Of a DNA stretch of 64,000 bases, positions 1 through 64,000 are shown piece after piece (positions within the stretch are counted from its first letter, which is position 1; every line of letters starts with the position of its first letter). Source of the DNA: Nitrospinaceae bacterium (lineage in GTDB: Bacteria; Nitrospinota; Nitrospinia; Nitrospinales; VA-1); contig JAESTE010000006.1 of assembly GCA_016763735.1 (NCBI GenBank), positions 778 to 64,777 of the forward strand, given 5' to 3'. The position numbers were made by a program, and so were the translations under genes. Under the pieces are notes generated by a model that did not search any database, had not been told where the DNA came from, and was given only the letters and a program-made list of their open reading frames with translations.

Positions 1-6
1 CACAAC

Positions 7-3000
7 ATGACCCAGGCTTCCGAGACATACGCCCTGAACTCCAGTGCAGCCTGGCCTTCCGTCTTTGTCACGGTGGTGGGCACAACCTACCGCGACGACC
101 CGCTCCTGGCGTGGGACAGCACCTATATTGGGATGTGTACCTGCGACGAAGGATGGGGCAGTCGCGACGGATCCTGCACCAACGAACTGTGCAAGGTGGA
201 CCAGACCACCGGCAAGGTGTGTGGACACGGACACTGCACCTACAGTGACTGCGCCAACTACAGCCGTGGGGTGTTGCAGCCCTACACCGGCAACGAGGCG
301 GCCTTGTGCATGGGCACGTGCAATCTGAACTGTGCCACCCTTTCGTTCGGCGTGGCGTGTGCCGACTGCAACGCGTCGTGCACGGGTGGAGGCCGAGTGG
401 TGAACCAGAGCTTGACGTGGGCCACGGCGTGCGACGTGGGAACCTGCACATGCTTTACTGGGTGGACCACGGACTCAGACGGGTTGTGCACCCAGAGGCA
501 GTGCCCGCTAGACGACGCCGGGCTGGAGTGTGGTGGACTGTTGATCGTGAGTGGGGGTGGGATAGGGGCAGCGGAAGTGGGACAGAACGTGTGCGACCGG
601 TTTGGGGAGGAACCTGTGTGCCAATGCTGGAAGGCCATTGCTGACTTGACGCCAAGCCTAGCGTTTGCCACAGGACACTACAATGGCGATCGGCAGGCGT
701 GTGAGATGCGATACAACCAGAGTCAGTCGTGTATCTACGGGGGCGGTGCTGCCGCATGCGACGGACACGGGGTATGTGTGGCCCCAGGGTGTTCCGCCGA
801 CGCCGCCCTGGGTTCGTGGGTGGGGTGCACAGACCCAGCTGCCCGCGCGTCCCGTCCCAGCTGTGTGTGCACCAACATGGTGTACGAGGGAGCCTGGTGT
901 CAGTTGTCCAAGTGCAGCAACGTGCTGGGGGACACGCCATGTCGAGCGATCAGCGACGCCACCATTGCCACTGGAGTGTGTACCCTACATGACGACGGGA
1001 CGGGTGCGTCGTGTGTGTGCAACAGCAACAGTAGCCACGCGTACATGGGGCGCAACTGCGAGATCGAGGCCCGGGACTGCTTGTCCATCATCCCTGGCAA
1101 CAACCTGTTGTGCAGCGGCCATGGCGTCTGCGACTACCACAACACCAGTGGCCCTACATGTGACTGCGACTCGGGGTACACCGGTGCCACGTGCCAGAAC
1201 GCCACCATCTGCGGAGACAACTGCCCCCACGACAGAGGACGATGCATTGACGGGATCTGCGAGTGCTTCTTGACGTGGGACAGCACCAATTGCACACAAG
1301 ACCGGTGTGCCATGTACGGCGCCACGCGTATCGACCGTGACACCTGCAACTGCACGGCCGTAGGAGGCATCATGTACCCTAACGTCTTGCGTGACGTGCA
1401 GCCGTACGAGTCCTTCAAGGGGTGTCGCAAAGCCTGTCCGACTGAACTCGAGGCCGGCAGTCCCTTCTGGGGGCAGGAGTGTGGGCCCTGGGACTCGTTC
1501 AACTACACCCGGTGTCGTACCGTTGTCCCTGTGAACTCCACCACCGCCGTCACGTGCAGTTGTGGACTGTCGCCAGGCCTCCATCCCCTGACAGGCCTGG
1601 CCAGCAGCTGGATCACCAAGAGCACAGGAGTGTGTTCCCCCAAGTGTCTGCACTGCCCAGAGGTGGGCGGGGTGTGCAACAGTACCCCTAGCGCGTTCGA
1701 CGGCACCTACTGCAACAAGACCAAGTGCACCCGGCCCCATTCCACGTGGAACACGACCTCGAACGAATGCCTGTGCAGCCCGTCGTGGATGTTCAGCAGT
1801 TCAGACAACTGCCGCAACAACGTGTCACGCTGCACCCCCTCCCCCTTTTCCATGGACCCGGTGGACGACGGGGGTCAGACCTGCCAGTGCACGTTCCCGC
1901 TGCGTTCGGACCTGGACCCTACCTCTCCTACGTACCGGTTGTGTGTGTCGGCATGTGGAGCGTACGGTAACGCCAGTACGACGGGCAGTGGGTCATGTGT
2001 GTGCGACCGGATCCATAGTGGGACTTGGTGCAACGTGTCGTTGTGCGCCAGTCCGTTCGAGCCCTCGCTCTACGAAGACATATGCGATTGTCACAACACT
2101 CCGCAGTGGACCACGCGTTTCTGCAACACCAGCCGGTGTCACGGTGGCTCCGCGCGTACCGGCTTCACACCGGAGAGCGGCTCCCGCGTCCCCGCACGAG
2201 GGTGTGTCTGCTACCCAACCTGGGAAGGCGAGTTCTGCGAGATCCATCGGTGTGGCCATGGATTCCCTGGAGGTACCGGACCAACCGATGCATGTGTGTG
2301 TGACGACGGGTGGGCCGGGGACGACTGCCGGACCAATCGGTGCGCGGCCGAGGGGTTGGTGGACCCGGTGGCACTAGGGGGAGGTAGCTACAGCTGTGCG
2401 TGTGGGCCGGCAGGGACCCTCGTCGGGGGTGCTTGTGTGGCCACCTGTGTGAACGGAGTGTTGCACTCCAACGTCAACCGCTCGGGGTTGGTGTGTCTGT
2501 GTGAACCCCCTTGGTTTGGGGACACCTGCAGCCAGCATCCCTGTACAGACACCACACGGATGCAACCCACGGTGGTGGGCGCAACATCTGGTCCGTACGT
2601 GTGCAAGGACAAGTACATCAACGACGGCAGTGTGGCGTGTACTCGAGGCCTGTCTTGTGCCCAGTTCACTGCACGACATACCCAGTGGAAGCAGGACTCG
2701 ATCATCCTTGGCAACCGTACCTTCATACCGTCGCGTGTGTCCCAGCCCATCCAAAACCCGTTCAGCGAATTGGCGGCTGTCCCGTGCGGTTGCGACGACA
2801 GCCGGTACATCCCGTGGTCCATGGGCACGGTGTTTGTGGGGTGTGTGTTGGATTGTGTAGTGGCCAACCTAGACCCGAACCCCGATGCGTACGGCACGAC
2901 GATATTCGCTGACTACTGTGTGTGCAACCCCAACATAACATTTGCGAAAGGGGGCCAAGGTGATCTGTGCATTGGGAGTTTGACGCATCTGGCCGTGGCC

Positions 3001-3159
3001 GCCGGGGTTGTCCCCGCAGGAGTACGGGAGGATGTGCTTCGCTCTTCCCTGAAGACCTGGGAATGGAGCGTGTTGGGGGGTACCCTCCTCGTGTTTTCTG
3101 TTGTGGTCACGGTGGTTCGATACTGTCGGCGGCCTCGCTTGCCCCAGTCCAGTAAATAA
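7..3159 (+). CDS. EGF-like cysteine-rich repeat type I membrane glycoprotein (N-terminus probably upstream of the window)
   Basis: 1050-aa ORF. It has at least 10 tandem EGF-like modules, e.g. CTCDEGWGSRDGSC, CDCDSGYTGATCQNATIC, CVCDDGWAGDDCRTNRC, CLCEPPWFGDTCSQHPC. Many N-x-S/T sites. One C-terminal hydrophobic span (LGGTLLVFSVVVTVV) is followed by a basic tail RYCRRPRL. There is no signal peptide after Met at 7 and the frame is open back to base 1. AATAAA (3155-3160) overlaps the TAA stop. Confidence 0.75.
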   Translation: MTQASETYALNSSAAWPSVFVTVVGTTYRDDPLLAWDSTYIGMCTCDEGWGSRDGSCTNELCKVDQTTGKVCGHGHCTYSDCANYSRGVLQPYTGNEAALCMGTCNLNCATLSFGVACADCNASCTGGGRVVNQSLTWATACDVGTCTCFTGWTTDSDGLCTQRQCPLDDAGLECGGLLIVSGGGIGAAEVGQNVCDRFGEEPVCQCWKAIADLTPSLAFATGHYNGDRQACEMRYNQSQSCIYGGGAAACDGHGVCVAPGCSADAALGSWVGCTDPAARASRPSCVCTNMVYEGAWCQLSKCSNVLGDTPCRAISDATIATGVCTLHDDGTGASCVCNSNSSHAYMGRNCEIEARDCLSIIPGNNLLCSGHGVCDYHNTSGPTCDCDSGYTGATCQNATICGDNCPHDRGRCIDGICECFLTWDSTNCTQDRCAMYGATRIDRDTCNCTAVGGIMYPNVLRDVQPYESFKGCRKACPTELEAGSPFWGQECGPWDSFNYTRCRTVVPVNSTTAVTCSCGLSPGLHPLTGLASSWITKSTGVCSPKCLHCPEVGGVCNSTPSAFDGTYCNKTKCTRPHSTWNTTSNECLCSPSWMFSSSDNCRNNVSRCTPSPFSMDPVDDGGQTCQCTFPLRSDLDPTSPTYRLCVSACGAYGNASTTGSGSCVCDRIHSGTWCNVSLCASPFEPSLYEDICDCHNTPQWTTRFCNTSRCHGGSARTGFTPESGSRVPARGCVCYPTWEGEFCEIHRCGHGFPGGTGPTDACVCDDGWAGDDCRTNRCAAEGLVDPVALGGGSYSCACGPAGTLVGGACVATCVNGVLHSNVNRSGLVCLCEPPWFGDTCSQHPCTDTTRMQPTVVGATSGPYVCKDKYINDGSVACTRGLSCAQFTARHTQWKQDSIILGNRTFIPSRVSQPIQNPFSELAAVPCGCDDSRYIPWSMGTVFVGCVLDCVVANLDPNPDAYGTTIFADYCVCNPNITFAKGGQGDLCIGSLTHLAVAAGVVPAGVREDVLRSSLKTWEWSVLGGTLLVFSVVVTVVRYCRRPRLPQSSK

Positions 3160-3219
3160 ATAATCTGGTACTGTGTATTCGCTGAGGAACGCGCTCCAGT
3201 GCACACACACCTGTATACC

Positions 3220-6200
3220 ATGACAATTGGGAAGTCAATCGCCTCCGTGCACGCGGCGGTGTGCATCTGCTGGCTAAGTGTGCTACTGGGAATCCATCTA
3301 ACAGAAGGGTTCGAGATAATCTCGCAGGTGTCGAGCACAGAGGTGGTCAACGGCAATAGCCGCCTGGTGCATCGGGCCACCGTGCGGTGTACACAGGACG
3401 ACACCGGAACCCCCAACATCATAACCTTCCAAGACGCGAACAGCGGGACTGCACGTACCGTTACGTTCCTGTGCGAGCAGCCCTCGTACCGGTACGGGAA
3501 CTTTAAAACGGAGTATATACCAGAGGCCCAGTACCCGGTGATCTCCCGGGTGTGCCTGGTCCATGTGCACACCAACAACAGCGTTCTGAAGACAGACAGT
3601 GGGGGTGACGCGGACAATGGGGTGCAACAACCTCCGTTCCGTCGCCGTTTGCTGGGGACTGGGGGTGGGGATTACGACGACACGTTGCTCGACCCTGCAG
3701 TGGTACGCCCAGGGGCACGCCGGCTCTTGCTGTCCAACCAGGCCATCAACGGGATAGGGGTCCTCCTTCCTCGCGCAAAGGATCTGATCTGTACGTTCGG
3801 CGGGTGCCACAACGGCCTGCAAGACTTGAAGCAAGCCATGGCCATCATCCGGGCACGGCTAGACAAGATGACGGTCCAGTTCGGGACTATGACCACCGAG
3901 TTGGACAAGAACCGGTTGTTTGACCAAGACGTCTTGCGCCGCGACGAGATGACCGCTGACCAGATCGGGTTTATCCAGCAGGCGACTCTGCGGACACAGG
4001 GCGTGTTGTCTGGACTGAATGACGACATCGTGGATTTGGTCACGATCCAGGACGCATACGCCAATTCAACCAACCGTAACTTCGCTGCCCTGAAAGCACA
4101 GGTGTCCGCGAACGCCAATCTGAGCCGCACCGAGTGGAACGCCACGGTAAACTTCATGACGGAGACCACGCGTCGGTTCTACGAGATCGTGCATCGCATT
4201 GGAGGGGTGACGAGACAAGTCACGTCGATCGAAGTACTGCTGATGAGCATGTACAAGCAAGTGGAGATGCGGCGGTCTGTTATTTCACTGTTCCACGAGG
4301 TCTCAACGGTGGCAACGCCCATTGCAACCACGCCCTTCTTGGGGTATCTCGGGGAGGCGCCGTACACAGAAGCCCAGCTCAATGCTCTGGGCAATCGGAA
4401 CAGTGCCAGGCGTGTGGCCAGTGTATACTTGGAGCGTACGGTGCTGCGAGGAGGCACGGATTACTGGGCCCAATGGATCAACTTGACGTACGCCTGTGAC
4501 CCCAGGTATATCATCCAGAACATTGTACCGTTTCTGTCTGTCGAGGCCCTGTTCGGTTCGATTGGGCCGGGGGGGTGTTACAGTGGTTCTCCAGCGGCTC
4601 CGTGGACTTGCAATTGTGTCATCCTGGTGGAGACCGAGGAGTGCTTGGTCACGTCGCATCCGTCTCGGCGGTTTCCGTGGAGTTGGCCAGTCAACACGAC
4701 CTACCTCTTGCCCATGAACCCTGGGTCGTGCGGCTCCGGGGACGACTTGGTCCCGGGGTGCCAGAGCAAGTGCACATTGCCAATCGTGCATCGTGCCCCA
4801 CTCGTGCTGGACAACCGGGTTGGAGTGGAAGCGTACATGTCTGGCCTCTGTTCCGGGAGCGACGGGGACGTGGCGTTACCTGACGTCTCTGCCACCGCTA
4901 CTGTGCCCCCTGCCAAGGTCCGCATCTACTCCATGCTGTACGGTACCTACTCCGACTTGACATTGGACCCCGCGGTGGCCGGATCGGACGTGTGTTCGGG
5001 CGAGTTTGCTGTGGAACACCGGGCAGGACAGAACGAGGCGCTGTTCCTGGGGTACCACGTGTACTACATGTGGTTGCTCATGTACCAACGCGGAGTCAGC
5101 ACATGGATCCCCGAGGTCGAAGAACTGTTGATGGGCAAGGTCGCGTCCAACCTGTACTTCAGGGAGGTGCCATTCGACGTCGACGCCAAGTACCAGCAGA
5201 CCCACCGGTGTACTGAGTTCGCGTTCGCCAGGACCACGTCCACCAAGCTTCCGGTGTACGTTGACATCCTGAACAGTGTGCAGACCAGCATGCAGGTGAC
5301 GGTGGGAACCCAGTTGATCCAGGGCCCGCTCACTGCCTCGCCCGTGACGTCGTCGCATAGAATATCCATAGCGCTGAATGGGCTGACGTCGGGTGGGAAT
5401 GTTACAGTCACGACCGCCATCGACCTTAGCAACAATGTGGTCAACGTATTGCCGGGGTTGTTTCGGCGGGTGGGGCTATGGCGTGGCCCCACCAACTTGG
5501 AGTCTACATGGGACGTTCCAGGCGAGCAGCTGTGCCCTGGCGAGTTGCCACAGTCACGTGCCGCGTGTATGAACTACATATCCCAGGGCGCGAACTGGAC
5601 CGGCGTGACCGATTCATCGCCCATCACCATCGAGGAGTGGAAGTCCAATTACCACGCCTACTTCAATCCGCACAACCTGGGAGACAGTCCCAGTTCGTAC
5701 CGCAGGCAGTTGTTCACGTCCGGGACCCAGGCCACGTGCAGCGGTTCGTACGACATCGACGGAACCCCCATCGCCACCACCACGTCGGAGAACTTCTGGT
5801 GCGAGATCTTGCGCAACTACGACGTGAGCACGGTGGGCGCAGACCAGGAGGAGATGTGGTTCAAACCTCGAGCCTTTGCGTACACCACCACCGTGGAGGT
5901 TCCAGGCGGTTCGTTCATACAGAGGTTGACCAGCTTCTGCCCCAGTTCCTTGCGCGTCGTGGAGACAGCAGGGGACGTGCACGTGGAGCTGAACACCACC
6001 GTCCCCGAGCTTATAACCGTGCGGATCAAGGTGACCAGCCGGGACCTGCCCAGCGACCCGGCATGTGTGTTCCATGACCAAGACGATACTATGTCCATCA
6101 TCAAGCCCTTCAGACTGGATATCCCCTTCAGTGCATTGTGTAGTCCGTACATGCTGAACGTACGGCCGGTGGACAGTACTCAATGGTGTTATGGAGTCGA

Positions 6201-7155
6201 GGGGCGGGTCATCGACAGCAGCCACGTCATCGAAGACGGGTCCGGGGTGCCGGGCCCGGTACAGATCGCCATCTCCTACTCGGAGGACCGGGTGCTAGAC
6301 GACCTGTTGAACCAATTGGCCACGTCGGAGGCCTTCAGCTGGAACCTCACCCAACTGCAGTTCAGTACGTTGTCGGATCAGGACCTGGACGCACACATCA
6401 CCACCATGGAGACCGACCGAATCAATTCCATTGACAAAATGAAGCTGGGCACAGGAGCGTACGCCAAGATCATCGCCGCCGCCAAGGCCCGGATCGCCGC
6501 CAACGTAGCGGCAGCCCGCAAGGCCATTGCCAAGAGTCGCAGTGACATCACCCACTCGATTGGGCTGAACCTGGCGATCGCCAAGTTGGACCACAACATG
6601 TCCAGGGTGGTGGAGCAGCTGGTTGCCTTGGGGTTGCTGGGCGACGAAGAGCAGGCCAACGGGACGGTGCAAGAGAAGAGGCTGGACGCCATCATCCAGA
6701 GGTTCCTGGACTCTGGCAACCCACACAAGTGTGGCTTCCTGTCGTTCCTGTGCGACATCTTCCATTCACTGTTCGGTGGCATCTTCGGTGCACTGTTCGA
6801 CGGGATCAAGAACTTTATCTTTATGGTCATCATGCTGGTGCTGATGGTGTTCGTGGGCAAGATCATGTTCAAGAAGTGCATGAACCACCACAGCAGCGGC
6901 GGATCAGGAGGCGCCACAGGCGGACCAGTCATGAACTACACCCCTTGGTCGCCGCCACCGGCCACAGCCGCAGCCCCGCTCAGCACAGAACAGATCCATG
7001 GCCCGCCCAAGATCACTCGCGTGGACGGGACCGTGGAGGGCGATCCAGGGGAAGGCGCATCACTTCTCGCCAAGGATCCAACAGCTCCTGCTACCGGCGG
7101 GTTCATGGAGATGCTGCCCCTCCAAGACAGCGCTGACATTCACTTTGATTCTTAA
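3220..7155 (+). CDS. large type I envelope-like glycoprotein (possible fusion protein)
   Basis: Track ORF 3199..7155 begins with GTG. The first ATG is at 3220 (taccATGa). Signal-like SVHAAVCICWLSVLLGIHL. Large ectodomain with many N-x-S/T sites. Two long helical/heptad stretches at about aa 200-370 and 1040-1130. TM segment IKNFIFMVIMLVLMVFVGKIMF. Pro-rich cytoplasmic tail containing PTAP (7078-7089). Confidence 0.6.
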   Translation: MTIGKSIASVHAAVCICWLSVLLGIHLTEGFEIISQVSSTEVVNGNSRLVHRATVRCTQDDTGTPNIITFQDANSGTARTVTFLCEQPSYRYGNFKTEYIPEAQYPVISRVCLVHVHTNNSVLKTDSGGDADNGVQQPPFRRRLLGTGGGDYDDTLLDPAVVRPGARRLLLSNQAINGIGVLLPRAKDLICTFGGCHNGLQDLKQAMAIIRARLDKMTVQFGTMTTELDKNRLFDQDVLRRDEMTADQIGFIQQATLRTQGVLSGLNDDIVDLVTIQDAYANSTNRNFAALKAQVSANANLSRTEWNATVNFMTETTRRFYEIVHRIGGVTRQVTSIEVLLMSMYKQVEMRRSVISLFHEVSTVATPIATTPFLGYLGEAPYTEAQLNALGNRNSARRVASVYLERTVLRGGTDYWAQWINLTYACDPRYIIQNIVPFLSVEALFGSIGPGGCYSGSPAAPWTCNCVILVETEECLVTSHPSRRFPWSWPVNTTYLLPMNPGSCGSGDDLVPGCQSKCTLPIVHRAPLVLDNRVGVEAYMSGLCSGSDGDVALPDVSATATVPPAKVRIYSMLYGTYSDLTLDPAVAGSDVCSGEFAVEHRAGQNEALFLGYHVYYMWLLMYQRGVSTWIPEVEELLMGKVASNLYFREVPFDVDAKYQQTHRCTEFAFARTTSTKLPVYVDILNSVQTSMQVTVGTQLIQGPLTASPVTSSHRISIALNGLTSGGNVTVTTAIDLSNNVVNVLPGLFRRVGLWRGPTNLESTWDVPGEQLCPGELPQSRAACMNYISQGANWTGVTDSSPITIEEWKSNYHAYFNPHNLGDSPSSYRRQLFTSGTQATCSGSYDIDGTPIATTTSENFWCEILRNYDVSTVGADQEEMWFKPRAFAYTTTVEVPGGSFIQRLTSFCPSSLRVVETAGDVHVELNTTVPELITVRIKVTSRDLPSDPACVFHDQDDTMSIIKPFRLDIPFSALCSPYMLNVRPVDSTQWCYGVEGRVIDSSHVIEDGSGVPGPVQIAISYSEDRVLDDLLNQLATSEAFSWNLTQLQFSTLSDQDLDAHITTMETDRINSIDKMKLGTGAYAKIIAAAKARIAANVAAARKAIAKSRSDITHSIGLNLAIAKLDHNMSRVVEQLVALGLLGDEEQANGTVQEKRLDAIIQRFLDSGNPHKCGFLSFLCDIFHSLFGGIFGALFDGIKNFIFMVIMLVLMVFVGKIMFKKCMNHHSSGGSGGATGGPVMNYTPWSPPPATAAAPLSTEQIHGPPKITRVDGTVEGDPGEGASLLAKDPTAPATGGFMEMLPLQDSADIHFDS

Positions 7156-8258
7156 CGCGCGGGTTTTACTTTGCTCAGCCTCGAGACCCTCCCTGCCACA
7201 TTCTGTGCCCTCCTGTTGGTGCAGAACCACCCGACCGCCACCACGATAAACGTGGCCAGTGCCCCCGAGATGATAGCCAGCGCCCACATGGAGGTGTTGC
7301 TGTTGACAGGCGACGACGGTACGCGTACCACATGCACCGCGTTCAGGTCGTGTGCGCATTGCAATGAAGTGTAGTTCCACACACATATTCCGTTAAAGTG
7401 TCCGGCACATGCCCCCGCGCTGTAGGCGTTCGAACACCCGCCCAGGTGTGGGTCCACGTCACACATACGGTCCGACCCAGCGTTGCTCTGGCACCCGTCC
7501 AGTTGGTAGCAGATGTTTAGGCACTCCGAGTCGTCGTCCACACACGGCGCCCCCATCACCATGGCGTAGGCATTGTTGCACCCTTGTCGCCAGCTCTCGT
7601 CACGGGCCAAGGTGGTCACGGGTGCCGGGTGGCACAAGAACAGCTGATTGTCAGGCACACACCCCGGGGTGCTGGCACACTGAGTAGGGTCGAGGTCAGA
7701 CCACCCACAGTCTTCGTTGGACGCAGACAGACCGTAGCACGACTGAGTGGCCTTGCGCCACACACACCCGGGCGTGGACTCGCAGTAATTCATGGAACGG
7801 AAGGACGGACACATCTGTGCGTACCGTGGCGTGCAGTACCCCTGGATGCTGTCCCACTGGCACCGTGGGTCCGGGGGAGGAGGAATCATGTCTGTGTCCC
7901 CGTTCATCACCACCCCCAGGCAGTCCACGATCGAGGAGAAGGGCATGCTGTACACCGACGGGTGGCGGGCACGGCACACCGAGAACCAAGGGTGAGACGT
8001 GTTGGTGGCGTGACACACGTCCTCGTAATCGTCCCACTGGCACTCGACGCCGTGTGTGCAGCGGGTCCAGTCCAGCCGCGCGGAGCAGTCGTCTTGGGGA
8101 AACACACACACCCCAGTCGAGGTGTACGCGCATTCAGGGTGCAAACGACACAGTGCCGGGTTGTCTGAGAAGAGGGCGCATCCGGCGGCCGCGTGCGTGG
8201 ACACGGGTAGCCACAAGGTCAGCCACACCGCACCCCACCACCAGTGAAGAGGGGTCAT
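7152..8258 (-). CDS. cysteine-rich type I membrane glycoprotein
   Basis: The track ORF starts with TTG at 8264; the first ATG is at 8258. Signal peptide LHWWWGAVWLTLWLPVSTHAAAG. Repeated C-x(5-7)-C-x-W...C units (ECQWDDYEDVC, RCQWDSIQGYC, GCVWRKATQSC, GICVWNYTSLQC). TM WALAIISGALATFIVVAVGWF with a basic tail. Its stop codon overlaps the stop of the convergent gene within TTAA (7152-7155). Confidence 0.65.
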   Translation of the reverse strand: MTPLHWWWGAVWLTLWLPVSTHAAAGCALFSDNPALCRLHPECAYTSTGVCVFPQDDCSARLDWTRCTHGVECQWDDYEDVCHATNTSHPWFSVCRARHPSVYSMPFSSIVDCLGVVMNGDTDMIPPPPDPRCQWDSIQGYCTPRYAQMCPSFRSMNYCESTPGCVWRKATQSCYGLSASNEDCGWSDLDPTQCASTPGCVPDNQLFLCHPAPVTTLARDESWRQGCNNAYAMVMGAPCVDDDSECLNICYQLDGCQSNAGSDRMCDVDPHLGGCSNAYSAGACAGHFNGICVWNYTSLQCAHDLNAVHVVRVPSSPVNSNTSMWALAIISGALATFIVVAVGWFCTNRRAQNVAGRVSRLSKVKPAR

Positions 8259-8319
8259 GCGCAAGGAGTTAGTACACAGACATGTTAAGGTTGATTTACT
8301 AAACGGCCCAACCCTTGTG

Positions 8320-11300
8320 CTACACGCGTGGCGCCAACCTCACACCAAAGTATTGTTCACACTTTCGTTCTCTCAGTTCCTTCAAGTCGGACCTCATCCA
8401 TGTGTCCAGTGCAAAGGTCACGTAGTCGTCAGGGAGGGTGTCCATGTAAATCTTCTGGGCGGCTGACATGACACGGATCAGCGGGGTGGCCAACTTGTCC
8501 ATCTCTTGCTGGTAGTTGAGCCGCACCGCACTGAACTTGGCGCCCAGTATGTTCATCTCCACGTCGGCGTCTTCGTCAAAAGGCTGGAACTCATCCTCTT
8601 CCTCGTCCTCGGCGACCACGTTTGGATCGAATGGTGACTCCGGGACGACACGAAGCGGTGATTCGTGTGGAGGGACGACAGGAGGCCAGTTCAACACACC
8701 AGAGGCGTCGGGAAACTCGGAGGGAGATGGCCCCTTCCGTTCCAGTTCGGCGAACACCGATGACATGGGTGCGACGGGGGCCGCGAAGGCAGGTCCGTAG
8801 GGCTTCTCCTCCGGCTGAGGGTCTACCACTACTGGGAGCGCCACGTGGAACAGTTCGTCCCTGTGGACGTCTGGCATCAGGTCGTGCATGTACTCGTCGT
8901 CAAAATTGTTGGCGCCGGACTGAGACGCACGCATTGGTTGGACCGCGCTCCGTTCCATGTACAGTTCCAACAGACGCAGCGCTCGGCCTTGGACCAGCAG
9001 GTATGCCTCGGGGTATACCTTGACACCCAGGTGCGTCGGGTCGTCCAGGTCGAACACATCAGGGACGGTCACCACGTACGCGTGGGTGAGGGCCGGCGTA
9101 CTCACGACCTGTTGTACTTCAGGATCGGCGTTGTAGTTCATGGGACTCGTCAGGGGAAGCCCGTCAACCTCCTCTTGGCTTATGATCTGGATCAACCCGT
9201 CCATGGTCATGCGCCAGAAGAGCTTGAAGTGGTGCACGTCCTCTGCGTTGGCGGCGTCCCGAGGCAAGTAGAAGTTCTCTGGGTGGGCCCACACGTTGGA
9301 CTCGGCAGGGTCCACCTTCTCGAACGGGGTGGACTTCTGCAGGATCTTGGGGAACAGGCCCACCTTCTTCGAGTGGGCTTCTCTCCATGCCTTATAGATC
9401 TTGCTGCTGGGCTCGGACGGGGCTTCTGACCACCCCACTGTCTGTTCGGCGCGCATCGGAGCGTCCAGCTTCTGTACTGGATCAGGCAGGGTGTAGCGTC
9501 GTTGGTGCGTAAAGGCCTCTTCGTCGTCAGGCATGTTCCTGAAGTAGTGGGGGGCAATCTGCCGTAGAGAGAGGCGGTTGCCCAGGAACACGTCTCCGGT
9601 GGGCAGTTGATGGCACCTGCCGCCCACCAAGGGGAGGTAGTGATCTGCGTCGGAGGGCGAGGTCCCAAACGCATTGGCAATGGCGACGACCCGGTTCTTG
9701 CGCTCTTGGTCGGTGTCGAGTGCGGGGAGGAGGGTTTTCATGGCCAGGCTTACGGCCAGCTTCTCCTTGGCCAGTTCCTTGGCGGAAGGGTTCACGACGG
9801 TGGTTTGTGCCAGCCAGTGTGCACGCGGGTCGTAGGTCCAGTGTGCTGTGTTGTACCGTCTCCCGCCCGAGTCAGCGTGCTTGGAGGCCGAGACCATCAT
9901 GCGGACGGTCCACAGGAAGACCTCCCGCGGCGGGGGCAGCGGCTCAGGGATATGGTTCTTCTCGTCGACGTACTCTGATGCGACGTGCTTGGGACGGTAC
10001 GCCCGCCCCACGAACCACTGGGCAGCTCGGTTGGCCACTGCTGCCGTGTGCGAGGGCACCCTGATCAGCGACGTGTACCGTTCCAGTACGGGGAACAGGA
10101 ATTGCCAGGGCACTTTCTTGTGAAGGTCCAGGTAGTCCCAATAAATGTACATGAGGCTGGGCAGCTCGGTGTTGAACATGGCGTAGCTCGTGGGCACGGT
10201 GATCTTCTCCACGGACTTCAGTTTGGCACGCCGAAGCATTTCCTTGGGCGGCGGCACGTCAATCGTAAAGTCTGGCATCTCGCCCGTCAGCGACTTGAGC
10301 AGCTTCTTGTTGCCGTACAACCCCTTGCTGTGGGACACCGACACAAACCCCAGCAGCATGGAGTGGTAGACCTGCATGGCGGTCTGTGCGTTGGCAGCAC
10401 GGCACGGGAACATCCGCATCAAGTCCAGGGCTTCCATGCGGGTGGGCATCTGCAACGTGTCGACTTTGTACTTGCGGCCAGGTCCAGGCCCGGCCACGAG
10501 CAGGGACAGTTGGGCGTAGCTGTGCTTGATGAGGTCGCTGGTCACGCACCGGTCTGGGGCCGGGGCAAACGAGGGCATGACCCGTGAGCCGCGTACGAGC
10601 TCGTGTGGCAGGATCTTAGACATAAACGAAAGGAGGTTCCTGCTTCTGGTAATAAACGGCTTCATGTTCTTCCGGACGTGGGCCTTGAACGCGTCAAACC
10701 TGCCCCACATCGTACTGCTTGCCATGATTTCGTTTCGGGCCTGGATGAGGAGATCTCCGGCGTGGAACTTGGAGTCCCCCGCCCACATCGACACGATCCT
10801 GTACAGAGCGATGAATCCCCGCATGCTGGGGTTCGCGGTGATTGCGTGTTTGAACATGTCCATCATTTTGTCTTGCGATTGCGCCGCACGTGCACGGGCC
10901 CAGAGACCGTGTTGGGTGATCATCTTCAGGGAAGACACGTAGAGAAACTTGGCGCCGCGCTTCATGGCACTGGTCACCAGTTTCCTGGCCTGGTCGGGTG
11001 GCAGCACACTGAACATGATCAACGTGTCCACGTCGTCCAGGGTGTGCCCGCTGGGGGCAAACCTGGTCCGTGCCTCCTCGTCCAGACGGGCCTGGACCAG
11101 TGCGGCCCAGGTGCGCATGAACCGTGCGGGTTTCATGGCCACCACAAAGAGCATGGTGTAGACCATGACGTAGTTCACGATTGTGTCCCATTTGGGGTCG
11201 TTGATGCGGGTGACGGCGATGCGGCACACGTTGCCGCCCATCAGGATCGCAGGGGAGTAGAACAGGGTGCCCCTGTGTTGGTGCACAATCGACTCGACCA

Positions 11301-14300
11301 CGTCCTGGGTACTGCTGTCTCCCTGGTGGTCAAACGTCTCCCCCTTGTCACTCAGAATCCCGGGTGCTGGGCCGCCGTCAAACGCGTACTTGCGGTCCAT
11401 ACGCACAGTAGGCCACGGTTGGTCATGGGCAGGGAGGGCCGGGCCGTACACCATGGGGTGTTGACGGGAATTAGGCCGAGACCCAATGAAAGAACTGTAC
11501 GCCACAATCGAAGCCGAGTGGGCATTGTACATCTGAATCGGGACGTCGCGGTTCATGGAGATGCCGGCAATGTTTGCCAGCAAATCGTCCAGGTTGTTGG
11601 TCTGGTCACGGTACCGCACCAGGTACTCGTCCTGTTGAACCTTAATCTTGGCGGCTCGTGCCTCGTCCGACACGGCCACCGTACCAAAGCCGGCGACAGG
11701 GTGGGTGACGTCAAACCAGAAGCGTGCGGCCTCCAGCGCGACGTTCACCATGCCCCGTGCGTCGTCGATCTCCAGGAAGGCCTCTGAAATAAGGCCTGCC
11801 GCGAACTTGGGGTAGCTACGTTCAATCATGCGGATGTCGTGGTTCAGGGCACTTGCTTGGGCCTTGATCTTGGCGCTGTAGTCCAATGCCTTCTCGAGGC
11901 CTTGTGTGGCGTCGTAGGCTTTGGACCGGTGTCTCTTGCCACCTCTGCCGCTTCTGTCCGAGTCGGTGGTGGACACGGTCTTTTCCTCTGCCACCCGTTC
12001 TCGGAGAGACTTGACGTGTACAGGTGGTCCCCGTTTCATCGTCAGGACCAGCGCCGGCGACTCGGCTGACGACGAAGCGGACAGAACCGATGCCACCTTC
12101 ATGTCGTCGTCCTGTTGGGTCTCTTCCAGCTCTGTGTCAGAATCGGAGTCGGAGTCCAGGTTGACCGTGGTGGCACTACGTCCCGGGCTTGGTTGTGTAC
12201 TCGCCGGTGTCCTGAGCACAGTACTCTCACTCCTGCTCTCGCTCTCGCTCTCGCGTTGACGTTTGCGAGTCAGGATCGCACGGTCTCGGTCCACGGCACG
12301 ACCAATGTCCCCTTCGCTGTCCTGCGAACGGGGACCCATGTCAGAGGGGTTGGCGCGCTCCACCATCGCACGCCAGCCATTCGGATACCGCTGATGCATG
12401 TCTGCCATGAAGGCGCCCCACCAGGGCAGGGGTAGGTGGTCGGGACGCTTCAGGAACGTGCCGTGCTCGAAGAAGACCCTCACGATGGTGTCCTCGTGTG
12501 CGACTCGCGTCTCGCCCACCACCTTGGCGGCCTGCAACCAGAAGAATTTGCTGGTGCCGAAGGACGCAAACCGCTTGGCAGCTGTGCGAGCCCGGGTGGT
12601 ATCTCTCACCAATCGGTTGACAAAGTCAGACACGCCACGTGACACCTGGTTCTTGGTGGACTGCGACGCTTGCTTGGCCTGTGCGGCCTCCTCGACCACG
12701 TCGACCATGTCCACGGGCCCAGACGATTCGTACAGACCTGCCTCGACGTCCTGGTCCATGCCGTGGCTGTATTTCTGTTCCCCAATCATGTCTTCGAGGG
12801 TGCTCTTGGCCTCTTCGCGTTCCTGTTCCTGCTGCTCCTTCTCGCTGAGTGGAGGATCATCCTCCTCCACTTCCTCTTGTGACGCCTCTTCCTCCACCTC
12901 GATGTGAACACGCTTTCGTTTGAACTCCTGTACCTCTGGCTCCTTCTGGGCCTCTACCACTTCTGCTACAGCCTCCTCGACCTTCTTCTCGTCCTCTTGT
13001 GCACCACCCTGGTTCATGGTAAGGTCGAATTCGTCGCCGTCGCTCTCGGTGGCATCTGGGTCATTGTTCATGTCCCAGGACGGGTCCTCGTCGTCGGCGG
13101 CGTATGCACCGGCGCCACCGGCGTCGTCTGCACTCGGACTGTTGTTGCCCAACCCCTTCTCTTCCAAGATCGTGCCCCATTCATTCATGAACGTCCCCCA
13201 CACCACGTCCAGGAAGTCCCTGGCCTTTTGATTCTTCAACGCCCCTGTCACGTCACGGCTGGCCGCTCTCAGTGGGTACTTCTCCAACATGTCCTTTTCT
13301 ATCATGAATCGTTTGAAGACGTCCCAGCGGACGGCGCGTACCTTCTCGGCAAAGTATTTAGACACCGAAAGGGTGGCCGCGCCGAACCGTGCTTTCTCCG
13401 CGATGCTCATGGAGCCGGACGTTCTGTTGATCAATTCGACGAACAGTGTCAGGATGAAGGATCCCTTGGTGGATCCTTTGGTCTCGACGGCGTCTCGCAT
13501 GGCTACGAACGCCTCCTTGGCGGCATCCTCGCCCATGGCATCTCCGGTGACCTTCATCATCTGCTTCATCCATGTGTTCCAGGCCTGGCCACCACCCTGC
13601 ACGAAGTGTGTGTACCGTGACCACTTCTGCTTCTTCAATTCAGGTCCCAGGTACTCCAGGACGGGCTGCATATTGTCACCGGAGTGTGTCTTGGCGATCT
13701 TTCGTAGTTTGGCAATGGACGCCAGGTACTTTCCGTTCCCGATCCTGTCTTTGGTGCGCGCCGGGCTAGACTTGAAGTCGAGGGCCCATTCCACCCACGA
13801 CTGGGCTTTTTTCCACCAACCTTTCACTGCATTCTCCATCGCACCGGGTTCGTGTACCCCGGCAGTGGGAGCCTGCTCAGCCCTCTTCTGTTCCTGCTTC
13901 CTCCCGCGGTTTCCCTGGCGCTTCTCTTTACCGATAAGTTTCGCGGCCTTCGTACGAAACTCGAGGGCGTCCTCTACGTACTTGTCGTAGTTCAAAGAGC
14001 CGACGGTGCTCGTCTCGGAGGTGTACCCCGGGTGCATGGGCATCCGGGGAGCCATAAGGTAGAAGAACGCAGCCCCACACTCGTTGCCCACCCCTGCCGA
14101 GAAGCTAAAGGCCCATCTGTTCTTTCTGAACTCCCACATGTACTTGACGGTGTGTGTGTGGTTAGGGGTGATGGGTGTGCCCGGGAACATGGCGTGGTCC
14201 AGGTCCGGGTTGGCAGACAACACACGCCGGTACACGAAGGTGATGAACGTGTCCAGGTCCTTGTCCATCACCGCCTGAAGTTGGTGGTACGGCATGTAGA

Positions 14301-16482
14301 ACACGGGAGGGCCGCTACGCGACAGGGCTTCCAGCGCCACGAAGTTCTGCATGGTGTAGTACATCCAGGCCCGTACGGCGTACCGAGCCAAGGGACGCAG
14401 CGCGGCCGTCACTTGTTGGATAGGCATAGACGTTCCCTTGCCGTATGCCACCATGCGGGTCAGGGCGCCCATCAGCATGAAGTGGATCAGGTTGGAGTCG
14501 ACCTTGCCGGACGTGAAGCCATGCGCGGATCCCCTGGCTATGGCACGTTGCACACGCACTTTGGCAGTCGCGTCACGACGAGACTCCACTGTCATCACCA
14601 AGGACCGGTCGTCCCCGAACACCCGTGTCTTCAGCCCGGTCCAGACCCGCAACCCCCGATGCTTGCGCAAGTCGTCAAGAGTAAGCAGCTTCCCGTGCTG
14701 CTTGTAGTTTTGGATCTGCAGGACGGGTGCCGGCCCGAACACAGAGTCTCCTGAGGAGTTGGCGTCGTTGCGCACCTCGCTGGAGTCGTAGTTGCGCCAT
14801 TGGATGATGACCAGGGTGCTGGGGTACTCCACCACCAGGCGGGAGGCCAGGGACAAGGCCCGGGCCCAGACGGAGATGTGGTAACCGCCCGAGACGTAGT
14901 TCTGCTCGTCGTCCACCAGCCACGGTTGGGCCAGCACCACCACACGGCGATGCTCCAAGTCGTCAAACGCGTCTCTGAGGAGGAACCTGTCGTCCACCTC
15001 CATGGTACGAGGAGTGGCCGCCAACGAAACCAAGCTGTCGTCGGGACCGTGGGCAGGTAGACCCCTGGCCCGGGGCACACTGTAGTGGTATCCACCGAAT
15101 TTTGTGGGGTCTTTTTGAGTGGTCTGAACCCACCACAGCGCAGACTCCAAACTCTGAACCTGTGACCGATGGACATTCGGTGGGGACACCTCTCGCGGTT
15201 CAAAGTCTTGCACACCGGACCAGGCCTGGGTTCCTCGGTTGAACAGCAGCAGTCGGTTCATGAACACATCAAAGTGGACCGCGGTGACGTCACTTCTGTC
15301 GATTTGGAGCGCCACGACTTGGCCGGTGGGGAACACCATCCACACTCGTTCTTCCTTGGTGTCTCGTTGGGTCATGTTGCGTACCGACATTACCGCGCCC
15401 CAGGGGAAGGTCCACACTCTCTTGGGCCGCCACTTGATTCCGTTGTGGTTCAGAGACACCGTGGTGGACGTGATCTCCTTCAACAACTTCTTGTCGGCCA
15501 CGTCCAGTCGACCCTTTGCCGTCAGCGAGGTGGTGCCCACTGGACGGACGGAGCGGAAGTCGGGCCATTCGAACTCGATGAAGAGGATGTTGTCGAAATG
15601 GACATGCGCAAAGGGGTTGTCGTACACAAACACGTCAGGCAGTGCGTCGTTCCTGTCTGCCCGGGCCCGTTGCTCGTGCAGCCCGGTGTCAGAGTACCAG
15701 TTCTCCTTGAACATGGTGAACTTCTTCTGGAACCCCAGTCCAGGCTTGGCCAGGTCACGGAGGCTAGGCACCGCAAAGAGAGACTCGAAGGTGGTGTTGA
15801 CCATCTCAGCGGGAGGGGCCTCCTTGTCGCGGATGACCCGGTCGGTGAGGTCCATGGACACACACACGTTCATGCCCAGGGGACGGCGCAGTTCCAGCTG
15901 GACGTCCACCAGAGACAGGTCGGCGTCGGTGCCGTCCTTGAGTTCCACCTGGTATGCCAGCGGGTTCTTCCGGCCCCCGTATATCTGTTTGTCCTGGGCC
16001 CCCAGCTGCACCTGGAAGCGTATGTCCACCACGCTGTTCTTGAACGTAGCGAGTGCCATGGACTGGGACAATGCGGTGCGTGCCTGGGGCCAGCGGTTCT
16101 TGACCACAGACATACTCTCGGCCCATGTCGCGGTTGACACCACAGGGACGCTTGAAGACCCGCGTTTGTACGCCTGTTGTAGAACATCGGCACGGGTAGC
16201 CGAGGTCGACCGGAGCAGCGCAAAGGTGGCTTCGTTCCCCTTGGTGACCAGCGCCACCGTCACAAACTGTCCCCATGCCGGTATGTAGCGACTGGAGGCG
16301 TGCTCAAACTTCCACCCCCTGATCCCCTGGGCGTTGGGCATCGGGAGGGGGCCATGGAAGAATCCCCCGGCAAAGGGGACGAACGCCCGGTCTCCAATGT
16401 ACCCGTTGACACCTGGGGCGTCCACACCAATGGGGGAGTTGTCAGGAGGGGCCACAGGGACATGTCCTTTCTCGTCCTGCAT
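8320..16482 (-). CDS. giant protein of unknown function (about 2720 aa)
   Basis: 2759-codon ORF whose first codon is GTG. The first ATG is at 16482 (caccATGc). The uninterrupted frame shows G/C-rich third positions where I sampled codons. Central Lys/Glu/Asp-rich low-complexity region and a Ser/Asp-rich stretch. I spotted no P-loop or other catalytic motif by eye. Confidence 0.7.
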   Translation of the reverse strand: MQDEKGHVPVAPPDNSPIGVDAPGVNGYIGDRAFVPFAGGFFHGPLPMPNAQGIRGWKFEHASSRYIPAWGQFVTVALVTKGNEATFALLRSTSATRADVLQQAYKRGSSSVPVVSTATWAESMSVVKNRWPQARTALSQSMALATFKNSVVDIRFQVQLGAQDKQIYGGRKNPLAYQVELKDGTDADLSLVDVQLELRRPLGMNVCVSMDLTDRVIRDKEAPPAEMVNTTFESLFAVPSLRDLAKPGLGFQKKFTMFKENWYSDTGLHEQRARADRNDALPDVFVYDNPFAHVHFDNILFIEFEWPDFRSVRPVGTTSLTAKGRLDVADKKLLKEITSTTVSLNHNGIKWRPKRVWTFPWGAVMSVRNMTQRDTKEERVWMVFPTGQVVALQIDRSDVTAVHFDVFMNRLLLFNRGTQAWSGVQDFEPREVSPPNVHRSQVQSLESALWWVQTTQKDPTKFGGYHYSVPRARGLPAHGPDDSLVSLAATPRTMEVDDRFLLRDAFDDLEHRRVVVLAQPWLVDDEQNYVSGGYHISVWARALSLASRLVVEYPSTLVIIQWRNYDSSEVRNDANSSGDSVFGPAPVLQIQNYKQHGKLLTLDDLRKHRGLRVWTGLKTRVFGDDRSLVMTVESRRDATAKVRVQRAIARGSAHGFTSGKVDSNLIHFMLMGALTRMVAYGKGTSMPIQQVTAALRPLARYAVRAWMYYTMQNFVALEALSRSGPPVFYMPYHQLQAVMDKDLDTFITFVYRRVLSANPDLDHAMFPGTPITPNHTHTVKYMWEFRKNRWAFSFSAGVGNECGAAFFYLMAPRMPMHPGYTSETSTVGSLNYDKYVEDALEFRTKAAKLIGKEKRQGNRGRKQEQKRAEQAPTAGVHEPGAMENAVKGWWKKAQSWVEWALDFKSSPARTKDRIGNGKYLASIAKLRKIAKTHSGDNMQPVLEYLGPELKKQKWSRYTHFVQGGGQAWNTWMKQMMKVTGDAMGEDAAKEAFVAMRDAVETKGSTKGSFILTLFVELINRTSGSMSIAEKARFGAATLSVSKYFAEKVRAVRWDVFKRFMIEKDMLEKYPLRAASRDVTGALKNQKARDFLDVVWGTFMNEWGTILEEKGLGNNSPSADDAGGAGAYAADDEDPSWDMNNDPDATESDGDEFDLTMNQGGAQEDEKKVEEAVAEVVEAQKEPEVQEFKRKRVHIEVEEEASQEEVEEDDPPLSEKEQQEQEREEAKSTLEDMIGEQKYSHGMDQDVEAGLYESSGPVDMVDVVEEAAQAKQASQSTKNQVSRGVSDFVNRLVRDTTRARTAAKRFASFGTSKFFWLQAAKVVGETRVAHEDTIVRVFFEHGTFLKRPDHLPLPWWGAFMADMHQRYPNGWRAMVERANPSDMGPRSQDSEGDIGRAVDRDRAILTRKRQRESESESRSESTVLRTPASTQPSPGRSATTVNLDSDSDSDTELEETQQDDDMKVASVLSASSSAESPALVLTMKRGPPVHVKSLRERVAEEKTVSTTDSDRSGRGGKRHRSKAYDATQGLEKALDYSAKIKAQASALNHDIRMIERSYPKFAAGLISEAFLEIDDARGMVNVALEAARFWFDVTHPVAGFGTVAVSDEARAAKIKVQQDEYLVRYRDQTNNLDDLLANIAGISMNRDVPIQMYNAHSASIVAYSSFIGSRPNSRQHPMVYGPALPAHDQPWPTVRMDRKYAFDGGPAPGILSDKGETFDHQGDSSTQDVVESIVHQHRGTLFYSPAILMGGNVCRIAVTRINDPKWDTIVNYVMVYTMLFVVAMKPARFMRTWAALVQARLDEEARTRFAPSGHTLDDVDTLIMFSVLPPDQARKLVTSAMKRGAKFLYVSSLKMITQHGLWARARAAQSQDKMMDMFKHAITANPSMRGFIALYRIVSMWAGDSKFHAGDLLIQARNEIMASSTMWGRFDAFKAHVRKNMKPFITRSRNLLSFMSKILPHELVRGSRVMPSFAPAPDRCVTSDLIKHSYAQLSLLVAGPGPGRKYKVDTLQMPTRMEALDLMRMFPCRAANAQTAMQVYHSMLLGFVSVSHSKGLYGNKKLLKSLTGEMPDFTIDVPPPKEMLRRAKLKSVEKITVPTSYAMFNTELPSLMYIYWDYLDLHKKVPWQFLFPVLERYTSLIRVPSHTAAVANRAAQWFVGRAYRPKHVASEYVDEKNHIPEPLPPPREVFLWTVRMMVSASKHADSGGRRYNTAHWTYDPRAHWLAQTTVVNPSAKELAKEKLAVSLAMKTLLPALDTDQERKNRVVAIANAFGTSPSDADHYLPLVGGRCHQLPTGDVFLGNRLSLRQIAPHYFRNMPDDEEAFTHQRRYTLPDPVQKLDAPMRAEQTVGWSEAPSEPSSKIYKAWREAHSKKVGLFPKILQKSTPFEKVDPAESNVWAHPENFYLPRDAANAEDVHHFKLFWRMTMDGLIQIISQEEVDGLPLTSPMNYNADPEVQQVVSTPALTHAYVVTVPDVFDLDDPTHLGVKVYPEAYLLVQGRALRLLELYMERSAVQPMRASQSGANNFDDEYMHDLMPDVHRDELFHVALPVVVDPQPEEKPYGPAFAAPVAPMSSVFAELERKGPSPSEFPDASGVLNWPPVVPPHESPLRVVPESPFDPNVVAEDEEEDEFQPFDEDADVEMNILGAKFSAVRLNYQQEMDKLATPLIRVMSAAQKIYMDTLPDDYVTFALDTWMRSDLKELRERKCEQYFGVRLAPRV

Positions 16483-16586
16483 GGTGTGACTCGTCCGCAC
16501 AGACCCAATGAATCGCGTCGGTTGTATTTGGTAGTCGACTCGCCCGTGTTTAGGACGGCGGCACTTCTTTTGTAGCTCTGCCCAAC

Positions 16587-18131
16587 ATGACGGCCCCACG
16601 CAAGCCCTGGTCTTTCCCTCTGCGTGAACGGTCTCGCTTCGTGGTGTCTGTGGCGGCGGCCACCAAGTACGGCGTTATGTACACCGCCGGAGCCCTGATC
16701 GCCCTGAGGGACATGCACCTGCTCTCCTTGACCGCGGTCTTCAACTCGTCGGCCATGGGCAACCTGGTCACGTGGTTCTTGGCCCACGCACGGTCACGTA
16801 TCCTGGACGACGGCTGGTATCGTGTCGAGCCCAGCACCGTGCCGGCCTTGCGCGAAGAGTGCTTGTGGCGGGCCCTGTTCATGCCCCCTATGGGAGCCGA
16901 ACCCGACGTGCTCATGCGCTGCTTCTTGGTGCCTCTGTTGCGCTGGTGCGAACGCAACCAGGAGTGGGACATGCTGTGGACCCGTCTGAAGCGAGGCCGC
17001 GTCACCGAGTGGCTGGACCCCTGGGGCATGGAGCTGGGGAGGCTCTTGCGCGAGTCAGTCTTATGCGAACCGCTGCTGGCGTGGCGAGGGCTGGGACGTA
17101 CCCCGCACTACATCCACGAGAACGACACAGAGATGGTGAACAGCCTGCTCTCCAACAACATGATGACCCGCAGCCGTCCTGTGTTCTTGTGGAACGCCAG
17201 CCAACAAGGTCTGGCCAAGGCGTTGTGCCTGACCACCGACCCTGACGCCCCGCTCTCTGGCGAACTTGACACCGCGTTCTTGCGCCCCAACACCCTACGT
17301 GACCCGTACGACTTCTTGGCGGCCTCCATCATGCCCAGCTTCGAGTTCTCTCCCGTCTCCATCATGGTAAACTCCATGCCGGTCATCGTAGGGTCGGCCA
17401 CCGCAGTGGACCCGCTGGGGATCCAACCGGCCCGGACCTACTACATCAAGGAGAAACTGGGCCCCATGCCCCACAGCGGGTCGCACCCTCCAGACATGTA
17501 CACCAAGCGCAAGTACGGCCGAGACGACGAGAAGAAGCTGCGTCCCACGCCAGAGTCCAACGTGTCCCGCAAGCTCCTGTTCCTGGACGCCTTCACCCAC
17601 TCCCCGGTGTGCACAGATCGCCACAACGTGTCGGTGCAGAACAGGTGCCGCGTGGTGAACGACGAGTTGGTGGGGCCTTCCGACACACAGGACGAAAACC
17701 TGCTGGCGTTCCGTACCGTGACGTGCCAGATGTACCGACCCGACATGATGCGTGGCGAGATGCAAGACCGGGTGGACAACCGCCTGGCGTTTGTGGCCGC
17801 CACACAGGAGGCAGGAGACAGTGCCCTGGGCCCGGCAGACCCTAGTCTGTTGCGTATCGCCGCCAACCTGGGCTACTGGGACGCGCACGCCCGGTACAGT
17901 GTCTCGTCAGGCAACCGGCCTGTACGCACTCCGTTGTGCAGTGTAGTGGGTGATCCGTATAAGTTCCATGACCAGCTGTTTGGTGGGTCACACGCCGAGT
18001 TCGCCGACACACACCCGTCTGCCCACGACCCTGACGACGCGTCTGAATCTCCCCAGAGCATCCCTTTGATCCCTACTCCACCCGCGCAGTGGGACCCCGA
18101 TGGACAGCAAGCACAGCGACCCCGTGACTGA
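16587..18131 (+). CDS. hypothetical protein with weak, degenerate patatin-like motifs
   Basis: 514-aa ORF with a true ATG at 16587. VSVAAATKYGVMYTAGALIAL sits where patatins have GGGxxG. FNSSAMGN sits where they have G-x-S-x-G. SATAVDPLG sits where they have the DGG Asp motif. The CDS itself is solid, but the functional call is weak. Confidence 0.45.
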   Translation: MTAPRKPWSFPLRERSRFVVSVAAATKYGVMYTAGALIALRDMHLLSLTAVFNSSAMGNLVTWFLAHARSRILDDGWYRVEPSTVPALREECLWRALFMPPMGAEPDVLMRCFLVPLLRWCERNQEWDMLWTRLKRGRVTEWLDPWGMELGRLLRESVLCEPLLAWRGLGRTPHYIHENDTEMVNSLLSNNMMTRSRPVFLWNASQQGLAKALCLTTDPDAPLSGELDTAFLRPNTLRDPYDFLAASIMPSFEFSPVSIMVNSMPVIVGSATAVDPLGIQPARTYYIKEKLGPMPHSGSHPPDMYTKRKYGRDDEKKLRPTPESNVSRKLLFLDAFTHSPVCTDRHNVSVQNRCRVVNDELVGPSDTQDENLLAFRTVTCQMYRPDMMRGEMQDRVDNRLAFVAATQEAGDSALGPADPSLLRIAANLGYWDAHARYSVSSGNRPVRTPLCSVVGDPYKFHDQLFGGSHAEFADTHPSAHDPDDASESPQSIPLIPTPPAQWDPDGQQAQRPRD

Positions 18132-18584
18132 CGAGGCCATCTCTGTTTCTATGCATGGACACGCCGCCGACGCACTGGAGTCTGCCGGATTCCCGTGTGT
18201 GTGTGCCATCACCAAGGTCCACCTGGCCACGTCCAACGACGCCACCGCACTGTGGGCCCCGGACGACGACACGCAGAACCCAGGAGGGGTGTGGCTGATT
18301 GTGAGTGCGGCACAGTTCTCGCACTGGAGGCAACAAACCGCGTACGCCAGTCATGGTGCAACAGCTGTATTCAATGTGTGCAGAGGCACAGGCAAACCGG
18401 CTACAGTGTACAGACGTATCGGCAGCGAGACACGACGGTCTATGGCGACCGGGTCCTCTTGGCGCTCCTGACGCTCCTGGCCTCGGGCAGCCTGACGTGG
18501 ACCCATCCACCGGAACACGGGCGTGAAGGGCACACCGTGAAGCCATTTTGCTTGTTGAATACACACTTGTGCATCGTGCAGTAG
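18100..18584 (+). CDS. candidate small spliced membrane protein (speculative)
   Basis: Exon 1 is 18100-18300 (67 codons, G/C-rich third positions) and ends exactly at GTGAGT (18301). An 83-nt candidate intron ends at tgtgtgCAG (18383). Exon 2, 18384-18584, continues in an open frame that encodes a hydrophobic span (RVLLALLTLLASGSL). The gene would overlap the 3' ends of both neighbouring genes. Confidence 0.3.
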
Positions 18585-19648
18585 CGTATCGAAGGACTGA
18601 GGTTGCGTACACACGACTTGCACATCGCCAGGCACATGGTCTTGGTGTCGTAGCGGAAGGTATCCGCATCGGTGCCGATCCCCACCTTTAAACACCCTTG
18701 CACAGCGCATTCGTCCCAGCGGGCGTCGCGGCAGTCTCTGCACAACAGCAGCAGGTAATCAGACCCTGCGCTGATCACCACGGCGCAGTCCACACACGCG
18801 CCCAGCGGCACGTCCATGGCCTCGGCGATCTCCAGCAGACTGTTCAGTGCCCGGTGGAACGCAGCGCGACGGAAGGTCAGGTCGGTCAGGGCGTAGACGC
18901 TGTCCAGTCCCGCTGGGCCCAACTTGTCCCCTTGTGCGAGGACACGGTCCTCAGTGCACAGTCTGGCGTCCAGTGTGACAAAGGTTGGGGTTACCAGGCG
19001 GCAAGACGTGCGCTTGCCATGGTTCCCGAACCAACATTCCTTGGCCCCCGCGTTCAACATGACGGAGTGGGCCTGGCAGTATTTCGTACCGATGGTGGCA
19101 CACAGCTGGCACACCTTCATGTTGGGATTGTTCTCCGTGCAGAAACTGGTGTTGGACGGGCAGATTAATTGGGGACAGTCGCTTATGTCACATGGCGTAG
19201 GCACCACTGCACAGTCGGTGCACAGCCTGTGGTCGTGGTCGCAGAACACCTTGCGCGGTTCTTCCTCCATGTACCGGAAGCACAGGTTGCACTGGTAGGT
19301 GTCGACAGACGGGTCGGCGGCCGCAAAGGCAGACAGTATCGACCGTACAGATGCCTTCAGCCCGTGCACGACAGCGCCCAGCTCGACAGCCGTAGGCAGT
19401 TTCGCCACCGACAGGGGTCCACAGGTGGGTGACGAGGCGGTTGAACGGACGATGGGTTCGGTGTCGGGCACCTTGACTTCTTCTTGTGACTTGGAGTTGT
19501 GCGACAAGGTGGTATGGTCGTCGTCAGGGTCGGGCGGGGACAACATCTCCACGTCGGGGTCGGTCCTGAGCCGCTTGGCACTCCATGGGACCTTGCTGTG
19601 GTCTTCCTGTTGTCTCGGTTGTTTGCCAAGTGAAACCTTCATCGACAT
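18440..19648 (-). CDS. RING-like / cysteine-rich zinc-finger protein
   Basis: The track ORF extends to 19711 across the promoter motif cluster. The ATG at 19648 (MSMKVSLGKQ) lies just downstream of that cluster. CNLCFRYMEEEPRKVFCDHDHRLCTDC fits C-x2-C-x12-C-x3-H-x2-C-x2-C. Many further CxxC/CxxxxC pairs follow. Confidence 0.55.
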   Translation of the reverse strand: MSMKVSLGKQPRQQEDHSKVPWSAKRLRTDPDVEMLSPPDPDDDHTTLSHNSKSQEEVKVPDTEPIVRSTASSPTCGPLSVAKLPTAVELGAVVHGLKASVRSILSAFAAADPSVDTYQCNLCFRYMEEEPRKVFCDHDHRLCTDCAVVPTPCDISDCPQLICPSNTSFCTENNPNMKVCQLCATIGTKYCQAHSVMLNAGAKECWFGNHGKRTSCRLVTPTFVTLDARLCTEDRVLAQGDKLGPAGLDSVYALTDLTFRRAAFHRALNSLLEIAEAMDVPLGACVDCAVVISAGSDYLLLLCRDCRDARWDECAVQGCLKVGIGTDADTFRYDTKTMCLAMCKSCVRNLSPSIRYCTMHKCVFNKQNGFTVCPSRPCSGGWVHVRLPEARSVRSAKRTRSP

Positions 19649-19687
19649 GGACGGTTGGAATTGTCCCCGAGAGGATCGGCACACAGA

Positions 19688-19722
19688 GTCGACCATCAAA
19701 GTCGACACCACACAGAGTCGAC
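19688..19722. promoter_or_regulatory. cluster of three GTCGAC(T) motifs upstream of the RING-like gene
   Basis: GTCGAC at 19688, 19701 and 19717. In gene sense this reads GTGTCGACTCTGTGTGGTGTCGACTTTGATGGTCGACTCTGTGTG, 40-75 nt upstream of ATG 19648. Confidence 0.5.
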
Positions 19723-19749
19723 ACGAGGTACGTTTTCATGAACAGGATT

Positions 19750-20385
19750 TTAAAGCAAAAACAGGTACTCCTTGAACTCCCGGTATTGACGAGTCAGTCC
19801 TTCTTCGAGTATACGTCTGACGTTCATACTGTCGTAGTTGGGCCACAACAGCGCCTTGAGTGTGTCGAACTTGCGGTTCTTCAGCGCCATCATGGTGCAC
19901 TCTTCCCCTACCGGACACCCCACAACCCTCAGCCAGCTTAGGAAGGGTGTGTGCCCATTCGCCGCCGCAACGTCAAAGTCTCCTCCAATGAACCGTACAC
20001 CTCTTGCGTACAACCACTTTGCAATGTGAAGATGCCCTGCCCGGGCCACCGCTCCCCTCATACTCCATTCATACCGCGAGTCGACTTTGAACATGTACTC
20101 AACTACGTCCAGGTGTCCGTGCCTGGCCGCGGAGACGATCATGTTTCCACTGCCGGCCCAGTTACTGTGCCAGACGAGCTTGAGCAACGGTGGATACCCC
20201 AGTTTGTATGCGGTGTCAACTGTGCTGTACTTCTCCAGACAGTAAGGGTCCATGAGCAGGTGGTCACTGGTGCACAGGAAGGTCTTGATGTAGTGTGCCA
20301 CGTCCCGGCCCACGAGCAGTGCGACGTACGCCATCCCGTGTCTCTTGGGGGTGAACAGGCTGTCATCCCGCTTGTGTTTCGGCAT
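19750..20385 (-). CDS. ankyrin-repeat protein
   Basis: Degenerate ANK repeats: AARHGHLDVVEYMF, AVARAGHLHIAKWLYARGV, AAANGHTPFLSWLRVVG. The first ATG after the promoter cluster is at 20385 (MPKHKRDD). The track ORF start at 20433 lies inside the GTCGAC cluster. Confidence 0.7.
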   Translation of the reverse strand: MPKHKRDDSLFTPKRHGMAYVALLVGRDVAHYIKTFLCTSDHLLMDPYCLEKYSTVDTAYKLGYPPLLKLVWHSNWAGSGNMIVSAARHGHLDVVEYMFKVDSRYEWSMRGAVARAGHLHIAKWLYARGVRFIGGDFDVAAANGHTPFLSWLRVVGCPVGEECTMMALKNRKFDTLKALLWPNYDSMNVRRILEEGLTRQYREFKEYLFLL

Positions 20386-20419
20386 CTTTTTGTGGCAGTT
20401 GAAGTTGTGAAGTGTGTGA

Positions 20420-20454
20420 GTCGACGCCCACACAAAGTCGACACCAAAGTCGAC
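20420..20454. promoter_or_regulatory. cluster of three GTCGAC(T) motifs upstream of the ankyrin gene
   Basis: GTCGAC at 20420, 20437 and 20449. In gene sense this reads GTGTCGACTTTGGTGTCGACTTTGTGTGGGCGTCGACTCACACAC. It forms a roughly 50-nt block about 90 percent identical to the block upstream of the next gene (21178-21250). Confidence 0.5.
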
Positions 20455-20463
20455 ACGTGGTAT

Positions 20464-21177
20464 TTAATTAGACGGAATGTCGTTAACATACTGCGACTGT
20501 CCGTTCGCCGGCTCCTGTAGAATCTCAAGAACCTGAGCGACTGGGTCTGACCGCAGACGTTCATCCTCAACCAACTGTTCGAAAAGCCGGCGTTTTCCAA
20601 CGAATTGCGTATTCTGATCCTTTGTCAGTGGGAACAGTTGATAAAGACGCCGAAGGTCACGTACGAGAACATTCGCGTCCCTGTTGGCGTCTTGTCTGTC
20701 CACCAACCGGATTCTTGCCAGGTAATCCATCACACTCTCTCGCTTGAACGATGGCTCCTCTACGTCAAGGGGTTTGACCTGCGCCAGCACCCGTCGAGCT
20801 TCACACGCCATTTCCTCGAGCAGAAGGTGGCGATTAAATCGTCTGTGTTGCTCCTCTGTTAGCGGGAACATACGTCGGATGCCGCTTACGACTTCCTCGT
20901 GGTTCTTGCCGCGGAAAAGCCCGACGATGGGTGCGTCTGACATCTCCGTGTCAGTTTGAGTACGATCATCAGGTTCCATAGAGTGGTATTGCACATCTGA
21001 CACACGTATTCGTCCGTACAGAATATCCTCAATCTCGTCCAGATCGCCGTGCGTGATAATGTGTTCGATGGGGTTGTCGCCCAGAAGGTTGCACCGCGGT
21101 TGGCCGGCTTTCCAATAGAGTGCCGCGACGACAACTGCAGCCGATACCAGCCAGAACACAAGTGTCGACCTGTTCAT
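20464..21177 (-). CDS. signal-anchor (type II) membrane protein, unknown function
   Basis: ATG at 21177 gives MNRSTLVFWLVSAAVVVAALYWK, an N-terminal hydrophobic anchor. Internal duplicated motif FPLTEEQHRRF / FPLTKDQNTQF. ATTAAA (20463-20468, minus sense) overlaps the TAA stop. Confidence 0.6.
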   Translation of the reverse strand: MNRSTLVFWLVSAAVVVAALYWKAGQPRCNLLGDNPIEHIITHGDLDEIEDILYGRIRVSDVQYHSMEPDDRTQTDTEMSDAPIVGLFRGKNHEEVVSGIRRMFPLTEEQHRRFNRHLLLEEMACEARRVLAQVKPLDVEEPSFKRESVMDYLARIRLVDRQDANRDANVLVRDLRRLYQLFPLTKDQNTQFVGKRRLFEQLVEDERLRSDPVAQVLEILQEPANGQSQYVNDIPSN

Positions 21178-21206
21178 GCGGTAGATTGAAGGTGTGAGGT
21201 GTGCGA

Positions 21207-21323
21207 GTCGACACCCACACAAAGTCGACATCTGGGTCGACGTCGACTTGGGGGTCCACTCCACACTCCACCAAAGTCGACCAACATGTCGACTTACGAA
21301 GTCGACATCGAAGGCATGTCGAC
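21207..21323. promoter_or_regulatory. divergent promoter region with eight GTCGAC motifs
   Basis: GTCGAC at 21207, 21224, 21236, 21242, 21276, 21288, 21301 and 21318. The region lies between the minus-strand ATG at 21177 and the plus-strand ATG at 21286. The last three copies fall in the first codons of the plus-strand gene. Confidence 0.55.
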
Positions 21324-23076
21324 TCATGTGCATCGTGCCTTGTCATTGCGCCACATGGACCGCTCCGAGCTGAAACGCAGGGTGCCGTACTCGATCAGGG
21401 GACCCCAGAAGTACGTCCGGGAGTTGCACGAACGCTACGTCAACACGATACGTGCGAACTACCCTGCCCTGGCCGACGTGACCTCTGTCATGGTGTACGA
21501 CACGTCCCAGATGGATTGCCGGTCACACATCCGTGCCTTGCCGGTGCGTGCGCTGGTCAAGTGTATCACCACCAACACCCGCTTCCTGTTCATCGTGTTG
21601 GGTAACGCTGCCGACCGCAACGTCTCGGTGTGGGGCTGGCTGGACATGCAGTGGTTCACCTGGTGTGTGCTGGACGCCTCCCTCAAGACCCAGCTGGGGG
21701 TACGCTCCAACCAATGCACCAAAAACCCACCCGTGCACACGTCGTTGTGGCAGACCAGCATCGCCACCAACCTGTCGCTCCCCACCGACTGGAAACCCCC
21801 CAACCAACCCATGGACCTGGGTACCTTGGACTTTGTCTTGCGTCAACACATCTTCTGGCTGGGCTGTGTGCGCAGCAAACTACCCCTTCCGTCTGCTGCC
21901 CTGCTGGCCAACGACGACGCCGTAAGAGAGGACGAGTGGGCCGCCACCTTCCTGTGCTACATGGCCAGCTACGTCTACCGTGTCCATGCTCCTGCCGCCT
22001 GGGAAGCCTTTGTGTGGCGCTGGAACGTGCTGGAACGTCAACTGTTCCGCCTGCGTCTGAGTCGTGCACACCGACACAGAGTGGTGCCCCTGGCGTCCCA
22101 TATCCTGCGCACCAACCTCAAGAGGTACCGAGGCGTGGCGGCTCCGGTCGTAGGGCAGCGTGGTCTGCACATCCCGGCGTTCAGTGTGCCCTTTGAAACC
22201 GTGCCGTACCTGGTGTCCCGTCGTCTGGTGCCCTTGAAGCAGGGACAAGCACTGTTGTCCCCCATGCAGCTGGAAGACTTGGTGGTGCAGAGGTTCCAGC
22301 TGGTAGACCCCTTCGGAGACGGACGCCCTCACTACTCCACGTGGGACTTTGCCCAAGACAAACGCTTCGCCGGCCTCAAGCCTCACCTGCAGAAGCTCCA
22401 GCTGGCAGTACTGGGCACCTCTCCCTCTGAGTCTACCCCCGAGATTGCCCGTCCGCCTCTACAGAGCGCGCTGCACTTCACCCCCTGCATGGTGGCCATC
22501 CACAAGAAGTGGCCTCACTTGCGCTTTGGTCCGCGTCAACTGTACGGCAAGGTCATGTCGCTCCTGAAAGTGTCGTTGCCCTACCTCCAGGGTGTGTGGA
22601 CTGGGCCGTGGCGCAGACACTACGAGAAGAACGCAGAGTCCGAGTCACGCAGCATCGTGGCCTTTTGGAAGAGCCAGCGCAAGCACGTGGACACCCGCGC
22701 GGCACTAGACCCTTCGCATGCCGGCCCTACGTGTCGTCAGATGTGTTCGGCCCACCTGTGCCCCTTTGCCACGGCTACTGACCCACTGGAAGCACAAGAC
22801 TCGGGACGTGCCCGGTGCAGCATCTCTATCGGGTTGCGCAAGGCCGGAGACATTACACACGTGTTCCACAAGACCACTGTATTGAGGCAAACGTTCAGCA
22901 GGCAAGCAGTGGCGGTCGACAAGAAGCACCATCTCGCCGACGAACTGGCCCGTGCACCGCCCACCCGTCCCGTTCCACCCCCTGTGCGCATGATCAAGCG
23001 GATGCGTCGCACGGTTACTGTAGACTACGACGTGAACGAGATGGACGAGAAGTCATCGAATGAACGAAAGCATTGA
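21286..23076 (+). CDS. eukaryotic/archaeal-type DNA primase large (Fe-S) subunit-like protein
   Basis: ATG at 21286 (the upstream part of the track ORF is promoter). HFTPCMVAIHKKWPHLRFGPRQLYGKVMSLLK matches the PriL signature HFPPCM...HLR..GRQQ..LFLK. About 80 aa later, GPTCRQMCSAHLCPF matches the ..C...GCPF Fe-S ligand region. References are yeast Pri2 and human PRIM2, recalled from memory. Confidence 0.5.
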   Translation: MSTYEVDIEGMSTHVHRALSLRHMDRSELKRRVPYSIRGPQKYVRELHERYVNTIRANYPALADVTSVMVYDTSQMDCRSHIRALPVRALVKCITTNTRFLFIVLGNAADRNVSVWGWLDMQWFTWCVLDASLKTQLGVRSNQCTKNPPVHTSLWQTSIATNLSLPTDWKPPNQPMDLGTLDFVLRQHIFWLGCVRSKLPLPSAALLANDDAVREDEWAATFLCYMASYVYRVHAPAAWEAFVWRWNVLERQLFRLRLSRAHRHRVVPLASHILRTNLKRYRGVAAPVVGQRGLHIPAFSVPFETVPYLVSRRLVPLKQGQALLSPMQLEDLVVQRFQLVDPFGDGRPHYSTWDFAQDKRFAGLKPHLQKLQLAVLGTSPSESTPEIARPPLQSALHFTPCMVAIHKKWPHLRFGPRQLYGKVMSLLKVSLPYLQGVWTGPWRRHYEKNAESESRSIVAFWKSQRKHVDTRAALDPSHAGPTCRQMCSAHLCPFATATDPLEAQDSGRARCSISIGLRKAGDITHVFHKTTVLRQTFSRQAVAVDKKHHLADELARAPPTRPVPPPVRMIKRMRRTVTVDYDVNEMDEKSSNERKH

Positions 23077-24746
23077 ACTGTAGGCCCTGTGTACGTATGG
23101 TTGCAGAACACCACCACGTCACGACACTTCTTGGCCACCCGGGTCTTGCACGCCCGCCCTACCGAGCACGGATACACCACAGCACCGTGTACATGTCCGT
23201 AATCCACATGGTAACACGGCTGCGCTTGTACGATCTGTGCCGTAGCCGCCACCACGGCCCAACATGCACACCCGTCTACCGACTCCGACGTGCAGGGCGG
23301 GCAGTCACTGCTGGCTCGAGCCAACAGGTCGTCCACGAAGTTGCGTTGACACAGACACGGATGTTGCAAAAGCAGCGGCGTAAAACAGCCAGGGTTCTCT
23401 GTGGTGGGCCTGAACCGCGTGGCCAGGGTGTAGTTGGCGTGGCATGCACGTGATTGGGTGCAGGCATTCGCCACCAACGACCCCGCTGCCGTGAGATTGA
23501 AGCCGATGTGGTTTCCTCCGGCCTTGTGCAGGTTAGCGCAGTGAGTTGGCCATACGGGTGTGGACACCGTAGGTTGGAAGAGGAAGGGGGAAGGGTTAGA
23601 CGACCTAAACGAGAATCCTTGGTTGCTGACGAACTGTAGGCTGCTGTACACACGAATGGAGTAGTTCAAGTCCAAATGCATGCCAGTGGCTTGGAACGCG
23701 AAGAAGTCCGCGTAGTCCAGGGCCCGCGCCGCGTGCCGTGCCACACGTGTCCCGGCCCACCCGCTTGGGTCGACATGGGGCAGGTGGGTAACGGGAGGGT
23801 TGACGGCTCGACACGTTGCAGAAGGGTCGACTGCGCTGACTGTGCCCCCGAACAGACGAGGAGGGGTGCTGAGGCTCCAGCCTTGTCGCTTCAGGTCCAC
23901 AGCCAAGTCGTGGTGGGCGACCCAGTTCAGGAACTCCCAGCCGGTAGCCGCAGACACCGGGTAGCAGTTGTTGAGGTTGCCAAACACCAAGGTACCCTGG
24001 CCTTGTGCGTAACGCATACGCCACAGAGTGTGTGTGTCGTCCCGTGCTTCCAACAAGTAGGACGAGTGGTTGTCGCCGTGCACCTCGTACACCACCATCC
24101 GTTGGTTGGTGTCCGAGTGGACGAAGCTCCACATCCAGCCCGGCTTGGTCCAGTGGCTGCCTAGGTCGGGCAGAGGAGGCGGTTTGCTGGTGCCGGCCAC
24201 GATCCCCAGCGCTACACTAACCACCAAGGCCAGCACGAGCAGGCTGTGGCAAGCAAACCGGTGGCGACGACACATATCGCGCACACGGCCGGGCCAGGCG
24301 CACGAACACGTAGCAAGCGCTTGCAGGTCCATGAAGTTCTGGAGGATACGCGCCAGGTCAAGGGCGGGCGGTGCTCCGTTGAGAGGCTGGTCTTCCTCCT
24401 TGCCATCGACGTACGCGACGATCCCTCGACAGCCGGCGTTATGGCAGGTGTCATCTCCGACATCTTCGAGGTCGGGCATGTCGTTGTCGAGGATGATACT
24501 GTCGAGGTCGTAGGAGTCGGTGTCGGGGTTTGGTTCATGGTAAGTGACGTGTACAAGACCTCCAAGAGGGGTGTGGTGGACGGGACAGAGGGGCTCGCTG
24601 CCTTGTCGAGTGATGTTAGTGGCGGCAAGGGCGGACACGTGGTCACTGGAGTGCAGGCGGGTGGCGCCTTGACGGAGACGGGAGAGGATGGTGGGGTCAG
24701 AGTCGGAGTCACTTCCTCCTGACATCTCTGCTCCGGCATCCGACAT
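23025..24746 (-). CDS. type II membrane glycoprotein, unknown function
   Basis: 573-aa ORF with a true ATG (ccaccATGt). Acidic Ser/Asp N-terminal region of about 160 aa. Single TM CHSLLVLALVVSVALGIVAG. Cys-rich C-terminal ectodomain of about 390 aa with N-x-S/T sites. Its 3' end overlaps the convergent primase-like gene by 52 nt. Confidence 0.6.
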   Translation of the reverse strand: MSDAGAEMSGGSDSDSDPTILSRLRQGATRLHSSDHVSALAATNITRQGSEPLCPVHHTPLGGLVHVTYHEPNPDTDSYDLDSIILDNDMPDLEDVGDDTCHNAGCRGIVAYVDGKEEDQPLNGAPPALDLARILQNFMDLQALATCSCAWPGRVRDMCRRHRFACHSLLVLALVVSVALGIVAGTSKPPPLPDLGSHWTKPGWMWSFVHSDTNQRMVVYEVHGDNHSSYLLEARDDTHTLWRMRYAQGQGTLVFGNLNNCYPVSAATGWEFLNWVAHHDLAVDLKRQGWSLSTPPRLFGGTVSAVDPSATCRAVNPPVTHLPHVDPSGWAGTRVARHAARALDYADFFAFQATGMHLDLNYSIRVYSSLQFVSNQGFSFRSSNPSPFLFQPTVSTPVWPTHCANLHKAGGNHIGFNLTAAGSLVANACTQSRACHANYTLATRFRPTTENPGCFTPLLLQHPCLCQRNFVDDLLARASSDCPPCTSESVDGCACWAVVAATAQIVQAQPCYHVDYGHVHGAVVYPCSVGRACKTRVAKKCRDVVVFCNHTYTGPTVQCFRSFDDFSSISFTS

Positions 24747-24886
24747 GGTGGAGGCGTGCGTTCGTCGTCAGAGTCGTAATCGGCGTCGGCCAGTTGGTGC
24801 CACATACACACTGCACCTCTTGTGACCACTGACTCGTCGGCCCCTTGCCTCAGCAGTGCCCCATCTGACTGCTCACCCTCAACTGC

Positions 24887-26170
24887 ATGACGTACCGCGG
24901 ACCATGGGAGACCGTGAAACAGCTGGAGATGGAGGTGTTTCCTTGGTGCACCTTGCTGGCCATTAACATCAGCACGCTGTGGTTGATCCAGACCTCGCTC
25001 AACTTCATCAAACCGGTGTCATGGCGTGCCACTGTGTGTCTCTTCGCCACCTTTGTCACCCACACCACCCCGCCACTGGACTCATGTCCTTTGCGTCCTC
25101 CTCCCTTCCGTGTGGAGTCGGCAGGACCCAAGCAGTTCTTGTTGTACGGATTCGCGGCCGTAGGGATCGCCGGGGCACTGGTGCACGGCACCTGGTGGCT
25201 GGTGGTGGTGTGTACCCTCTTCACCGCCGTGCGTCACCGTCTCAAGTTGGCGGTGTACACCATGACGCGGAGGATGGAGCGCCAATGGACGGTGCGTCTG
25301 ACCTTGTGCAGCATGCTGAGCTACCTGACTGCGTTGGGGGCCGGGACCTGGAGCCGTATCATGGTGAGACACGACACACGGGTGTGGCCGCTGTGGGTCT
25401 TGGCCGTAGGCTACCCTGTGATGCGACACGGACTGCGTCTGGCCTTGGCGTGTCTGCTGGGCGACCCACTGGGAGAGAGGCACTCGGTACGCATGTTTGT
25501 CAGCACCACAGTCGACTTGCCGCTCTACATCGTGATCTACACCCAAGACAGCTTTGACACGCTGTGGTTCATGGTGATGGCGCTGGTCGTGGTAGACGTG
25601 GCTGCCACCTTGTGTGAGGTGTGCCCTGATCATTTGTACGGCCGCTCACACATGCCGTGGCTACACTTGGTGGCAGTGGGCATGGTGCTGGTCATGTGGC
25701 CTCTGGAGGAACACGGAGAGCACCCCCACACCACCACAGTCACCACTCTGCAACGCCTGTCTCTGGCCCTGTTCTACATCATGGCCGTGTGGTCAGGGCC
25801 CGGGGTGGTGATGGCGGTAGTGAAGTGCACCCGTGCCACCTGCCCTCGTACGCAGTGGATCCGTCCACGCCACGCACGAGGCCAGTGGGGACATAACAAC
25901 GGGTCACCCGAGACAGAGGTGCAGTCGTTGTTGGCGTCTGAGTCGGACTCTGCCTCCACCCTCATGCACACCCCTCACCTGCGCAGGGTGCAGCGTCTGG
26001 CACGGCAACATGAAGTAGAAGTTCCCCAGACCAAGGCATCGGTGTCTCGCACCTACCATGTGCTGGCCAGTAGTCTAAGTGTGAGCGGGCTGATGCGTGT
26101 GGCGTCGCAGATAGACAGCATTTGCTTTGCCCTGACGGCGTCGGTGCTGGCCACGGCCACACCTGCGTGA
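24887..26170 (+). CDS. multi-pass membrane protein (about 8-10 hydrophobic spans)
   Basis: 427-aa ORF. Hydrophobic spans include FPWCTLLAINISTLWLIQ, FLLYGFAAVGIAGALV, WWLVVVCTLFTAV, LTLCSMLSYLTALGAG, WPLWVLAVGYPVM, LWFMVMALVVVDVAATL, WLHLVAVGMVLVMWPL and LSLALFYIMAVWSGPGVVMAVV. Hydrophilic C-terminal tail. Confidence 0.65.
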   Translation: MTYRGPWETVKQLEMEVFPWCTLLAINISTLWLIQTSLNFIKPVSWRATVCLFATFVTHTTPPLDSCPLRPPPFRVESAGPKQFLLYGFAAVGIAGALVHGTWWLVVVCTLFTAVRHRLKLAVYTMTRRMERQWTVRLTLCSMLSYLTALGAGTWSRIMVRHDTRVWPLWVLAVGYPVMRHGLRLALACLLGDPLGERHSVRMFVSTTVDLPLYIVIYTQDSFDTLWFMVMALVVVDVAATLCEVCPDHLYGRSHMPWLHLVAVGMVLVMWPLEEHGEHPHTTTVTTLQRLSLALFYIMAVWSGPGVVMAVVKCTRATCPRTQWIRPRHARGQWGHNNGSPETEVQSLLASESDSASTLMHTPHLRRVQRLARQHEVEVPQTKASVSRTYHVLASSLSVSGLMRVASQIDSICFALTASVLATATPA

Positions 26171-26240
26171 CGACTCCCAACACATACAATCTTCTTCCCG
26201 CACTCAGTGAGCACTTGTTCGTGAAGGTGTCTGCGGCACC

Positions 26241-26612
26241 ATGCACATCCAGTTGTGTTTGTTAACATGCTTTGTCACCTTGGTCCTGTCGGTACGCACC
26301 ACCAAAATGGAATGCGCGTGCAACGTTATCTTCAAGTTTGCCGCCGAACAGCAATCGTGTGGACTCACAGAGACGGACTCGTATGCCATGTGCATGGACA
26401 TGAAAGACCAGTGCCAGGGCTTGAACATTACCTGCAACAAGGACGGGGACAATACCTGCGGTCATCCGTGCCGTGATTGTGCAAAGACCGACTTGGCCCT
26501 CCCCATCGCACTGTGCATCAACTCCTTCACCATCTCCGGTCTACTGTTATGGATCTCATACAAGGTGTACTATGGCGAGCACCTGGAGTTGGTGCGCAAC
26601 AAGGCAGAGTAA
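26241..26612 (+). CDS. small cysteine-rich type I membrane protein
   Basis: 123 aa, caccATGc context. Signal LCLLTCFVTLVLSV. Cys-rich ectodomain of about 70 aa. TM LALPIALCINSFTISGLLLWISY. Confidence 0.6.
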   Translation: MHIQLCLLTCFVTLVLSVRTTKMECACNVIFKFAAEQQSCGLTETDSYAMCMDMKDQCQGLNITCNKDGDNTCGHPCRDCAKTDLALPIALCINSFTISGLLLWISYKVYYGEHLELVRNKAE

Positions 26613-26617
26613 CGATC

Positions 26618-26631
26618 AATACACGTGTATT
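26618..26631. terminator. 14-bp perfect palindrome between convergent stop codons
   Basis: AATACACGTGTATT fills the gap between the TAA stop at 26610-26612 (plus gene) and the minus-gene stop at 26631-26633. The 3'-end or terminator role is only inferred. Confidence 0.25.
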
Positions 26632-27191
26632 CAATGGTTGATGGAGTCAAGAAGCCCATCTTCTAGTTGGTCACGCTTCTTGGAGGTGCAGCGTACGTAG
26701 ACGCCGTATCCAATCGCGAAGCAGATCAACAGGATCACCAGCGCCAAGGTAAGATGCAGGAGCGTGTTGCTGCAGACGGCAGGGGACGACGGCAGGGAGG
26801 GGCAGATCAGCGAAGGGACGAGCAGACAGTTGTTCACGCATTGGTTGTGGTCCACAAAGATCTTGCGGCTGGTGAGAGGGGTGATGTCGACTCCAGGAGA
26901 CGACGCGATGTTGCCGGACCAGCACCCAAACCTGTCCATCCCATTGATGAAGCTCTTCAGGGCAGCCAAGTTCTCTGCGGCCAGAGCTTCGTGCGGTGCC
27001 TGGGTCAGACACAGGTCGCACGTCCGGTTGTATGTACATTCTCCCATGGCCGACAGTACGTGGTCGATGCTTGGGTCCAGCATGCGGCAGCACAGGCTGG
27101 TGTCTACAGAGAAGTGGCACGTGGCGCCGTCGGCCTTCATGACCCGGCCCATCAACAGCAAGAAGGCGACCAGATAAAAGAGACCTGGCAT
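26631..27191 (-). CDS. type I membrane glycoprotein, unknown function
   Basis: 186 aa, aaaccATGc context. Signal MPGLFYLVAFLLLMGRVMKADG. Cys-containing ectodomain. TM LLHLTLALVILLICFAIGYGVYV. Confidence 0.6.
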   Translation of the reverse strand: MPGLFYLVAFLLLMGRVMKADGATCHFSVDTSLCCRMLDPSIDHVLSAMGECTYNRTCDLCLTQAPHEALAAENLAALKSFINGMDRFGCWSGNIASSPGVDITPLTSRKIFVDHNQCVNNCLLVPSLICPSLPSSPAVCSNTLLHLTLALVILLICFAIGYGVYVRCTSKKRDQLEDGLLDSINH

Positions 27192-27230
27192 GGTTTGCGA
27201 GAGAGTTTGATGGCCAAGTCCTTTTTTGGG

Positions 27231-27264
27231 CGGGAAAGGGTTTTGCGGCCGGGAAAGGGTTTTG
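27231..27264. repeat. two direct copies of a 15-nt unit CGGGAAAGGGTTTTG
   Basis: Copies at 27231-27245 and 27250-27264, separated by 4 nt. They lie 40-75 nt upstream of the minus-strand ATG at 27191. Confidence 0.6.
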
Positions 27265-27320
27265 TGGGTTAAAAATACAGTGTAGTTTCATTCGTGATCA
27301 ACAATTATGGTGACATGCAA

Positions 27321-30300
27321 CTACTCACAGTCAGAGTCTGTGTCCGAGTCAATGTCGATGCCTTGTTCCTCAGTGTACAGACGGATCCTCTTGCGACTCT
27401 CGGAGTCGATCTTTACCGGCACAAAGGCCAGACGCCTCTTGACGGACCGCTCGGTGTACAACTTACGGCGGAGCTGCTGGTTCTCCTTGATGCGTTGTTG
27501 CTCACGATCCACCAAGGCATTGATCACAGTGTCAACGTTGTCCAGGCAGTTGTTGACGTAATCCTCGCGGTCCTTGCGCTCGGACAGGAGTCTGGCAAAC
27601 ATCGTCTGCTGTGCCTCGTCCACCCGCGTGTTGGCGATGTTGAGTTCCTCGACCACGGACACCATGTCTGACATGGCACCCAGCGCAGCACACTTGGGCA
27701 CCAACTCAGGGCACAGCTCGGTCACGACCACGTCCGGAGGCACCAGGTCGGTGAACTGCATCCGCGTGAGCTCGTCAAAGGTGATCTCCGTCACGATCCT
27801 CCCGTTGATGTGGAAGCGACACAGAGATGTAGGAGACAGGCCCAGGGCCACGCGCATGTTGGTGGCAAAGGCGTCGAACGTACCAATGGGGATGTAGCAC
27901 AGTCGCTTGTCCATCCTCCCCGCACAGGTCACAGTGATGGGGCGGATGCCAGCAGGGATCTTGTACAGGGGCACCACAACCACCTCATCGTCGTCTGCCA
28001 CCGTGTCGTCATCGTCCACACACTCTGCCTCGGCCACACTGACACTGTCGCTGTCGTACCCAGAGCCTTGAGCCTCCTGCTGGCTGGAGTGGTAGGAGCA
28101 GTCCGACTCGTGGTCGCTCTGGATCTCCACAGGGGAGGCAGGGGTGTCCGGCACAAAGTCGTCGTCACCGTCCAAGTCCTCCACATGGGTGATCTCCTCG
28201 TCTGTGTTGGAGGCAGGGCATGTGCGAAGACGACGCGACCTGCGCAAAGCACGCGGAGCCACAGACACCTCCTCGTCGTCACTGTCCTCCACGTCGCTGT
28301 CTGGGATCACGACGGATGCTCTGCGTGGTGAACGGCGCAGGGTAGGCACACGAGTAGGGAGAGGAGACGGTGCGCGCGACACGTCCGAGTCAGATGCCAC
28401 AGACATGTCCTCGTCTTCATCCTCCTCCTCCTCGCTCTTGTCGTCGTCAATGGAGCGATCCAAGTCCAGGTCTGCACCAGCCGGAGGAGACGTGAGGTCG
28501 TAGTCTTCGCAGGTCACGTGGGCCTTGGACAACATCTCCCGCACAGACGACTCGGGGCTGGAGGGGGAAGACGCCACAGCTGTACGCGCAGCCTTGACTG
28601 GGTACACCACAGGGTTGCTCATCTCGGTAGAGGCTTCACCCAGAGCACACGCCTTGCGCTTGGAGCAGACCGGAGTGCTGGCGGCACTGCTGGCGCTGGC
28701 GCTGGCAGACCCCACAGACGACACAGTGATGTCCTCGTCCTTGACAAAGAGCGACAAAACCTCGTGGAAGTCAGTGACGGGACGTACCCGCTCGGGGTGA
28801 TGAGCGATCGCATCCATGCACGTGTACTGCCCGTCCGCCACTTCACACAACAGAGGCGCCACGTCCGTGTTGGACATGGACTTCACCGTGGCAGGGCGTC
28901 GCTTGTAGCGCAGAGTCCCAGGGTTGCTGAACGGAACGATTGCACTCCATGCCTGCGTGCCCGCCCACACGTCTCCGACCCGATGGAGCACCCTGTGGTT
29001 GTGGCTCACCGCCATGTCCATCCCTCGCAAGGGCACACCCCACGAAGGCATACCGACCAGTTGGCGTTGAGTAGGCAGCTTCTTGTGTGCCTTCTTGTAT
29101 CCACCCTGCTCACGGTGACGAGAGGTACAGGTCTTCTTCTTGCCGTGCTCGGTGATCACCAGGCTCCGGGCCGTGCCCGCCACACGTTGAAGGCGCGGAG
29201 ACACCAGGAGACACGTACCCTGGTCGTCGCGCAGGAACGGCATGAGGTCTGCCTGGTGCACAGGAGACACGTCTGCCACCACACGCTTGTCCAGAGACGC
29301 GTAGGAGGTGTAGATGTCCATCACGCACAGCGTCAGGGCACGCATCATGTTGAGGTGCTTCATGGGTATCGGGCAGTACTTGCGGGGGACAATCACCTCC
29401 ACGTACTTGTGGCCAGAGATCCAGCCGCCTTGTGCAGAGGGAACACTGTAGGGGTCGCCTGCAGAAGGGGTGAAGGTCACGATCTGCTGCTTCCACCCGG
29501 GCACAGACACCAAGTTGGTGTTGGTCGTCACGTTGATGTAGTCGGTGTGACGACGCAGGTCATCCACGGTACGTTGAGGCCCGCCCTGGTTGCGGCGGCC
29601 CACAAGGATGGGCAGCACGGTCCAGCTGAGTAGGAAACATACCTCACGCAGGAGCTGTTCTTCGGGGAACATGGCGTGCCAGAACAAACGCTCGCCGTCC
29701 TCACGGGAGGCGAAGGGAGACGGGCTCCGGCCCATACGGGGTACGAAGGGCTCACTACACAAGACCACCACGTTGAGGGAGTCGGGGTAGAAGGCGCACA
29801 ACACCACATTGCAGTGGGTAGACACACCCACCGCCTTGAGTACCGCGATCTTGGTGGCCCAGACCCCCTCGTCAGCAGCATTGGCACACACCATGGCAGA
29901 CCAGTCGGGTCCTGCACGCAGTCGAGCCTTGATGTCGTACCCCAGACGAGCCCGAAGGACCCTGTCCTGAGGGCTGTTCACCCACACTTGGGCAACGCTG
30001 TGGTCCACCTTGGTCTCCACAGGCATGCACACAGGCACAGACTTGGGGGGGATGGACGCAGGCGAACCCAGGAAGGGGTTGACGTTGGGCTCGCGCAGCT
30101 GAGGCACAAGCATGGTGTCCTGGCTCGGGGGGTCGGACAGCAGCACCAGGGGAGTGCCCAGGGCGGGCCCATCCATGGCAGGGAAGGTGTATTCACCTAG
30201 ATCTTGGTCAAACACCGCGTCCAACAGGTTGTCGCCCATAGGAGTGGAGAGAATCCCTCCGTCAGACGGGTTCATCCCCGTAAAGTCCGCACCGATCAAG

Positions 30301-30403
30301 TCGTCCACCAAGTTACCAAATCCCTGCACACACATGAACAGTCAGCCACAGCTCCCTTTGCGTCGCGTCCAGAGCTCCTGGCACTCACCATAGCAAAAGA
30401 CAT
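27321..30403 (-). CDS. large acidic Ser/Asp-rich protein, family B paralog (spliced, two exons)
   Basis: Exon 1 is 30389-30403 (ATG TCT TTT GCT ATG). The intron is 30324-30388. Exon 2 is 27321-30323. The N-terminus (GFGNLVDDLIGADFTGMNP...PMGDNLLDAVFD), the VPVCMPVE motif and the C-terminus (IDIDSDTDSDCE) all match the 36378-37347 gene. Long acidic/Ser tracts. Confidence 0.65.
30324..30388 (-). other. 65-nt spliceosomal intron
   Basis: In minus sense the sequence reads ATGTCTTTTGCTATG|GTGAGTGCC...CATGTGTGTGCAG|GGATTTGG. Both junctions are in phase 0. The intron is at the same position as the intron in the paralog at 36381-36447. Confidence 0.65.
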
Positions 30404-30449
30404 AGTTTCGGGGTTTGGGATATTTCGGATATTTCGGGATTTACTGAAA

Positions 30450-30806
30450 ATTTGGACTTTGACTTTTGGAATTATGAACCAAAAGCCAAGTCGTCGACCA
30501 CCAAGTCGACTCAAGAATGGGAAAATTTGGACGACCACCGGAATATATCAGGATGGCCAAAATTTGGACGACCCTCCCCGATCATCCTCTTGGCCATTTT
30601 TTTGACACCACACCAAAAAGTCACAAAGAGGTGGAAAACACCGGACACAACCAGTTGAACTTTTTGTTTTCTTGGGTGGGGTGCACTTCAAACTTTTGAG
30701 AATCTTGATAAATTCCGGTGGTCGTCCAAATTTTGTCAATCCTGAGTCGACTTGGTGGTCTTCGACTTGAACTTTTCGTCACAATTCCAAAAGTCAAAGT
30801 CCAAAA
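30450..30806. repeat. imperfect inverted repeat (103-bp arms) forming a mirror-symmetric divergent promoter
   Basis: Left arm 30450-30552 and right arm 30704-30806 are reverse complements at roughly 80 percent identity by eye. Each arm carries GAGTCGACTTGGTGGTC and AATTCCAAAAGTCAAAGTCCAAA. The region is locally AT-rich. A third copy of AAAATTTGGACGACC lies in the spacer. Confidence 0.75.
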
Positions 30807-30831
30807 ATACTTCAAGTCTAAAAAGTTCACC

Positions 30832-32669
30832 ATGAAGCGAGCAGCCGAAGAGATGGGTGCGGTGCACAACGAACGTGTGCGCAAGGCGGTGTGCCCCAAC
30901 GAACTCCATGACGACGTCGCAGGGATCGCGAGTCGTTCCTTGAACACCTTCAAGGTTACGTTGGTTCGAGCCCCCCGTGAAATCGACTCCATCCACATGA
31001 CGGCCCGGGAGTACTACATCAACGCAGAGTTTGCGAGTTTGGTACGCAGAGGGGACATCTACAGGAACGAAGACTGGGAGAGCCTGGGCGGATCCACGGT
31101 ACGTCGCTCGGTACGTCTTTGTGTGCAGCCTTCTGTGTAGAGGGACACGCACTGACACACGACACTTGTATGCATACACAGACCACGTTGTCCGACGTGT
31201 TCACCCCTGGTCTACCAACTGGAGGCATGTGTGACCCGGACATGGCTGGAATACAGACCCTCATCAACCCCTCCACGACCTTCACGTACAGGTCCCGCGC
31301 AGTGAACCGGTACGCTAACCTCACCCACGCCTTCCCTCCTGTGGCCACCCGCCCAGGCTTCAACTTGTATGCGTCCTACACCCCGCCGACTGCGGCCCAT
31401 CCACGTCTCACCCACACCCGCCTGGACCTGCACTGGCTGCGCATGGACGTGAGCGACTTCCTGTCACGCGCTGTGTTCGACACCGACGACACGTACACCT
31501 CGTACAACGTGGCGGTCAATGCCATCACGGTGGGGATCTACAAGGCGTGTCTGGCCCGTGTCGCTTCCAGTATGCACTGCCGGGGAGACCTGAACAAGTT
31601 GCTACGGGATGACGCAGATGGCATATCGGTCTTTGCCCACGCCCTTCTGCCCGCGGTGTGTCTGCCTGGCATGGATGTCGACGTCAACACAGACGTCATC
31701 ACGGTCCGTGAACCCCTGACCTCACTTGAATCCTTCTCGTTTGTCTTCGGGCCACCCAAGGATGACGACCCCTCCATGTTGCCTGGCATGCGCAAGAGGT
31801 ACACCGTCCCCCGGATCCGCCACATGGTCACACACATTGCGCTAGGCAGATGCCACGACCTGGAGGAGGTGTACACGTACATGTGCCAAGGGAAGGGCAC
31901 CCCCACCATTGCCTTGGCCACGCCCAGCTCGGCGACCGGTCCCCTGGGCGACCAGTCCAGTACAGTGATCATTGACATGCTGTTCGCCAACACTCAACTG
32001 CACGAGATGGGGTTGATCACCACGGCTGACCTGTGCCCCCACGACCCAGGCGTGGTCTTCATAGACTGTCGACTGTCCTATGCGTCTGTCGGCCTCGTTG
32101 ACTACGTGCTCTACGTCAAGTACGTCACCATCAAAGGCATATGCTTTGACCAAGGCACTCAGTGTATCCTGATGACCGTGTCCATGGACCTGGCAGCGGT
32201 GGCGTTCGAGCGGAAAGGGCAGCACATCCAACTACACGACGAAGTGTACGACAGGGTCGTCTACCGTGACACCCTCGTTACCGTGAACGTGACCTACGTC
32301 CTCAACCGACGGGTGCCGGTACACACGTCCATGGCCACCGACTGCCGCCGGTACAAGCAACACGAGTTGGGTCACCACAAGACTCTCTTTGCGTGGAAGC
32401 AGTATGGCTTGTCCATCAAAACACACGACCTGCCCTTCCCTCCCTACAACAACCCAGGCATGGTCACGAGTCGGTTCGAGACCGAGGTCCGGGATTTTGT
32501 GACCTGTGACGGCGGAGGCATGGGCTGGTTCATTGTACGCTCTGTGGCCCACCGCATTGGGACACAGAACTTGTTGGAGAGTTCCATGGACCAAGTCACT
32601 GACCCGCACACACGCAAAACACACACCTTCCCCGCTGACATCCACAACCTTATCCTGTCGTACGTGTAG
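30832..32669 (+). CDS. family A protein, paralog 1 (spliced, two exons)
   Basis: Exon 1 is 30832-31098 (ttcaccATGa). The intron is 31099-31181, with an alternative donor at 31111. Exon 2 is 31182-32669. It shares TADLCPHDPG and the C-terminal FPADIHNLILSYV motif with the genes at 40829-42748 and 42832-44310. Confidence 0.6.
31099..31181 (+). other. 83-nt (or 71-nt) spliceosomal intron
   Basis: ACG|GTACGTCGCTCG|GTACGTC...TGCATACACAG|ACC. Both tandem GTACGT donors (31099 and 31111) keep the frame. The acceptor at 31181 joins the frame of track ORF 30718..31140 to that of ORF 31119..32669. Confidence 0.55.
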
Positions 32670-32766
32670 TTTTAACGCGAATACACTGTTCCCTTCGTAG
32701 TTGGAATCATTGCTTCTGTAAGTAGTTGTATTTGAGTCCGTGCTGTATCTCCCTGTGCACGTAGCC

Positions 32767-33744
32767 ATGGCCTTCAGCACGTCCAATGACATGACAGGCG
32801 GCTACCCGTTCGGCGGCTTGGCCAGCGGTCCGCCCGGCCCTACCCAGGGCCATGTGTTCCCTTCCATGCCCAGTGCCAGCGGGGTGCCCTCTGAGAACTC
32901 CATGGAAACAGACGACATCGGACAGCAGCACAACCTGGGACGGCTGCGGGTGGCACACACCTACAACGTCATCCTCAACAAGAAGAATGCGTACCCTGCC
33001 ACCGAAGACATGGGCCCCAACCAGTTGGTGTTCTGCTACCGCCACAAGACCTGTGACAAGTTCACCCCGGGCTTTACCCAGTTCAGGTCCGTGTCCGCCA
33101 TGAACAAGTACATGATCTCTTCGCAAGGCCGCCGCCACTACGGCAACGCCAAGTTCGCGTCGGTCGTCATGGAGGACTGGGCCTTCCTGGGGTGCCAACA
33201 AACCGACACCAACCGCTACACCAACCAGATGGACGCCGCCGTCACGGTGCATGTGGCCCATCGATGCCGCACACCCAACATCTGGCTGATCAACGGCAAC
33301 GTGGGACAAGGCGACCTGTTGTGGCTGCTGCTGCGACGCAAGGAGTTCGCCTCCGACACCCAGTCGGGACTGGACAGCATGCGAATCAACTCCATGACCG
33401 GGGTGCAAGAAGGCAAGCAACGCGAGGTCAAGAGTCAGAACAGCTACGCGGCCGTGGCCATGGGTGTGGCACAGCCGGCAACCCCTACACCCGACCTCTA
33501 TTGGGTGTACGAGCCCTTTGTCACCCGAAAGAACGAAGCCCCGCCCCATCAGCTGCTGGGATCAGTGGGCGAGGGTTGGTTCGGCGCACCCTTGTTGGTG
33601 GGCACAGCCTCCGACCTCTACGGACAGCCCGACCCTAGCCGCTACCGGGCCGCGGCCCTACAGGCCGTCTTCCCCAAGTCCAAGTCCTTCAAGGAACCCC
33701 TCTACCGTTTGCCCGAAGTCGAGGTCATGCTAGGGGTCAAGTGA
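32767..33744 (+). CDS. hypothetical protein (325 aa)
   Basis: The track ORF starts with GTG at 32740. The first ATG is at 32767 in gtagccATGg. The composition looks globular and beta-rich. No motif recognised. Confidence 0.6.
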   Translation: MAFSTSNDMTGGYPFGGLASGPPGPTQGHVFPSMPSASGVPSENSMETDDIGQQHNLGRLRVAHTYNVILNKKNAYPATEDMGPNQLVFCYRHKTCDKFTPGFTQFRSVSAMNKYMISSQGRRHYGNAKFASVVMEDWAFLGCQQTDTNRYTNQMDAAVTVHVAHRCRTPNIWLINGNVGQGDLLWLLLRRKEFASDTQSGLDSMRINSMTGVQEGKQREVKSQNSYAAVAMGVAQPATPTPDLYWVYEPFVTRKNEAPPHQLLGSVGEGWFGAPLLVGTASDLYGQPDPSRYRAAALQAVFPKSKSFKEPLYRLPEVEVMLGVK

Positions 33745-33755
33745 TGTACATTCAT

Positions 33756-34766
33756 TCATTTCCCGTGGTAATGCATGAAAAAGCTTTTGGCAATCGCCAT
33801 TGACCTGTTCAACACGTCCAGTGACGTGTCGCGGGCCCACACGGTCCCGGCGGTTTGTGCAATAAACATGAGTTGTGCCCCTACCCACATGGCCAGGTTC
33901 TCCCGCACGTTAGGCCTGGTGATCAGCTCCACAAACAGCAGCTCCCCTGATTCACGTGACGTCTGGGTGCGGACAAACAGCAAGGCGTTGGTCATGGCGC
34001 CCAGGATACTGTCCTCAAAGTAGGGCGTCAGGCGGTCAATGGAGATCATGTGGTCTCGGGCCGCCCCTCCGTCAGCCGTGCGCTTGAACGTGTCTGCCCG
34101 GGTCGCCGCATCAGGGTCGGGCACACGCTGAAACTGCTCCACGGTGTGGTTGCTCTGTGCCGCCACCAGCCGGGCGAACGAGGTGAACTCACGCACAAAC
34201 AAGGGCGGGCCTTGGGCCATTTGAGCGGCCTGGTACGTGCCGGTGGGGAAGGGGAACACCAGCTCGTCCTCTGCGTCCATGGGTACAGGCCGGGCCGGAG
34301 CAATCCGCATGCGTGGGGCCCCGCCTCGACGTACCCGGTACAGTTCCAACGTGACCTGGCGCAAGTCTTCGTAGTTCAACCCGCTCAGTACCGGGGCGGC
34401 GTACGCAGCCACCTCCTCTAGCCGAGCCCGGTCCTCTTGCTGGAGTTGCTCGCCTCGGGACCCGGGGATAAACCGTGCGACTTGAGGGGGCCGGTTCACG
34501 TCGGACTCCTCTGCCTCGTCCACCCTGTGCAGCTCCTCCTGGGTCCCGCGCCCAAAGGGTTGTACAGCAGGGTCGTCGTCTCCTCTGCGTCGAGAGGGTG
34601 CGGCCCGGACAAAGGGCCGAGACTTGAGCTCGCGCGCGAACAAGGCCAAGTTGCGGTCCACTTTTTTGCGCCACTCGTCTAGGCGGAGCTTGGACACGCC
34701 AGGGTTCTCCCCGAACTCGGGGGGCCCTAGTTTCCTTTTGCTCCTGGCCACACGTGCCGCGGCCAT
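33756..34766 (-). CDS. hypothetical protein (336 aa)
   Basis: The track ORF starts with TTG at 34832. The ATG at 34766 is in ctaccATGg; an alternative ATG at 34811 has a weaker context. Basic N-terminus (ARSKRKL). No motif recognised. Confidence 0.55.
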   Translation of the reverse strand: MAAARVARSKRKLGPPEFGENPGVSKLRLDEWRKKVDRNLALFARELKSRPFVRAAPSRRRGDDDPAVQPFGRGTQEELHRVDEAEESDVNRPPQVARFIPGSRGEQLQQEDRARLEEVAAYAAPVLSGLNYEDLRQVTLELYRVRRGGAPRMRIAPARPVPMDAEDELVFPFPTGTYQAAQMAQGPPLFVREFTSFARLVAAQSNHTVEQFQRVPDPDAATRADTFKRTADGGAARDHMISIDRLTPYFEDSILGAMTNALLFVRTQTSRESGELLFVELITRPNVRENLAMWVGAQLMFIAQTAGTVWARDTSLDVLNRSMAIAKSFFMHYHGK

Positions 34767-34815
34767 GGTAGATACATCTCTACACACCAAGGCATCCGTG
34801 TGTACAAGCATCTGT

Positions 34816-35388
34816 TTAATTTCCGTCCGCAATGTGCTGGATCAAACGGGACACGTGAGGGTGCAACAACGCTTGCTGCATGGGGTTGTGTACGTAGCGA
34901 GGCAGCGGCACCCGGGCCAGCATGTTCTCAAAACTGTGTTCGCAACTCTTCAAAAAGGTGGCGGTGCGCAGGATGGCCTGGGCCTCCAGGTGCACGTGTC
35001 CGGCGGGCATGCGTGTCTTGTGTTTCCTGCGCTTGACTGGCGTCGCCACCACAGGAGCCGGCGCGATGTATTCGTTGACTTGGTCCAAAGGCGGCACCAC
35101 CACGGCTACGTCACTGGACATGGGCGGCACCAGCTTCTCCAGGGTGTCCATGCAGTCGGTCTCCTCCTCACACACGCCCTTCTTGAGGTCGTTCCACCTC
35201 TGCGCGGCGTCAGCACTGGCGTGGGTGACCCACCCCACGTATTGTTTGATCAGACCTTTGGTGTCTTCGTGTGGCTGCAGTCCCCCGGCCGTGAGGACCG
35301 CGTGCAAGTTCCACTTCATGTGGTCGGGGTCCACCCCTCCCAGTTCAGCCGAGGCAAACTCGCGTCGTTTCTTGTCCAGTGAAGACAT
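34816..35388 (-). CDS. hypothetical protein (190 aa)
   Basis: The track ORF starts with GTG at 35391; the ATG is at 35388. ATTAAA (34815-34820, minus sense) overlaps the TAA stop. No motif recognised. Confidence 0.5.
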   Translation of the reverse strand: MSSLDKKRREFASAELGGVDPDHMKWNLHAVLTAGGLQPHEDTKGLIKQYVGWVTHASADAAQRWNDLKKGVCEEETDCMDTLEKLVPPMSSDVAVVVPPLDQVNEYIAPAPVVATPVKRRKHKTRMPAGHVHLEAQAILRTATFLKSCEHSFENMLARVPLPRYVHNPMQQALLHPHVSRLIQHIADGN

Positions 35389-35424
35389 CACCGCGTCGCT
35401 ATACAGTTAAGGTATCAGGCATAC

Positions 35425-36207
35425 ATGTATACTCCGGGTCTCCTTGTATGCGAGTGCATGGACGGAGAGAGCTTGAACTACGACGACCAATGCGCCGGGA
35501 CCGCCGGCTTTGACAAACGTGTGTCCCACTCCTTCACGGTTGCCCCCCCTTCGCAACGGCACCGCCTGGTGGTGACCCAGCACACCAAGCACGCCCACCA
35601 CCACGCCCATCACCACCACAAACACCCCAAGCACGCCATGAACACGCTACCTGTCGACTCCGAAGACTCTACAGCTCCCCTCACCGGCGGGCAAGACGAT
35701 CGCTACAACGCCAAGGGCCGGGTGTACGCGTCCGAACCCCTGGAACGCATGCACGGCAGGTCCAGTGACCACTCCACCCGCATGGACCAAGCCCCCTTTG
35801 CCAAGGGCGAACGTGTGGTGCCCATTGCCTGCTGCGGGCTGCTGCTGGTGTTTGTCATGACGGCCACCGTGGCCACCATCGCGGTGTTCCTGGCCCAAGA
35901 CAGCCACGCCATGGCCGAGCTCAACGTCCGGCTGACTGCGTACCTGGACACCTTCGACAAGAGCGGCACCATGCAGAACCTCAAACAAATCAACGTGGAC
36001 TACGAACAGCGCCTGAGAGAGACCATCTTGCAAGCCTCCGACTCCGTACGCAAGGCCAACCTGCTCGTCAGCGACATCGTCACCACTACCAACCACGCCG
36101 GACTGGTGCAAGAGATACGTGAGTTTGCAGTGGAGTACCGTCAATGGATGGCACGCATCGACCACTTGCTCAACCACACGGCGTTGCACCTCAACATCAA
36201 CTTGTAG
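35425..36207 (+). CDS. His-rich type II membrane protein
   Basis: 260 aa. The N-terminal region contains HTKHAHHHAHHHHKHPKH. Single TM VVPIACCGLLLVFVMTATVATIAVFL. Helical C-terminal domain of about 105 aa. Confidence 0.55.
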   Translation: MYTPGLLVCECMDGESLNYDDQCAGTAGFDKRVSHSFTVAPPSQRHRLVVTQHTKHAHHHAHHHHKHPKHAMNTLPVDSEDSTAPLTGGQDDRYNAKGRVYASEPLERMHGRSSDHSTRMDQAPFAKGERVVPIACCGLLLVFVMTATVATIAVFLAQDSHAMAELNVRLTAYLDTFDKSGTMQNLKQINVDYEQRLRETILQASDSVRKANLLVSDIVTTTNHAGLVQEIREFAVEYRQWMARIDHLLNHTALHLNINL

Positions 36208-36377
36208 TGCGCCAGAAATGAGTTGAAATAGATGGTCGTAATATTTGGTACATCACTGCAATACTATTCGGCCCGAAAAAGTGCGAGCGGTCAGAACCGG
36301 ACAAGCGCACGTGCCAACTTCCGACTGACGAAAATTTAGGCATCGCTGCACACCCCGTGGCACGACACGACACGACC

Positions 36378-37347
36378 ATGGTACGGAACATGCCAGATCC
36401 TACACCAGCGAGAGACATGTGATCCCCTCTGCCGTCCTCTGTTACAGGAATCCAGAGACTTTCTGGACAACATGCGTGTGTGGGATTTCAGCCCGTTGAA
36501 CCCGGTAGGGGATGAATGGGCGATGGAGTTTCCGATGGGGGACACGCTCTTCGACCAAGTTCAGGACATGCACACCTACCCCCTCCCTGGCGACGACAAC
36601 CTGGTCGATCTCCTGGTCGCCGATGATGGCCGTGGACAGGTGGCAGCGTTAACAGCGCCCCTTGCCGCAACGTCAACCCGGCGCATAGTATCGCCGCTGT
36701 ATGCGCCCCCGGACCCGTGTGCAACTGTGCCTGCGTGCATGCCTGTGGCCAAGATCTTCCCACAGCCTCCATCCGTGTCGCCGCGCGCCATCCAGCCCGG
36801 GGGGGGCTGCGACCTGAAGGTGTCCCCTGAAGCGTCTCTGGACACCGATGCGTCCACGCTCCCGCGTCCTGTGCGTCGTTCATCCAGGCTTCTCGCGTCG
36901 CGCATTGTGCGTGAATTGGCCGGCACTGAGTCAGACATGGTGGTGGTGGACGACATCGACGCAGACGACGACGACTTCGTGCCCGAAGAGGACAAGTGCT
37001 TGACCAACACCCCCTCCATGGAGGTGGTAGTGGAGCCCCACGAGACCGTGGCCGCGGGCGACGGGCTGCTCGACACGCGGCTGGACGACATGTACCGGTC
37101 TGTGTTCCGCCAGTTCAGCACCGAGCATAAGGCGCAGGCCGGCCTCGTGGATCGATGCCTGGAATTCCTGGCACTGAGCGATTTCGAGGCTCGGTGCCAG
37201 ATGGAAGAGCGTGCTCCGCAACCCCAGCCACAGACCGACTTCGCGGCCCGGTGCCTAGTCGAGTATCGTGCTCCGCAGCCCCCGCGGGTGCGGATGCGTA
37301 CGGAGGCAGACGACATAGAGATCGACACTGACACCGAGTCTGAGTAG
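36378..37347 (+). CDS. acidic protein, family B paralog (spliced; first coding exon is only ATG)
   Basis: Exon 1 is 36378-36380 (cgaccATG|GTACGG). The intron is 36381-36447 (...CTCTGTTACAG|GAA). Exon 2 is 36448-37347. The 8 codons upstream of the track ATG (36472) are open and homologous to the paralog: ESRDFLDNMRVWDFSPLNP versus GFGNLVDDLIGADFTGMNP. Confidence 0.55.
36381..36447 (+). other. 67-nt spliceosomal intron
   Basis: GTACGG donor directly after an ATG. Polypyrimidine-rich CCTCTGCCGTCCTCTGTTACAG acceptor. The junction lies exactly 19 residues before the conserved NP, as in the paralog. Confidence 0.55.
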
Positions 37348-37370
37348 TTGGATTTATGAACGTCAATCAA

Positions 37371-37380
37371 TTAGATCTAA
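37371..37380. terminator. 10-bp palindrome at a convergent gene junction
   Basis: TTAGATCTAA overlaps the stop (37377-37379) of the minus-strand zinc-finger gene, 24 nt after the plus-strand stop. The function is inferred only. Confidence 0.2.
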
Positions 37381-38574
37381 TACAAGTCTGCAGCGGCTGG
37401 GTCGGCCCGAAATCGCTTTTGCGCGCGCTGGATGATTTCCTTTGCCATCTCGCCTACACACTCACGTATTCCGTGCATGGCCTGCTCGTCGTGAGTGGCT
37501 TGTGTTCGGAGCAGGGCGTCGCGTGTCCTTTCCAGAACCTTCCGTTGACGGTCGTTCTCGTCGAGGTCTCCTAGAACGACCTTTAGATCGTCCTCGACGC
37601 GCTTCCGGGCTTTGTGCATTTTGGGAACCATCGTTGCACGATACCGCTGGTACGCCAGCTCCTCGAACGTATCCATTGCACTGCGTGTCTTGCTTGCCAA
37701 GGGAGGCGTCCGCACGTTGGGAGTTGCAGCGGATGTCTTGGGGTTGCTGGACGAAGAGGATGCAGAGGCCGGTGCCTTGGGACCGCTGGGCACAGGGGGC
37801 GCGACGGCTGCTGCTGCGGCGTGCTCCCGTACCTTGATGGTTGGTATATCCTGGGTGAGGTTGACCACGTGCGCCTTCATATGTTCGGTGGCGGGCGCCC
37901 GGGATGCAGCCTCAGGTACCGCGGCTGGCGCGGGGTCCTTCTCGTCCTGGTCGTCCTCGCTCCTGTTCTGGTCGTCGTCTTCGCCTCGGCTGCGGACAAA
38001 TGCACGGTTGTCTTCGGTGTCGTCTTCGGTATGTTCGTCGCTGTCTCCTTCGCTGTCTTCGTCCTCCTCGTCCTCCTCGTCGTCGTAGTCGTCGCTGTCT
38101 GTGCGCCCAGACACTGACCGTGCCGTGACACGTTCACCTCCATCTTTGCAATGGTTGCAGCGTTGCTTCTCGTATCGCAGTCCACGCAGATAGCGCACAT
38201 CGCTCGCGCACCTGCACATCAAACCATGTCATGCACGGCTCACTGCGCGCCACACAAGCAGCAACTCACTTGGCGCAAACGACCACGCGACACTCGACAC
38301 ACATCCGGCCGTTCACAGCCAGTAGGTCCTGGCCTGACCACACAAGTTTTGTGCAACACACGACACAGTCGAGCAGCCAGCCTCTGTCCACCCGCGGAGG
38401 ACACGCGTTGCGCACTTTCAAGCATTCCTGTACGCAAAGATCACCACACCTGATGACATGCACACCTCCACACCGCGCATCCACCTGGCAAATCGAGATC
38501 CCCGGGACACCGGGCAGTTTGTGGTGGGTGGTGAGCGGGTGCGCACCTTGGGTGCGGCAGACCGCACAAGTCAT
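37377..38574 (-). CDS. cysteine-rich zinc-finger / acidic coiled-coil protein (spliced, two exons)
   Basis: Exon 1 is 38270-38574 (true ATG, MTCAVCR...). The intron is 38212-38269. Exon 2 is 37377-38211. The splice joins AA|G so that ...CVECRVVVCA-K-CASDVRYL...CNHC reads through. CxxC pairs lie on both sides of the junction. There is an acidic tract and a C-terminal helical region. Confidence 0.6.
38212..38269 (-). other. 58-nt spliceosomal intron
   Basis: In minus sense the sequence reads GCGCCAA|GTGAGTTGC...TTTGATGTGCAG|GTGCGCG. The donor removes the TGA that ends track ORF 38266..38574. The phase-2 junction fits the frame of ORF 37377..38222 exactly. Confidence 0.6.
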
Positions 38575-38843
38575 GACGACACGCCTGCACGGTGAAGGGT
38601 GGTGTCAGGAGACGTGCACACACACAACAACAAGGTGGCGTACGGCATCTTCCCAGAGGTTGCGCGGTTTCCGCGGATACCACACATAAACCTATCCCAC
38701 ACAAAATCCCGAACGGACACGGACGGGCACACGGGCTGCAGCGCCTCGGCCGATCAGGTCATGCCAATCGCGACAACCAGAGTTCCAAGTCACGGGTTGT
38801 GTGGGTGCCGCTGGGGGTCTCGATCCGATCTAATCTTGCCACC

Positions 38844-39266
38844 ATGTCTTTCTGTTCCATGACTCCTCTGCCCTACGTCCGCCCTCTCTCCCCCTTTGGC
38901 ACCGCGTCCGAAGTCGCCGTCACCCATATCGTGGGCCGCACCACCTCCATCCTGGAACGCATGTCCTTCCACCTGGACGGGTCCAAGCCCATTGACCGGT
39001 CTTTGGCACTGACACTGATCAACCACGTGATGGGACTGAGTGACTTGTCGAAATCCCTGTGTGTGGACGGGGCCACAGACGACGACTTGCCGGCTGAAGA
39101 CCTTACCTGGAGACTGATCATCATGGGCCTCAACAACATGGCGTCCATGCTGGCGCAAATCGGCATAGGCACCGTGTTCCCCTCTCAAATGCAGCCGCGC
39201 TGGTCCACCCCTGAACTCTCTTCGTCTTCGTCCTCGCCCGAGGGCTCCGTGTCCGAACACTTGTAA
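38844..39266 (+). CDS. hypothetical small protein (140 aa)
   Basis: The first ATG of the frame with a strong context is gccaccATGt at 38844. The upstream part of track ORF 38592..39266 is Arg/His/Gly-rich and unlikely to be coding. Ser-rich C-terminus. Confidence 0.5.
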   Translation: MSFCSMTPLPYVRPLSPFGTASEVAVTHIVGRTTSILERMSFHLDGSKPIDRSLALTLINHVMGLSDLSKSLCVDGATDDDLPAEDLTWRLIIMGLNNMASMLAQIGIGTVFPSQMQPRWSTPELSSSSSSPEGSVSEHL

Positions 39267-39286
39267 CCTTTGATTCGATAAACCAC

Positions 39287-40120
39287 ATGCCTTCACCTCT
39301 TACCATTGCATCCACCATGGGTTCGTGTGACAGCTGCCTCGTGGACGACGCGGTACGGGTGGAGCGGGTGCAGGGCAAATCCAATGAGCTGTTGGGCAAC
39401 ACCTTGAAGGTGCAGCAACGCACCCTGGAGGCGGCACTTGGGACCTTGCAGAAGACCGAACTGGCCGTGAAGCGCCTGCGGATCAAGGCCAGAGAGTTGA
39501 ACAAGGGCCCCACCCAGTCGATGAAGGTGGCGATGCAGCGCGAACTGGTCAAACGTAGGCAAGCAGACCGGGCGGTGAAGGCCAGCCAGGCCAACATCTC
39601 CCGCACCCACGGCATGATGAACATGGTCACCAAGCTCGGGGACGCCCATACCACAGCGCAACTGCAGAAGGACTTGCAGAAGAACTTCAAGAAACTCAAG
39701 CTGGACCCAGAGAGGTTAGAGAAGTTGATGGAGACCGGGGGCGACATCAACGACAGCATCGAGGAGGTGGCCAGCATTGCAGACCAGTTCACGGGCGGAG
39801 ACAACGTGGACGCCGAGGTGGAAGAAGAGATGGAGAGCATCTGGAACATGGACGGCGACGACGAGTTGTCCACCAACGAAGAGGTGAACTACGACCTGAG
39901 CAAGACTATGCCCGACGGACCCTTGGAGGATCTGGAGGAAGAGGAGAACGGGACGGGGATGTCACACCTGGGCAAGCGAGGACTCGTCAAGAACCCCAGC
40001 ATCAAGGAACAGGTGCATATAGGCCAAGGGTACCGCCAGCTGAGCCACGCCGAGCAGTTGCTGAACCAAACCACCAATCTGGAAGACGTCAACTTGAAGG
40101 TTTTGGTCAACACCGAATGA
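39287..40120 (+). CDS. ESCRT-III (Snf7 family, CHMP2/Vps2-like) protein
   Basis: By-eye alignment to human CHMP2A. LKVQQRTLEAALGTL aligns with LRQNQRALNRAMREL. AMQRELVKRRQ aligns with IMAKDLVRTRR. ASQANISRTHG aligns with LMRANIQAVSL. KKLKLDPERLEKLME aligns with RQLKLPQIQKIMME. An acidic helix DAEVEEEMESIW follows. An alternative start at 39317 (caccATGg) gives MGSCDS, an N-myristoylation consensus. Confidence 0.65.
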   Translation: MPSPLTIASTMGSCDSCLVDDAVRVERVQGKSNELLGNTLKVQQRTLEAALGTLQKTELAVKRLRIKARELNKGPTQSMKVAMQRELVKRRQADRAVKASQANISRTHGMMNMVTKLGDAHTTAQLQKDLQKNFKKLKLDPERLEKLMETGGDINDSIEEVASIADQFTGGDNVDAEVEEEMESIWNMDGDDELSTNEEVNYDLSKTMPDGPLEDLEEEENGTGMSHLGKRGLVKNPSIKEQVHIGQGYRQLSHAEQLLNQTTNLEDVNLKVLVNTE

Positions 40121-40181
40121 ACTTGACGTGAACCCCCTGTACACATTTGAATTTACGAAAGTATTTCTCAAGTCTTCCGCG

Positions 40182-40710
40182 AAGTATTTCCTAAGTATTC
40201 GACAAGTATTCCTTCGAGAGACTTGAGAAATACTTGTTGAATACTTGAGAAATACTTGTCAAATACTTTGTACCGAGATTCTGCTGAAGTCCGATCGAGA
40301 GGGGGGGTAGGGTCTTGTTCCCCCCTAACCGACCGGTGCCTTTTCGGTGAATAAATAGGTTCACCTTTTGTGACAGCAATCAATTAACCGAGATGTCAGG
40401 AACCGTGAAACCTATAAGGTGGGGTTTTATGATATAGTCGGTAGATGATTGACTGGTACTATGCACAGTAGGACTAGTCCATCCTGGATTAATACCCAAA
40501 CTATACCCCGGGGATAAACCTATTTACCGTTTGAGAACATAGTCCCGAAAATACACCGATCGGTTAGGGGGGAACAAGACCCTACCCCCCCTCTCTATTG
40601 GACTTCATGAGAATCTCGGTACAAAGTATTTGACAAGTATTTCTCAAGTATTCAACAAGTATTTCTCAAGTCTCTCGAAGGAATACTTGTCGAATACTTG
40701 AGAAATACTT
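40182..40710. repeat. large imperfect palindrome (157-bp arms, about 215-bp AT-richer centre)
   Basis: Left arm 40182-40338 and right arm 40554-40710 are reverse complements at more than 90 percent identity by eye. The arms are built from AAGTATTTC/GAAATACTT sub-repeats plus GGGGGGTAGGGTCTTGTTCCCCCC. Weaker symmetry continues inward (40345-40365 versus 40512-40530). The element lies in the 708-nt gap between convergent genes. Confidence 0.85.
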
Positions 40711-40828
40711 GGTGGAAACCTTACAAAAACTTCAGCTCGACTCGCAACACTACGAAGTGCGAACCTCCTCAGGATGAACGCAGAGAAAAGGGGGTGCACA
40801 GGAGACTTGGGAAATTTCTCAAAAACCT

Positions 40829-42748
40829 TTAGTTCACGTAACTTTGCACCAGATCACACAACACACTGGGCAGACGACGGTTGTGAAACAGCGCCTGACG
40901 CGTGACCTGTGCGGCCGACATGCCTGCGGCGGTAGTGGTAAGGGCCATCCAAGGCAGGGTGTGTGCCTGGGCACAGAACGCCCGCACAGTCTCCGAGCAC
41001 ACGCATATGACGCGCGCCTCACTTCGTGTGTCGTCAACCTCCAGGTCTGGAGAGAACACACACTTCACCGGTCGTTCGTGATAAGACGGGGCGGTGTACC
41101 AAGTGAAACAGTCCTTCTTGTCGCGCGGCTGGTACACGGTCAACGTGAGCTCTCCTCCCCCTGGGTTGCGGGAGTAGACGTCTCCCGCCAGCGACCAAGG
41201 CAGGTCGTACACGGCAACGTGTGTGCACCGTACGGTACCTCCTGGATTGGCGTAATTGCTGTCTGGGCCGATGACAAAGTCCACCACAAGTTCCAGTGTC
41301 AGGGTCATGGACATGATACAGGGGTCGTACGCCAGAAGCAGCACCCTCAGCGAGTGCAGATGGATCAACGTACTGCATCCCGCCACGAGTCCGTCAGGGT
41401 AGCCGACCGGAGCCAGGTCCATCATGTCGGGGTCGAGGGACACGGGGCCCGGGTCGCGCGGGCACAGGTCGGCGGTGTTGATCAAGGGAAACGCACTGTC
41501 TTCCTGGTGCAGTATGTCGTATATGAGTAGCGCCGCGCGTACCCGGTTTGTGTGACCTCTGAACCCGGGCCGGGCCTTTTCAGACTCGAAGAATACCGGG
41601 GGAGGCAGTCGGTCGTGGTCTTCGCAGAAATGTGCGTACACTTGCTTGAGGGCAGTGACGCGCTGGTTGGCGATGCGGGCCAGGGAATGGGGGATGACAG
41701 GGGCCAGGGTGCGATGGAAACGACGAAGTACACACTCCAGTGCACACTCGTCACCAAACAACACGAACTCGGCGGCGTGCTCCACGCCGAGCAGCTCCGA
41801 GAAGGTCCATGGGACGAGGTCCACGGACCGTGGCAAGAATACGGGAGGCAGCGCGAACAACTCCTCTGCGGCAAACGTCGAGCACGCCTTGTGGAATTGG
41901 ACGTGGTAGTTGGCGAGGGGGTCGAAGTACACGACACTCCTCCCGCCGTTGCCCACGGACAGGCGGCACCCCAACTTGACCATGTCGTGGTACAGTCCCA
42001 CGGTCATCATGCGAGACAACATGGACATCATCGCGGTAGGTTCGGAACACTGGAACGCAGACACTAGTGATGTGACGTCGGCACTGTACCAGTCGAGGTC
42101 CCGCTCGGTAAAGGTTGTGAGGGGCAGGGGAAGGGTGTGGATGGAGCCGACCAGCACAGGAGCCTGTCCATGCAGAGAACGACGCGAGAGGTGCATGAGG
42201 TCGTTCCCGGCCAGGTTAGACGCGGACGCGTTTGGGGCACGGTAATTATGGTCGAGTTTGTCGAGTCGACCCCAGTACGTGTCCATGGACAGCGAGGAAA
42301 TGCCGTCGGGGCGTCGTCGTGTCCGACCTTGAGCCTTCCATTCACGAGACCCTTCCACGCCTGTGGTGAACAGCCCGCCGCAACGCACAGGGGATGCCAT
42401 GAAGTCGCGTACATCGCCGAGAATGGTTACTTGGGCTGTGCTGGCACGTCCGGGTAAACAAAGCACCATGATCTTGGCACGCTGACGTGCGTCCAGGCAC
42501 CCGAAGTCGACAGGGGCCTGGTCGATGAGGTACTGGACAGTGGGGGTGATGGCGTACGTTTGGCGGAGCCCTCGGGTCCCGCCCACGGGGTCCAGGTCGG
42601 CGAAGGACATACGTGACGGGGCATGACGCTTGGGCTGTATCTCGGGAGGCATACGAGACGACGCGGCCTGGCTGCGATGAGGCGGAGTGTAGGGCAGGAC
42701 CTTGCGCTTGCGCGTGGAGAGGTCATCAGGGTCCATGGCACTTGACAT
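40829..42748 (-). CDS. family A protein, paralog 2
   Basis: The track ORF runs to 42997 across the promoter motifs and the neighbouring gene's 3' end. The ATG at 42748 gives MSSAMDPDD. It shares TADLCPRDPG, IPHSLARIANQRVTALKQVY and the C-terminal LPSVLCDLVQSYVN with its paralogs. Confidence 0.6.
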   Translation of the reverse strand: MSSAMDPDDLSTRKRKVLPYTPPHRSQAASSRMPPEIQPKRHAPSRMSFADLDPVGGTRGLRQTYAITPTVQYLIDQAPVDFGCLDARQRAKIMVLCLPGRASTAQVTILGDVRDFMASPVRCGGLFTTGVEGSREWKAQGRTRRRPDGISSLSMDTYWGRLDKLDHNYRAPNASASNLAGNDLMHLSRRSLHGQAPVLVGSIHTLPLPLTTFTERDLDWYSADVTSLVSAFQCSEPTAMMSMLSRMMTVGLYHDMVKLGCRLSVGNGGRSVVYFDPLANYHVQFHKACSTFAAEELFALPPVFLPRSVDLVPWTFSELLGVEHAAEFVLFGDECALECVLRRFHRTLAPVIPHSLARIANQRVTALKQVYAHFCEDHDRLPPPVFFESEKARPGFRGHTNRVRAALLIYDILHQEDSAFPLINTADLCPRDPGPVSLDPDMMDLAPVGYPDGLVAGCSTLIHLHSLRVLLLAYDPCIMSMTLTLELVVDFVIGPDSNYANPGGTVRCTHVAVYDLPWSLAGDVYSRNPGGGELTLTVYQPRDKKDCFTWYTAPSYHERPVKCVFSPDLEVDDTRSEARVICVCSETVRAFCAQAHTLPWMALTTTAAGMSAAQVTRQALFHNRRLPSVLCDLVQSYVN

Positions 42749-42786
42749 TGTGTGGCAGAGTTGGTTCAGGGAATCGACGGAGAAAT

Positions 42787-42808
42787 GTCGACACCCAACT
42801 GAGTCGAC
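42787..42808. promoter_or_regulatory. two GTCGAC motifs upstream of family A paralog 2
   Basis: GTCGAC at 42787 and 42803. In gene sense this reads AAATGTCGACTCAGTTGGGTGTCGACATTTC, 40-60 nt upstream of ATG 42748. Confidence 0.45.
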
Positions 42809-42831
42809 ATTTGTGGAAACTAGTCGGAGGT

Positions 42832-44310
42832 TTAATACAAATAATCTGTCACAACCTCTGACAGGGCACGGGGGAACGCAGCCCGGCGCTCCAACATGGC
42901 GCGGGTCCCGGCCACGAACCGGTGCTGATGGGCCAGTTTGCGCACCACGTACCAGGGTAGGTCCTTGATCTGGGTGACCATCTGTCCCGCGGCACACTCC
43001 AAGGTGGCTATGTATATATCAGAATCGTGTACGCCTCGGACCTTGCCCTGAAAGCCCGTGGCGAGCGATCTGGTTGTATGTTCGCTCCAGTGCAGCGCGT
43101 GTGCGTGATGGACGGCATGGGTGGGGCGGTGGAGGGTGTACTCTGCGATGACGTCCACAATACGCGCTTCGGACGGAGGCTTCATCTGCTTAGGCGAGTC
43201 CACCGCAAGGGGGTAGATGAGTGTCGTCAGGCCGAGACGCATGGTCAGGATCCCGTGGCCGGCGTGATAGTCCAGGCTGAGGAGGGCAATGTCACGGACC
43301 CAAGTCCGGTAGACGGGGGTGGTGCAGGTCATGCAGCAGGACATGTGGAGAGGGCACACGTCGGCTGAGGTCGCGGCGTTCACCACCCGTTCCACATCTC
43401 CTGGTCCCAGACCACGCAGTGCCTCGGACAAATAGTCAAACTGGCGTCCGTACCTCCAGCTGCCGCCCCAGCTGCCGTCCGGTACAGTAACTTTGCATGA
43501 CTGGGGGTTCTCGTGAGGGGTGTCCATACGCAGGGTTGAGGCGGGGGCAGGGTCATAGGTAATGTGGAACGAATCGTACAACTCCTTCAGGTCGGCGACG
43601 CGTTCGTGTGCGATGGTGATGGCCATATTCCATAGGGCCGGGACGATGATCGTGCGCAGCGCGTTGTCGAGAGGTTCGGCAGCTGCGACGCTCCTCCCTT
43701 GCGTGAAGTCTTCGGCTTCGCGGCGACTCAATTTGCACGGAATACCACGTGGTTTCACACAGTCCAGAGTATCGGGTGGAGGCGGGTAAGAGAGATGGTA
43801 TGCGTCAAAGGGGACGTGTGCCCACCCGCCTCCACCCGTGCAGGGATCTTTACCGCGTGCAACCCATTGTTGGCTGAGTCCCAACGCCATCATGCGTACG
43901 GTGCTCTTGAAGACAATACTGTAGGAGTGCAGGTCGCGGTTCCTCTGGGGGGACACAAGGAAGGTCCAGTCGAGCAACGTCTTGTCTATCCAACGCAGAT
44001 CCTTAGAGGTTCGGGTGGACTCGGGCATGGTGTGAGTGGTACGAAAGGGGAGTACGACCACGTCCATCAGCTGACGAGCGGCCGCGTGCTGTGTCAGGCG
44101 TGAAATCTTGAGGTCGGCCTCGAGGAACACCGTGGAGTAGCCAATGGTAGGGACAATGTTCAGAAGAAACGGTTCCTCGTTGCGTCGGGCGGCGGACTTG
44201 GTCTCGTCCATCAACCTCTGGCGGGAGTGCCGGGTCGTTTCCAAGTATTCAGAGGTCGTGGCCATCCTGGGGCGTTTCACTGGAGTCGACGACGAGGCAG
44301 CAGCAGACAT
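42832..44310 (-). CDS. family A protein, paralog 3
   Basis: The track ORF starts with TTG at 44328; the first ATG is at 44310. It shares SADVCPLH, VPALWNMAITIAHERVADLKELY and the C-terminal FPRALSEVVTDYLY with its paralogs. ATTAAA (42831-42836, minus sense) overlaps the TAA stop. Confidence 0.6.
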   Translation of the reverse strand: MSAAASSSTPVKRPRMATTSEYLETTRHSRQRLMDETKSAARRNEEPFLLNIVPTIGYSTVFLEADLKISRLTQHAAARQLMDVVVLPFRTTHTMPESTRTSKDLRWIDKTLLDWTFLVSPQRNRDLHSYSIVFKSTVRMMALGLSQQWVARGKDPCTGGGGWAHVPFDAYHLSYPPPPDTLDCVKPRGIPCKLSRREAEDFTQGRSVAAAEPLDNALRTIIVPALWNMAITIAHERVADLKELYDSFHITYDPAPASTLRMDTPHENPQSCKVTVPDGSWGGSWRYGRQFDYLSEALRGLGPGDVERVVNAATSADVCPLHMSCCMTCTTPVYRTWVRDIALLSLDYHAGHGILTMRLGLTTLIYPLAVDSPKQMKPPSEARIVDVIAEYTLHRPTHAVHHAHALHWSEHTTRSLATGFQGKVRGVHDSDIYIATLECAAGQMVTQIKDLPWYVVRKLAHQHRFVAGTRAMLERRAAFPRALSEVVTDYLY

Positions 44311-44312
44311 GA

Positions 44313-44403
44313 GTCGACAGCAGGTCAAGTGAACGTTTGGGATAATTTTACATAAAACATCGACTCAAGTCGACACCCGAGTCGACTCCTAACACAAGTC
44401 GAC
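44313..44403. promoter_or_regulatory. cluster of four GTCGAC motifs upstream of family A paralog 3
   Basis: GTCGAC at 44313, 44369, 44381 and 44398, with a fifth at 44285 inside the coding start. In gene sense this reads AATGTCGACTTGTGTTAGGAGTCGACTCGGGTGTCGACTTGAGTCGATG. Confidence 0.5.
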
Positions 44404-45192
44404 ATTGGTCAACAAAGGCCCTTCCGTGGGCTCCATGGTCTTGACCACCGAAGAGGTCAGGATACCCAGAGACTCGAGTGCGTCCCCTGTCCAGTCTACC
44501 GGGGGCAGGTCGTCGAAGTGGGCCGGGAACCCCAGGTGGGCGTCCCAGTCCATCACATGGCCCACAGGCAAGGGGGTGTCAAGTGTGGAGTACGACAGAG
44601 GCATGCACTTGTTCTCGGTCATGAACGCGTCGATTATGGGCAGAAGCACCGACAGCTGGCGTCCAATGACCACCACTGAACTGCGCGACATGTCTTCACA
44701 CTTATGACGCCACTCTGCGAACGCCTGGGCCGCCTCGTCTCGATGCACGGCATGTTGCGTGAGCTTGGTCCAGAACGCAGGACGTTTGGCCCACGACGAG
44801 GCCAGGTCGCCCTTGCGCACGTGACGGATGTTGCAGCCTTGCAGGGACACAGAGAAGGTAGAGATTGACTCCTTCTTGAGCCAGGCCTCTTGTCCGAAGC
44901 AGGTGGCACGGAGAGAGCGCAACTGCTGCGTGCCCTCCGGTGCCGTCACGAGGTACGACAGGTTGGCCGACACACACATGAACACGGGACGAGACGTGGT
45001 CCAGTTCTGACGGTGCAAGGCAAACCCAAAGATGTCCGCAGCCTTCTTGAGCACTTTGTTGGTGGCGACCGTGGTGTTCGTGGGCATCAGGGCGGGCATG
45101 TCGTCCGCTAACGATGGGTCTTCGTCGGGAGGGATGTCGGGCAAGATGTCCTTGTTGGGAAAGAACAGAGTCTCTTGCTGTACAACATACAT
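44389..45192 (-). CDS. hypothetical protein (267 aa)
   Basis: True ATG at 45192. No motif recognised. The start codon abuts the ATTAAA hexamer of the upstream gene. Confidence 0.55.
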   Translation of the reverse strand: MYVVQQETLFFPNKDILPDIPPDEDPSLADDMPALMPTNTTVATNKVLKKAADIFGFALHRQNWTTSRPVFMCVSANLSYLVTAPEGTQQLRSLRATCFGQEAWLKKESISTFSVSLQGCNIRHVRKGDLASSWAKRPAFWTKLTQHAVHRDEAAQAFAEWRHKCEDMSRSSVVVIGRQLSVLLPIIDAFMTENKCMPLSYSTLDTPLPVGHVMDWDAHLGFPAHFDDLPPVDWTGDALESLGILTSSVVKTMEPTEGPLLTNVDLC

Positions 45193-45197
45193 TTAAT
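45192..45197 (-). terminator. ATTAAA hexamer bridging a stop codon and the next start codon
   Basis: In minus sense the sequence reads TGATTAAATG. TGA is the stop of the nuclease gene (45199-45197), ATTAAA is 45197-45192, and ATG starts the next gene (45192-45190). The poly(A)-signal role is inferred. Confidence 0.35.
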
Positions 45198-46813
45198 CAG
45201 TGAACGTGCGAGTCGTATCGTCGGTTCTTGGTGCGTTTCACAGTGCGCAAGTTGGGGTCGGTAACAGTCTCAGCAGGGCGTTTGCGCACCTGGGGATTGA
45301 ACGCGTCGCGCTCGAACTCGTCCTCCTCTTCCACCTCCTCCTTGGACTTGTTGTAGTCATGGGTCTTGCGACGTGCCACGGGTTTGGGTACCTTGCCGTT
45401 GGCGGGGGCGTACGACGCGGCACGCTTGTAGTCAGGGCGGGCACCCAGCATACTCGCGTTGGGAGGGAACAGAGGGGTGCTGGCCGGCGCAGTGAGACCC
45501 GGTGCCGCGGCCCGGGGCGGTGCAGACAAGGGGTGCACCATGACAGCGTTGCGGGTGAAGGCGTCGAACGTCATGTCGAAGCGCTTGGGGTCGTTCCATT
45601 CCAAGGTCCAATACTGCAGGTTGAAGCAGATGGCGTTGTAGGCTTTGCGCAACATCTCGCTGCGGGGTACACCCGGACGCAGACCTTTGTGTTCGCTGGT
45701 CTCCCACAGCCGCTCCAGCGACGCCAAGACCAGTCGTCTGCCACTCTTCTCGCTGCTGTCGGGGACGGACGTGTTGTACCCCCACTTCTTGCCGTACACA
45801 AAGCGCACGATGTTGACGAAGCGGCTGATGGAGACCTGGATGTTGCCGAGTCGTCGGCGTACAGGGGCGACCCGTTGGTACTCTTCAAAGATCTCGAACA
45901 ATTTGTCACAACCGAACCCGTGCAAGATCTCCTTCTTCACCACGTAGTCTGTGCCGCACATCACCACCATGGCCATGAACTCGTAGATGGTGATGCCGCG
46001 TTTCTTGGTGAGGTGGGTATGGATGGTGCCAATGTCGCAACGCCACTCCTGCCAGTAGCGCAGCGTGATCTTGGGGCGGCGTTGGAGGGGCATGCAATCG
46101 TACACATGCAGGAGGATGGGCATGAGGTCTGAGTCGATGCTGCGCACCACAATGTGCTCCTTGGCGTGGGACACACGGTTGACCCAGTAGGGGATCTTGA
46201 GGTCGGCTTCTCCAAAGTGGTTGTCGGGGGTCGACAGTAGGGTACGCCCCTCGTCTGTGAAGACGTAGGCGCCTTCCTCGAAGTGATCGAAGACCAGGCG
46301 GCATCCATGAGGCACCGCCAGCTTGTGGTCTTGCCACGCATCGATGACGTAGCGCCACAGCGCCGACCTCAGTACTCGGTTGGACATGACACACCGTATG
46401 TCCATGCGGGTGGGTTCAGATTCCACTCCTGTGCCACTGTCTGGTAGGCACACGCCCACGTCGCTGAACTCAATGTCGACGGGGTAGGGTTTCACGTCGG
46501 GGTCTCTGTTGTTGTCCCTGTTCTTCTGCTCCACGGCCTTCTCGCGTGGCACCCACTTCTGCAGGTCGCAGCACAGGATGACGGTCACCACGGCTCCTGA
46601 TTCGAACATCACCCGGGCCTGGCTGTAGACAAAGTCGCAGATCTCCTTGCCCGAGAAGGTGAAGTCTCCTTGAGGTCCTCGGGCCCGGATCACGTCTGTG
46701 AGGAGGTCAGAGATCATGACTCCACGTCGTTGGTGCGACGCCGTCTGCGAGAAGGCGTTGGGGCACCACTTGGGGCCCCTCATCATCTTGCGGATTTTAG
46801 TGTCGATTCCCAT
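45197..46813 (-). CDS. FEN1/XPG-family (flap/5'-3') nuclease-like protein
   Basis: MGI... N-terminus in cgaccATGg context. Acidic N-domain (VILCCDLQ). FGEADLKIPYWV...HIVVRSIDSDLMPILL fits the XPG-I motif (EAExx...DSD). FMAMVVMCGTDYVVKKEILHGFG fits the H3TH motif (GxDY..i.GiG). Basic C-terminal tail. Confidence 0.7.
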   Translation of the reverse strand: MGIDTKIRKMMRGPKWCPNAFSQTASHQRRGVMISDLLTDVIRARGPQGDFTFSGKEICDFVYSQARVMFESGAVVTVILCCDLQKWVPREKAVEQKNRDNNRDPDVKPYPVDIEFSDVGVCLPDSGTGVESEPTRMDIRCVMSNRVLRSALWRYVIDAWQDHKLAVPHGCRLVFDHFEEGAYVFTDEGRTLLSTPDNHFGEADLKIPYWVNRVSHAKEHIVVRSIDSDLMPILLHVYDCMPLQRRPKITLRYWQEWRCDIGTIHTHLTKKRGITIYEFMAMVVMCGTDYVVKKEILHGFGCDKLFEIFEEYQRVAPVRRRLGNIQVSISRFVNIVRFVYGKKWGYNTSVPDSSEKSGRRLVLASLERLWETSEHKGLRPGVPRSEMLRKAYNAICFNLQYWTLEWNDPKRFDMTFDAFTRNAVMVHPLSAPPRAAAPGLTAPASTPLFPPNASMLGARPDYKRAASYAPANGKVPKPVARRKTHDYNKSKEEVEEEDEFERDAFNPQVRKRPAETVTDPNLRTVKRTKNRRYDSHVH

Positions 46814-46898
46814 GGTCGACTATGAGAAGTTACACTCAGGTCACAGAGAGTCCTGTGTGACTGTCAAGTATCCTGAGCCTGACCTGTGTGTCGTCAGC

Positions 46899-47918
46899 AT
46901 GGACCCGAACACGCAAGATACCGACCCGGCGTCCCGTGCCCAGCGCAAGGCAGACCGGGCCGCGGTGCGTGCGCTTCGACGCCTCAAGCTAGAGGAGAGG
47001 GCACGCAAGAAGCGCAAGAAAGCAGTCAAGGTGTCGACTCCTGCGCCTCTTCCGCTCCCGGTGTCGACTCCGCCAGAATCGACAGTTTACCCCGGTGAAC
47101 TCCCTGACTACTGGGCCGGACGTCGGGCAGCGGTGCGTGCACACCTCGAAGCCACGCGAGTCCCGGGCTTTGTCCCCCCTTTCAAAAGAGTGTGGCATAT
47201 CCCGGGGTACTGGCGCAAGGCCTGCGTCCTGTTCCGCACCTGGTACATCACCAAGTGGTGTGAGTCAGACGCGGCGAAACGGTTTCGTTTGATGTCTGGT
47301 GCAGTGTCACGACGTCTGAGTCACGCTCAAGACACCCTACCGGTGAACTTCCGCTGGGTGCAGTTGCTCTGCAACTACCAGGACCCCGAGGTCGGAGACT
47401 CTTTGGTGTGGAATTGGGCTCAGCAACTGACTCAAGTGGAGACATCTGAGCAACTGCAACACGCTCTGGACCACACCCCGCACCTGACAGGTGGACTACT
47501 CAAGGCTGTGCTGTTGGCTGCGCTGTGTGACACCACGGCCAAGACCCTGTTGAAGAACTCCATCGCTCCGTGTCGTGTGGGACTGGGCACCTTGCCGCGC
47601 AACACCAAGAAAGCGAGCAAGGCTGTGCGTCAGCAACATGAAGAGGATGCCACCTACGCCGGGTTCTCGCCGACCTCCCAGCAGGCTGTACCTGCCAGAC
47701 TGCCTCGCGCCCCCGCAGCCCGAGGTGGTCGCACCGTCGTCGCCAAGAAGAGGAAGAGGGTCGGGGGAGGTGGCCATGGCCATACAGGGAATGGACGGGC
47801 TGCTGACCACGGACGGGACAGTGTTGGGGTCCGACGCAAGGTCCATGCCTCTGGCCGAGACTCGGGAGTCGGTGGAGACAGGAAGCAGTCTGGACCACGC
47901 CCGCCTGGCCAGCTCTAA
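46899..47918 (+). CDS. hypothetical basic protein (3' end uncertain)
   Basis: The first ATG clear of the divergent nuclease gene is at 46899 (MDPNTQDTDP); an alternative ATG at 46812 overlaps the opposite-strand ATG within CCATGG. Third-position G/C is strong up to about 47690. After that the +1 frame, which carries the next gene, looks more coding. Confidence 0.4.
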   Translation: MDPNTQDTDPASRAQRKADRAAVRALRRLKLEERARKKRKKAVKVSTPAPLPLPVSTPPESTVYPGELPDYWAGRRAAVRAHLEATRVPGFVPPFKRVWHIPGYWRKACVLFRTWYITKWCESDAAKRFRLMSGAVSRRLSHAQDTLPVNFRWVQLLCNYQDPEVGDSLVWNWAQQLTQVETSEQLQHALDHTPHLTGGLLKAVLLAALCDTTAKTLLKNSIAPCRVGLGTLPRNTKKASKAVRQQHEEDATYAGFSPTSQQAVPARLPRAPAARGGRTVVAKKRKRVGGGGHGHTGNGRAADHGRDSVGVRRKVHASGRDSGVGGDRKQSGPRPPGQL

Positions 47919-48942
47919 CAAGTGGACGTACCGTGAGAAGTGGGCCTTGTACAAACTCTACCGCTCCATGTGTGCCCACTTGACTCAACGCGTACGGTTC
48001 CGTTCCCTGCGCCAACCACACACCTGCACCGCCGACTGCCACTTCTACTCTGCCCGCCGCCTCAACCGCTACTTGTCCATCTGTAGTGCGTCGGGGACCG
48101 TGCACATGTGTGGGCCCAGCCGGTGCCAGAACATCCTGCGTATGCACGACACACAGGTGTGTGGGCTGACCTCGGTGCAGATGAAGCTGGAGCATGCCCA
48201 TGCCCTGCCGGTGGGCAATTACATTACGTCGCACTGGCCTGACCACATGGCCTTGCGTGGCAGCCGCGCCTACCACAGACGACTCAGACAGAAACGCTTA
48301 GGACCTTGGGTGGTGTTGGGGCCACGTGAACTGGAGCAGCAGAAGCGACGCGAGGCCAAGGGAGGAGGACGAGTGAGGGAGGTGCGGGCGCGACGCAGCA
48401 GGTTGTCGGTGATGAGTGACCTGTCAGACAAACGCGTGACCCAGTCTCGTCTGGACAAGTTCCGGGAAACCACCAAGGCCATCCTGTTGCGCACCAAGTT
48501 CAAGCCCACCTCTGAGCAGTTGGAGGAACTGGTGCAGATGTGCGAAGACATGTGGCGGCTAGTGGTGCAGAGCAAGGCGTACCCGTTCAACAGCTTGGCG
48601 TACAGTGCCGTGTACCATTGCCTCGTGGTGTTGTACTGTGCCAGCGAGGGGCTGTGCTTGACTGTGGCCACTGACGACCCTGGAGGAGAGGGAGTGGAAC
48701 GGTTTGTGATCTTGGAACAGTCCCAGTTGCTTCACGACTACATGCCTCTGCGTAACGAGTGTGCCCCTCCGTTCGAGAGCAAGCAGCTGACAGCCATGGA
48801 GCGTCGTTTCCTGGACTGTATGTCTACGTGTTCCGCCAAGTCCATGCACGAGTACACAGATCGTGTGCGTGGGCGTGCCGGGCCCGCGTGTACGGCCTCT
48901 GCGGCCTCCAGCAGTGACACACAGATGCAACAAAGCACATGA
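47638..48942 (+). CDS. Cys/His-cluster protein, unknown function
   Basis: ATG at 47638, with an alternative at 47776. HTCTADCHFYSARRLNRYLSICSASGTVHMCGPSRCQNILRMHDTQVCG is a plausible zinc-binding cluster. Basic coiled region, then a helical C-terminal domain. Its TGA overlaps the next ATG as ATGA (48939-48942). Confidence 0.5.
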   Translation: MKRMPPTPGSRRPPSRLYLPDCLAPPQPEVVAPSSPRRGRGSGEVAMAIQGMDGLLTTDGTVLGSDARSMPLAETRESVETGSSLDHARLASSNKWTYREKWALYKLYRSMCAHLTQRVRFRSLRQPHTCTADCHFYSARRLNRYLSICSASGTVHMCGPSRCQNILRMHDTQVCGLTSVQMKLEHAHALPVGNYITSHWPDHMALRGSRAYHRRLRQKRLGPWVVLGPRELEQQKRREAKGGGRVREVRARRSRLSVMSDLSDKRVTQSRLDKFRETTKAILLRTKFKPTSEQLEELVQMCEDMWRLVVQSKAYPFNSLAYSAVYHCLVVLYCASEGLCLTVATDDPGGEGVERFVILEQSQLLHDYMPLRNECAPPFESKQLTAMERRFLDCMSTCSAKSMHEYTDRVRGRAGPACTASAASSSDTQMQQST

Positions 48943-49727
48943 AATATATGAACCTGTCTTCGCCACACTTGTGTAACGTCTCTATGGACCCGCTAAGGGA
49001 GGAGGGAGGGTTGTGTGTGCGTCGTCCCGGGACAGTAGGTCCGCCTCAGCACTACTCGTCTGCTCCCTTGGTGATCACAGCTCCCTTGTCTACGTACCCG
49101 CCTGAACAGCAGTCGCAATGGGTGCGTGTGGACTCGTTACGTGGCGTCTACACCCCGGCCGCGCAGATGCCCTTGAGGTCGTACCAGTCCACGGTGAGGT
49201 GGCGCCGACGCCGACGCAGAGGGCAGACCAAGCGTGCGTCCCCCATGTTTGCCTACCTGATGTCGTCCAAGCAACGACCGTACATTGGTTTGGCGTCCAA
49301 CCCCTTCATGCGCCTGAGGTGTCACAACAGAGAGGCCAACATGCCTTCGGGGGCCAAGTCTACCCGCAGCGGGGCGCCGCACTGGCGTATGCGTATGGTG
49401 ATTGGACCCATGTTCCGAGGCGCCGACGCGTTCCATGCGCAGTGGCGGGACGAGAGCCGTAAGTTGACGTGTCGCCTGGCGCAAGGGTGTCTCAAGGCCT
49501 TGACGTACCGACGTGACGGGCTGTGTGTGTGGGCCGATGACCCTGACGCGGTGATTCAGAACTGCCTGGACAACATGAGACGTCACCACCGGCGCCTGGA
49601 GTCCGCTCTGGCCTTCCACCGTCGTATCGCATGCCTAAGCAGCATCCCCACGCCGGCCCGCCGCCCGTCTATACTCCAAGTAGGAGAGGGGTCCCACCAC
49701 ATACACCTAACTACGAGTTCAGATTGA
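48939..49727 (+). CDS. SLX1-like GIY-YIG (URI) nuclease domain protein
   Basis: MFAYLMSSKQRPYIGLASNPFMRLRCHNRE...GAKSTRSGAPHWRMRMVIGPMF..AFHAQWR matches the SLX1 pattern FYCCYLL.S...FYVGSTPNPVRRLRQHNG...GA.RT....RPWEM..IV.GF....AL.FE.AWQ (yeast Slx1, recalled from memory). About 100 aa precede the domain. Alternative starts at 48948 and 48984. Confidence 0.7.
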   Translation: MKYMNLSSPHLCNVSMDPLREEGGLCVRRPGTVGPPQHYSSAPLVITAPLSTYPPEQQSQWVRVDSLRGVYTPAAQMPLRSYQSTVRWRRRRRRGQTKRASPMFAYLMSSKQRPYIGLASNPFMRLRCHNREANMPSGAKSTRSGAPHWRMRMVIGPMFRGADAFHAQWRDESRKLTCRLAQGCLKALTYRRDGLCVWADDPDAVIQNCLDNMRRHHRRLESALAFHRRIACLSSIPTPARRPSILQVGEGSHHIHLTTSSD

Positions 49728-49805
49728 CGAACTGTATACAAACTCCCTACGCGGCGTGAACTTTCTCATAATTGCAATGGAGCCCAAATCGAACCGGCGT
49801 AGTGA

Positions 49806-49825
49806 CACGATGTTGTTGTATCGTG
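49806..49825. other. 6-bp stem / 8-nt loop hairpin in a convergent intergenic region
   Basis: CACGAT-GTTGTTGT-ATCGTG lies within the 290-nt gap between the 3' ends of the GIY-YIG gene and the LRR gene. Confidence 0.3.
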
Positions 49826-50018
49826 AAGGGGACCCACCACGGACACGGTCTTGTGACCACAAACGGATGTTTTAGTCACGAGACCCTACGCTGTGCAAAA
49901 AATACAATCTTGTAACGGGGGGGCAGGGCCTGGCAGATTTAGCGCCGGGTAATGACAGCTGTCTTGTTGGTCCGTTTGAGGTCTGAAAGGTCTGGTTTAT
50001 GGTACACACGACGTGTGG

Positions 50019-50915
50019 TTACGTGGCGGAAACAGAATCTACATGGTTGACGTAGCCGAACACGGCGCTCTCGGGCTTGAACGTGGACCAGTCTTGCTCG
50101 GTGGGGGAGAAGAAGGGCTTGGTGGGCGGCACCACCAGCACACGGGACAGGTAGACGGTATGGGCTCCGTCGTAGATGTCTCCCTTGTGCACCAGCCACG
50201 GGTGTTTGAGTTGGGCAAACCCCCAGCGGTCGCCTACCTGCGCGGCCATCTTGGCGTGCCCCACGTGTCGCATCACCAGATGACGTAGCGCCGGCACCAT
50301 GAACAGGCCACGGTGGGCACCAGAGACCAGGTCCATGCAGTTGTACAGTTCCAGGTGTTCCACGTTGAGATGGCGCAGCGTCTCCACCAAGTGCGGCACG
50401 GTCTCGTGTGGCTGGTCTGCGCCTTGAGCCAGGCCGTGCATGTTGACGTGCAGTTCGCGCAACTGAGTCGCGCCGCGCAAGATGGTGCACACCATGGTGG
50501 TGAAGGGGAACGCACCGGCCAGGTCCAGGCGACGCAGTTGAGGCAGGTTCTCCACCACCAGTTGCAGGATCATGGGGCTCAAGACTCCGGTGATGGCCAC
50601 CGACACCACCCCTTGCAGGTCCTTGATCAGACGTCGACGCAAGTGGTCGCGGTACAGTCCCCAGGCCGTGGCTTGCCCGAACATAGAGGGAGGAGGGCGC
50701 AGTTCCAGGTGCCGGGTGCGGTTCAAGATGTCGCGGTGTTGGTTGACCAGCTGATGTGCGGTGTCGATACGGATGCTGCGCCACTCGGGGAACCTAGGCC
50801 GTGCCATGTGTTGGCAGTGTTGCATGCGTTCAGGGAACTTGGACGACGTGCTGCTCTCTGTGGCCATGAGCTGGGCCACAGACAAGTCCGTGGACATAGC
50901 GACCCGGCTCTCCAT
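50019..50915 (-). CDS. leucine-rich-repeat-like protein
   Basis: 298 aa with a true ATG. LQLVVENLPQLRRLDLAG, ATQLRELHVNMHGL, TLRHLNVEHLELYNCMDL and VPALRHLVMRHVG resemble LxxLxxLxL repeats. Confidence 0.5.
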   Translation of the reverse strand: MESRVAMSTDLSVAQLMATESSTSSKFPERMQHCQHMARPRFPEWRSIRIDTAHQLVNQHRDILNRTRHLELRPPPSMFGQATAWGLYRDHLRRRLIKDLQGVVSVAITGVLSPMILQLVVENLPQLRRLDLAGAFPFTTMVCTILRGATQLRELHVNMHGLAQGADQPHETVPHLVETLRHLNVEHLELYNCMDLVSGAHRGLFMVPALRHLVMRHVGHAKMAAQVGDRWGFAQLKHPWLVHKGDIYDGAHTVYLSRVLVVPPTKPFFSPTEQDWSTFKPESAVFGYVNHVDSVSAT

Positions 50916-50972
50916 ACTGTCTCAAGTTAACAATCAACGTGAACATGTATTCTTGTAGACAACAGAGACTCC

Positions 50973-51692
50973 TTATTCACCGGTCTGCCCCGTATAGAAC
51001 GAGGCCCCGAACCGCACTCGCAGTCCGTACAGGATGTCTGGGACACGCACAGTACGGCACCGACGGTGTTTGACCACCACAGAGGAGGCGTACGCCAGCT
51101 CGTTCGTCAGGGCTTGAAGCATGTAGACCGCGGCACGGGACACGTCACCAGAGATGAAGGTGGCGCCGGCGCGTTGGCACATGCGGAACCCGGCAGCACG
51201 GCGCCAGTTCTGCATGGGGTCAACCTTGAGGGCTCTAGACTTTTGGTGACGGCGCGGCAAAGGGACGCGCTGGCTCAACTTGCCGCTGACGCCACGAGGT
51301 TTGCCGATCTTGGCAGCCTTGGGAGACTTGGAGGATTTGGCAGGCTTGGGGGACTTGCGTGGGGAGACACTGGACTTGTGGCGGATGACGGGGTCGATGT
51401 CTTCCATCTTAGCTTCGACGTCGTCAGCGGTGAGCTCGTCCTCCTCTTCTTCCATGTCTTGGCTGGCCACGGGAGGCGCCACGTCGGGTGACTGCTCCTC
51501 GGTCACGGGAAGCTGCTTGCGTGCCTGCACTTGTTTGCGCACAGGCGCCTCCTGCTCCGAGTCGGAGTCAGAGTCTCCGTCGCTCTCGAGGGCGTCGGGG
51601 GTACGGTGTTTCTTTCCGTTCGAAAGCATGGGTTGTTTGAGTTTGTCATGGACCATGGACAACGCTTCAGCACCACGGGCAACGGCAAGCAT
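50973..51692 (-). CDS. histone H4-like histone-fold protein with long N-terminal extension
   Basis: The C-terminal 95 aa align with H4. RRHQK aligns with KRHRK. MCQRAGATFISGDVSRAAVYMLQALTNELAYASSVVVKHRRCRTVRVPDILYGLRVRFGASFYTG aligns with [65 protein letters not shown]. The N-terminal roughly 145 aa carry an acidic block (SDGDSDSDSE, MEEEEDE) and SPKK-like repeats (SPRKSPKPAKSSKSPKAAK). The track start at 51701 is GTG; the first ATG is at 51692. Confidence 0.8.
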   Translation of the reverse strand: MLAVARGAEALSMVHDKLKQPMLSNGKKHRTPDALESDGDSDSDSEQEAPVRKQVQARKQLPVTEEQSPDVAPPVASQDMEEEEDELTADDVEAKMEDIDPVIRHKSSVSPRKSPKPAKSSKSPKAAKIGKPRGVSGKLSQRVPLPRRHQKSRALKVDPMQNWRRAAGFRMCQRAGATFISGDVSRAAVYMLQALTNELAYASSVVVKHRRCRTVRVPDILYGLRVRFGASFYTGQTGE

Positions 51693-51841
51693 ATTGATCA
51701 CAGGAAGTACAACACTGATGGTATGACGACTGTCGCAGCGGTGGAGGGGTCACGGTCACCCCAGGGTCGTCAGTGAAGGTCTGGCGGTACGATCCCTGCA
51801 CCAGGCGGGACAATTACAGTATGTACAGAACCACCTGGCCG

Positions 51842-52333
51842 TTACTGGGTTCTCCTCCTCGGCATGCGTAGTTCGTCCAGTCGTTCTATGACTTCAGCAG
51901 GCAGGGAGGGATTGGGGGTGGAGCGCCGGCGTTCCTCTGCACACCGACGTACACTGAGTCCCAGCACACGGGCAGGTTTGATTGGAGAGGCCTCGATCAA
52001 TCTCTGGCTGCCTCGGCGAAGCACATGCACATCACAACGAGTCCTCTGGCGGATCCTCACCGTGGTGCCCGGGGTCAGAGGGGCCAGCCGGGCCACCAAG
52101 GCGTCAATGGGTACGAGTAGTGGATCCAGGGGTACAATCACCTTCTGACTGGACGCACTGGGTGTGTTCTCTGAGCTATCGATGGACATAACAGGCGTGT
52201 CAAGTATGGTCCGTGTGGCCGAGGCCGGGGTGTCTGCGTAAGGGTGTGTAACGGACACTGGATCAAACTGGTCTGACGGACTAGGCGCGACGGCGCCTGT
52301 CTTCTTCGGGGTTACCGACGTGCCACACCCCAT
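51842..52333 (-). CDS. small protein with MGCGTS N-terminus (predicted myristoyl/palmitoyl acylation)
   Basis: An internal ATG at 52333 of track ORF 51842..52699 gives MGCGTSVTPKK. The upstream part of that ORF overlaps the better-supported gene at 52395-52730. An AATAAA lies between the two genes. Confidence 0.45.
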   Translation of the reverse strand: MGCGTSVTPKKTGAVAPSPSDQFDPVSVTHPYADTPASATRTILDTPVMSIDSSENTPSASSQKVIVPLDPLLVPIDALVARLAPLTPGTTVRIRQRTRCDVHVLRRGSQRLIEASPIKPARVLGLSVRRCAEERRRSTPNPSLPAEVIERLDELRMPRRRTQ

Positions 52334-52394
52334 CACATACACTACGTCGTACACTTGTTTTATTTGTACATCAACGGATTGCAATGCTTGAGGG

Positions 52395-52730
52395 TCACAG
52401 TCGAGGACGCGAGGTCTGTGCAATGTCATGGAGCCACAGAGACCGGCGGCGAGAAGGTTGTCGGTCGTGTCCCTTGCCGCGTCGCATGTCAAACAGGTCC
52501 AAAGAACTGTAGCTGTCTTGGCTGGTGCTTTGCCCGGGAAGTTTCCCCTCGGGCATGCCCAGGCAGGCCACGACGTGTTGTTCGTTGAGGCCGATGCACA
52601 TGCTGCGGTGTGGACTGAGCGGAGGGATGCGGCGGGTGTGAGACGGGAGGCCACCAGGTGAGTCGCGCGGCAAGAAGCCCAAGTGTTGGGGCACGACAAT
52701 GTCTTGATCGGTAGAGAGAGTACAGCCCAT
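52395..52730 (-). CDS. small protein with MGCTLS N-terminus (predicted myristoyl/palmitoyl acylation)
   Basis: gttaccATGg at 52730 gives MGCTLSTDQD, identical in its first six residues to the dual-acylated N-terminus of G-alpha-i/o. 111 aa. Preceded by a GTCGAC promoter cluster. Confidence 0.5.
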   Translation of the reverse strand: MGCTLSTDQDIVVPQHLGFLPRDSPGGLPSHTRRIPPLSPHRSMCIGLNEQHVVACLGMPEGKLPGQSTSQDSYSSLDLFDMRRGKGHDRQPSRRRSLWLHDIAQTSRPRL

Positions 52731-52809
52731 GGTAACGCGAGAGAGAACTGAGAGTATGCCTTGGATCAAACCACCCACAAGAAGTCAACGAGGTCAAATG
52801 TCGACATCA

Positions 52810-52923
52810 AAAAGTCGACTTTGGAAGTCGACATTTAATGTTTTCTTATTACACCCTCTGTCGATGTCGACTTGGTGAAATGTCGACTTTCGAATCAACA
52901 CGGGTGAGTCGACCGGGGGGAGG
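52810..52923. promoter_or_regulatory. divergent promoter region with six GTCGAC motifs
   Basis: GTCGAC at 52810, 52824, 52837, 52876, 52892 and 52918. The region lies between the minus-strand ATG at 52730 and the plus-strand ATG at 53052. Typical units are AAGTCGACTTTGG and ATGTCGACTTGGTG. Confidence 0.55.
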
Positions 52924-53051
52924 AGATGGGATTGCATTCTCTCAAACGTCCAGCATCTTCAACTTTCCGACCTTCAGCTTGCTCGGATCACTCAACGTAG
53001 TCACCCAGTCGCAATCAACCCTCTGTGAAGTCACCAGACGTCAGCATCACC

Positions 53052-55682
53052 ATGAACGCAGCATCTTACGAAGATACCGAGGCAGTGGAGACACAGGCGC
53101 GTAAGAAGCCCAGACCCCAGGACGTGGACATGAGCTCTGACCATGACCAGGACGGCGAAGACGCTATGTCGGGCGAAGACGACACCATGTCCCCTGAAGC
53201 CATCCGCAAGGAACTCGCTGCTCAGCGCAAGTTCCAGACCACGGAGTCGGAAGACAAGACGGAGGACAGCCAGCGTGTCTTGCAGGACGTGGTGGCCAAC
53301 CTTCAGCGTCAGCGGCAACACCTGAGGGCCCAAGAGGACATGGCAGACATGGCGGCTACTCTCAAGTCTTGTCCCCAGACCGCCAAGGCTCTGATGGCCG
53401 ACGCGGCTGCCAAGAAAGCCAAGAAGGCCAAGCGATTGTCTCTGGCGGCGGACAAGTTGGCGTTTATCAAGACCATGGGCAACAAGCCCGCCAAGAAGAA
53501 GGTGGCTCCCCCTCCTATGTCTGCCAAGGCCCGCATGGCCAGGGCCGTCGCGAACGAGAGGGCCGCCCTCCTCAGCGTGGGTGTGGACCCTGACACCTTG
53601 TCAAACAAGAAGGCTGTCCCACGAGCCCCCAAGTCGCGTGTGGTGGTCAGCGACTCGGACGACGACGACGTGGACGTGGACGAACTGGACTTGACGTCTG
53701 GTCCTCCTCCCCCTCCTCCGACTCCTGTTGCCCCCACCGAGGAGGAAGAGGACGCGATTGAAGACGCGGAAGCAGTGGCCGAAGAGAAGGCCGCGGACGA
53801 CGAGGACGACGACTACCAAGTGGGCGACCAGTCGGGAGAGGAGGAAGAAGAAGAGGAAGAGGAAGAGGACGGCGATGAGGAGGAGGAAGAGGAAGCAGAG
53901 CAATCCGAAGACGACAGTGCAGCCGGAGGAGACCAGAGCGAGGCCATTGGTGTGCAGCAGTCGATGGCCATGGATGCAGACGTGGACATGTATGAGTCCG
54001 ACGAAGAGGACAAGGAAGAGGATGCCAACGTGCCTTCTCCCCCTCCTCCGCGCAAGATCACGTCGAAGAAGCCTCCCACGTCCCGTCCCTCCGCCAAGAA
54101 GCGCAAGGCGGTGGTAATCCCCCCCTCTGACGACGAGGAGGATCAGGAAGAAGAGGACGTCGGCATGGACCAGGAACCGGAGGAAGACCCACTGGAGTCG
54201 ACTCCGCCCTCTACCCCCGTGGTGCAGAAGTTCCCTCCTGTCAAACCCAAGTCCAAGCCCAAGTCCAAAGCCAAGCCTAAGTCCCGGTCCAAGCCCTCTG
54301 CTCCTGTGGCCACTGTCGACTCGGACGCAGCACAGTACACGTCAGTGGAGAACCCTATGTACGAAGGGCCTGCCGCCGAGGACGAGGACCAGATCCCCCG
54401 TGTGTCTGTTGGCAAAGGCTGGACCGACGCCGACCTCAAACTCTTCAAGCCAGGCGACATCAAGCCTACTTCGGTCAAGACCACCAAGACTCGTCTGATG
54501 GGCAAGCGAGTCTACCATATTGGTACGGTGCAGTGCACTCTGCCCGTGGGAGGGTTCCCCTTGGACCACGACCCCAGCTCCAAGCACTTTATAGACACGG
54601 TGTTGCAGGACAACTGGACCCACTTCAAGGTGTGTGTGCCTACGGGTCCGGCAGAGTGGATCTCTCTGTTGACCCTGCCCAAGAAGAAGGATCACCCGCA
54701 GACGTACTGGGCCCCCAAGAGCGGCTTGGTCAAGAAGATTGAACGCGCCATGTGTCGCAACGCTACCTTGGACGGGGAGCAGCGCAAAGACTTTGGCGAC
54801 AAGGTGGGCAACACTCGCCTGGACAACGAGCGGTACCGTCGTGTGGGCAACCTGTGCTTCCAGACTGTTCCGTATTCCAAGAACCAGATCGCGGCCTTGG
54901 TCAAGGCGCAAGGCGCAGACGGTGACGGCGACGTGGGGCAGTACCAACTGCTTGTGCGCCCACTCATGCACTGGGAGGCATGGACCCGGGCTGTGCATTC
55001 GTTCTGCAGCGGCAGGAACAAGCGCGAGGCTGCACGTGACGCCTCCCCTGTGTCGTCTCCTCAAGGCAACAAGTCTCCTGTCAAGAAGCGCAAGGTGGTC
55101 TTCCAGACCTCCCTCGCCGCGTCTGTCGACGCATCATGTGCGGCTGCCGCTGCCAAGGGATCTGCCGCTGATATTGCGGACATCCCTCTGCCCGACGGTG
55201 GCACCCCAGACGACAAGACCTTTGGGGACTTGCATAACCACATAACTTCTCTGGCCGGGGTCGGTTCTGCTGGAGTGGAGGCTGCCATGTACGGTCTCCA
55301 CCGCTCTATGACACCTGCCAAATTCTTGGAGTGGGCCATGTTTGCTGGGCGAGAGAGCCACTTCAGTTCGATGGACCAGCTGATGGAGGTGATCAAACAG
55401 GAATCCGACTTCAAGCCAGAGGAGCGGATGCTGGCGCTGATCGTCATGCAATGCCCCACTGTCATGAACTCCCTGTTGGGTCTGCTCCGTACCTCCATCC
55501 AGCTGACGACGCATCCTTTCCACTCTGCCCCCGCCCCTGACCCCATGATCGCCCTGTCCGCCAAGTACGAGCCTCCGCTTCGCAAGCGCAAGGTCCCGCC
55601 CACGTCATCGAGCAAGTCTGTGCGTAAGGTGGCCACTACCAAACGGACCAAGGGCAAAGTGCCCACGCGACGAGTGAAGTGA
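53052..55682 (+). CDS. large acidic/basic low-complexity nuclear-type protein, unknown function
   Basis: The track start at 53025 is GTG; the ATG is at 53052 (caccATGa). Long poly-Glu/Asp tracts (EEEEEEEEEDGDEEEEEE). A KSKPKSKAKPKSRSKP repeat and several KKRK-type basic clusters. A more globular C-terminal half of about 400 aa. Confidence 0.6.
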   Translation: MNAASYEDTEAVETQARKKPRPQDVDMSSDHDQDGEDAMSGEDDTMSPEAIRKELAAQRKFQTTESEDKTEDSQRVLQDVVANLQRQRQHLRAQEDMADMAATLKSCPQTAKALMADAAAKKAKKAKRLSLAADKLAFIKTMGNKPAKKKVAPPPMSAKARMARAVANERAALLSVGVDPDTLSNKKAVPRAPKSRVVVSDSDDDDVDVDELDLTSGPPPPPPTPVAPTEEEEDAIEDAEAVAEEKAADDEDDDYQVGDQSGEEEEEEEEEEDGDEEEEEEAEQSEDDSAAGGDQSEAIGVQQSMAMDADVDMYESDEEDKEEDANVPSPPPPRKITSKKPPTSRPSAKKRKAVVIPPSDDEEDQEEEDVGMDQEPEEDPLESTPPSTPVVQKFPPVKPKSKPKSKAKPKSRSKPSAPVATVDSDAAQYTSVENPMYEGPAAEDEDQIPRVSVGKGWTDADLKLFKPGDIKPTSVKTTKTRLMGKRVYHIGTVQCTLPVGGFPLDHDPSSKHFIDTVLQDNWTHFKVCVPTGPAEWISLLTLPKKKDHPQTYWAPKSGLVKKIERAMCRNATLDGEQRKDFGDKVGNTRLDNERYRRVGNLCFQTVPYSKNQIAALVKAQGADGDGDVGQYQLLVRPLMHWEAWTRAVHSFCSGRNKREAARDASPVSSPQGNKSPVKKRKVVFQTSLAASVDASCAAAAAKGSAADIADIPLPDGGTPDDKTFGDLHNHITSLAGVGSAGVEAAMYGLHRSMTPAKFLEWAMFAGRESHFSSMDQLMEVIKQESDFKPEERMLALIVMQCPTVMNSLLGLLRTSIQLTTHPFHSAPAPDPMIALSAKYEPPLRKRKVPPTSSSKSVRKVATTKRTKGKVPTRRVK

Positions 55683-55753
55683 GTAGTGAGTGCGCCAAGT
55701 CAGGCGTAGTGTGTGCCGTTGTGAATACCAATACAATACTGTTCCCTTTGACC

Positions 55754-56362
55754 ATGCCTCCCAAGAAAGTCCCCCAAAGTGGCAAGAAGACCAAGAACCT
55801 GCCTCGCCCGGTGCGTCCGCGCAAGAGACGCAAGCTGATCGAGTCGGGTACAGCCCACAAGATCAGGGCCAAGTCTGTCAAGCACCAGGCGCGGCGGGTC
55901 GCAGACTTGGCAGAGGGGCGCAAGGGCCGGTCCCGTCCCTTTGTGTGTGCTGCGTGCAAGGTCAAGACCACGGCATTAGTATTGTCTCGAAGGTGTGCGG
56001 CGTTCCATACCGCACTGGCCCCCGACACCTACGGCATTCGCTACTCTCTCATCTACGCGCGGGTGCTGGAACGGCTGGACGAGGGACACGGGGTGCTGTG
56101 TGGCAAGTGCGAAGGCTACCCAGACGCCAACGTGTTCAAGGCTGAGCTGGAAGTGAACGACAACGTGTGGTTACGAAAGAATTTACTCAAGTGGTTCGGC
56201 GCGGCCGTGATCAAGGACATGCCCCCGATGTCAGAGGGTGGCACGTTGGTGCGCAAACCCAAAGGGCAACGAAGCAGCAGCAGTAGCAAGTCTGCCGTGG
56301 CGCCGGTCAGGCAGGAGCCGCCAACGCGTACCGGTCCAGTCGCCCCAAGTCTGCCCCACTAG
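55754..56362 (+). CDS. very basic protein with C-x2-C...C-x2-C zinc-ribbon-like motif
   Basis: gaccATGc at 55754 gives MPPKKVPQSGKKTKNLPRPVRPRKRRK. It contains CAAC...CGKC. The 3' end overlaps the convergent giant gene by 56 nt. Confidence 0.55.
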   Translation: MPPKKVPQSGKKTKNLPRPVRPRKRRKLIESGTAHKIRAKSVKHQARRVADLAEGRKGRSRPFVCAACKVKTTALVLSRRCAAFHTALAPDTYGIRYSLIYARVLERLDEGHGVLCGKCEGYPDANVFKAELEVNDNVWLRKNLLKWFGAAVIKDMPPMSEGGTLVRKPKGQRSSSSSKSAVAPVRQEPPTRTGPVAPSLPH

Positions 56363-59300
56363 AGAACATGCGCATCATCGCGCGCCATGTCTGACGAGGC
56401 ATCCCCGTCTGGATGAATTGAGGACATCCGTGCAGAAGACGACGAGGCTTCACGTGTGCCAGCATATGCAGCCGGCGCGCGTGCCACGATCTAAATATAT
56501 CAACCTTGTCTCCGTCCTTTAGTCTACCTGACCGCGCCACCTGTTCCAGTGCGTACCACCCCACGGTAGCGTCCGACAAACGTGGAGCGTCCAGCACCAG
56601 GTAGGGGGCCACACCCTTGGTGGGGAACATGCCACCGGTCGTGTCCATGTCGTTGGACGTCATGCCCATGGCCTCGTCCTCGTCTCCCGATTCTTCCTCT
56701 GATACTTCCTCTGGGTCGCTCTTGTAATCAGAGTCGTCTTCGCCGCTGTCGTCCACGATTAGAGTCGTCTTGGTGACGGCGTAGGACGACGACATACCCT
56801 TGAGCATACGTGGGGCTTGGTGCAGCACCAGGCTGGACAGTTGATGCAGACGGGTGTGCACGTCTGCCACGCTCTCGTGGGGTCGACGCCCGATACGGAT
56901 CTGGTTCATGCGTCGCACCAGGATGTCTTCTGATTTGACGCCTACCGGAACCTCCAGCTTGCCGTCAAACAACAACAGGTCACGGGCCTGGTCCGGCTCC
57001 GTCATGACGGTGTTGATCCAGGCCGCGCTGTCGTCTCGGTTGTAGTCGATAGGTCCAATGTCCATTGCGGTCTGCATGGCGTCGATCAGTTTCATGGTGG
57101 CGTGGGCCCGTTGCTGCTGTACCAAGAACAACTTGAGGTGGGACGCCAGCTTGCTCTGCCCGTACGACTGGACGGCTTCCGGAGTGGTGACAGTGCTTGC
57201 CACCAACTTCCGGGCCGCCTTGGGGATGTGTTGGATCCCGCCCAAGAACGACGCACGCTCCAGCAGTTCGCGGGTCAGGATGGAGTTGCGCAGAGAGGGC
57301 AGAGTACGGGTCATTTGCAAGGACGTGTCGGCGTTCCCGATCTTGTTGTCCCGTACGTGGCGCATGAGGGTTTGTAGGATGTTTGCCGAGCGCACACCCT
57401 TCAGTCCGGGTGTGTCAGGCATAGAGGTGTACTCCAGGTCGTCGCCGAGTTCTTTGAGTGACGCTGTCCATATCTCGGCCAGGGCTTTCTGGGCTTGTCC
57501 AGCGGCTCGTGCTTCCGCGAACTGTGCCACAGAATGCCACGGTCCGTCAGGGGAAGACAGTACACGGTTGAGGTTCTCCATGCCGGCCTCCATGACTTCG
57601 GGACCCGCGTTCCCTTGGGCCCGGGCGATACCGTAGTCGCGCAGAGACGTGAAGGCCTGGGTCACCAACGGGTCCAGTGTGTCCATGACGTCTCCCAGTT
57701 CACCCAGTTGACGCGTGGCCACGATCAACCAGCTGGCGGTAGTGAACTGTACGTTGGAAAGACGCGAGTCGTGTCGCATCTCCAACACGGTGGCGTGCTC
57801 CGTGACCCGTCCGGCCGCGGCAGAGCCTCCCACCAGATCAAACGACGTGGACGACCCCGAGGCACTGTCTGTGTCCAGGTCGGCGCCCAGGGTACGAGTG
57901 TAGCGTTTGAGTCGGGACACAATGCCACGAGCAGTGGACAAGGCACGAGGGGTTACGTCGTCCTTTTTCATTTGTGCCACGTACGTCAAGAGGGTGGCCC
58001 ATCCGTCCTGGTACGCCGCAGTGGTGAGGGCCAATTGACCATGGTTGCGGGAGGACGTGGCGTCTTCTATCCGCGTACGCAACGACAACACCACGTTGGC
58101 CAGGAACTGCACGTGAGCCACAGACGGTTCGGTGTGGGTGGGGTCCAGTCGCGGCGCAGGGATCATGGCCAGTTCCATCTTCTCGTCTTCGTCGTCTACA
58201 CGAGGGGGGAAGGACCCGGGTGCGTCCGTGCTACTGTTACGGTCGAGGACAGCAATCATGTCCCTGGTGTCTCGGATCTGCTGACCTCGACTGAGGAGCC
58301 GGGCCTGTGCCTCGTTGCTTTTCTTGGTAGGACGACCCTTCTTGGAGACCAGCTTGTTGTCTGTCTTCTGGCTGCGTTCCATGGCGGTCATTTTCTGCAT
58401 GAGGTCTCTGCGCTGAGGACCGTGGCGTGCTTCCACCAAGATGTTGTGCAGGGTGGCTCGAGTAGACGCAGTATGGGCAAACAGAGACACAGGGCGGCCG
58501 TACCGCGTGGAATCGTGGTCAGGGGTGTCCATGTCCATGCCTCGGCGTCCGGCAGCCACCAGGGTGTAGAGGGTAGACGTGTCCACCGAGGTAGGCACCA
58601 TGAGGGTGGCCAGCTGGAGCAACTGCCGGGCCTCAGCAGTGTACTGCAAGATGTCTCGCTCGGGTACACGGGCGTGCTGAACCCTGAACGTAGCGGCCAG
58701 GTCGGCGAACCGGTCATGGGCCGCGAACTCCTTGCGCATGAAGTGGACGGTAGCCACCAGGGTGTCAAGGGTGGACTCCCTGACGTTCTCTCGTGACGCC
58801 AAGACCATGAGATCGGCCCACGCACGGCGCCCAGTCTTTGACTCTGCCCGGATACTTGACGACGTGAACGCCAGCCACTTGTACTCTTCTGTGTTGCGCA
58901 ACGTGGCAATGGTCTGGGGCTCGTCTGTGTCGTCTGCAGTGAGTGCACTCGCGGGCAACAACCCGGCGTCACCTAGCGCCCCCCATATAGCTGTATTGAG
59001 GAGTGCCGGTACATCTTCGTCGTCGTCGCTGCTGCCACTGCTGCTCTCTTCCTCCTGCTCGTCTTCCTCTTCCTCCACGTCTTCGTCGCTGGCGTCCTCG
59101 TCCACGTACACCGAGACACGGATGTTCTTGTGGTGTATCCGTCGCTTGTCTTTGCGGCTGGTCTTGCGTTCCACGGCTCGTTCGGCAGAGGCCAGGGCCA
59201 CTACGTTCTCGTGGAACAGGAGTCCCACCTCAATGGCCGCCCCCAACGCCACACCGGACACACCACGTAGGGTGACATGGCCCAATTTGGACTCGGGTGT

Positions 59301-62300
59301 GGCCTTGCGGCGTGCGGCGAACTCCCGGGCGTCCAGTCGAACCGGATGGTCAGGGTACATGGACACGTCGGCCACCGTCTCGGCACGCACATTGGCCAGA
59401 GTGGTGTGGGCCTGGCGCTGGGCTTGACGTAGGGTGTCTTCCGTGGCCTGTGTTTGCTTGATGCGCTGCTCGGCCAAGTCAAAGTCAGACTTGTGGGACA
59501 CCAACACTCCCTTCAGGTTGGCTACTGGGGCCTTTCTGGCGTGTGCCGCCTCGATCTGAGCGTCCACCTCTTCCATACGGGTGTGTGCAGCGTCACGTTC
59601 TTTGGCAAACCAGGCCTTTTGGTGCACGGCCCGGTCCACCAACTCGGAGCGTACCTTCAGACGGGTCTCTGCGTGGGCCACCTTGCGTTCGTGGTACTGT
59701 TTGAACGCCTGGCCCTGGGCCCGGACCACCAATGTGCCCCATCCGCCTTGGTCAGCTGTGGATTCAAAGTTCTGGGTCCACGACGTCACCAACCGATGCG
59801 ACACCTCCGAGTCCACAGACAGCTGGGTCTCCAACGCGGTCATGGCGGCCTGGTGCACCGGCTTGGACGTGTCGGTGACGTACTTGTTGAAGAACTTCAT
59901 GCCGTGACGGGTCAGCAAGGCACGAACGGTGATGTGGCGTGCGGGCGGGAAGTACCCCTTGACCCCGAAGTACGCCATGATAAACCGTCGGGTGCCCAAG
60001 CTGAACTCGTCGTCCACGTTGATGCGTCGTACCATGTGCCACGCATTGGCTTTGCGTTTCTTGGGGACACCCTTCTCGTCTTCGTCTTCGCTGGTCCCGT
60101 CAGAAGTCCCGTCCGAGGTCCCGTCCGAGGTCCACCCGTCCTCTGACCCCGACGACTCGTCGCCTGCTTCCCGTCCAGGGAGTGCGGCCGGGTTAAGCAA
60201 CAGGAAGCGGTTGCGCAAGGCTATGCGGGCCCGCTTCAAGCTCACACGTGTCACCTGGTCCAAGTCAAACTCCTGGTCTCGGGCCACAGTGACCAGGCTG
60301 GCTTGGCGTTGGTTCCATTCTCTGGTGCTGGTAAGGCAGCGCTTGTCGCGTAGCAGCAGCAACAACAACTGTTCACGGTGGTTGTTCAGCTCCACCGACC
60401 GGTCGCCCTCCAGGGTCTGCACGATGGCAGTGGCCCATTGCATCAACCACTCGGGGGAGGTGGTGGACTTGGGGGCGAACTGCTTGAGTTCCTCCACAAA
60501 CTCCATCCTCTGCGACGACACCGCTGCGTCTACTTGTGCGTGGGTGCTGTCTGCGGCATTCACCAGACGGGTGGCCTTGGCGTGGGGAAGGTCGGAGGAA
60601 GAGTCGTCGTCGGAGTCACGGGCCTTGCGTTTGGTGGTGACCACTGCCTTGTCGTCCTCGTCTTCTTCTGTGTCTGCCTCGGCGAACGCGTCCACGTCCA
60701 TGTCTTTCTCGTCCGGGGCTTCGTTGTCTTTCTCTTCCATGTCCACGTCCATGTCTTCCTCTTCCGATCCACGACCGAACGACTTGGGTACACCGTGTGC
60801 GCGGGCCCGTGCCAGGACACGTCTCATCTCCCCCGAGTCTCCGTCGCTGCACAGGGCGTCGTACACCACAGACAGGGACCGCCCGGTGTCGTACACAGAC
60901 TTGATGAGGTCCATGCCTTGCCTGCTGAGCCGTCCCCCGCCCATGCTGGCACGGCTGTCGGACATGTCGGACAGCTGGTTGATGACGATGGTGGACAGTT
61001 GGGTGCTGGTGGCGTCAGGTTTGTCTTGGGCCAGACGCACCACCCGCGTGGCCACCGCCATCATGATCTCGCGGTACACGTCACGGTGCAGGTGGGCAAA
61101 CTGGTTGGCGGCCTTGTTCACGTTCTTCGATTCCCTTCTGATGGCTTTGGCGTCTTGCTCCTTCAGGGGTTTCTTCTTCCACGCGGCCAAACGTGTGGAG
61201 GCTTCCTCCCAGAGGTTCACGACATGGGGACCCCAGTCCAGTGACAAAGTGATCTGACGCACCAGGTGACGGGCCAACAGACCCACCAAGGGCTGGAGAG
61301 ACTTCATGGTCTGTCGCGCGGCTGCCTGGTCCATGCCCAGTGCGCCACTGTCCGACACCACCCGGTGAAGCAGCTCGTGTTCGGCCAGTACGTTGAGTGA
61401 GGTGTCCACTGCTTCGGGGTGCCACAGACTCTGGTGGGTAATCATCAACCGGTCGATTGCGTAGATCGAAGGGAACTCGGGCTCGTCCACGGCTACCCCG
61501 TAGGTCGCCCCAGAGAAGGTGAAGGGGGTCGCCACGATCAAAACCCCCGACGGGTGCTTGGGCAGCAGAGAAGAGGGGATGCCTCCCAGCGGCACCGACT
61601 CGGCGTACATGGACACCAAGGCGTTGACGTGATGGATGGACTCCTGCAGGATCATGGCAGGGATGGGTAGCATGGGCTGGGGATTGAACAGCTCGCGCAA
61701 CTGGGCGTCGCGGCGTATGTCCACAGGCCCCAGCAGGTCGCACCGGTCGAAGCCACAGAACATAGTCTGCTGTTCCAGCCAGGCGCTCACCCGGAAGATC
61801 CACGCGTACCGGTGGCACACGGGGCACATGAAGATCACGCGTTCCTGTAAGTGGTAGGTGTGCATCTGGCGTCGCTCCTGGGTACGTTCGCTCAACAGGC
61901 TGCGCAAGAGCATGGGGTCGTACGCGTGCTTGTTGGCCCGGACTTCGTGGGCGTCTTTGATGGCCAGCAGCAGACGGGACCGTGCGTTCGAACCTGACGA
62001 CAGTTCGGTGTTGCGTGCACCAGGCATGAGGGAAGCGTGTGCTTCGTCGTCGAAGACCAGTCGGGCTTTGAAGGCCGCTTGCTTCTTGCCAGTCAACCCT
62101 CTGAGCTGGTCCGGGGTGGCGAAGGCGGCGTCCTCTCGAGCAGGGATCAAGTGGCTCAGCGGGTGTTGAGGCTTGTTCAATTGTGATCCGTAGCGGAACC
62201 CGTGTTCTAGGCGGGGTGCACGGTATACGAAGCGGGCGGCACTGACGGCGACCGTGTGGGGGTCGTTGATGGGGGCGATCGACAGTCGGATGGCGTTGAT

Positions 62301-62690
62301 CATGGCGGTCACAGAGTGGAACTTCACCCCGTTGGCTTGGTACAGCAGGTCTGTGCGGCGCTGATGTTCCCGGGCAGCACGGGTGTAGGCCTTGCGTGCC
62401 TTGGCCCGGGGCGCACACAGCAGGATGGGCATGTCGGGCAGACGACGCCACTTGGCCCACCGTATGACCCGCTTCTGCACGCCGGCGTGGTCGGCAGGGT
62501 CGTGGGGCAGCAGTACGTTGGACATGGCCACCGTGGCGTTGTCTGCGTGGGCCCAGGGGTGCACCATGATTATGGTCCAGGGCATGAGGTTGTACGCCAT
62601 GGCCGCTTTCCCGGCATTGGGGGTCCACAGGGCATTGACCTCCACCCGCAGCCGGGCCACGGGCTTTCCCTTGCGTTCGGTCGAGGCCAT
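56307..62690 (-). CDS. giant protein of unknown function (about 2127 aa)
   Basis: The track ORF starts with TTG at 62759; the first ATG is at 62690 (MASTERKGKPV). Mostly helical-looking sequence with several acidic tracts and a DGTSDGTSDGTS repeat. No catalytic motif recognised by eye. Confidence 0.7.
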   Translation of the reverse strand: MASTERKGKPVARLRVEVNALWTPNAGKAAMAYNLMPWTIIMVHPWAHADNATVAMSNVLLPHDPADHAGVQKRVIRWAKWRRLPDMPILLCAPRAKARKAYTRAAREHQRRTDLLYQANGVKFHSVTAMINAIRLSIAPINDPHTVAVSAARFVYRAPRLEHGFRYGSQLNKPQHPLSHLIPAREDAAFATPDQLRGLTGKKQAAFKARLVFDDEAHASLMPGARNTELSSGSNARSRLLLAIKDAHEVRANKHAYDPMLLRSLLSERTQERRQMHTYHLQERVIFMCPVCHRYAWIFRVSAWLEQQTMFCGFDRCDLLGPVDIRRDAQLRELFNPQPMLPIPAMILQESIHHVNALVSMYAESVPLGGIPSSLLPKHPSGVLIVATPFTFSGATYGVAVDEPEFPSIYAIDRLMITHQSLWHPEAVDTSLNVLAEHELLHRVVSDSGALGMDQAAARQTMKSLQPLVGLLARHLVRQITLSLDWGPHVVNLWEEASTRLAAWKKKPLKEQDAKAIRRESKNVNKAANQFAHLHRDVYREIMMAVATRVVRLAQDKPDATSTQLSTIVINQLSDMSDSRASMGGGRLSRQGMDLIKSVYDTGRSLSVVYDALCSDGDSGEMRRVLARARAHGVPKSFGRGSEEEDMDVDMEEKDNEAPDEKDMDVDAFAEADTEEDEDDKAVVTTKRKARDSDDDSSSDLPHAKATRLVNAADSTHAQVDAAVSSQRMEFVEELKQFAPKSTTSPEWLMQWATAIVQTLEGDRSVELNNHREQLLLLLLRDKRCLTSTREWNQRQASLVTVARDQEFDLDQVTRVSLKRARIALRNRFLLLNPAALPGREAGDESSGSEDGWTSDGTSDGTSDGTSEDEDEKGVPKKRKANAWHMVRRINVDDEFSLGTRRFIMAYFGVKGYFPPARHITVRALLTRHGMKFFNKYVTDTSKPVHQAAMTALETQLSVDSEVSHRLVTSWTQNFESTADQGGWGTLVVRAQGQAFKQYHERKVAHAETRLKVRSELVDRAVHQKAWFAKERDAAHTRMEEVDAQIEAAHARKAPVANLKGVLVSHKSDFDLAEQRIKQTQATEDTLRQAQRQAHTTLANVRAETVADVSMYPDHPVRLDAREFAARRKATPESKLGHVTLRGVSGVALGAAIEVGLLFHENVVALASAERAVERKTSRKDKRRIHHKNIRVSVYVDEDASDEDVEEEEDEQEEESSSGSSDDDEDVPALLNTAIWGALGDAGLLPASALTADDTDEPQTIATLRNTEEYKWLAFTSSSIRAESKTGRRAWADLMVLASRENVRESTLDTLVATVHFMRKEFAAHDRFADLAATFRVQHARVPERDILQYTAEARQLLQLATLMVPTSVDTSTLYTLVAAGRRGMDMDTPDHDSTRYGRPVSLFAHTASTRATLHNILVEARHGPQRRDLMQKMTAMERSQKTDNKLVSKKGRPTKKSNEAQARLLSRGQQIRDTRDMIAVLDRNSSTDAPGSFPPRVDDEDEKMELAMIPAPRLDPTHTEPSVAHVQFLANVVLSLRTRIEDATSSRNHGQLALTTAAYQDGWATLLTYVAQMKKDDVTPRALSTARGIVSRLKRYTRTLGADLDTDSASGSSTSFDLVGGSAAAGRVTEHATVLEMRHDSRLSNVQFTTASWLIVATRQLGELGDVMDTLDPLVTQAFTSLRDYGIARAQGNAGPEVMEAGMENLNRVLSSPDGPWHSVAQFAEARAAGQAQKALAEIWTASLKELGDDLEYTSMPDTPGLKGVRSANILQTLMRHVRDNKIGNADTSLQMTRTLPSLRNSILTRELLERASFLGGIQHIPKAARKLVASTVTTPEAVQSYGQSKLASHLKLFLVQQQRAHATMKLIDAMQTAMDIGPIDYNRDDSAAWINTVMTEPDQARDLLLFDGKLEVPVGVKSEDILVRRMNQIRIGRRPHESVADVHTRLHQLSSLVLHQAPRMLKGMSSSYAVTKTTLIVDDSGEDDSDYKSDPEEVSEEESGDEDEAMGMTSNDMDTTGGMFPTKGVAPYLVLDAPRLSDATVGWYALEQVARSGRLKDGDKVDIFRSWHARRLHMLAHVKPRRLLHGCPQFIQTGMPRQTWRAMMRMFSSGADLGRLDRYALAAPA

Positions 62691-62777
62691 GCTGGACCCT
62701 CGGCCAATCGTTGTACACAATCGCACCGCCTGCTGATGTTTAGAGAACGCGGGAGGCAATCCGAAGAATGTATGTGT

Positions 62778-63131
62778 CTACTGACTCGGGCGAGACGACT
62801 TGAGCAGGCGCAGACGGAGTTCGCTGGGGGCGACGCGGGCACGGGAAGGGGTGCCTTCCTTGTCTCCGGAGACGGCAGGCGTGGTGGCAGAGTCACTGGA
62901 CGAAGAGGATTCGGCAGGCACTCGGCGGCAGAGGCATACGCAGATCTTGACCAACAGGAACGACAGGAGGATCACCAGTACCACTACGTACCACGAGATC
63001 GTCCACCTAGTGGGAACACACGCGTGTCCGGTGCGCCAATGCTGCACACACGCCCAGCCGGTGCGGTCGTCGTGTTCAAGCGCGTTTCGCAGTCCGCGTC
63101 CCAAGAGTACTGGGGTGGCAGAGAATTCCAT
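62778..63131 (-). CDS. small single-pass membrane protein (tentative)
   Basis: 117 aa with a true ATG at 63131. Clear TM ISWYVVVLVILLSFLLVKICVCLC, then a Ser-rich tail. It competes with overlapping plus-strand ORFs that look like shadow frames. Confidence 0.4.
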   Translation of the reverse strand: MEFSATPVLLGRGLRNALEHDDRTGWACVQHWRTGHACVPTRWTISWYVVVLVILLSFLLVKICVCLCRRVPAESSSSSDSATTPAVSGDKEGTPSRARVAPSELRLRLLKSSRPSQ

Positions 63132-63201
63132 GCACAGACACTTGTACCTATTCGTTTCGTAAAACAGTTTACACCAGGCCTCCTTTCAGTTGCCAGAACA
63201 C

Positions 63202-64000
63202 ATGGCGTCTGCGGCGTGCGTACCCATTGACTTTTCACGCGCCTTCTGCAGCAGCAGCCCGGTAGGAACCGCCTTGTTGGCCCGTCTGACCAAGAACCAT
63301 GCCCAGGTCGCGGCCGGCATACGCATCAACACAAAGGACGAGATGGGCTTCGTGTGCGACCTGTGTGTGTGGGCCGAGGCCGTGTACGCCCAGCCCAGTG
63401 TGAATGCCCGGACCGCCGAGTTGTGGTTCCAGTTTGACAACGGGTTCGAGTGCAACTGCATCTGGGCCCCGGTCGTGGCGTACACCGTGCGTTTGGTACA
63501 GCATGTGTTGCACCACGCCGTGGCCCAAGACCAGGACTTGGTCGAGACCACGTCGAGCCTGCGCGCACAGTGCCAAGCCCTGGTCACCTTGGTGGGCATT
63601 GTACGGTACGTGAACCTGCGGGTGCTGGACGTATGGACCGACGCCCCGCTCGCCGCCATGTCTCTTACCAAGGAAGGGATGAAGGCATTGGAGGGGGCAT
63701 GTTTGGCGTACCTGCTGTGGACCGAGTCGAGGATGTACCGCTCGCAGGCCAACACCTATGCCCAGACACTGGCCCAGTCCACGGGACTGGACCATGCCCA
63801 CCTGGACTGCACAAACGCCACCGAGCAGAAGGATCACACCACCGGGTTGGGGGCAGAACAGTGTCTGCTGGCGGCCGAAGCGTTGTTTGGGTGTTACATC
63901 ACGCTCCGGGACAAGGTGCCGTCGTCCATGAACCTGGGACCGGGTAGCACTCCCCTGATCAACCTGTGCACCAAGCGCCTGGACATGAAGGTGGGGCAGC
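63202..64000 (+). CDS. hypothetical protein, 3'-truncated by the window (not in the ORF track)
   Basis: ATG at 63202 (gaacacATGg) opens a frame with no stop to base 64000, at least 266 codons. It reads MASAACVPIDFSRAFCSSSPVGTALLARLTKNH... with strongly G/C-rich third positions. The listed ORFs here (63186..63755 minus, 63450..63947 plus) look like shadow frames. Confidence 0.6.
   Translation, partial: MASAACVPIDFSRAFCSSSPVGTALLARLTKNHAQVAAGIRINTKDEMGFVCDLCVWAEAVYAQPSVNARTAELWFQFDNGFECNCIWAPVVAYTVRLVQHVLHHAVAQDQDLVETTSSLRAQCQALVTLVGIVRYVNLRVLDVWTDAPLAAMSLTKEGMKALEGACLAYLLWTESRMYRSQANTYAQTLAQSTGLDHAHLDCTNATEQKDHTTGLGAEQCLLAAEALFGCYITLRDKVPSSMNLGPGSTPLINLCTKRLDMKVGQ

What the first reader, a model, noticed from the sequence alone, without database searches (positions are those of the whole stretch)
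1..64000. Overall: unassigned nucleus-dependent large DNA virus-like genome segment
Several features point the same way. These are near-zero intergenic spacing, a majority of orphan ORFs, paralogous families, and strongly diverged eukaryote-like genes (H4, ESCRT-III, PriL, FEN1, SLX1). Short canonical introns, Kozak-like ACCATG starts and poly(A) hexamers add to the picture. Together they suggest a large dsDNA virus that uses the host nuclear expression machinery, or an endogenised copy. The glycoprotein block, acylated small proteins, giant orphan proteins and palindromic ori-like element give it a herpes-like flavour. The informational genes are more like those of nucleocytoplasmic large DNA viruses. 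I cannot place it from this window.
Basis: inference. Interest (0 to 1): 0.6.

Follow-up and report, generated by a model that had tools for sequence, protein, structure and literature searches.

The report
Probable mirusvirus fragment mis-binned as bacterium
This 64-kb stretch is almost certainly part of the genome of an uncultivated, enveloped large DNA virus that infects a single-celled eukaryote and depends on its nucleus; it is most likely a very divergent mirusvirus from deep-sea crustal water, and GenBank currently labels it as a bacterium.

Summary
The composite observation largely holds. I count 38 genes, 91% coding, with a median gap of 78 bp. Only 5 of 38 proteins have any Pfam signal. 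Start codons have a Kozak-like context and no Shine-Dalgarno. There are three paralogues of one family, two giant proteins, about 9 membrane or glycoproteins, three MG(C/S)C N-termini, and two very large palindromes. H4-, SLX1-, FEN1- and PriL-like genes each have weak but consistent support. The "ESCRT-III" gene is only structurally compatible. Only one convincing short GT-AG intron was found, and poly(A) hexamers occur at about 6 genes.

Source: the contig is GenBank "Nitrospinaceae bacterium" MAG DNA (JKY23_...), from North Pond subseafloor crustal fluid. It is mis-binned.

Placement: Mirusviricota fits best. That phylum combines a herpes-type virion with histones, Snf7, RING and SLX1-like genes, about 13% Pfam annotation, about 80-nt introns with a CTGAC branch site, and GC of 25-72%. 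Mirusvirus capsid genes were reported from this same dataset. A distant relative of the FEN-like gene block lies beside a herpes-type terminase exon. No capsid, portal or terminase gene is recognisable in the window itself, so membership is unproven (about 0.6).

New details: GTCGAC promoter-like clusters, and stop-overlapping A(A/T)TAAA.

The parts
7..3159 (+). EGF-rich, Cys-rich membrane glycoprotein of 1050 aa (107 Cys, 22 N-x-S/T sequons, C-terminal TM segment)
   Evidence: Pfam EGF_2 (24.5 bits against a 22.1-bit cut-off) and EGF_Teneurin (25.5 against 24.3). Composition and TM segment.
3220..7155 (+). 1311-aa type I membrane glycoprotein with a signal peptide, long heptad-like helices, a TM segment at residues 1199-1217 and a tail of about 100 aa. 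Candidate fusion or attachment protein (inferred).
   Evidence: No Pfam or PDB relative.
7152..8258 (-). 368-aa Cys-rich type I membrane protein. Its stop overlaps the stop of the previous gene (TTAA).
8320..16482 (-). Giant 2720-aa protein with an acidic central region and no detectable domain
18440..19696 (-). 418-aa Cys-rich protein with a RING-like C-x2-C...C-x-H...C-x2-C motif
   Evidence: Weak Sina_RING hit, E = 0.018, residues 136-169
19750..20385 (-). Ankyrin-repeat protein
   Evidence: Pfam Ank_4, 26.6 bits against a 22.7-bit cut-off
21286..23076 (+). Protein resembling the primase large subunit (PriL). It has a 'TPCM..H' motif and a C-terminal Cys cluster.
   Evidence: Pfam DNA_primase_lrg, E = 3.4e-4, 20.5 bits against a 22.4-bit cut-off. 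No PDB hit. The motifs were read from the translation.
30451..30805 (.). Palindrome I2 (118-nt arms, 83% complementary), lying between divergent gene starts and carrying GTCGAC sites
   Evidence: DNA fold -109 kcal/mol, z = -15.3.
30832..32669 (+). Paralogue A, made of two exons (30832-31098 and 31182-32669). They are joined by an 83-nt GT-AG intron candidate: GTACGT donor, CTGAC 25 nt before the CAG acceptor. An alternative donor at 31111 gives a 71-nt intron.
   Evidence: Exon 1 against paralogue B: 4 of 1000 shuffles reach the observed score. Exon 1 has an ACCATG start and exon 2 has none.
35425..36207 (+). 260-aa type II membrane protein. In relatives its homologue is linked to the Snf7-like gene.
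   Evidence: 36% identity to the gene next to the Snf7-like gene in L017 and L018. TM segment.
39317..40120 (+). N-terminally MGSC (myristoyl/palmitoyl-type) helical protein of about 267 aa: a hairpin, three further helices and an acidic tail. Candidate ESCRT-III/Snf7-like protein.
   Evidence: Relatives all start MGNC. AF2 pLDDT above 90 for residues 25-115, with helices 16-70, 77-136, 141-168 and 175-186. Foldseek returns ESCRT-III chains among generic helical hairpins, none at E <= 1e-3. No Pfam Snf7 hit.
40170..40722 (.). Palindrome I1 (178-nt arms, 93% complementary, 197-nt centre) with 11-nt AAGTATT repeats, lying between convergent gene ends. Candidate replication origin (inferred).
   Evidence: DNA fold -214 kcal/mol, z = -30.7.
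40829..44310 (-). Paralogues B (40829-42748) and C (42832-44310) of the same family as A. All three share a C-terminal [DE][LV][VI]xxY[VL] motif.
45197..46813 (-). FEN1/XPG-like 5' nuclease (MGIDT..., GEADL, SIDSD and GTDY motifs). It anchors a conserved five-gene block.
   Evidence: The profile's 13 PDB hits are all FEN1.
47638..48942 (+). 434-aa Cys-rich protein, conserved next to the FEN-like gene in all relatives. An upstream ORF (46899-47918, another frame) overlaps it; a 94-nt intron at 47625-47718 is possible but not needed.
48939..49727 (+). SLX1-like GIY-YIG nuclease
   Evidence: The top 4 PDB hits are SLX1, E = 0.008-0.02. Pfam GIY-YIG E = 0.023. 48-56% identity to relatives.
50973..51692 (-). 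Histone-fold protein closest to H4, with a long Lys/Pro/acidic N-terminal tail
   Evidence: The top 59 PDB hits are all H4, best E = 0.03, covering the whole fold. The positional counterpart in L005 passes the Pfam Histone cut-off (32.4 bits against 26.4).
51842..52730 (-). Two tandem small genes with MGC N-termini: 52395-52730 (MGCTLS) and 51842-52333 (MGCGTS). Candidate acylated membrane-associated proteins.
52800..52913 (.). Largest intergenic GTCGAC cluster: 6 copies in a divergent promoter region. It is one of 9 such clusters.
   Evidence: 61 sites against 30.6 +/- 5.4 expected; 29 sites lie in the 9.8% of the window that is intergenic
56307..62690 (-). Giant 2127-aa protein. It is weakly conserved in relative L004, which has a 2318-aa ORF in the same arrangement next to a homologue of 63202-64000.

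Best explanation
The window is 64 kb of a 65.7-kb metagenomic contig. It comes from an uncultivated, enveloped large dsDNA virus of a unicellular eukaryote that lives off the host nucleus, most likely a highly divergent member of the phylum Mirusviricota. The contig was binned by mistake into a 'Nitrospinaceae bacterium' MAG from North Pond (Mid-Atlantic Ridge flank) crustal fluid.

SHOWN
- The genome is compact and its genes are largely orphans.
- Start codons have a eukaryote-type context and no Shine-Dalgarno motif.
- It encodes many secretory-pathway glycoproteins.
- It has diverged histone-H4-, SLX1-, FEN1- and PriL-like genes.
- A small family of MG(N/S)C-initiated helical proteins is present.
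- There are two giant palindromes.
- GTCGAC clusters sit upstream of genes.
- A five-gene block is conserved in environmental relatives.

INFERRED MECHANISM
- Genes are transcribed by host RNA polymerase II from TATA-less promoters whose palindromic GTCGAC sites bind a dimeric factor.
- mRNAs are capped, scanned to A-x-C-ATG starts, occasionally spliced (83-nt intron at 31099-31181) and polyadenylated. For some genes the A(A/T)TAAA signal overlaps the stop codon.
- The genome is replicated in the nucleus by host polymerases. Viral accessory factors help: a PriL-like protein, a flap nuclease, and an SLX1-like structure-specific nuclease.
- The genome is chromatinised in part with a viral H4-like histone.
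- The large palindromes may serve as origins.
- Virions acquire an envelope studded with the EGF-rich and fusion-like glycoproteins. Acylated small proteins and the myristoylated ESCRT-III-like protein help.
For: Source
- The FEN-like protein is 100% identical to MBL4664425.1 (JKY23_00460), and ORF 32767-33744 to JKY23_00395, both on a 65,708-bp contig.
- The same genes occur on TULL18-1_SAMN07571238/45 scaffolds and in SRR5988111. These are North Pond crustal fluids (PMC6736579).

Eukaryotic host
- Kozak-like starts and no SD motifs.
- EGF domains, 10% Cys and 22 sequons in the first glycoprotein.
- MGNC/MGSC N-termini conserved across homologues.
- An intron candidate with GTACGT...CTGAC...CAG.
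- An ankyrin-repeat gene.

Virus rather than cell
- No tRNA genes, no Rfam RNAs, no housekeeping domains and no P-loop NTPase.
- 13% of genes have any Pfam signal.

Mirusvirus
- PMC12768974 lists, beyond the virion genes, histones, Snf7, RING fingers, 13-14% Pfam annotation, about 80-nt GT-AG introns with a CTGAC branch consensus in Styxvirales, GC of 25-72%, and loss of polymerase genes in nuclear lineages.
- Its supplement lists about 950-aa EGF proteins and Slx1-like GIY-YIG genes.
- It reports 7 mirusvirus capsid genes in TULL18-1, the same dataset.
- A relative of the FEN-like gene (26% identity), with the same divergent neighbour, lies on a 66.7-kb Hainich groundwater contig about 2.5 kb from an ORF carrying the herpes-type terminase Walker A motif 'TPRRYGKTW'. 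That ORF's best Pfam hit is DNA_pack_N, and its best PDB hits are HSV pUL15.
Against: - No virion hallmark gene (HK97-fold capsid protein, triplex, portal, terminase, jelly-roll protein) is recognisable in the window. No Walker A motif exists in any frame.
- The one structure prediction aimed at a capsid-module candidate failed, with pLDDT 29.
- The Snf7-like gene and its relatives do not match Pfam Snf7, whereas the mirusvirus Snf7 listed in the paper does.
- The link to a terminase is indirect. It rests on one distant relative, weak scores (Pfam E = 0.0028, PDB E = 0.35), and the assumption that the FEN-like block was not transferred horizontally.
- No relatives were found in IMG/VR or in the GTDB genome set.
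- I could not verify that this contig belongs to any published mirusvirus MAG.
Confidence: 0.6

Rival explanations
1. A nucleus-dependent large DNA virus of a protist that belongs to an undescribed lineage outside Mirusviricota: a wholly new group, or a very derived nucleocytovirus of the pandoravirus, mollivirus or medusavirus type. Its biology would be as described above, but its virion module would be different.
For: - No mirusvirus hallmark gene is present in the window.
- Relatives are extremely scarce: 7 for the FEN-like gene among 5.8 billion proteins, and 4 for the Snf7-like gene among 1.84 billion representatives.
- The Snf7-like gene does not match Pfam Snf7.
- From my own knowledge, about 60% GC, introns, orphan genes and ankyrin paralogues also fit pandoravirus- or mollivirus-like viruses, and histones fit medusaviruses.
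Against: - No nucleocytovirus core domain was detected among 38 genes: no capsid_NCLDV, A32, D5, PolB, VLTF3 or RNA polymerase, and no P-loop at all.
- The only packaging gene seen near a family relative is herpes/mirus-type.
- Medvedeva et al. describe the combination of histone, Snf7-like, RING and SLX1-like genes as a mirusvirus signature and report that Snf7 is absent from nucleocytoviruses.
Confidence: 0.22
2. An endogenised viral element, or a gene-dense stretch of a small protist chromosome, rather than a free virus genome.
For: - The expression signals are nuclear-type.
- Integrated and episomal mirusviruses are known (PMC12768974).
- The contig ends could not be inspected: the NCBI contig is not in the gene-position index.
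Against: - Architecture and composition are uniform across all 64 kb.
- There are no housekeeping genes, no tRNAs and no repeat or transposon decay.
- Reading frames are intact, including two of more than 2000 codons.
- Several related genomes at 30-44% identity coexist in the same samples, as expected of a virus population.
Confidence: 0.1
3. A herpesvirus of an animal (alloherpesvirus- or malacoherpesvirus-like) shed into the sampled water.
For: About 60% GC, giant tegument-sized proteins, a glycoprotein block, small acylated proteins and palindromic ori-like elements all resemble herpesviruses.
Against: - No herpes core family was detected.
- A histone and a Snf7-like gene are not herpesvirus features.
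- Multiple divergent relatives occur in aquifer and groundwater metagenomes, including a 0.1-um filter fraction (contig name). This points to microbial hosts.
Confidence: 0.05
4. A virus or extrachromosomal element of an archaeon. Histone, ESCRT-III, PriL and FEN1 are archaeal as well as eukaryotic signatures, and tight gene packing is typical of prokaryotes.
For: The gene list and the compactness fit, and the contig came from a prokaryote-dominated aquifer and was binned with a prokaryote.
Against: - SD-like motifs are depleted (2/37), and the A(-3)/C(-1) start context is strong.
- The window has EGF domains and sequon-rich, Cys-rich ectodomains.
- It has conserved MGNC N-termini, a GT-AG intron candidate, and a histone with a long tail that is closest to H4.
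- Its GIY-YIG nuclease is of the eukaryotic SLX1 type.
Confidence: 0.03

Closest known systems
Mirusviricota, especially the intron-containing, nucleus-adapted and 'cryptic' lineages described by Medvedeva et al. 2025 (PMC12768974)
   Same: - Habitat: mirusvirus capsid genes were reported from this very North Pond dataset.
- GC content lies within the 25-72% range.
- About 13% of genes have a Pfam annotation and many are singletons.
- The window has histone, RING-like, Snf7-like, SLX1-like GIY-YIG and roughly 1000-aa EGF proteins, plus giant ORFs.
- It has a GT-AG intron of about 80 nt with a CTGAC branch motif.
- No polymerase or RNA polymerase genes are present in 64 kb.
- A distant relative of the FEN-like block sits next to a herpes-type terminase exon.
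   Different: - No HK97-type capsid, triplex, portal, terminase or jelly-roll gene can be recognised in the window.
- The Snf7-like gene is too diverged for Pfam.
- No heliorhodopsin, TBP or Snf2 gene is present here.
- GTCGAC promoter clusters, the giant palindromes and the PriL-like and FEN-like genes did not turn up in the parts of that paper and its (partly truncated) supplement that I read and searched.
Herpesvirales (notably Alloherpesviridae)
   Same: High GC, nuclear-type expression, giant tegument-sized proteins, a cluster of type I glycoproteins, small N-terminally acylated proteins (compare UL11; from my own knowledge), and palindromic ori-like elements in intergenic regions.
   Different: No herpes core gene is detectable. 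The window encodes a histone and an ESCRT-III-like protein. Its relatives occur as diverse populations in aquifer metagenomes rather than in animals.
Nucleus-dependent nucleocytoviruses (Pandoravirus, Mollivirus, Medusavirus)
   Same: About 60% GC, many orphan genes, some spliceosomal introns, ankyrin-repeat genes, and histones in medusaviruses (all from my own knowledge).
   Different: No nucleocytovirus core domain is found in 38 genes and no P-loop ATPase exists anywhere. Medvedeva et al. report Snf7-type genes as absent from nucleocytoviruses.

Membership tests
Mirusviricota | HK97-fold major capsid protein of the mirusvirus/herpes type | tested here: inconclusive
   No ORF in the window matches by Pfam or PDB sequence search. 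Sequence tools cannot see this fold, and the window is perhaps a quarter of a typical 265-kb genome. Seven such genes exist in the same dataset.
Mirusviricota | Herpes-type terminase (ATPase plus nuclease) | tested here: inconclusive
   No Walker A motif exists in any of the six frames of the window. A distant relative's contig (L013) has a 'TPRRYGKTW' ORF whose best Pfam hit is DNA_pack_N (E = 0.0028) and whose best PDB hits are HSV pUL15 (E = 0.35).
Mirusviricota | Portal, triplex 1 and 2, conserved jelly-roll protein | not testable with these tools
   These need confident structure models. The single-sequence AF2 model of the best candidate (32767-33744) gave pLDDT 29, and no homologues were available for an alignment.
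Mirusviricota | Accessory core set: histone, Snf7, RING finger (PMC12768974) | tested here: inconclusive
   The histone is H4-like, weak but consistent. The RING-like hit has E = 0.018. The Snf7-like gene has a compatible fold only and no Pfam Snf7 hit.
Mirusviricota | Spliceosomal GT-AG introns of about 80 nt | tested here: inconclusive
   One candidate: 83 nt, GTACGT...CTGAC...CAG. It is supported by the frame change, the start-codon contexts and paralogue similarity (shuffle p about 0.004). No RNA data are available.
Nucleocytoviricota | Double-jelly-roll capsid, A32 packaging ATPase, D5 primase-helicase, PolB, VLTF3 | tested here: not met
   None was detected by Pfam among the ORFs scanned, which cover 34 of the 38 genes in my map (four small ones, 20464-21177, 30832-31098, 51842-52333 and 52395-52730, were not scanned). 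No P-loop motif is present. This holds for the window only.
Herpesvirales | Core genes recognisable by Pfam (Herpes_MCP, DNA_pack_N/C, UL52/UL5, PolB, gB) | tested here: not met
   No hit in the window. The large glycoprotein has no PDB relative.
ESCRT-III / Snf7 (gene 39317-40120) | Alpha1-alpha2 hairpin plus alpha3-alpha5 helices, an acidic C-terminus, and sequence membership in the Snf7 family | tested here: inconclusive
   The helix layout and acidic tail are present, with high confidence for the hairpin. CHMP2A/3, Snf7, CHMP1B, Asgard ESCRT-IIIB and Vipp1/PspA chains appear in the Foldseek top 50, but none reaches E <= 1e-3 and generic hairpins are mixed in. Pfam and PDB sequence searches are negative.
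FEN1/XPG 5' nucleases (gene 45197-46813) | N and I nuclease motifs with acidic metal ligands, and an H3TH motif | tested here: inconclusive
   The alignment shows an invariant MGID N-terminus, D51, GEADL, SIDSD and G-x-DY. The PDB hits to the family profile are all FEN1 but at E about 0.6. hhalign gives probability 42% over the H3TH region. No family member has a Pfam XPG hit.
Histone H4 (gene 50973-51692) | Histone fold most similar to H4 | tested here: met
   The top 59 PDB matches are all H4 and cover the whole fold (residues 147-233), though at E = 0.03-0.4. The syntenic counterpart in L005 passes the Pfam Histone cut-off.
SLX1-type GIY-YIG nuclease (gene 48939-49727) | GIY-YIG (URI) catalytic motif of the SLX1 type | tested here: met
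   The four best PDB matches are all SLX1, E = 0.008-0.02. Pfam GIY-YIG has E = 0.023, below the cut-off. No SLX1 RING domain was seen.

The most novel reading that the evidence does not exclude
The contig represents a deep-branching, so far undescribed lineage of nucleus-replicating large DNA viruses of subsurface and aquifer protists. It would be either a sister group of the known mirusvirus orders or outside them. It would have its own regulatory code (clustered palindromic GTCGAC promoter sites), giant palindromic origins, and a replication toolkit of PriL, FEN1, SLX1 and histone without a polymerase.
Probability: 0.25. Interest if true: 0.75.

Novelty: new member of a known kind. Interest (0 to 1): 0.5.

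Why it matters
- It is a concrete case of eukaryotic-virus DNA deposited in GenBank as a bacterial MAG (Nitrospinaceae). This contaminates bacterial pangenomes and hides viral diversity.
- It puts a 65-kb piece of a very divergent, probably mirusvirus-like genome in the cold, oxic subseafloor crustal aquifer, with relatives in continental groundwater. This implies active protist hosts and their nuclear viruses in those habitats.
- It offers testable regulatory features for a virus group with no culture system for these lineages: GTCGAC promoter clusters, poly(A) signals that overlap stop codons, and two giant palindromes as origin candidates.
- It suggests a candidate minimal viral contribution to host-driven nuclear replication and budding: PriL-like, FEN1-like and SLX1-like proteins, an H4-like histone, and a myristoylated ESCRT-III-like protein.

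Tried and rejected
- A known herpesvirus such as CyHV-3 (my first guess from GC and giant ORFs). Rejected because no database identity was found.
- IMG/VR exact-match and protein scans: nothing. The scan with the Snf7-like alignment could not run.
- GTDB genome set: nothing (the first try failed for lack of a conserved stretch).
- Single-sequence AF2 of ORF 32767-33744, a candidate capsid-module protein: pLDDT 29, unusable.
- Exhaustive HMMER search with the Snf7-like ORF: only 4 true relatives, none annotated by Pfam.
- PDB sequence searches found nothing for the FEN-like protein as a single sequence, the PriL-like protein or the large glycoprotein.
- Pfam on eight FEN-like family members: no XPG domain.
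- A generic intron scan gave about 230 candidates, almost all chance. I accept one and leave one ambiguous.
- Look-ups meant to reach the contig ends failed, because the NCBI contig is not in the gene-position index.
- No Walker B motif or nuclease exon of the terminase was found in the held part of L013.
- A literature search for the run and sample accessions found only the paper that identifies the samples.

Full report
**What is in the window**

GC is an even 57-62% throughout. I built a codon-bias gene map by training on the long ORFs. Real genes show GC3 of about 0.77 and GC2 of about 0.45. The map gives 38 genes on both strands, 90.8% coding sequence, and 35 gaps with a median of 78 bp. 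Two convergent genes share a TTAA double stop. There are no tRNA genes and no Rfam RNAs. No Walker A motif occurs in any of the six frames.

**Where it comes from**

The FEN-like protein is 100% identical to GenBank MBL4664425.1, 'MAG: hypothetical protein JKY23_00460 [Nitrospinaceae bacterium]', on a 65,708-bp contig. ORF 32767-33744 is identical to JKY23_00395 on the same contig. The same genes also sit on ENA scaffolds TULL18-1_SAMN07571238 and ..245, and on a Logan contig of SRR5988111. Those BioSamples are North Pond crustal-fluid metagenomes from the cold, oxic subseafloor aquifer (PMC6736579). The window is therefore a metagenomic contig binned into a bacterial genome. Nothing in it is bacterial.

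- *Orphans.* Pfam gives above-threshold hits only for EGF domains (7-3159) and an ankyrin repeat (19750-20385). Sub-threshold hits are PriL (21286-23076), GIY-YIG (48939-49727) and a RING (18440-19696).
  - The 5.8-billion-protein search found nothing for the PriL-like ORF, only itself for ORF 32767-33744, and 7 relatives at 30-44% identity for the FEN-like gene.
  - An exhaustive HMMER pass over 1.84 billion representatives found 4 real relatives of the Snf7-like ORF.
- *Paralogues.* A three-member family and a two-member pair are confirmed.
- *Start context.* A at -3 occurs in 22/37 genes and C at -1 in 27/37 (p about 1e-6 each). SD-like words occur in 2/37 against 4.9 expected.
- *Membrane proteins.* The block at 7-8258 encodes three type I proteins. 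The first has 107 Cys and 22 sequons. About six more membrane proteins lie elsewhere.
- *Acylation-type N-termini.* These are MGCTLS (52395-52730), MGCGTS (51842-52333) and MGSC (39317-40120).
- *Giant proteins.* There are two, of 2720 and 2127 aa. The second is weakly conserved in a relative.
- *Palindromes.* There are two, both far beyond chance.
  - I1 spans 40170-40722. It has 178-nt arms, 11-nt AAGTATT repeats and a DNA fold z of -30.7.
  - I2 spans 30451-30805, with a DNA fold z of -15.3.
- *Poly(A) hexamers.* A(A/T)TAAA is rare (12 copies). It overlaps the stop codon of five genes and follows one more within 35 nt, so it is real but not general.
- *Introns.* A generic scan is dominated by chance.
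  - One candidate is convincing. ORF 30832-31098 has an ACCATG start. ORF 31182-32669 has no acceptable start. They lie in different frames, 83 nt apart.
  - The gap is bounded by GTACGT and CAG, with CTGAC 25 nt before the acceptor. Exon 1 resembles the N-terminal region of paralogue B: 4 of 1000 shuffles reach the observed score.
  - A second candidate (47625-47718) is not needed, because the relative's 418-aa protein matches the unspliced 434-aa ORF.

**The 'eukaryote-like' genes**

- *H4.* The 59 best PDB matches are all histone H4 across the whole fold, though at E = 0.03-0.4. The gene at the same position in relative L005 passes Pfam's Histone cut-off.
- *SLX1.* The four best PDB matches are all SLX1, E = 0.008-0.02.
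- *FEN1.*
  - The family alignment keeps MGID at the N-terminus, plus GEADL, SIDSD and G-x-DY.
  - Its profile hits only FEN1 chains in the PDB, at E about 0.6.
  - No family member hits Pfam XPG.
- *PriL.* Pfam gives 20.5 bits against a 22.4-bit cut-off. By eye I see a 'TPCM...H' motif and a terminal Cys cluster. There is no PDB hit.
- *ESCRT-III.*
  - There is no sequence evidence.
  - A five-sequence alignment shows that every relative starts MGNC. The window gene's second ATG (CCACCATGG, MGSC) is therefore the real start.
  - AF2 on that alignment gives a confident helical hairpin (pLDDT above 90 for residues 25-115) followed by three helices and an acidic tail.
  - Foldseek lists CHMP2A/3, Snf7, CHMP1B, Asgard ESCRT-IIIB and Vipp1/PspA among its top 50. 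It also lists generic hairpins, and nothing reaches E <= 1e-3. The verdict is compatible but unproven.

**Relatives and synteny**

The FEN-like gene has relatives in several places:

- the same North Pond samples;
- JGI sample 3300021579;
- ENA assemblies ERZ27251982 and others;
- a 66.7-kb Hainich groundwater contig (L013, GC 31%).

The block FEN-like | 434-aa Cys-rich protein | SLX1-like | a gene of about 260-300 aa | histone keeps its order and orientation between the window and L005. The pairing of a giant protein with the homologue of 63202-64000 recurs in L004. The Snf7-like gene's relatives sit next to a homologue of window gene 35425-36207.

In L013, about 2.5 kb from the FEN-like gene, an ORF carries 'TPRRYGKTW'. 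Its best Pfam hit is the herpesvirus DNA_pack_N family (E = 0.0028) and its best PDB hits are HSV-1 terminase pUL15 (E = 0.35). The ORF then runs into AT-rich junk, as an interrupted exon would. L013 also has a near-perfect palindrome with arms of about 100 nt between convergent genes.

**Placing it**

This matches the published description of Mirusviricota. Medvedeva et al. 2025 (PMC12768974) report:

- GC of 25-72%, and 13-14% of genes with Pfam annotation in the nuclear lineages;
- many singletons;
- GT-AG introns peaking near 80 nt, with a CTGAC branch consensus in Styxvirales;
- loss of polymerase and RNA polymerase genes;
- histones, Snf7 (reported absent from nucleocytoviruses) and RING fingers among the non-virion core functions;
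- EGF proteins of about 950 aa and Slx1-like GIY-YIG genes;
- mirusvirus capsid genes in oceanic crust (Tully et al., the same dataset; 7 MCPs in TULL18-1) and in groundwater.

The window fits all of these. However, it contains no recognisable capsid, triplex, portal or terminase gene, and my one attempt to model a candidate failed. Membership therefore stays inferred. I put about 0.85 on 'virus of a unicellular eukaryote with nuclear expression' and about 0.6 on 'mirusvirus'.

**Rivals**

- *A non-mirus lineage of nuclear large DNA viruses (0.22).* This cannot be excluded without the virion genes.
- *An endogenised element or protist chromosome (0.10).* The uniform architecture, intact giant ORFs, absence of housekeeping genes, and coexisting divergent relatives all argue against it.
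- *An animal herpesvirus (0.05).* The histone, the Snf7-like gene and the microbial-style population structure argue against it.
- *An archaeal element (0.03).* The start context, EGF glycoproteins, MGNC N-termini, the intron and the SLX1/H4 affinities argue against it.

**New details not in the finding**

- The palindromic hexamer GTCGAC occurs 61 times against 30.6 +/- 5.4 expected. 29 copies lie in the 9.8% of the window that is intergenic.
  - The copies form clusters of 2-6 spaced 12-17 bp apart, upstream of at least nine genes or divergent gene pairs.
  - A 56-nt module is repeated at 20399-20454 and 21186-21241.
  - There are essentially no TATAAA boxes.
  - I read these clusters as binding sites for a dimeric transcription factor. 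That is an inference.

Noticed in passing
window 19688-19722, 20420-20454, 21164-21323, 30493-30510, 30746, 42787-42808, 44313-44403, 46815, 52800-52913: The palindromic hexamer GTCGAC is clustered (2-6 copies, 12-17 bp apart) in upstream and divergent intergenic regions. There are 61 sites against 30.6 +/- 5.4 expected, and 29 of them lie in the 9.8% of the window that is non-coding. This is a candidate promoter or transcription-factor site. Relatives at 52-58% GC have few or none.
   Followed up: partly
window 20399-20454 and 21186-21241: A 56-nt module containing three GTCGAC sites is repeated at 86% identity on either side of gene 20464-21177, which looks like a duplicated promoter cassette.
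   Followed up: no
window 3155, 20468(-), 34820(-), 42836(-), 45197(-); also 52364(-): A(A/T)TAAA hexamers overlap the stop codon itself: 4 of 13 TAA stops, plus one TGA. One more lies 31 nt after a stop. This suggests poly(A) signals fused to stops in a compact genome.
   Followed up: partly
window 30451-30805: A second large palindrome (118-nt arms, DNA fold z = -15.3) lies between divergent gene starts. It is unrelated in sequence to the one at 40170-40722. Its arms create mirror-image pseudo-ORFs (MGKFGRPPEY and MTKFGRPPEF).
   Followed up: partly
L013 12574-12868 (Hainich groundwater contig ERZ1292625.398, GC 31%): The distant relative also carries a near-perfect palindrome with arms of about 100 nt between convergent genes, close to its FEN-like block. 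Large palindromes may be a shared feature of this virus group.
   Followed up: no
L013 13887-14693 (-): This ORF has the herpes-type terminase Walker A motif 'TPRRYGKTW' and then runs into AT-rich junk. No Walker B motif or nuclease exon occurs within the 21 kb held here, which is consistent with an intron or with trans-splicing as described for mirusviruses.
   Followed up: partly
window 39287-39317: The Snf7-like gene most likely starts at the second ATG (39317, CCACCATGG), giving MGSC. All four relatives start MGNC, a myristoylation/palmitoylation-type N-terminus like that of CHMP6/Vps20 (the comparison is from my own knowledge).
   Followed up: yes
window 46899-47918 and 47638-48942: Two same-strand ORFs in different frames overlap by 280 nt. 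The coding signal switches frame between about 47650 and 47750. This could be overlapping genes, a 94-nt intron (47625-47718), or an assembly frameshift. It is unresolved.
   Followed up: partly
whole window; GenBank locus tags JKY23_00395 and JKY23_00460: The public record assigns this DNA to a Nitrospinaceae bacterium MAG, which is a binning error that should be flagged. The PriL-like ORF did not retrieve even itself from the protein collection, although its neighbours are there.
   Followed up: partly
L008 107-1027: A related contig from the same North Pond sample encodes a strong TPR_12 repeat protein (Pfam E = 3.6e-99). This looks like a gene acquired from a cell in an otherwise orphan-rich context.
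   Followed up: no
window 38220-38843: A 624-bp non-coding stretch lies between divergent genes. It has no GTCGAC sites, no palindrome and no convincing ORF. Its function is unknown.
   Followed up: no

Follow-up and report, generated by a model that had tools for sequence, protein, structure and literature searches.

Several copies of the TAATGARAT element lie upstream of the immediate-early genes of herpes simplex virus, and the early motif AAAATTGA of Mimivirus is conserved as an exact octamer. Baculoviruses carry homologous regions (hr), in which ~30-bp palindromes centred on a restriction site are arranged in ~70-bp repeats. These form separate regions of the genome and function as enhancers as well as origins; their palindromes are bound by the dimeric viral transactivator IE-1 and stimulate early promoters. 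Palindromic motifs in front of individual genes are described for Marseillevirus and medusavirus. The Marseillevirus motif AAATATTT is multi-copy, palindromic and intergenic, has been shown to drive expression and is tied to a large fraction of the genes (over half), whereby no temporal class is tracked (PMC7192143). Medusavirus, a GC-rich virus without most transcription genes and with a GT-rich motif near starts, has the palindromic immediate-early motif GCCATRTGAVKTCATRTGGYSRSG 40-70 nt upstream of the ATG, with a temporal link established by RNA-seq. It is intergenic, found in divergent but never in convergent spacers, and confined to a subset of genes of mostly unknown function (PMC8557863). 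Outside viruses, the Sal box/TTF-I system of vertebrate rDNA has the consensus GGGTCGACCAG, which occurs in up to 10 repeats and is orientation-dependent (PMC6089867).

The locus described here lies in a stretch of 64 kb (64,000 nt, hereafter the window) within a 65,708-bp contig deposited at NCBI as part of a "Nitrospinaceae bacterium" MAG (locus tags JKY23_). The palindromic hexamer GTCGAC, usually followed by T, is arrayed there in front of a subset of genes. We consider it fairly probable that the GTCGAC(T) arrays of this virus-like element regulate in cis from a promoter-proximal position and are read by one sequence-specific, probably dimeric factor. Most likely they are a promoter signal specific to the virus, of a kind already known but with a sequence that is new.

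Like AAATATTT of Marseillevirus, the word is multi-copy, palindromic and intergenic. However, the Marseillevirus motif is AT-rich, 8 bp long and present at more than half of the genes of a cytoplasmic-type giant virus with its own RNA polymerase, whereas the window word is GC-rich with a central CpG, marks about one third of the genes and forms regular arrays with a spacing of 12-17 bp. With medusavirus it shares the palindrome, the 5'-type spacers, a similar distance to the ATG and the restriction to a gene subset; moreover the flanks are GT-rich here. In contrast, the medusavirus motif consists of one 24-nt copy per gene and not of arrays of an exact hexamer. Protein homology of the window to medusavirus was not found, and an identification of the window as medusavirus was rejected as the motif is different. 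TAATGARAT and AAAATTGA are comparable as class-specific viral promoter words, but they have other sequences, are non-palindromic and have an experimentally demonstrated link to their class.

The window contains 61 copies of GTCGAC. Dinucleotide-preserving shuffling predicts 30.6 +/- 5.4 copies, and 61 was attained in none of 100 shuffles (maximum 46). The chance expectation of ~20 copies given by the first-pass annotation is hence too low and recomputes to ~31; its statement that the clustering is non-random holds. For comparison with coding DNA we used a gene model of ATG-started ORFs with high third-position GC, which comprises ~38 genes. Non-coding DNA contains 31 copies in 5,985 nt (5.18/kb). 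The remaining 30 copies are spread over 58,015 nt of coding DNA at 0.52/kb, that is at the chance rate (~0.48/kb expected). The difference is 10-fold (binomial P=1.7e-16) and the whole excess is non-coding. A lack of enrichment upstream of starts relative to coding DNA had been named at the outset as grounds for abandoning the motif; run within the window, this comparison came out in its favour. A motif-blind ranking of 7-mers by non-coding versus coding occurrence placed AGTCGAC on top (31 vs 20, 17-fold, P=3e-27), and the same scan with 8-mers placed AAGTCGAC on top. Taken together, the shuffles, the non-coding density and the motif-blind k-mer results establish that the clustering of GTCGAC is real, and it is the strongest sequence signal of the window's non-coding DNA.

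The conserved unit is short. GTCGACT is present on one strand in 27/31 non-coding compared to 16/30 coding copies, and GTCGACT(T/C) in 26-27/31 compared to 13-16/30. The extension to (A/T)GTCGACT(T/C)TG(T/G)G as proposed previously is therefore correct for the two positions following the core, but the full 12-mer fits only 4/31 non-coding sites. Variants with one mismatch to GTCGAC show no non-coding enrichment (5.5/kb vs 9.3/kb in coding DNA). The flanks, compared over 5 bases on each side, are alike at 4.0/10 positions between non-coding sites, and at 3.5/10 between random coding copies. Hence it is the exact hexamer with the following T that is maintained, rather than any longer repeat. Of the GTCGAC arrays, Tandem Repeats Finder detected only parts of two.

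An exact hexamer that does not tolerate mismatches is typical of restriction and modification enzymes, and GTCGAC has a CpG/TCGA in its centre. It could be the target of a SalI-type restriction-modification or DNA-methylation system, and the arrays could serve as methylation-dependent marks. We regard this as extremely unlikely. Such a target does not predict the clustering at 5' ends only, the orientation or the fixed distance to the ATG that are described below. Moreover, no such methyltransferase or nuclease domain was detected in the window except for a weak GIY-YIG match in the protein of 48939-49727. GTCGAC is as frequent in coding DNA as expected by chance, which indicates neither avoidance of the hexamer nor genome-wide selection for it.

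Within the arrays 2-8 GTCGAC copies are placed 12-17 bp apart, neighbours mostly being separated by 12-14 or 16-17 bp. A three-site module with a span of exactly 29 bp recurs in four promoters (19688-19717, 20420-20449, 21207-21236 and 44369-44398). Going along the window, the first group is a single, fully palindromic site AGTCGACT at 16534-16539, which has no preferred strand. It is located in a 104-nt divergent spacer between the gene for a 2720-aa protein (ATG 16482, minus strand) and that for a 514-aa protein (ATG 16587, plus strand), at -57 and -53, respectively. Three minus-strand sites at 19688-19722 (-65, -49 and -36) precede the gene 18440-19657 on the minus strand, whose protein contains a RING-finger pattern; in all three sites the sense-strand core is followed by T. 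Another three minus-strand sites at 20420-20454 (-69, -57 and -40) precede the minus-strand gene 19750-20385, whose protein has ankyrin Pfam matches. This array fills a 78-nt spacer past the stop codon of the upstream gene.

The stretch 21207-21323 contains exactly 8 copies (21207, 21224, 21236, 21242, 21276, 21288, 21301 and 21318) in a divergent spacer of 177 nt. In the left half of the spacer, four minus-strand sites at 21207-21247 (-35, -52, -64 and -70) serve the minus-strand gene 20464-21177 for a 237-aa protein with an N-terminal transmembrane segment (TM237). The right half holds four plus-strand sites at 21276-21323 (-79, -67, -54 and -37 from ATG 21355), which adjoin a gene on the plus strand resembling the primase large subunit (PriL-like); it starts at ATG 21355 or at the in-frame ATGs 21286/21316. 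The copy at 21276 is oriented towards the minus-strand gene.

Further downstream, two arms of a 118-nt inverted repeat carry sites. Two minus-strand sites in the left arm (30493-30510; -163 and -175) read towards the 1004-aa gene 27321-30335 on the minus strand. The right arm has one intact plus-strand site at 30746-30751 and a degenerate GTCttCGAC; the site at 30746 reads towards a 102-aa ORF on the plus strand (30832-31140), ~-86 from ATG 30832. Two genes of a paralogue family, both on the minus strand, are preceded by minus-strand arrays as well: 40829-42748 by two sites at 42787-42808 (-60 and -44), and 42832-44310 by the group at 44313-44403, consisting of three sites (44369-44403) and a copy at 44313 that abuts the ATG (-93, -76, -64 and -8). 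In all four of the latter the sense-strand core is likewise followed by T. A single site without preferred strand is found at 46815-46820 in a 79-nt divergent spacer, where it abuts the ATG of gene 45197-46813. Finally, a divergent spacer of 321 nt contains three minus-strand sites at 52800-52832 (-75, -89 and -102) 5' of the small minus-strand gene 52395-52730, whose protein has the myristoylation-type N-terminus MGCTLS, and three plus-strand sites at 52866-52913 (-186, -170 and -144), which face the plus-strand gene 53052-55682 for an acidic 876-aa protein. The latter array is farther from its ATG (53052) than the others, so that the start of the transcript or of the ORF is uncertain.

Altogether nine genes are preceded by arrays of at least two sites, namely those for the RING, ankyrin, TM237, PriL-like, 1004-aa, MGCTLS and acidic 876-aa proteins and the two paralogues. 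Up to five more of the ~38 genes have a single site. The groups are located where the first-pass annotation had placed them, with the exception of the last one, which lies at 52800-52913 and not at 52810-52923. Two of its groups are lone copies (16534 and 46815); their membership is uncertain, as each by itself is indistinguishable from chance.

The arrays are restricted to the 5' side of genes. Divergent (5'-5') spacers contain 7.2 GTCGAC/kb, with a site in 5/9 spacers, and tandem spacers 8.7/kb, with a site in 4/15. Convergent (3'-3') spacers have 0.49/kb, equal to the coding background, and 1/6 of them has a site. Finding at most 1/31 sites in convergent spacers has a probability of P=3.7e-5, and the sole copy (26886) is inside a probable small gene. 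The two biggest arrays (8 and 6 sites) are both in divergent spacers (21178-21354 and 52731-53051) with one sub-array per flanking gene. Moreover the arrays are oriented. In four tandem minus-strand spacers the core is followed by T on the sense strand in 11/12 sites compared to 1/12 on the antisense strand (Fisher P=1e-4). Hence the sense strand reads T-GTCGAC-T-(T/C), and the arrays point towards the gene. TATA-like boxes were not found in the array-bearing spacers.

Four arrays directly follow the stop codon of the upstream gene on the same strand. Together with the orientation of the sites, this would be in line with polar transcription roadblocks or insulators that stop read-through before promoters, as modelled by the Sal box/TTF-I and Reb1-type systems. 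The Sal box shares the GTCGAC core, the repetition (up to 10 times) and the orientation with the window sites, and has one copy upstream of the promoter, T0 (PMC6089867). Nevertheless this explanation is very improbable. The Sal box lies 3' of the transcription unit, whereas the window arrays are exclusively 5' and show no enrichment at convergent 3' ends, where the density equals background; the largest arrays are in divergent spacers, into which nothing reads. Furthermore the sites do not match the consensus GGGTCGACCAG. The Sal box core is flanked by GG...CCAG, in contrast to T/A before and T(T/C) after the core here, and few sites have G...C flanks.

The distance to the start codon is recurrent. 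In five promoters the ATG-proximal copy is located between -35 and -44 (RING -36, ankyrin -40, TM237 -35, PriL-like -37, paralogue 40829-42748 -44), and more distal copies recur near -52 and -67. Very short spacers of 78-92 nt are filled by arrays at a fixed distance from the ATG. Two of the five promoters are duplicates: those of the ankyrin and TM237 genes are 83% identical over ~60 nt and form a duplicated cassette, which is an exception to the otherwise unconserved flanks. The positional regularities thus rest on fewer independent cases than apparent.

Sense-strand orientation and a fixed ATG distance would equally fit an element that acts at the RNA level. The sites could lie in 5' leaders instead of upstream of transcription starts, and the arrays would then be transcribed and GUCGAC hairpins or a bound protein would control translation or stability. 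The copies are self-complementary and could pair with each other, and some abut or overlap start codons (44313, 46815, 21286/21316). Two array regions fold better than their shuffles (21178-21354, z=-4.3; 44311-44410, z=-2.8), but the z-scores of the remaining 4/6 array regions are not significant (-0.4 to -1.4). Moreover, many sites create ATGTCGAC on the sense strand, which would introduce upstream AUGs into a leader, and the two divergent genes around the palindromic site at 16534 share it symmetrically. The sites of two genes nearly fill the 177-nt divergent spacer, so that the leader reading requires each gene to start inside the array of the other. We therefore consider such a leader element unlikely.

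A further possibility is that the arrays, like the baculovirus hr, are dispersed repeats with enhancer and replication-origin function. They share with hr the occurrence of dispersed clusters of a restriction-site-centred palindrome, here with 2-8 copies, along a large viral genome. In addition, the proximal sites 20420 and 21207 (2/31 sites) are surrounded by a longer, imperfect 22-bp dyad GTGTGnGnGTCGACnCnCACAC. On the other hand, the window sites measure 6-8 bp with the unconserved flanks given above, and are not ~30-bp palindromes in ~70-bp units. They are found immediately upstream of ATGs, including the 78-92-nt spacers with their fixed ATG distance, and not in separate AT-rich regions. 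An IE-1 homologue was not found; neither an IE-1-like nor another baculovirus Pfam family was matched by any ORF of the window, which covers 64 kb and encodes highly divergent proteins. Moreover, a far better origin-like structure is present at 40170-40722, with arms of 178 nt and a fold z-score of -30.7. An hr-like function of the arrays thus appears improbable.

We therefore return to promoter-proximal arrays as the preferred explanation. In this model, each gene would have 2-4 candidate binding sites ~35-105 nt before its start codon, read in a fixed orientation with T-GTCGAC-T-Y on the sense strand. The core is a perfect 6-bp palindrome, hence the factor is probably a dimer. It would drive or co-regulate a regulon of ~9 genes with arrays, and of up to ~14 genes if single sites are included, out of ~38. 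Placement, orientation, recurrent distance, doubling in divergent spacers and sharp specificity are as expected for a promoter-proximal array. The previous suggestion of a promoter element for a gene subset is thus well supported by the 5' spacers, the orientation, the recurrent ATG distances and the non-coding enrichment, within the 64 kb of the genome that the analysis covers. From these features we infer binding of a protein to the sites, activation of transcription and an expression class common to the marked genes. A DNA-binding protein or RNA polymerase subunit was not recognised in the window, for which Pfam is almost blank and PDB sequence searches are blank.

The first-pass annotation had also contrasted the motif-bearing genes with membrane-protein genes. 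The membrane-protein genes it listed indeed have no motif. The contrast is not significant, however, and carries no weight: 1/7 membrane-protein genes is motif-positive compared to 8/30 of the remaining genes (Fisher P=0.66). For the temporal class that it suggested, the precedents point in opposite directions: the medusavirus palindrome marks immediate-early genes (PMC8557863), whereas the Marseillevirus palindrome, also multi-copy, follows no temporal class and calls for caution (PMC7192143). A syntenic block at 47638-51692, which is common to relatives of the window, is motif-less, and most motif-bearing genes are lineage-specific. This resembles the early or host-interaction gene sets of other viruses, a parallel that is only suggestive. 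A second, "late" motif in front of the motif-less genes was considered and rejected: an ATACA/TGTGTA signal is found upstream of 7/22 of them, with 0.9 expected, but it is weak and borderline after multiple testing.

The contig is mis-binned as Nitrospinaceae and not bacterial in character. Shine-Dalgarno-like words precede only 2/39 starts. The start context shows C at -1 in 28/36 and A at -3 in 19/36 cases. Among the encoded proteins are RING-finger, ankyrin-repeat, EGF-module and signal/TM glycoprotein-like proteins, the protein with the MGCTLS N-terminus and two giant proteins of 2,720 and 2,127 aa. With nearly all ORFs as queries, Pfam yielded no more than weak EGF, ankyrin, PriL and GIY-YIG signals, and sequence searches of five ORFs against PDB were blank. 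Genes for RNA polymerase, capsid or DNA polymerase were not recognised in the window. Rfam covariance models yielded no match across the whole window at gathering threshold, and tRNAs were not found. Poly(A) hexamers are located near the stop of 5/38 genes, but four of them overlap or abut the stop codon itself, which makes this weak evidence. Splicing as an indication of nuclear expression was rejected: the one candidate intron at ~31,090-31,123 is 30 nt long, preserves the reading frame and leads into a stop codon. We conclude that the window derives from a family of large DNA virus-like elements of eukaryote type, which is unannotated.

The same sequence is present with 99.9-100% identity in ENA and Logan assemblies from BioSamples SAMN07571238/245 (runs SRR5988111/120; assemblies ERZ23499216 and ERZ23499281). 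These samples are North Pond crustal-fluid metagenomes (PMC6736579). The five contigs of the same virus from other samples (L011-L015) are 99.9-100% identical to the window and hence carry no comparative information. A full HMMER search against representatives detected remote relatives (29-31% identity) of the PriL-like ORF 21355-23076, and most of those scanned match Pfam DNA_primase_lrg. The relative contigs L094-L113 were reached from these PriL-like matches, and more relatives were found through the best-conserved window protein, 48939-49727. Their contigs share 4-8 window genes at 23-60% amino-acid identity. At least 2-3 further relatives also stem from the North Pond samples named above, and one from a "crustacean metagenome".

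In these distant relatives no GTCGAC arrays are found and the hexamer is at background. It is absent from the spacers preceding the PriL-like and 45197-46813 orthologues, so that the orthologous genes provide no comparative support for the promoter reading. Since all relatives are distant, the absence of arrays means that the word is lineage-specific and not that it is unimportant. The word itself was also searched for elsewhere. The query GTCGACTTTGTGTGGG gave 10 single chance matches in IMG/VR. The pattern AGTCGACN{5,12}AGTCGACN{5,12}AGTCGAC matched 58 IMG/VR loci, nearly all of them one isolated tandem array per contig, without tblastn similarity to the window proteins. GTCGACN{5,12}GTCGACTYTGTGTG matched 4 times in GTDB genomes (in a collection without the source MAG) and 16 times in JGI metagenomes, all single and without further clusters or homology. 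At the protein level, word-seeded queries of the PriL-like and 1004-aa ORFs returned only themselves, and IMG/VR contained no match to either a single protein or a family alignment used as query.

Two relatives have exact, non-coding-only repeats of their own. In L108, TCGG(G/C)CCGA occurs 7 times in non-coding and 0 times in coding DNA, three copies being arranged in tandem with 12-bp spacing in a divergent spacer. L109 contains GTCTGCAAG 9-11 times in non-coding and 0-1 times in coding DNA, in direct and inverted pairs, one pair being in a convergent spacer. These two short contigs give hints that private intergenic words may be a trait of the family, and their differing words point, equally tentatively, to a rapid turnover of promoter words within it. 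Read in this way, the words would be short, exact and often palindromic and arrayed at ~12-bp spacing. It is possible, albeit rather doubtful, that the family comprises previously unrecognised eukaryote-infecting DNA viruses with lineage-private promoter words in 5' spacers and a rapidly co-evolving, virus-encoded DNA-binding activator that reads them. If so, the turnover of words between lineages would represent co-evolution of factor and site.

The current understanding is not overturned by these findings. In large DNA viruses, promoter words specific to a gene class are to be expected, and virus-specific intergenic promoter motifs are already known; new are the unusually regular arrays of an exact hexamer and the lineage-private word. 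The most interesting by-products are a mis-binned, unannotated virus family and a possible turnover of promoter words between lineages. The analysis flags the 65.7-kb "Nitrospinaceae bacterium" contig as a binning error: a virus-like element of eukaryote type that stems from crustal fluid below the seafloor and has relatives in other metagenomes. For the biology of this element, the promoter word of an uncultured virus is a direct handle on its gene-expression programme. The predicted co-regulated set consists of the RING, ankyrin, primase-large-subunit-like, acidic and myristoylation-type proteins and the nuclear-signal-bearing paralogues, and the GTCGAC array represents a defined probe for the cognate factor.

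The promoters of the ankyrin gene (19750-20385, minus strand) and of TM237, the gene of a 237-aa protein with an N-terminal TM (20464-21177, minus strand), share 83% identity across ~60 nt (window 20386-20456 and 21178-21249, minus strand), and the proteins encoded behind them are not related to each other. Judged by this sequence identity, the two promoters appear to be a duplicated promoter cassette. The proximal sites of both are held by a 22-bp dyad, GTGTGnGnGTCGACnCnCACAC.

The 90 nt upstream of 22 genes without GTCGAC were evaluated for other words. ATACA (7 of 22 regions, 0.9 expected) and TGTGTA (5 regions, 0.5 expected) are weakly enriched, which is borderline once multiple testing is allowed for. 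They could represent a second promoter word. Gene 26631-27191, which encodes a small membrane protein, is closely preceded by a 19 bp tandem repeat, TTTTGTGGGCGGGAAAGGG, in 2.5 copies (27222-27268).

The GTCGAC sites at 30493-30510 and 30746-30751 are located in the arms of an inverted repeat (30451-30805) within a divergent spacer of 44% GC. It consists of arms of 118 nt, 83% complementary, and a centre of 119 nt. Both arms carry GTCGACTTGGTG, which reads outwards, and also AAAATTTGGAC(GACC) repeats. The structure resembles a bidirectional promoter region that has been duplicated. A second, giant and near-perfect inverted repeat is found at 40170-40722 in an AT-rich (43% GC) convergent spacer of 708 nt. 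Its 178 nt arms are 93% complementary, are composed of 11-bp AAGTATTTCTC-type repeats and flank a centre of 197 nt. Folded as single-stranded DNA it reaches -214 kcal/mol (z=-30.7). This element might function as an origin of replication or have arisen as a MITE-like insertion.

A syntenic block of four genes (window 47638-51692) is conserved in distant relatives (metagenome contigs L094, L103 and L108-L112), which come from JGI, Logan and ENA metagenomes, one being labelled 'crustacean metagenome'. Within the block the GIY-YIG-like protein 48939-49727 is the most conserved, with 47-60% identity to the relatives. No member of the window's virus-like family was found in IMG/VR. Adjacent ORFs on the same strand overlap in different frames at 46893-47918 / 47638-48942 (by 281 nt) and at 52395-52730 / 51842-52429 (by 35 nt). 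Possible explanations are gene overlap, a frameshift and splicing that escaped recognition.

Two of the relatives have exact repeats of their own, restricted to non-coding DNA or nearly so. In L108, TCGG(G/C)CCGA occurs in 7 non-coding and 0 coding copies (3980-4302 and 9010-9513), three of them in tandem with 12-bp spacing. L109 contains 9-11 non-coding and 0-1 coding copies of GTCTGCAAG (6064-6492, 7381-7474 and 8558-8778), arranged as direct and inverted pairs, whereby one pair lies in a convergent spacer. A GAGGGGTACCCCTC-type palindrome is located close to both ends of the 17.9-kb contig L094 (positions 24 and 17823) and might represent either a terminal repeat or an overlap produced during assembly.

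ORF 21355-23076 (+) encodes a protein that resembles the large subunit of DNA primase and is very divergent. The match of this ORF itself to Pfam is sub-threshold (E=3e-4). Remote homologues, at 29-31% identity, were recovered solely by full HMMER, and most of them exceed the PF04104 cut-off.

In the databases the contig, which is 65,708 bp long, is placed in a 'Nitrospinaceae bacterium' MAG (JKY23_ locus tags). The start contexts of the window are of the eukaryote type, with C at -1 in 28/36 and A at -3 in 19/36, and Shine-Dalgarno words are nearly absent from them. The encoded proteins include RING, ankyrin and EGF types. Very probably, a eukaryotic virus-like element of the North Pond crustal fluid was mis-binned here.

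Follow-up and report, generated by a model that had tools for sequence, protein, structure and literature searches.

The 596-residue product of an open reading frame in the window (the whole 64-kb stretch of DNA that was analysed) is, by profile comparison, a real but very divergent homolog of the eukaryotic-type primase large subunit, PriL. As aligned, the homology takes in part of the N-terminal, PriS-binding domain and the Fe-S C-terminal domain, where exactly four cysteines (C401, C483, C492 and C511) are invariant in a family whose members share 20–30% identity with one another. The window is viral and rich in ORFans, and its contig was wrongly binned as 'Nitrospinaceae bacterium'. We consider it reasonably probable that the protein is a virus-borne, fast-evolving, orthologue-like PriL that forms the regulatory half of a two-subunit primase in a herpes/mirus-like virus, with its partner lying outside the window.

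Identification of a divergent PriL homolog

A eukaryotic-type PriL had been proposed for this ORF from the sequence alone, and profile comparisons bear the proposal out. A PDB search with the family profile returns PriL chains only, the best at E = 6.7e-15. The hhalign comparison pairs residues 243–501 with human PRIM2 116–393 over 242 columns at ~19% identity (98.6% probability, E = 9.4e-16), and the part that covers PRIM2 116–270 takes in the VPFE/IPFA motif. On these alignments the similarity to PriL is far beyond chance. The nearest PriL relatives are eukaryotic and not archaeal, both in the PDB profile search and in Foldseek comparisons. One family member (P0008) also gives a weak match to PF26466, DNA_primase_lrg_N.

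The same sequence-only reading had named PF04104 as the family against which the protein should be checked, and here the outcome is divided. Matches to PriL profiles exist, through PF04104 itself (E = 3e-4) and through the family profile, but the 596-aa protein alone scores 20.7 bits, which is 1.7 bits short of the Pfam gathering cut-off of 22.4 bits. Membership in PF04104 therefore depends on the family profile. Of nine non-identical relatives that were scanned, seven score above the cut-off, at 23.3–35.5 bits. A phmmer search of 1.84 billion proteins also matches P0011 (E = 6e-4), a fragment of a canonical cellular PriL that scores ~100 bits on PF04104 versus 20–35 bits for the viral family.

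The relatives form about nine 50%-identity clusters among the 1.84 billion proteins and came solely from an exhaustive HMMER scan. Word-indexed protein searches, whether with the single protein or with the family alignment, returned nothing but the protein itself, and phmmer with the single protein against the PDB gave nothing useful. GTDB genome scans with FEN-like and PriL sub-family alignments found nothing.

The GenBank gene model is truncated: MBL4664401.1, a hypothetical protein of 195 aa, takes in residues 402–596 only. Over 4518 nt the window is 99.9% identical to an independent assembly from ENA (L022), which yields an identical 596-aa gene call; the two differ at 4 nt, one of them non-synonymous in the PriL gene, which is uninformative for dN/dS. 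Translation may truly start at M11 (21316), the position at which the rest of the family starts in the alignment. Nowhere else in the window is there so large a cluster of GTCGAC palindromes as at the start of this gene, where they run through the divergent intergenic region into the opening codons of the PriL ORF and are probably a promoter or regulatory array. Coordinates are collected in Table 1.

Table 1. Features of the PriL-like gene and its upstream region, in window coordinates
Feature	Position	Strand	Remarks
GTCGAC palindrome array	21164..21323	none	9 copies, 6-43 nt spacing (mostly 12-17)
PriL-like ORF	21286..23076	+	596 aa + stop; ATG at 21286, stop ends 23076
Lineage-specific N-terminal region, residues 1-242	21286..22011	+	Family alignment and AF2 model
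Distal PriL N-terminal domain and linker homolog	22012..22437	+	Human PRIM2 about 116-270; profile alignment
Top-conserved N-terminal-domain motif VPFETVPYLVSRRLVPLKQGQA, residues 301-322	22186..22251	+	Has a counterpart segment in human PRIM2
Fe-S C-terminal domain homolog, residues 385-515	22438..22830	+	Family alignment, hhalign and AF2 domain model
Cys401 (in TPCM)	22486..22488	+	Human C287 in alignment; invariant in family
HLRFGPRQLYG, residues 411-421	22516..22548	+	
Cys483 (in GPTC)	22732..22734	+	Human C367 in alignment; invariant in family
Cys492 (in LCPF)	22759..22761	+	Human C384 (GCPF) in alignment; invariant in family
Cys511	22816..22818	+	Invariant in family; predicted helix; candidate fourth ligand (human C424)
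Basic cluster RMIKRMRR, residues 568-575	22987..23010	+	Disordered C-terminal tail

Domain organization and the putative Fe-S domain

The layout resembles that of eukaryotic PriL (human PRIM2/p58 and yeast Pri2; PF04104 and PF26466), in which a helical N-terminal domain is followed by an Fe-S C-terminal domain. Shared elements are the pattern VPFE...LV..R.V.L..G.A, a P-C-[IM] motif, HL[RK]F..R..YG and a C...CPF pattern. The protein differs in its first 240 or so residues, which are unrelated to the first 115 of PRIM2, in its ~19% identity overall, in a shortened second half of the C-terminal domain and in the lack of a conserved counterpart of Y347; it is, moreover, encoded by a virus, with no adjoining PriS or Pol alpha genes seen.

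The lineage-specific region (residues 1–242) contains a β-hairpin with a conserved WG (W116–G117), has no detectable similarity to cellular PriL, and is absent from P0007 and P0019, two shorter proteins of the family. An AEP catalytic domain hidden within these ~240 residues was considered and rejected: the region has four predicted strands and no conserved, let alone invariant, acidic residues, and the two shorter proteins lack it. Within the N-terminal-domain motif at residues 301–322, the family shows no or almost no variation at P302, E304, V310, R313, G320 and A322. At the other end of the protein, the basic cluster of the tail may be a nuclear localisation signal, and the tail of P0005 is similarly basic.

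The motif strings on which the sequence-only reading was built are all present (HFTPCM at 397–402, HKK at 406–408, HLRFGPRQLYG, LLK at 426–428, PTC at 481–483 and LCPF at 491–494). The interval that it gave as about 80 residues is 82 from C401 to C483, next to 80 between human C287 and C367. The published [4Fe-4S] ligands of human PRIM2 are C287, C367, C384 and C424. In the hhalign comparison C401, C483 and C492 align with the first three, in agreement with the earlier assignment of PTC and LCPF as ligand motifs; C511 follows further downstream, beyond the aligned stretch, where no cellular-PriL alignment reaches it. Spacing from the second to the third cysteine is 9 residues versus 17 in cellular p58C, and from the third to the fourth 19 versus 40, so that the C-terminal domain is, as far as the alignment describes it, markedly shorter than p58C. 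We infer that this domain binds a [4Fe-4S] cluster.

Several of the human primer-binding residues have aligned counterparts. We take it that human H300, R302, R306, Y345 and Y347 bind the template and the 5'-triphosphate of the primer (p58C–primer structure, PDB 5F0Q). H411-L412-R413 aligns with human H300-L301-R302 and Y420-G421 with Y309-G310, within a PHLxFxxRxxYG motif that is conserved in the family. R417, aligned with R306, is invariant, whereas the position of R302 is variable (R/K/N/T). W460 aligns with Y345, and S462 lies opposite Y347, so the latter is not conserved.

The full-length AF2 model is weak (pLDDT 54), and the top 23 Foldseek matches to it in the PDB are all PriL (best E = 4.9e-5). 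The C-terminal-domain model (pLDDT 72, pTM 0.64) is weak for cluster geometry; 14 of its 20 Foldseek matches are PriL Fe-S domains (p58C), with TM-scores to p58C of about 0.4–0.45, the best being 3q36_B (TM 0.45, E = 1.0), and 8g9l_B aligns with it over 80 columns at 3.2 Å. The full-length model has no meaningful match among the BFVD viral structures, which, given its low confidence, does not make viral PriLs absent from that set.

The viral element

The window holds ~36 ORFs at 91% coding density with no sign of introns, none of them recognizable as a housekeeping gene, and no tRNAs. GC content is about 60%, and a palindrome at 40170–40722 may be an origin. Eukaryote-type domains (EGF, ankyrin, RING and LRR) are encoded on the contig. 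At least five gene families are common to the window and a related 17.9-kb contig, L004, which carries a PriL homolog, a FEN1-like gene and TPRRFGKT, the Walker A motif of a herpes-type terminase. The Walker A pattern TPRR[FY]GKT[YW] is found in L004 and in two other related contigs, L013 and L018; the window itself has none. Pfam DNA_pack_N matches one member of the L018/L019 set at E = 0.0026, most likely the terminase-family member of L018, and HSV pUL15 matches the candidate terminase family at E = 0.8. L013 carries a histone gene, and the related contigs also encode FEN1-like and GIY-YIG nucleases. In the window, ORF 45197..46813 may likewise be FEN1-like, a reading drawn largely from motifs seen by eye; an eight-sequence profile retrieves FEN1 chains only from the PDB (E = 0.56), and a two-sequence profile has no match there.

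The element is probably a herpes/mirus-like virus rather than a fused-primase NCLDV. The terminase motifs, which come from the related contigs, suggest an undescribed, ORFan-rich lineage of such viruses (Duplodnaviria) infecting eukaryotes. The window contig is not placed in Mirusviricota, because no capsid protein was recognized; no portal was recognized either. Current catalogues appear to have missed the lineage, since IMG/VR scans, run with the window protein and with two sub-family alignments, returned no relatives and the contig stands under a bacterial name in GenBank.

Search for a catalytic subunit

The sequence-only reading had also reported no AEP small-subunit motifs in the window, and Pfam scans, motif expressions and a check of the gaps between ORFs agree. 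No AEP family was detected among the window ORFs of at least 195 aa that were scanned against Pfam, most of them at E ≤ 10 and a few at E ≤ 0.01, a scan that left out two short ORFs (34765..35382 and 38231..38689). In particular, PF03121, PF08706 and PF09250 match neither the PriL ORF nor any other scanned window ORF. A regular expression for AEP motif I plus motif II found nothing in the window, and with no inter-ORF gap longer than 834 nt, the window has no space left for a further gene outside the annotation. A 2310-aa concatenate of six mid-size window ORFs and most of a seventh gave nothing useful in a phmmer search of the PDB. No AEP or PriS was detected in about 170 kb of related contigs, nor in the sequence flanking the PriL genes of five further lineages and several FEN-like genes, and the related loci have no PF03121 or D5 match.

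Proposed role and alternatives

In viral replication, the protein's C-terminal domain would hold the initiating nucleotide along with the 5'-triphosphate of the RNA primer being made. Both would then pass to a catalytic subunit of AEP type bound at the N-terminal domain, as in cellular PriS–PriL. Our first choice for the partner would be a PriS-type AEP encoded elsewhere in a viral genome of roughly 200 kb or larger, and our second the host PRIM1. The FEN1-like flap nuclease of the lineage would suit RNA-primed lagging-strand synthesis. According to the PMC12768974 supplement, MIRUS_G_0190, a mirusvirus genome, carries a PriS of family PF01896 (E = 1e-22), which makes a eukaryote-type two-subunit primase plausible in such viruses.

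Less likely, though to be taken seriously, is that the virus encodes the regulatory half only and has no PriS, its PriL binding host PRIM1 (possibly with Pol alpha) in the nucleus. The captured subunit would make a hybrid virus–host primase or adaptor, or the viral protein would act as a dominant negative; host priming might be redirected to viral DNA, or host replication shut down. The empty search for an AEP of any kind in the scanned window and the ~170 kb of related contigs fits such a capture, although it was judged on part of the viral genome. So does the distribution of conservation: in the N-terminal domain, a single segment is both the best conserved among the viral members and the best conserved between them and cellular PriL, whose N-terminal domain is the tight PriS-binding module (Kd 0.46 nM; PMC4434180). 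The eukaryotic affinity of the protein points the same way, its basic tail is compatible with nuclear import, and the histone and other eukaryote-like domains of the related lineage suit nuclear replication. Against this, ~19% identity to cellular PriL and 20–30% among viral members are hard to square with a highly conserved host partner. Mirusviruses, moreover, usually encode an AEP of their own (OG0000037, in 401 genomes).

It is improbable that the protein instead serves as a helper domain in trans for a UL52/PrimPol/D5-type primase, as PriCT or zinc-finger modules do in cis. The first half of the PriL C-terminal domain has homologs of equivalent function in PriCT-1, PriCT-2 and PriX (PMC5862659), and UL52/PrimPol-like AEPs are the common mirusvirus primase. 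The window protein, however, retains N-terminal-domain homology and the four cluster cysteines, both lacking in PriCT and PriX, and has no PriCT, UL52 or D5 Pfam match at E ≤ 10; nor is there an AEP match in the scanned window ORFs or related loci for it to assist. We know of no case in which a PriL pairs with a UL52- or D5-type AEP.

A cellular primase subunit on a compact protist genome fragment, or a decayed or re-purposed relic without a primase role, is very unlikely: the eukaryote-type domains on the contig and the weak structure models would allow it, but the gene content and coding density of the window, with no sign of introns, the herpes-type terminase motif on related contigs and the distance in PF04104 score from the canonical PriL P0011 speak against a cellular fragment, and four invariant cysteines with conserved motifs at such low identity speak against decay.

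Comparison with other viral and mobile-element primases

On the prevailing view, large DNA viruses of eukaryotes prime replication with self-contained AEPs, namely the D5 primase-helicases, the herpes UL52 complex and baculovirus LEF-1/2. The present lineage has a herpes-type terminase motif, but the herpesvirus UL52/UL5/UL8 and NCLDV D5 systems build accessory domains into an AEP of the NCLDV-herpes clade and do without a PriL. Baculovirus LEF-1/LEF-2 is a two-subunit viral primase, in which LEF-1 is a PriS-clade AEP and LEF-2 a separate cysteine-rich accessory protein. To our knowledge no homology of LEF-2 to PriL has been established, and no LEF-1 or LEF-2 match was found here.

As a relative of the PriL C-terminal domain borne by a mobile element, the window protein can be likened to PolpTN2 of the Thermococcus plasmid pTN2 and to PriCT-1, PriCT-2 and PriX. 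PolpTN2 and the PriCT/PriX domains are needed for priming (PMC3973330; PMC5862659). Those proteins are archaeal or bacterial and are fused to an AEP catalytic domain (PriX being an extra subunit), whereas the window protein is stand-alone, eukaryotic-type and PriL-like over its full length, with the four invariant cysteines and the N-terminal-domain homology that PriCT and PriX lack.

A further comparison is with the mirusviruses, described in the PMC12768974 supplement as large marine and freshwater Duplodnaviria with a GC content of 25–72%, giant ORFs and histones. Their common primase is UL52/PrimPol-like, unlike the PriL found here. We came across neither a PriL nor a large-subunit gene in the accessible portions of the paper and its supplements, and no description of a PriL gene in any eukaryotic virus in the literature searched.

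Implications

The importance of the finding is limited by the rarity of the family. A conserved, free-standing PriL of eukaryotic type in a herpes/mirus-like lineage would imply that some Duplodnaviria either run a cellular-style two-subunit PriS–PriL primase or borrow the catalytic subunit of the host; in either case the protein would be one more viral Fe-S replication protein. A hybrid virus–host primase, if that tentative alternative is true, would be a so-far undescribed route by which a large DNA virus gains priming activity, and its Fe-S cluster would have to come from the host CIA machinery. The shortened, minimal C-terminal domain could help to define the essential parts of p58C, and PriL offers a marker for a lineage of viruses overlooked by current catalogues.

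Homology of the window protein to PriL

The PriL-like gene encodes a protein of 596 residues, which contains every motif string cited when the sequence-only reading proposed it as a homolog of the DNA primase large subunit (PriL; human PRIM2/p58). Taken singly, the protein has one match in Pfam, to PF04104 (DNA_primase_lrg) over residues 299–413 (E=3e-4), at 20.7 bits, slightly below the gathering score of 22.4 bits. Neither phmmer against PDB sequences nor a word-indexed search across 5.8 billion proteins gave a match. Exhaustive phmmer returned 11 proteins at E<=1e-3: a 195-residue fragment of the window protein itself, nine metagenomic relatives (23–31% identity over 130–300 residues) and P0011, a fragment of a canonical cellular-type PriL that scores 102.8 bits against PF04104. 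The gathering score is exceeded unaided by seven of the nine relatives, one of which also weakly matches PF26466, the PriL N-terminal-domain family. The viral family is rare, with nine clusters among the 1.84 billion cluster representatives searched.

A profile built from ten family members (A1) matches PriL chains only in the PDB, including Xenopus 8g99_C (E=6.7e-15), human 4rr2_B (E=2.1e-13) and yeast 8b9a_A (E=2.3e-12), and the alignment spans human residues ~115 to ~335. Comparison of A1 by hhalign with a small PriL alignment (A4: human, Xenopus and yeast segments from the sequence matches, plus P0011) gives 98.6% probability (E=9.4e-16, 242 aligned columns) and pairs residues 243–501 of the window protein with human residues 116–393. 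These alignments indicate that the window protein is homologous to both the distal half of the PriL N-terminal domain and the Fe-S C-terminal domain, bearing out the earlier assignment at the level of the family profile. At the sequence level the protein matches eukaryotic PriL; the archaeal counterpart turned up in Foldseek alone, and weakly.

The full-length model, predicted from a 10-sequence alignment, has a pLDDT of 54 and a pTM of 0.35; its top 23 Foldseek matches in the PDB are all PriL (best E=4.9e-5), with TM-scores of 0.07–0.30. For a model of the C-terminal domain (residues 385–532; pLDDT 72, pTM 0.64), PriL Fe-S domains make up 14 of 20 PDB matches, the best being 3q36_B (TM 0.45, E=1.0), and 8g9l_B aligns over 80 columns at 3.2 Å. 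A search of the viral structure library BFVD with the full-length model gave no meaningful match. These low-confidence structures are consistent with PriL, though not strongly.

An independent metagenome assembly (contig L022, ENA ERZ23499216) is 99.9% identical to the window across 4518 nt, and its gene call, also of 596 residues, differs at one amino acid; because the two assemblies agree, an assembly artefact is excluded. Bacterial gene calling had cut the gene to a 195-residue protein, MBL4664401.1 ('MAG: hypothetical protein JKY23_00340 [Nitrospinaceae bacterium]', from a contig of 65,708 bp), which begins at Met402 and is identical to the C-terminal 195 residues. The N-terminal 240 residues include a conserved β-hairpin with WG and are missing from two family members. 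On contig L001, a PriL homolog is broken into two overlapping ORFs of 172 and 196 residues relative to family members P0019 and P0004. The split affects only part of the assemblies of a single related virus, other contigs carrying an intact form of 362–364 residues, and follows a length change of an (LS)n-coding microsatellite, LSLSLS(LS)TRQQ.

Conserved cysteines and the predicted initiation site

Family identity is just 20–30%, yet exactly four cysteines are invariant: C401, C483, C492 and C511. The cluster ligands of human PRIM2 are C287, C367, C384 and C424 (PMC13255074). The first three invariant cysteines align in hhalign with C287, C367 and C384, respectively, as expected from the proposal that this region holds Fe-S ligands; C511, positioned in a predicted helix 19 residues past C492 and beyond the aligned block, is a candidate for the fourth. 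Successive cysteine spacings are 82, 9 and 19 residues, compared with 80, 17 and 40 in human. The last two are shorter, so the second half of the C-terminal domain is trimmed.

The segment H411-L412-R413...R417..Y420-G421 corresponds to human H300-L301-R302...R306..Y309-G310, and W460 and S462 correspond to Y345 and Y347. R417 is invariant across the family, and the R302-equivalent position is variable (R/K/N/T). In the p58C–primer structure 5F0Q, H300, R302, R306 and Y345/Y347 are the residues that touch the primer 5'-triphosphate and template. Since these aligned residues are kept in part, the predicted initiation site is partly, not fully, conserved.

Coordinates of features in the window, the window protein and related contigs
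Feature	Location	Strand	Remarks
PriL-like ORF	21286–23076	+
HFTPCM	residues 397–402
HKK	residues 406–408
HLRFGPRQLYG	residues 411–421
LLK	residues 426–428
PTC	residues 481–483
LCPF	residues 491–494
ORF with EGF repeats	7–3159	+	1050 aa
ORF with weak class-II fusion-protein stem match	3220–7155	+	1311 aa; Flavi_E_stem E=0.009; Hanta_Gc_C
Cysteine-rich protein	18440–19696	-	weak Sina-RING match
Ankyrin-repeat protein	19750–20433	-
Putative FEN1/XPG-like nuclease	45197–46813	-	MGI start; invariant GEADL, DSD, G.D motifs
Cysteine-rich protein	47638–48942	+	in the three-gene block
GIY-YIG protein, SLX1-like	48939–49727	+	Pfam E=0.023; <=58% identity over best local match between lineages
ORF, possible multigene family	31170–32669	+
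ORF, possible multigene family	40829–42748	-
ORF, possible multigene family	42832–44310	-
GTCGAC array	21164–21323		biggest; 9 copies, at PriL-like gene
Other GTCGAC arrays	19688–19722, 20420–20454, 30493–30510, 42787–42808, 44285–44403, 52800–52913
Palindrome arms	40170–40347, 40545–40722
Putative terminase exon	L004 16118–17071	-
Putative terminase exon	L013 1–525	-
Putative terminase exon	L018 13887–14666	-
Histone gene	L013 584–1216	+	PF00125
Split PriL homolog	L001 9501–10591	+

The carrier of the gene

With ~36 tightly packed ORFs, distributed over the two strands and reaching up to 2720 residues, the window is 91% coding. Pfam matches are almost nil, the exceptions being eukaryote-type EGF, ankyrin, weak RING, LRR and GIY-YIG. 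Dense and ORFan-rich, with eukaryote modules and no tRNA gene in its 64 kb, the window does not look bacterial. No canonical Walker A (P-loop) motif was found in ORFs of >=150 aa; 64 kb of a large DNA virus without any NTPase is unusual.

Contigs with relatives of the PriL gene (L001–L011) or of another window gene (L012–L021) were recovered from a number of JGI, ENA and Logan metagenomes; PriL queries scanned against IMG/VR yielded no relatives. These contigs range from 31% to 65% GC, are equally ORFan-rich and have several gene families in common with the window. Proteins of L004, L013 and L018 show the Walker A signature of herpesvirus terminases, TPRR[FY]GKT[YW]; Pfam DNA_pack_N is matched (E=0.0026) by one of the L018/L019 proteins, probably that of L018, and HSV-1 pUL15 is matched at E=0.8. 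On L004, a single contig of 17.9 kb, the PriL gene is accompanied by the putative terminase exon and the FEN1-like gene. The terminase and FEN1-like assignments are weak, based on low scores and motif reading. The terminase motif and the histone point to a herpes/mirus-like lineage. The contig almost certainly stems from a eukaryotic virus and was mis-binned with a bacterial MAG; in our reading it belongs to an uncultivated herpes/mirus-like virus (Duplodnaviria). Membership of Mirusviricota is plausible because of the GC range of 25–72%, giant ORFs and histones reported for mirusviruses (PMC12768974); no capsid protein was identified. Sample ERZ23499216 contains both the window's virus (L022) and a distantly related one (L008), whose PriL homolog, P0015, shares 20% identity with the window protein in A1; at least two lineage members therefore co-occur there. 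Sample ERZ23499281 was the source of both L007 and L014.

The PriL gene is kept across a diverse viral lineage and is linked to DNA-processing genes. A three-gene block (GIY-YIG, cysteine-rich protein and nuclease) is conserved in several related contigs. Searched against the PDB, an eight-sequence profile of the nuclease finds FEN1 alone (E=0.56), the match lying at the H3TH motif; a flap nuclease would suit the processing of RNA-primed Okazaki fragments.

The palindrome GTCGAC occurs 61 times in the window, an approximately twofold excess over the expected 30.6 +/- 5.4, with 20 of the 61 copies in the 9% that is non-coding. Copies cluster, mostly 12–17 nt apart, directly upstream of some genes, and probably serve as promoter or regulatory elements for genes of a single temporal class; none was found upstream of PriL homologs of other lineages. 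A large imperfect palindrome (178-nt arms, 93% complementary, 197-nt spacer) occupies the intergenic gap with the lowest GC content, onto which two ORFs converge with their 3' ends. Within each arm, an 11-nt iteron (AAGTATTYnnn) forms arrays in the two orientations, and there is a G/C-rich block as well. This element could be a replication origin, similar to a herpesvirus ori, or inserted DNA flanked by terminal inverted repeats. The ORFs at 31170 and 40829 are paralogs (27% identity over 241 aa) and, judged by eye, have a C-terminal motif (...P..L..LV..Y) similar to that of the ORF at 42832; the three appear to form a multigene family.

The proposed catalytic partner

The suggestion that no recognisable catalytic small subunit (PriS, of the AEP superfamily) is encoded nearby holds within the window and extends beyond it. 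None of the ORFs scanned, a set that lacks two short ORFs, matched Pfam families PF01896, PF03121, PF09250, D5_N or PriCT; the cut-off was E<=10 for the majority of ORFs of >=195 aa and the stricter E<=0.01 for a few. A regular expression for AEP motifs I and II found no match. The widest inter-ORF gap is 834 nt, leaving no room for a hidden unannotated gene. Mid-size ORFs, concatenated and searched against the PDB, gave no match. Precomputed and newly run Pfam searches gave no AEP or D5_N match in ~170 kb flanking five other PriL lineages and FEN-like loci, in genomes visible only in part. A hidden AEP in the N-terminal 240 residues of the window protein was ruled out: there are no invariant acidic residues, and two members lack the region.

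The window protein is predicted to bind a [4Fe-4S] cluster and would act as a regulatory subunit, holding the 5' end of the primer and the initiating nucleotide in position for a catalytic AEP docked on its N-terminal domain. This partner would be encoded outside the window. We rank a virus-encoded PriS-type AEP first: according to the PMC12768974 supplement, one mirusvirus genome has a genuine PriS (PF01896, E=1e-22), and extreme divergence from the conserved cellular proteins suits co-evolution with a fast-evolving viral partner. Host PRIM1, which the viral protein would hijack, ranks second; it fits the absence of an AEP from all sequence searched, the conserved core motif of the N-terminal domain and a basic C-terminal tail that would fit import into the nucleus. 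Less likely is a role as a helper acting in trans on a UL52-type AEP; the same supplement lists UL52/PrimPol-like AEPs as common in mirusviruses (OG0000037, 401 genomes). A cellular or decayed gene is likewise less likely.

The carrier virus is represented by genomic fragments only. PriL as such is well known. Mobile-element relatives have been described (PolpTN2, PriCT/PriX domains; PMC5862659), and in the literature searched no eukaryotic virus is described as encoding a stand-alone PriL of eukaryote type. Recruitment of host PRIM1, if true, would clearly raise the interest of the gene.
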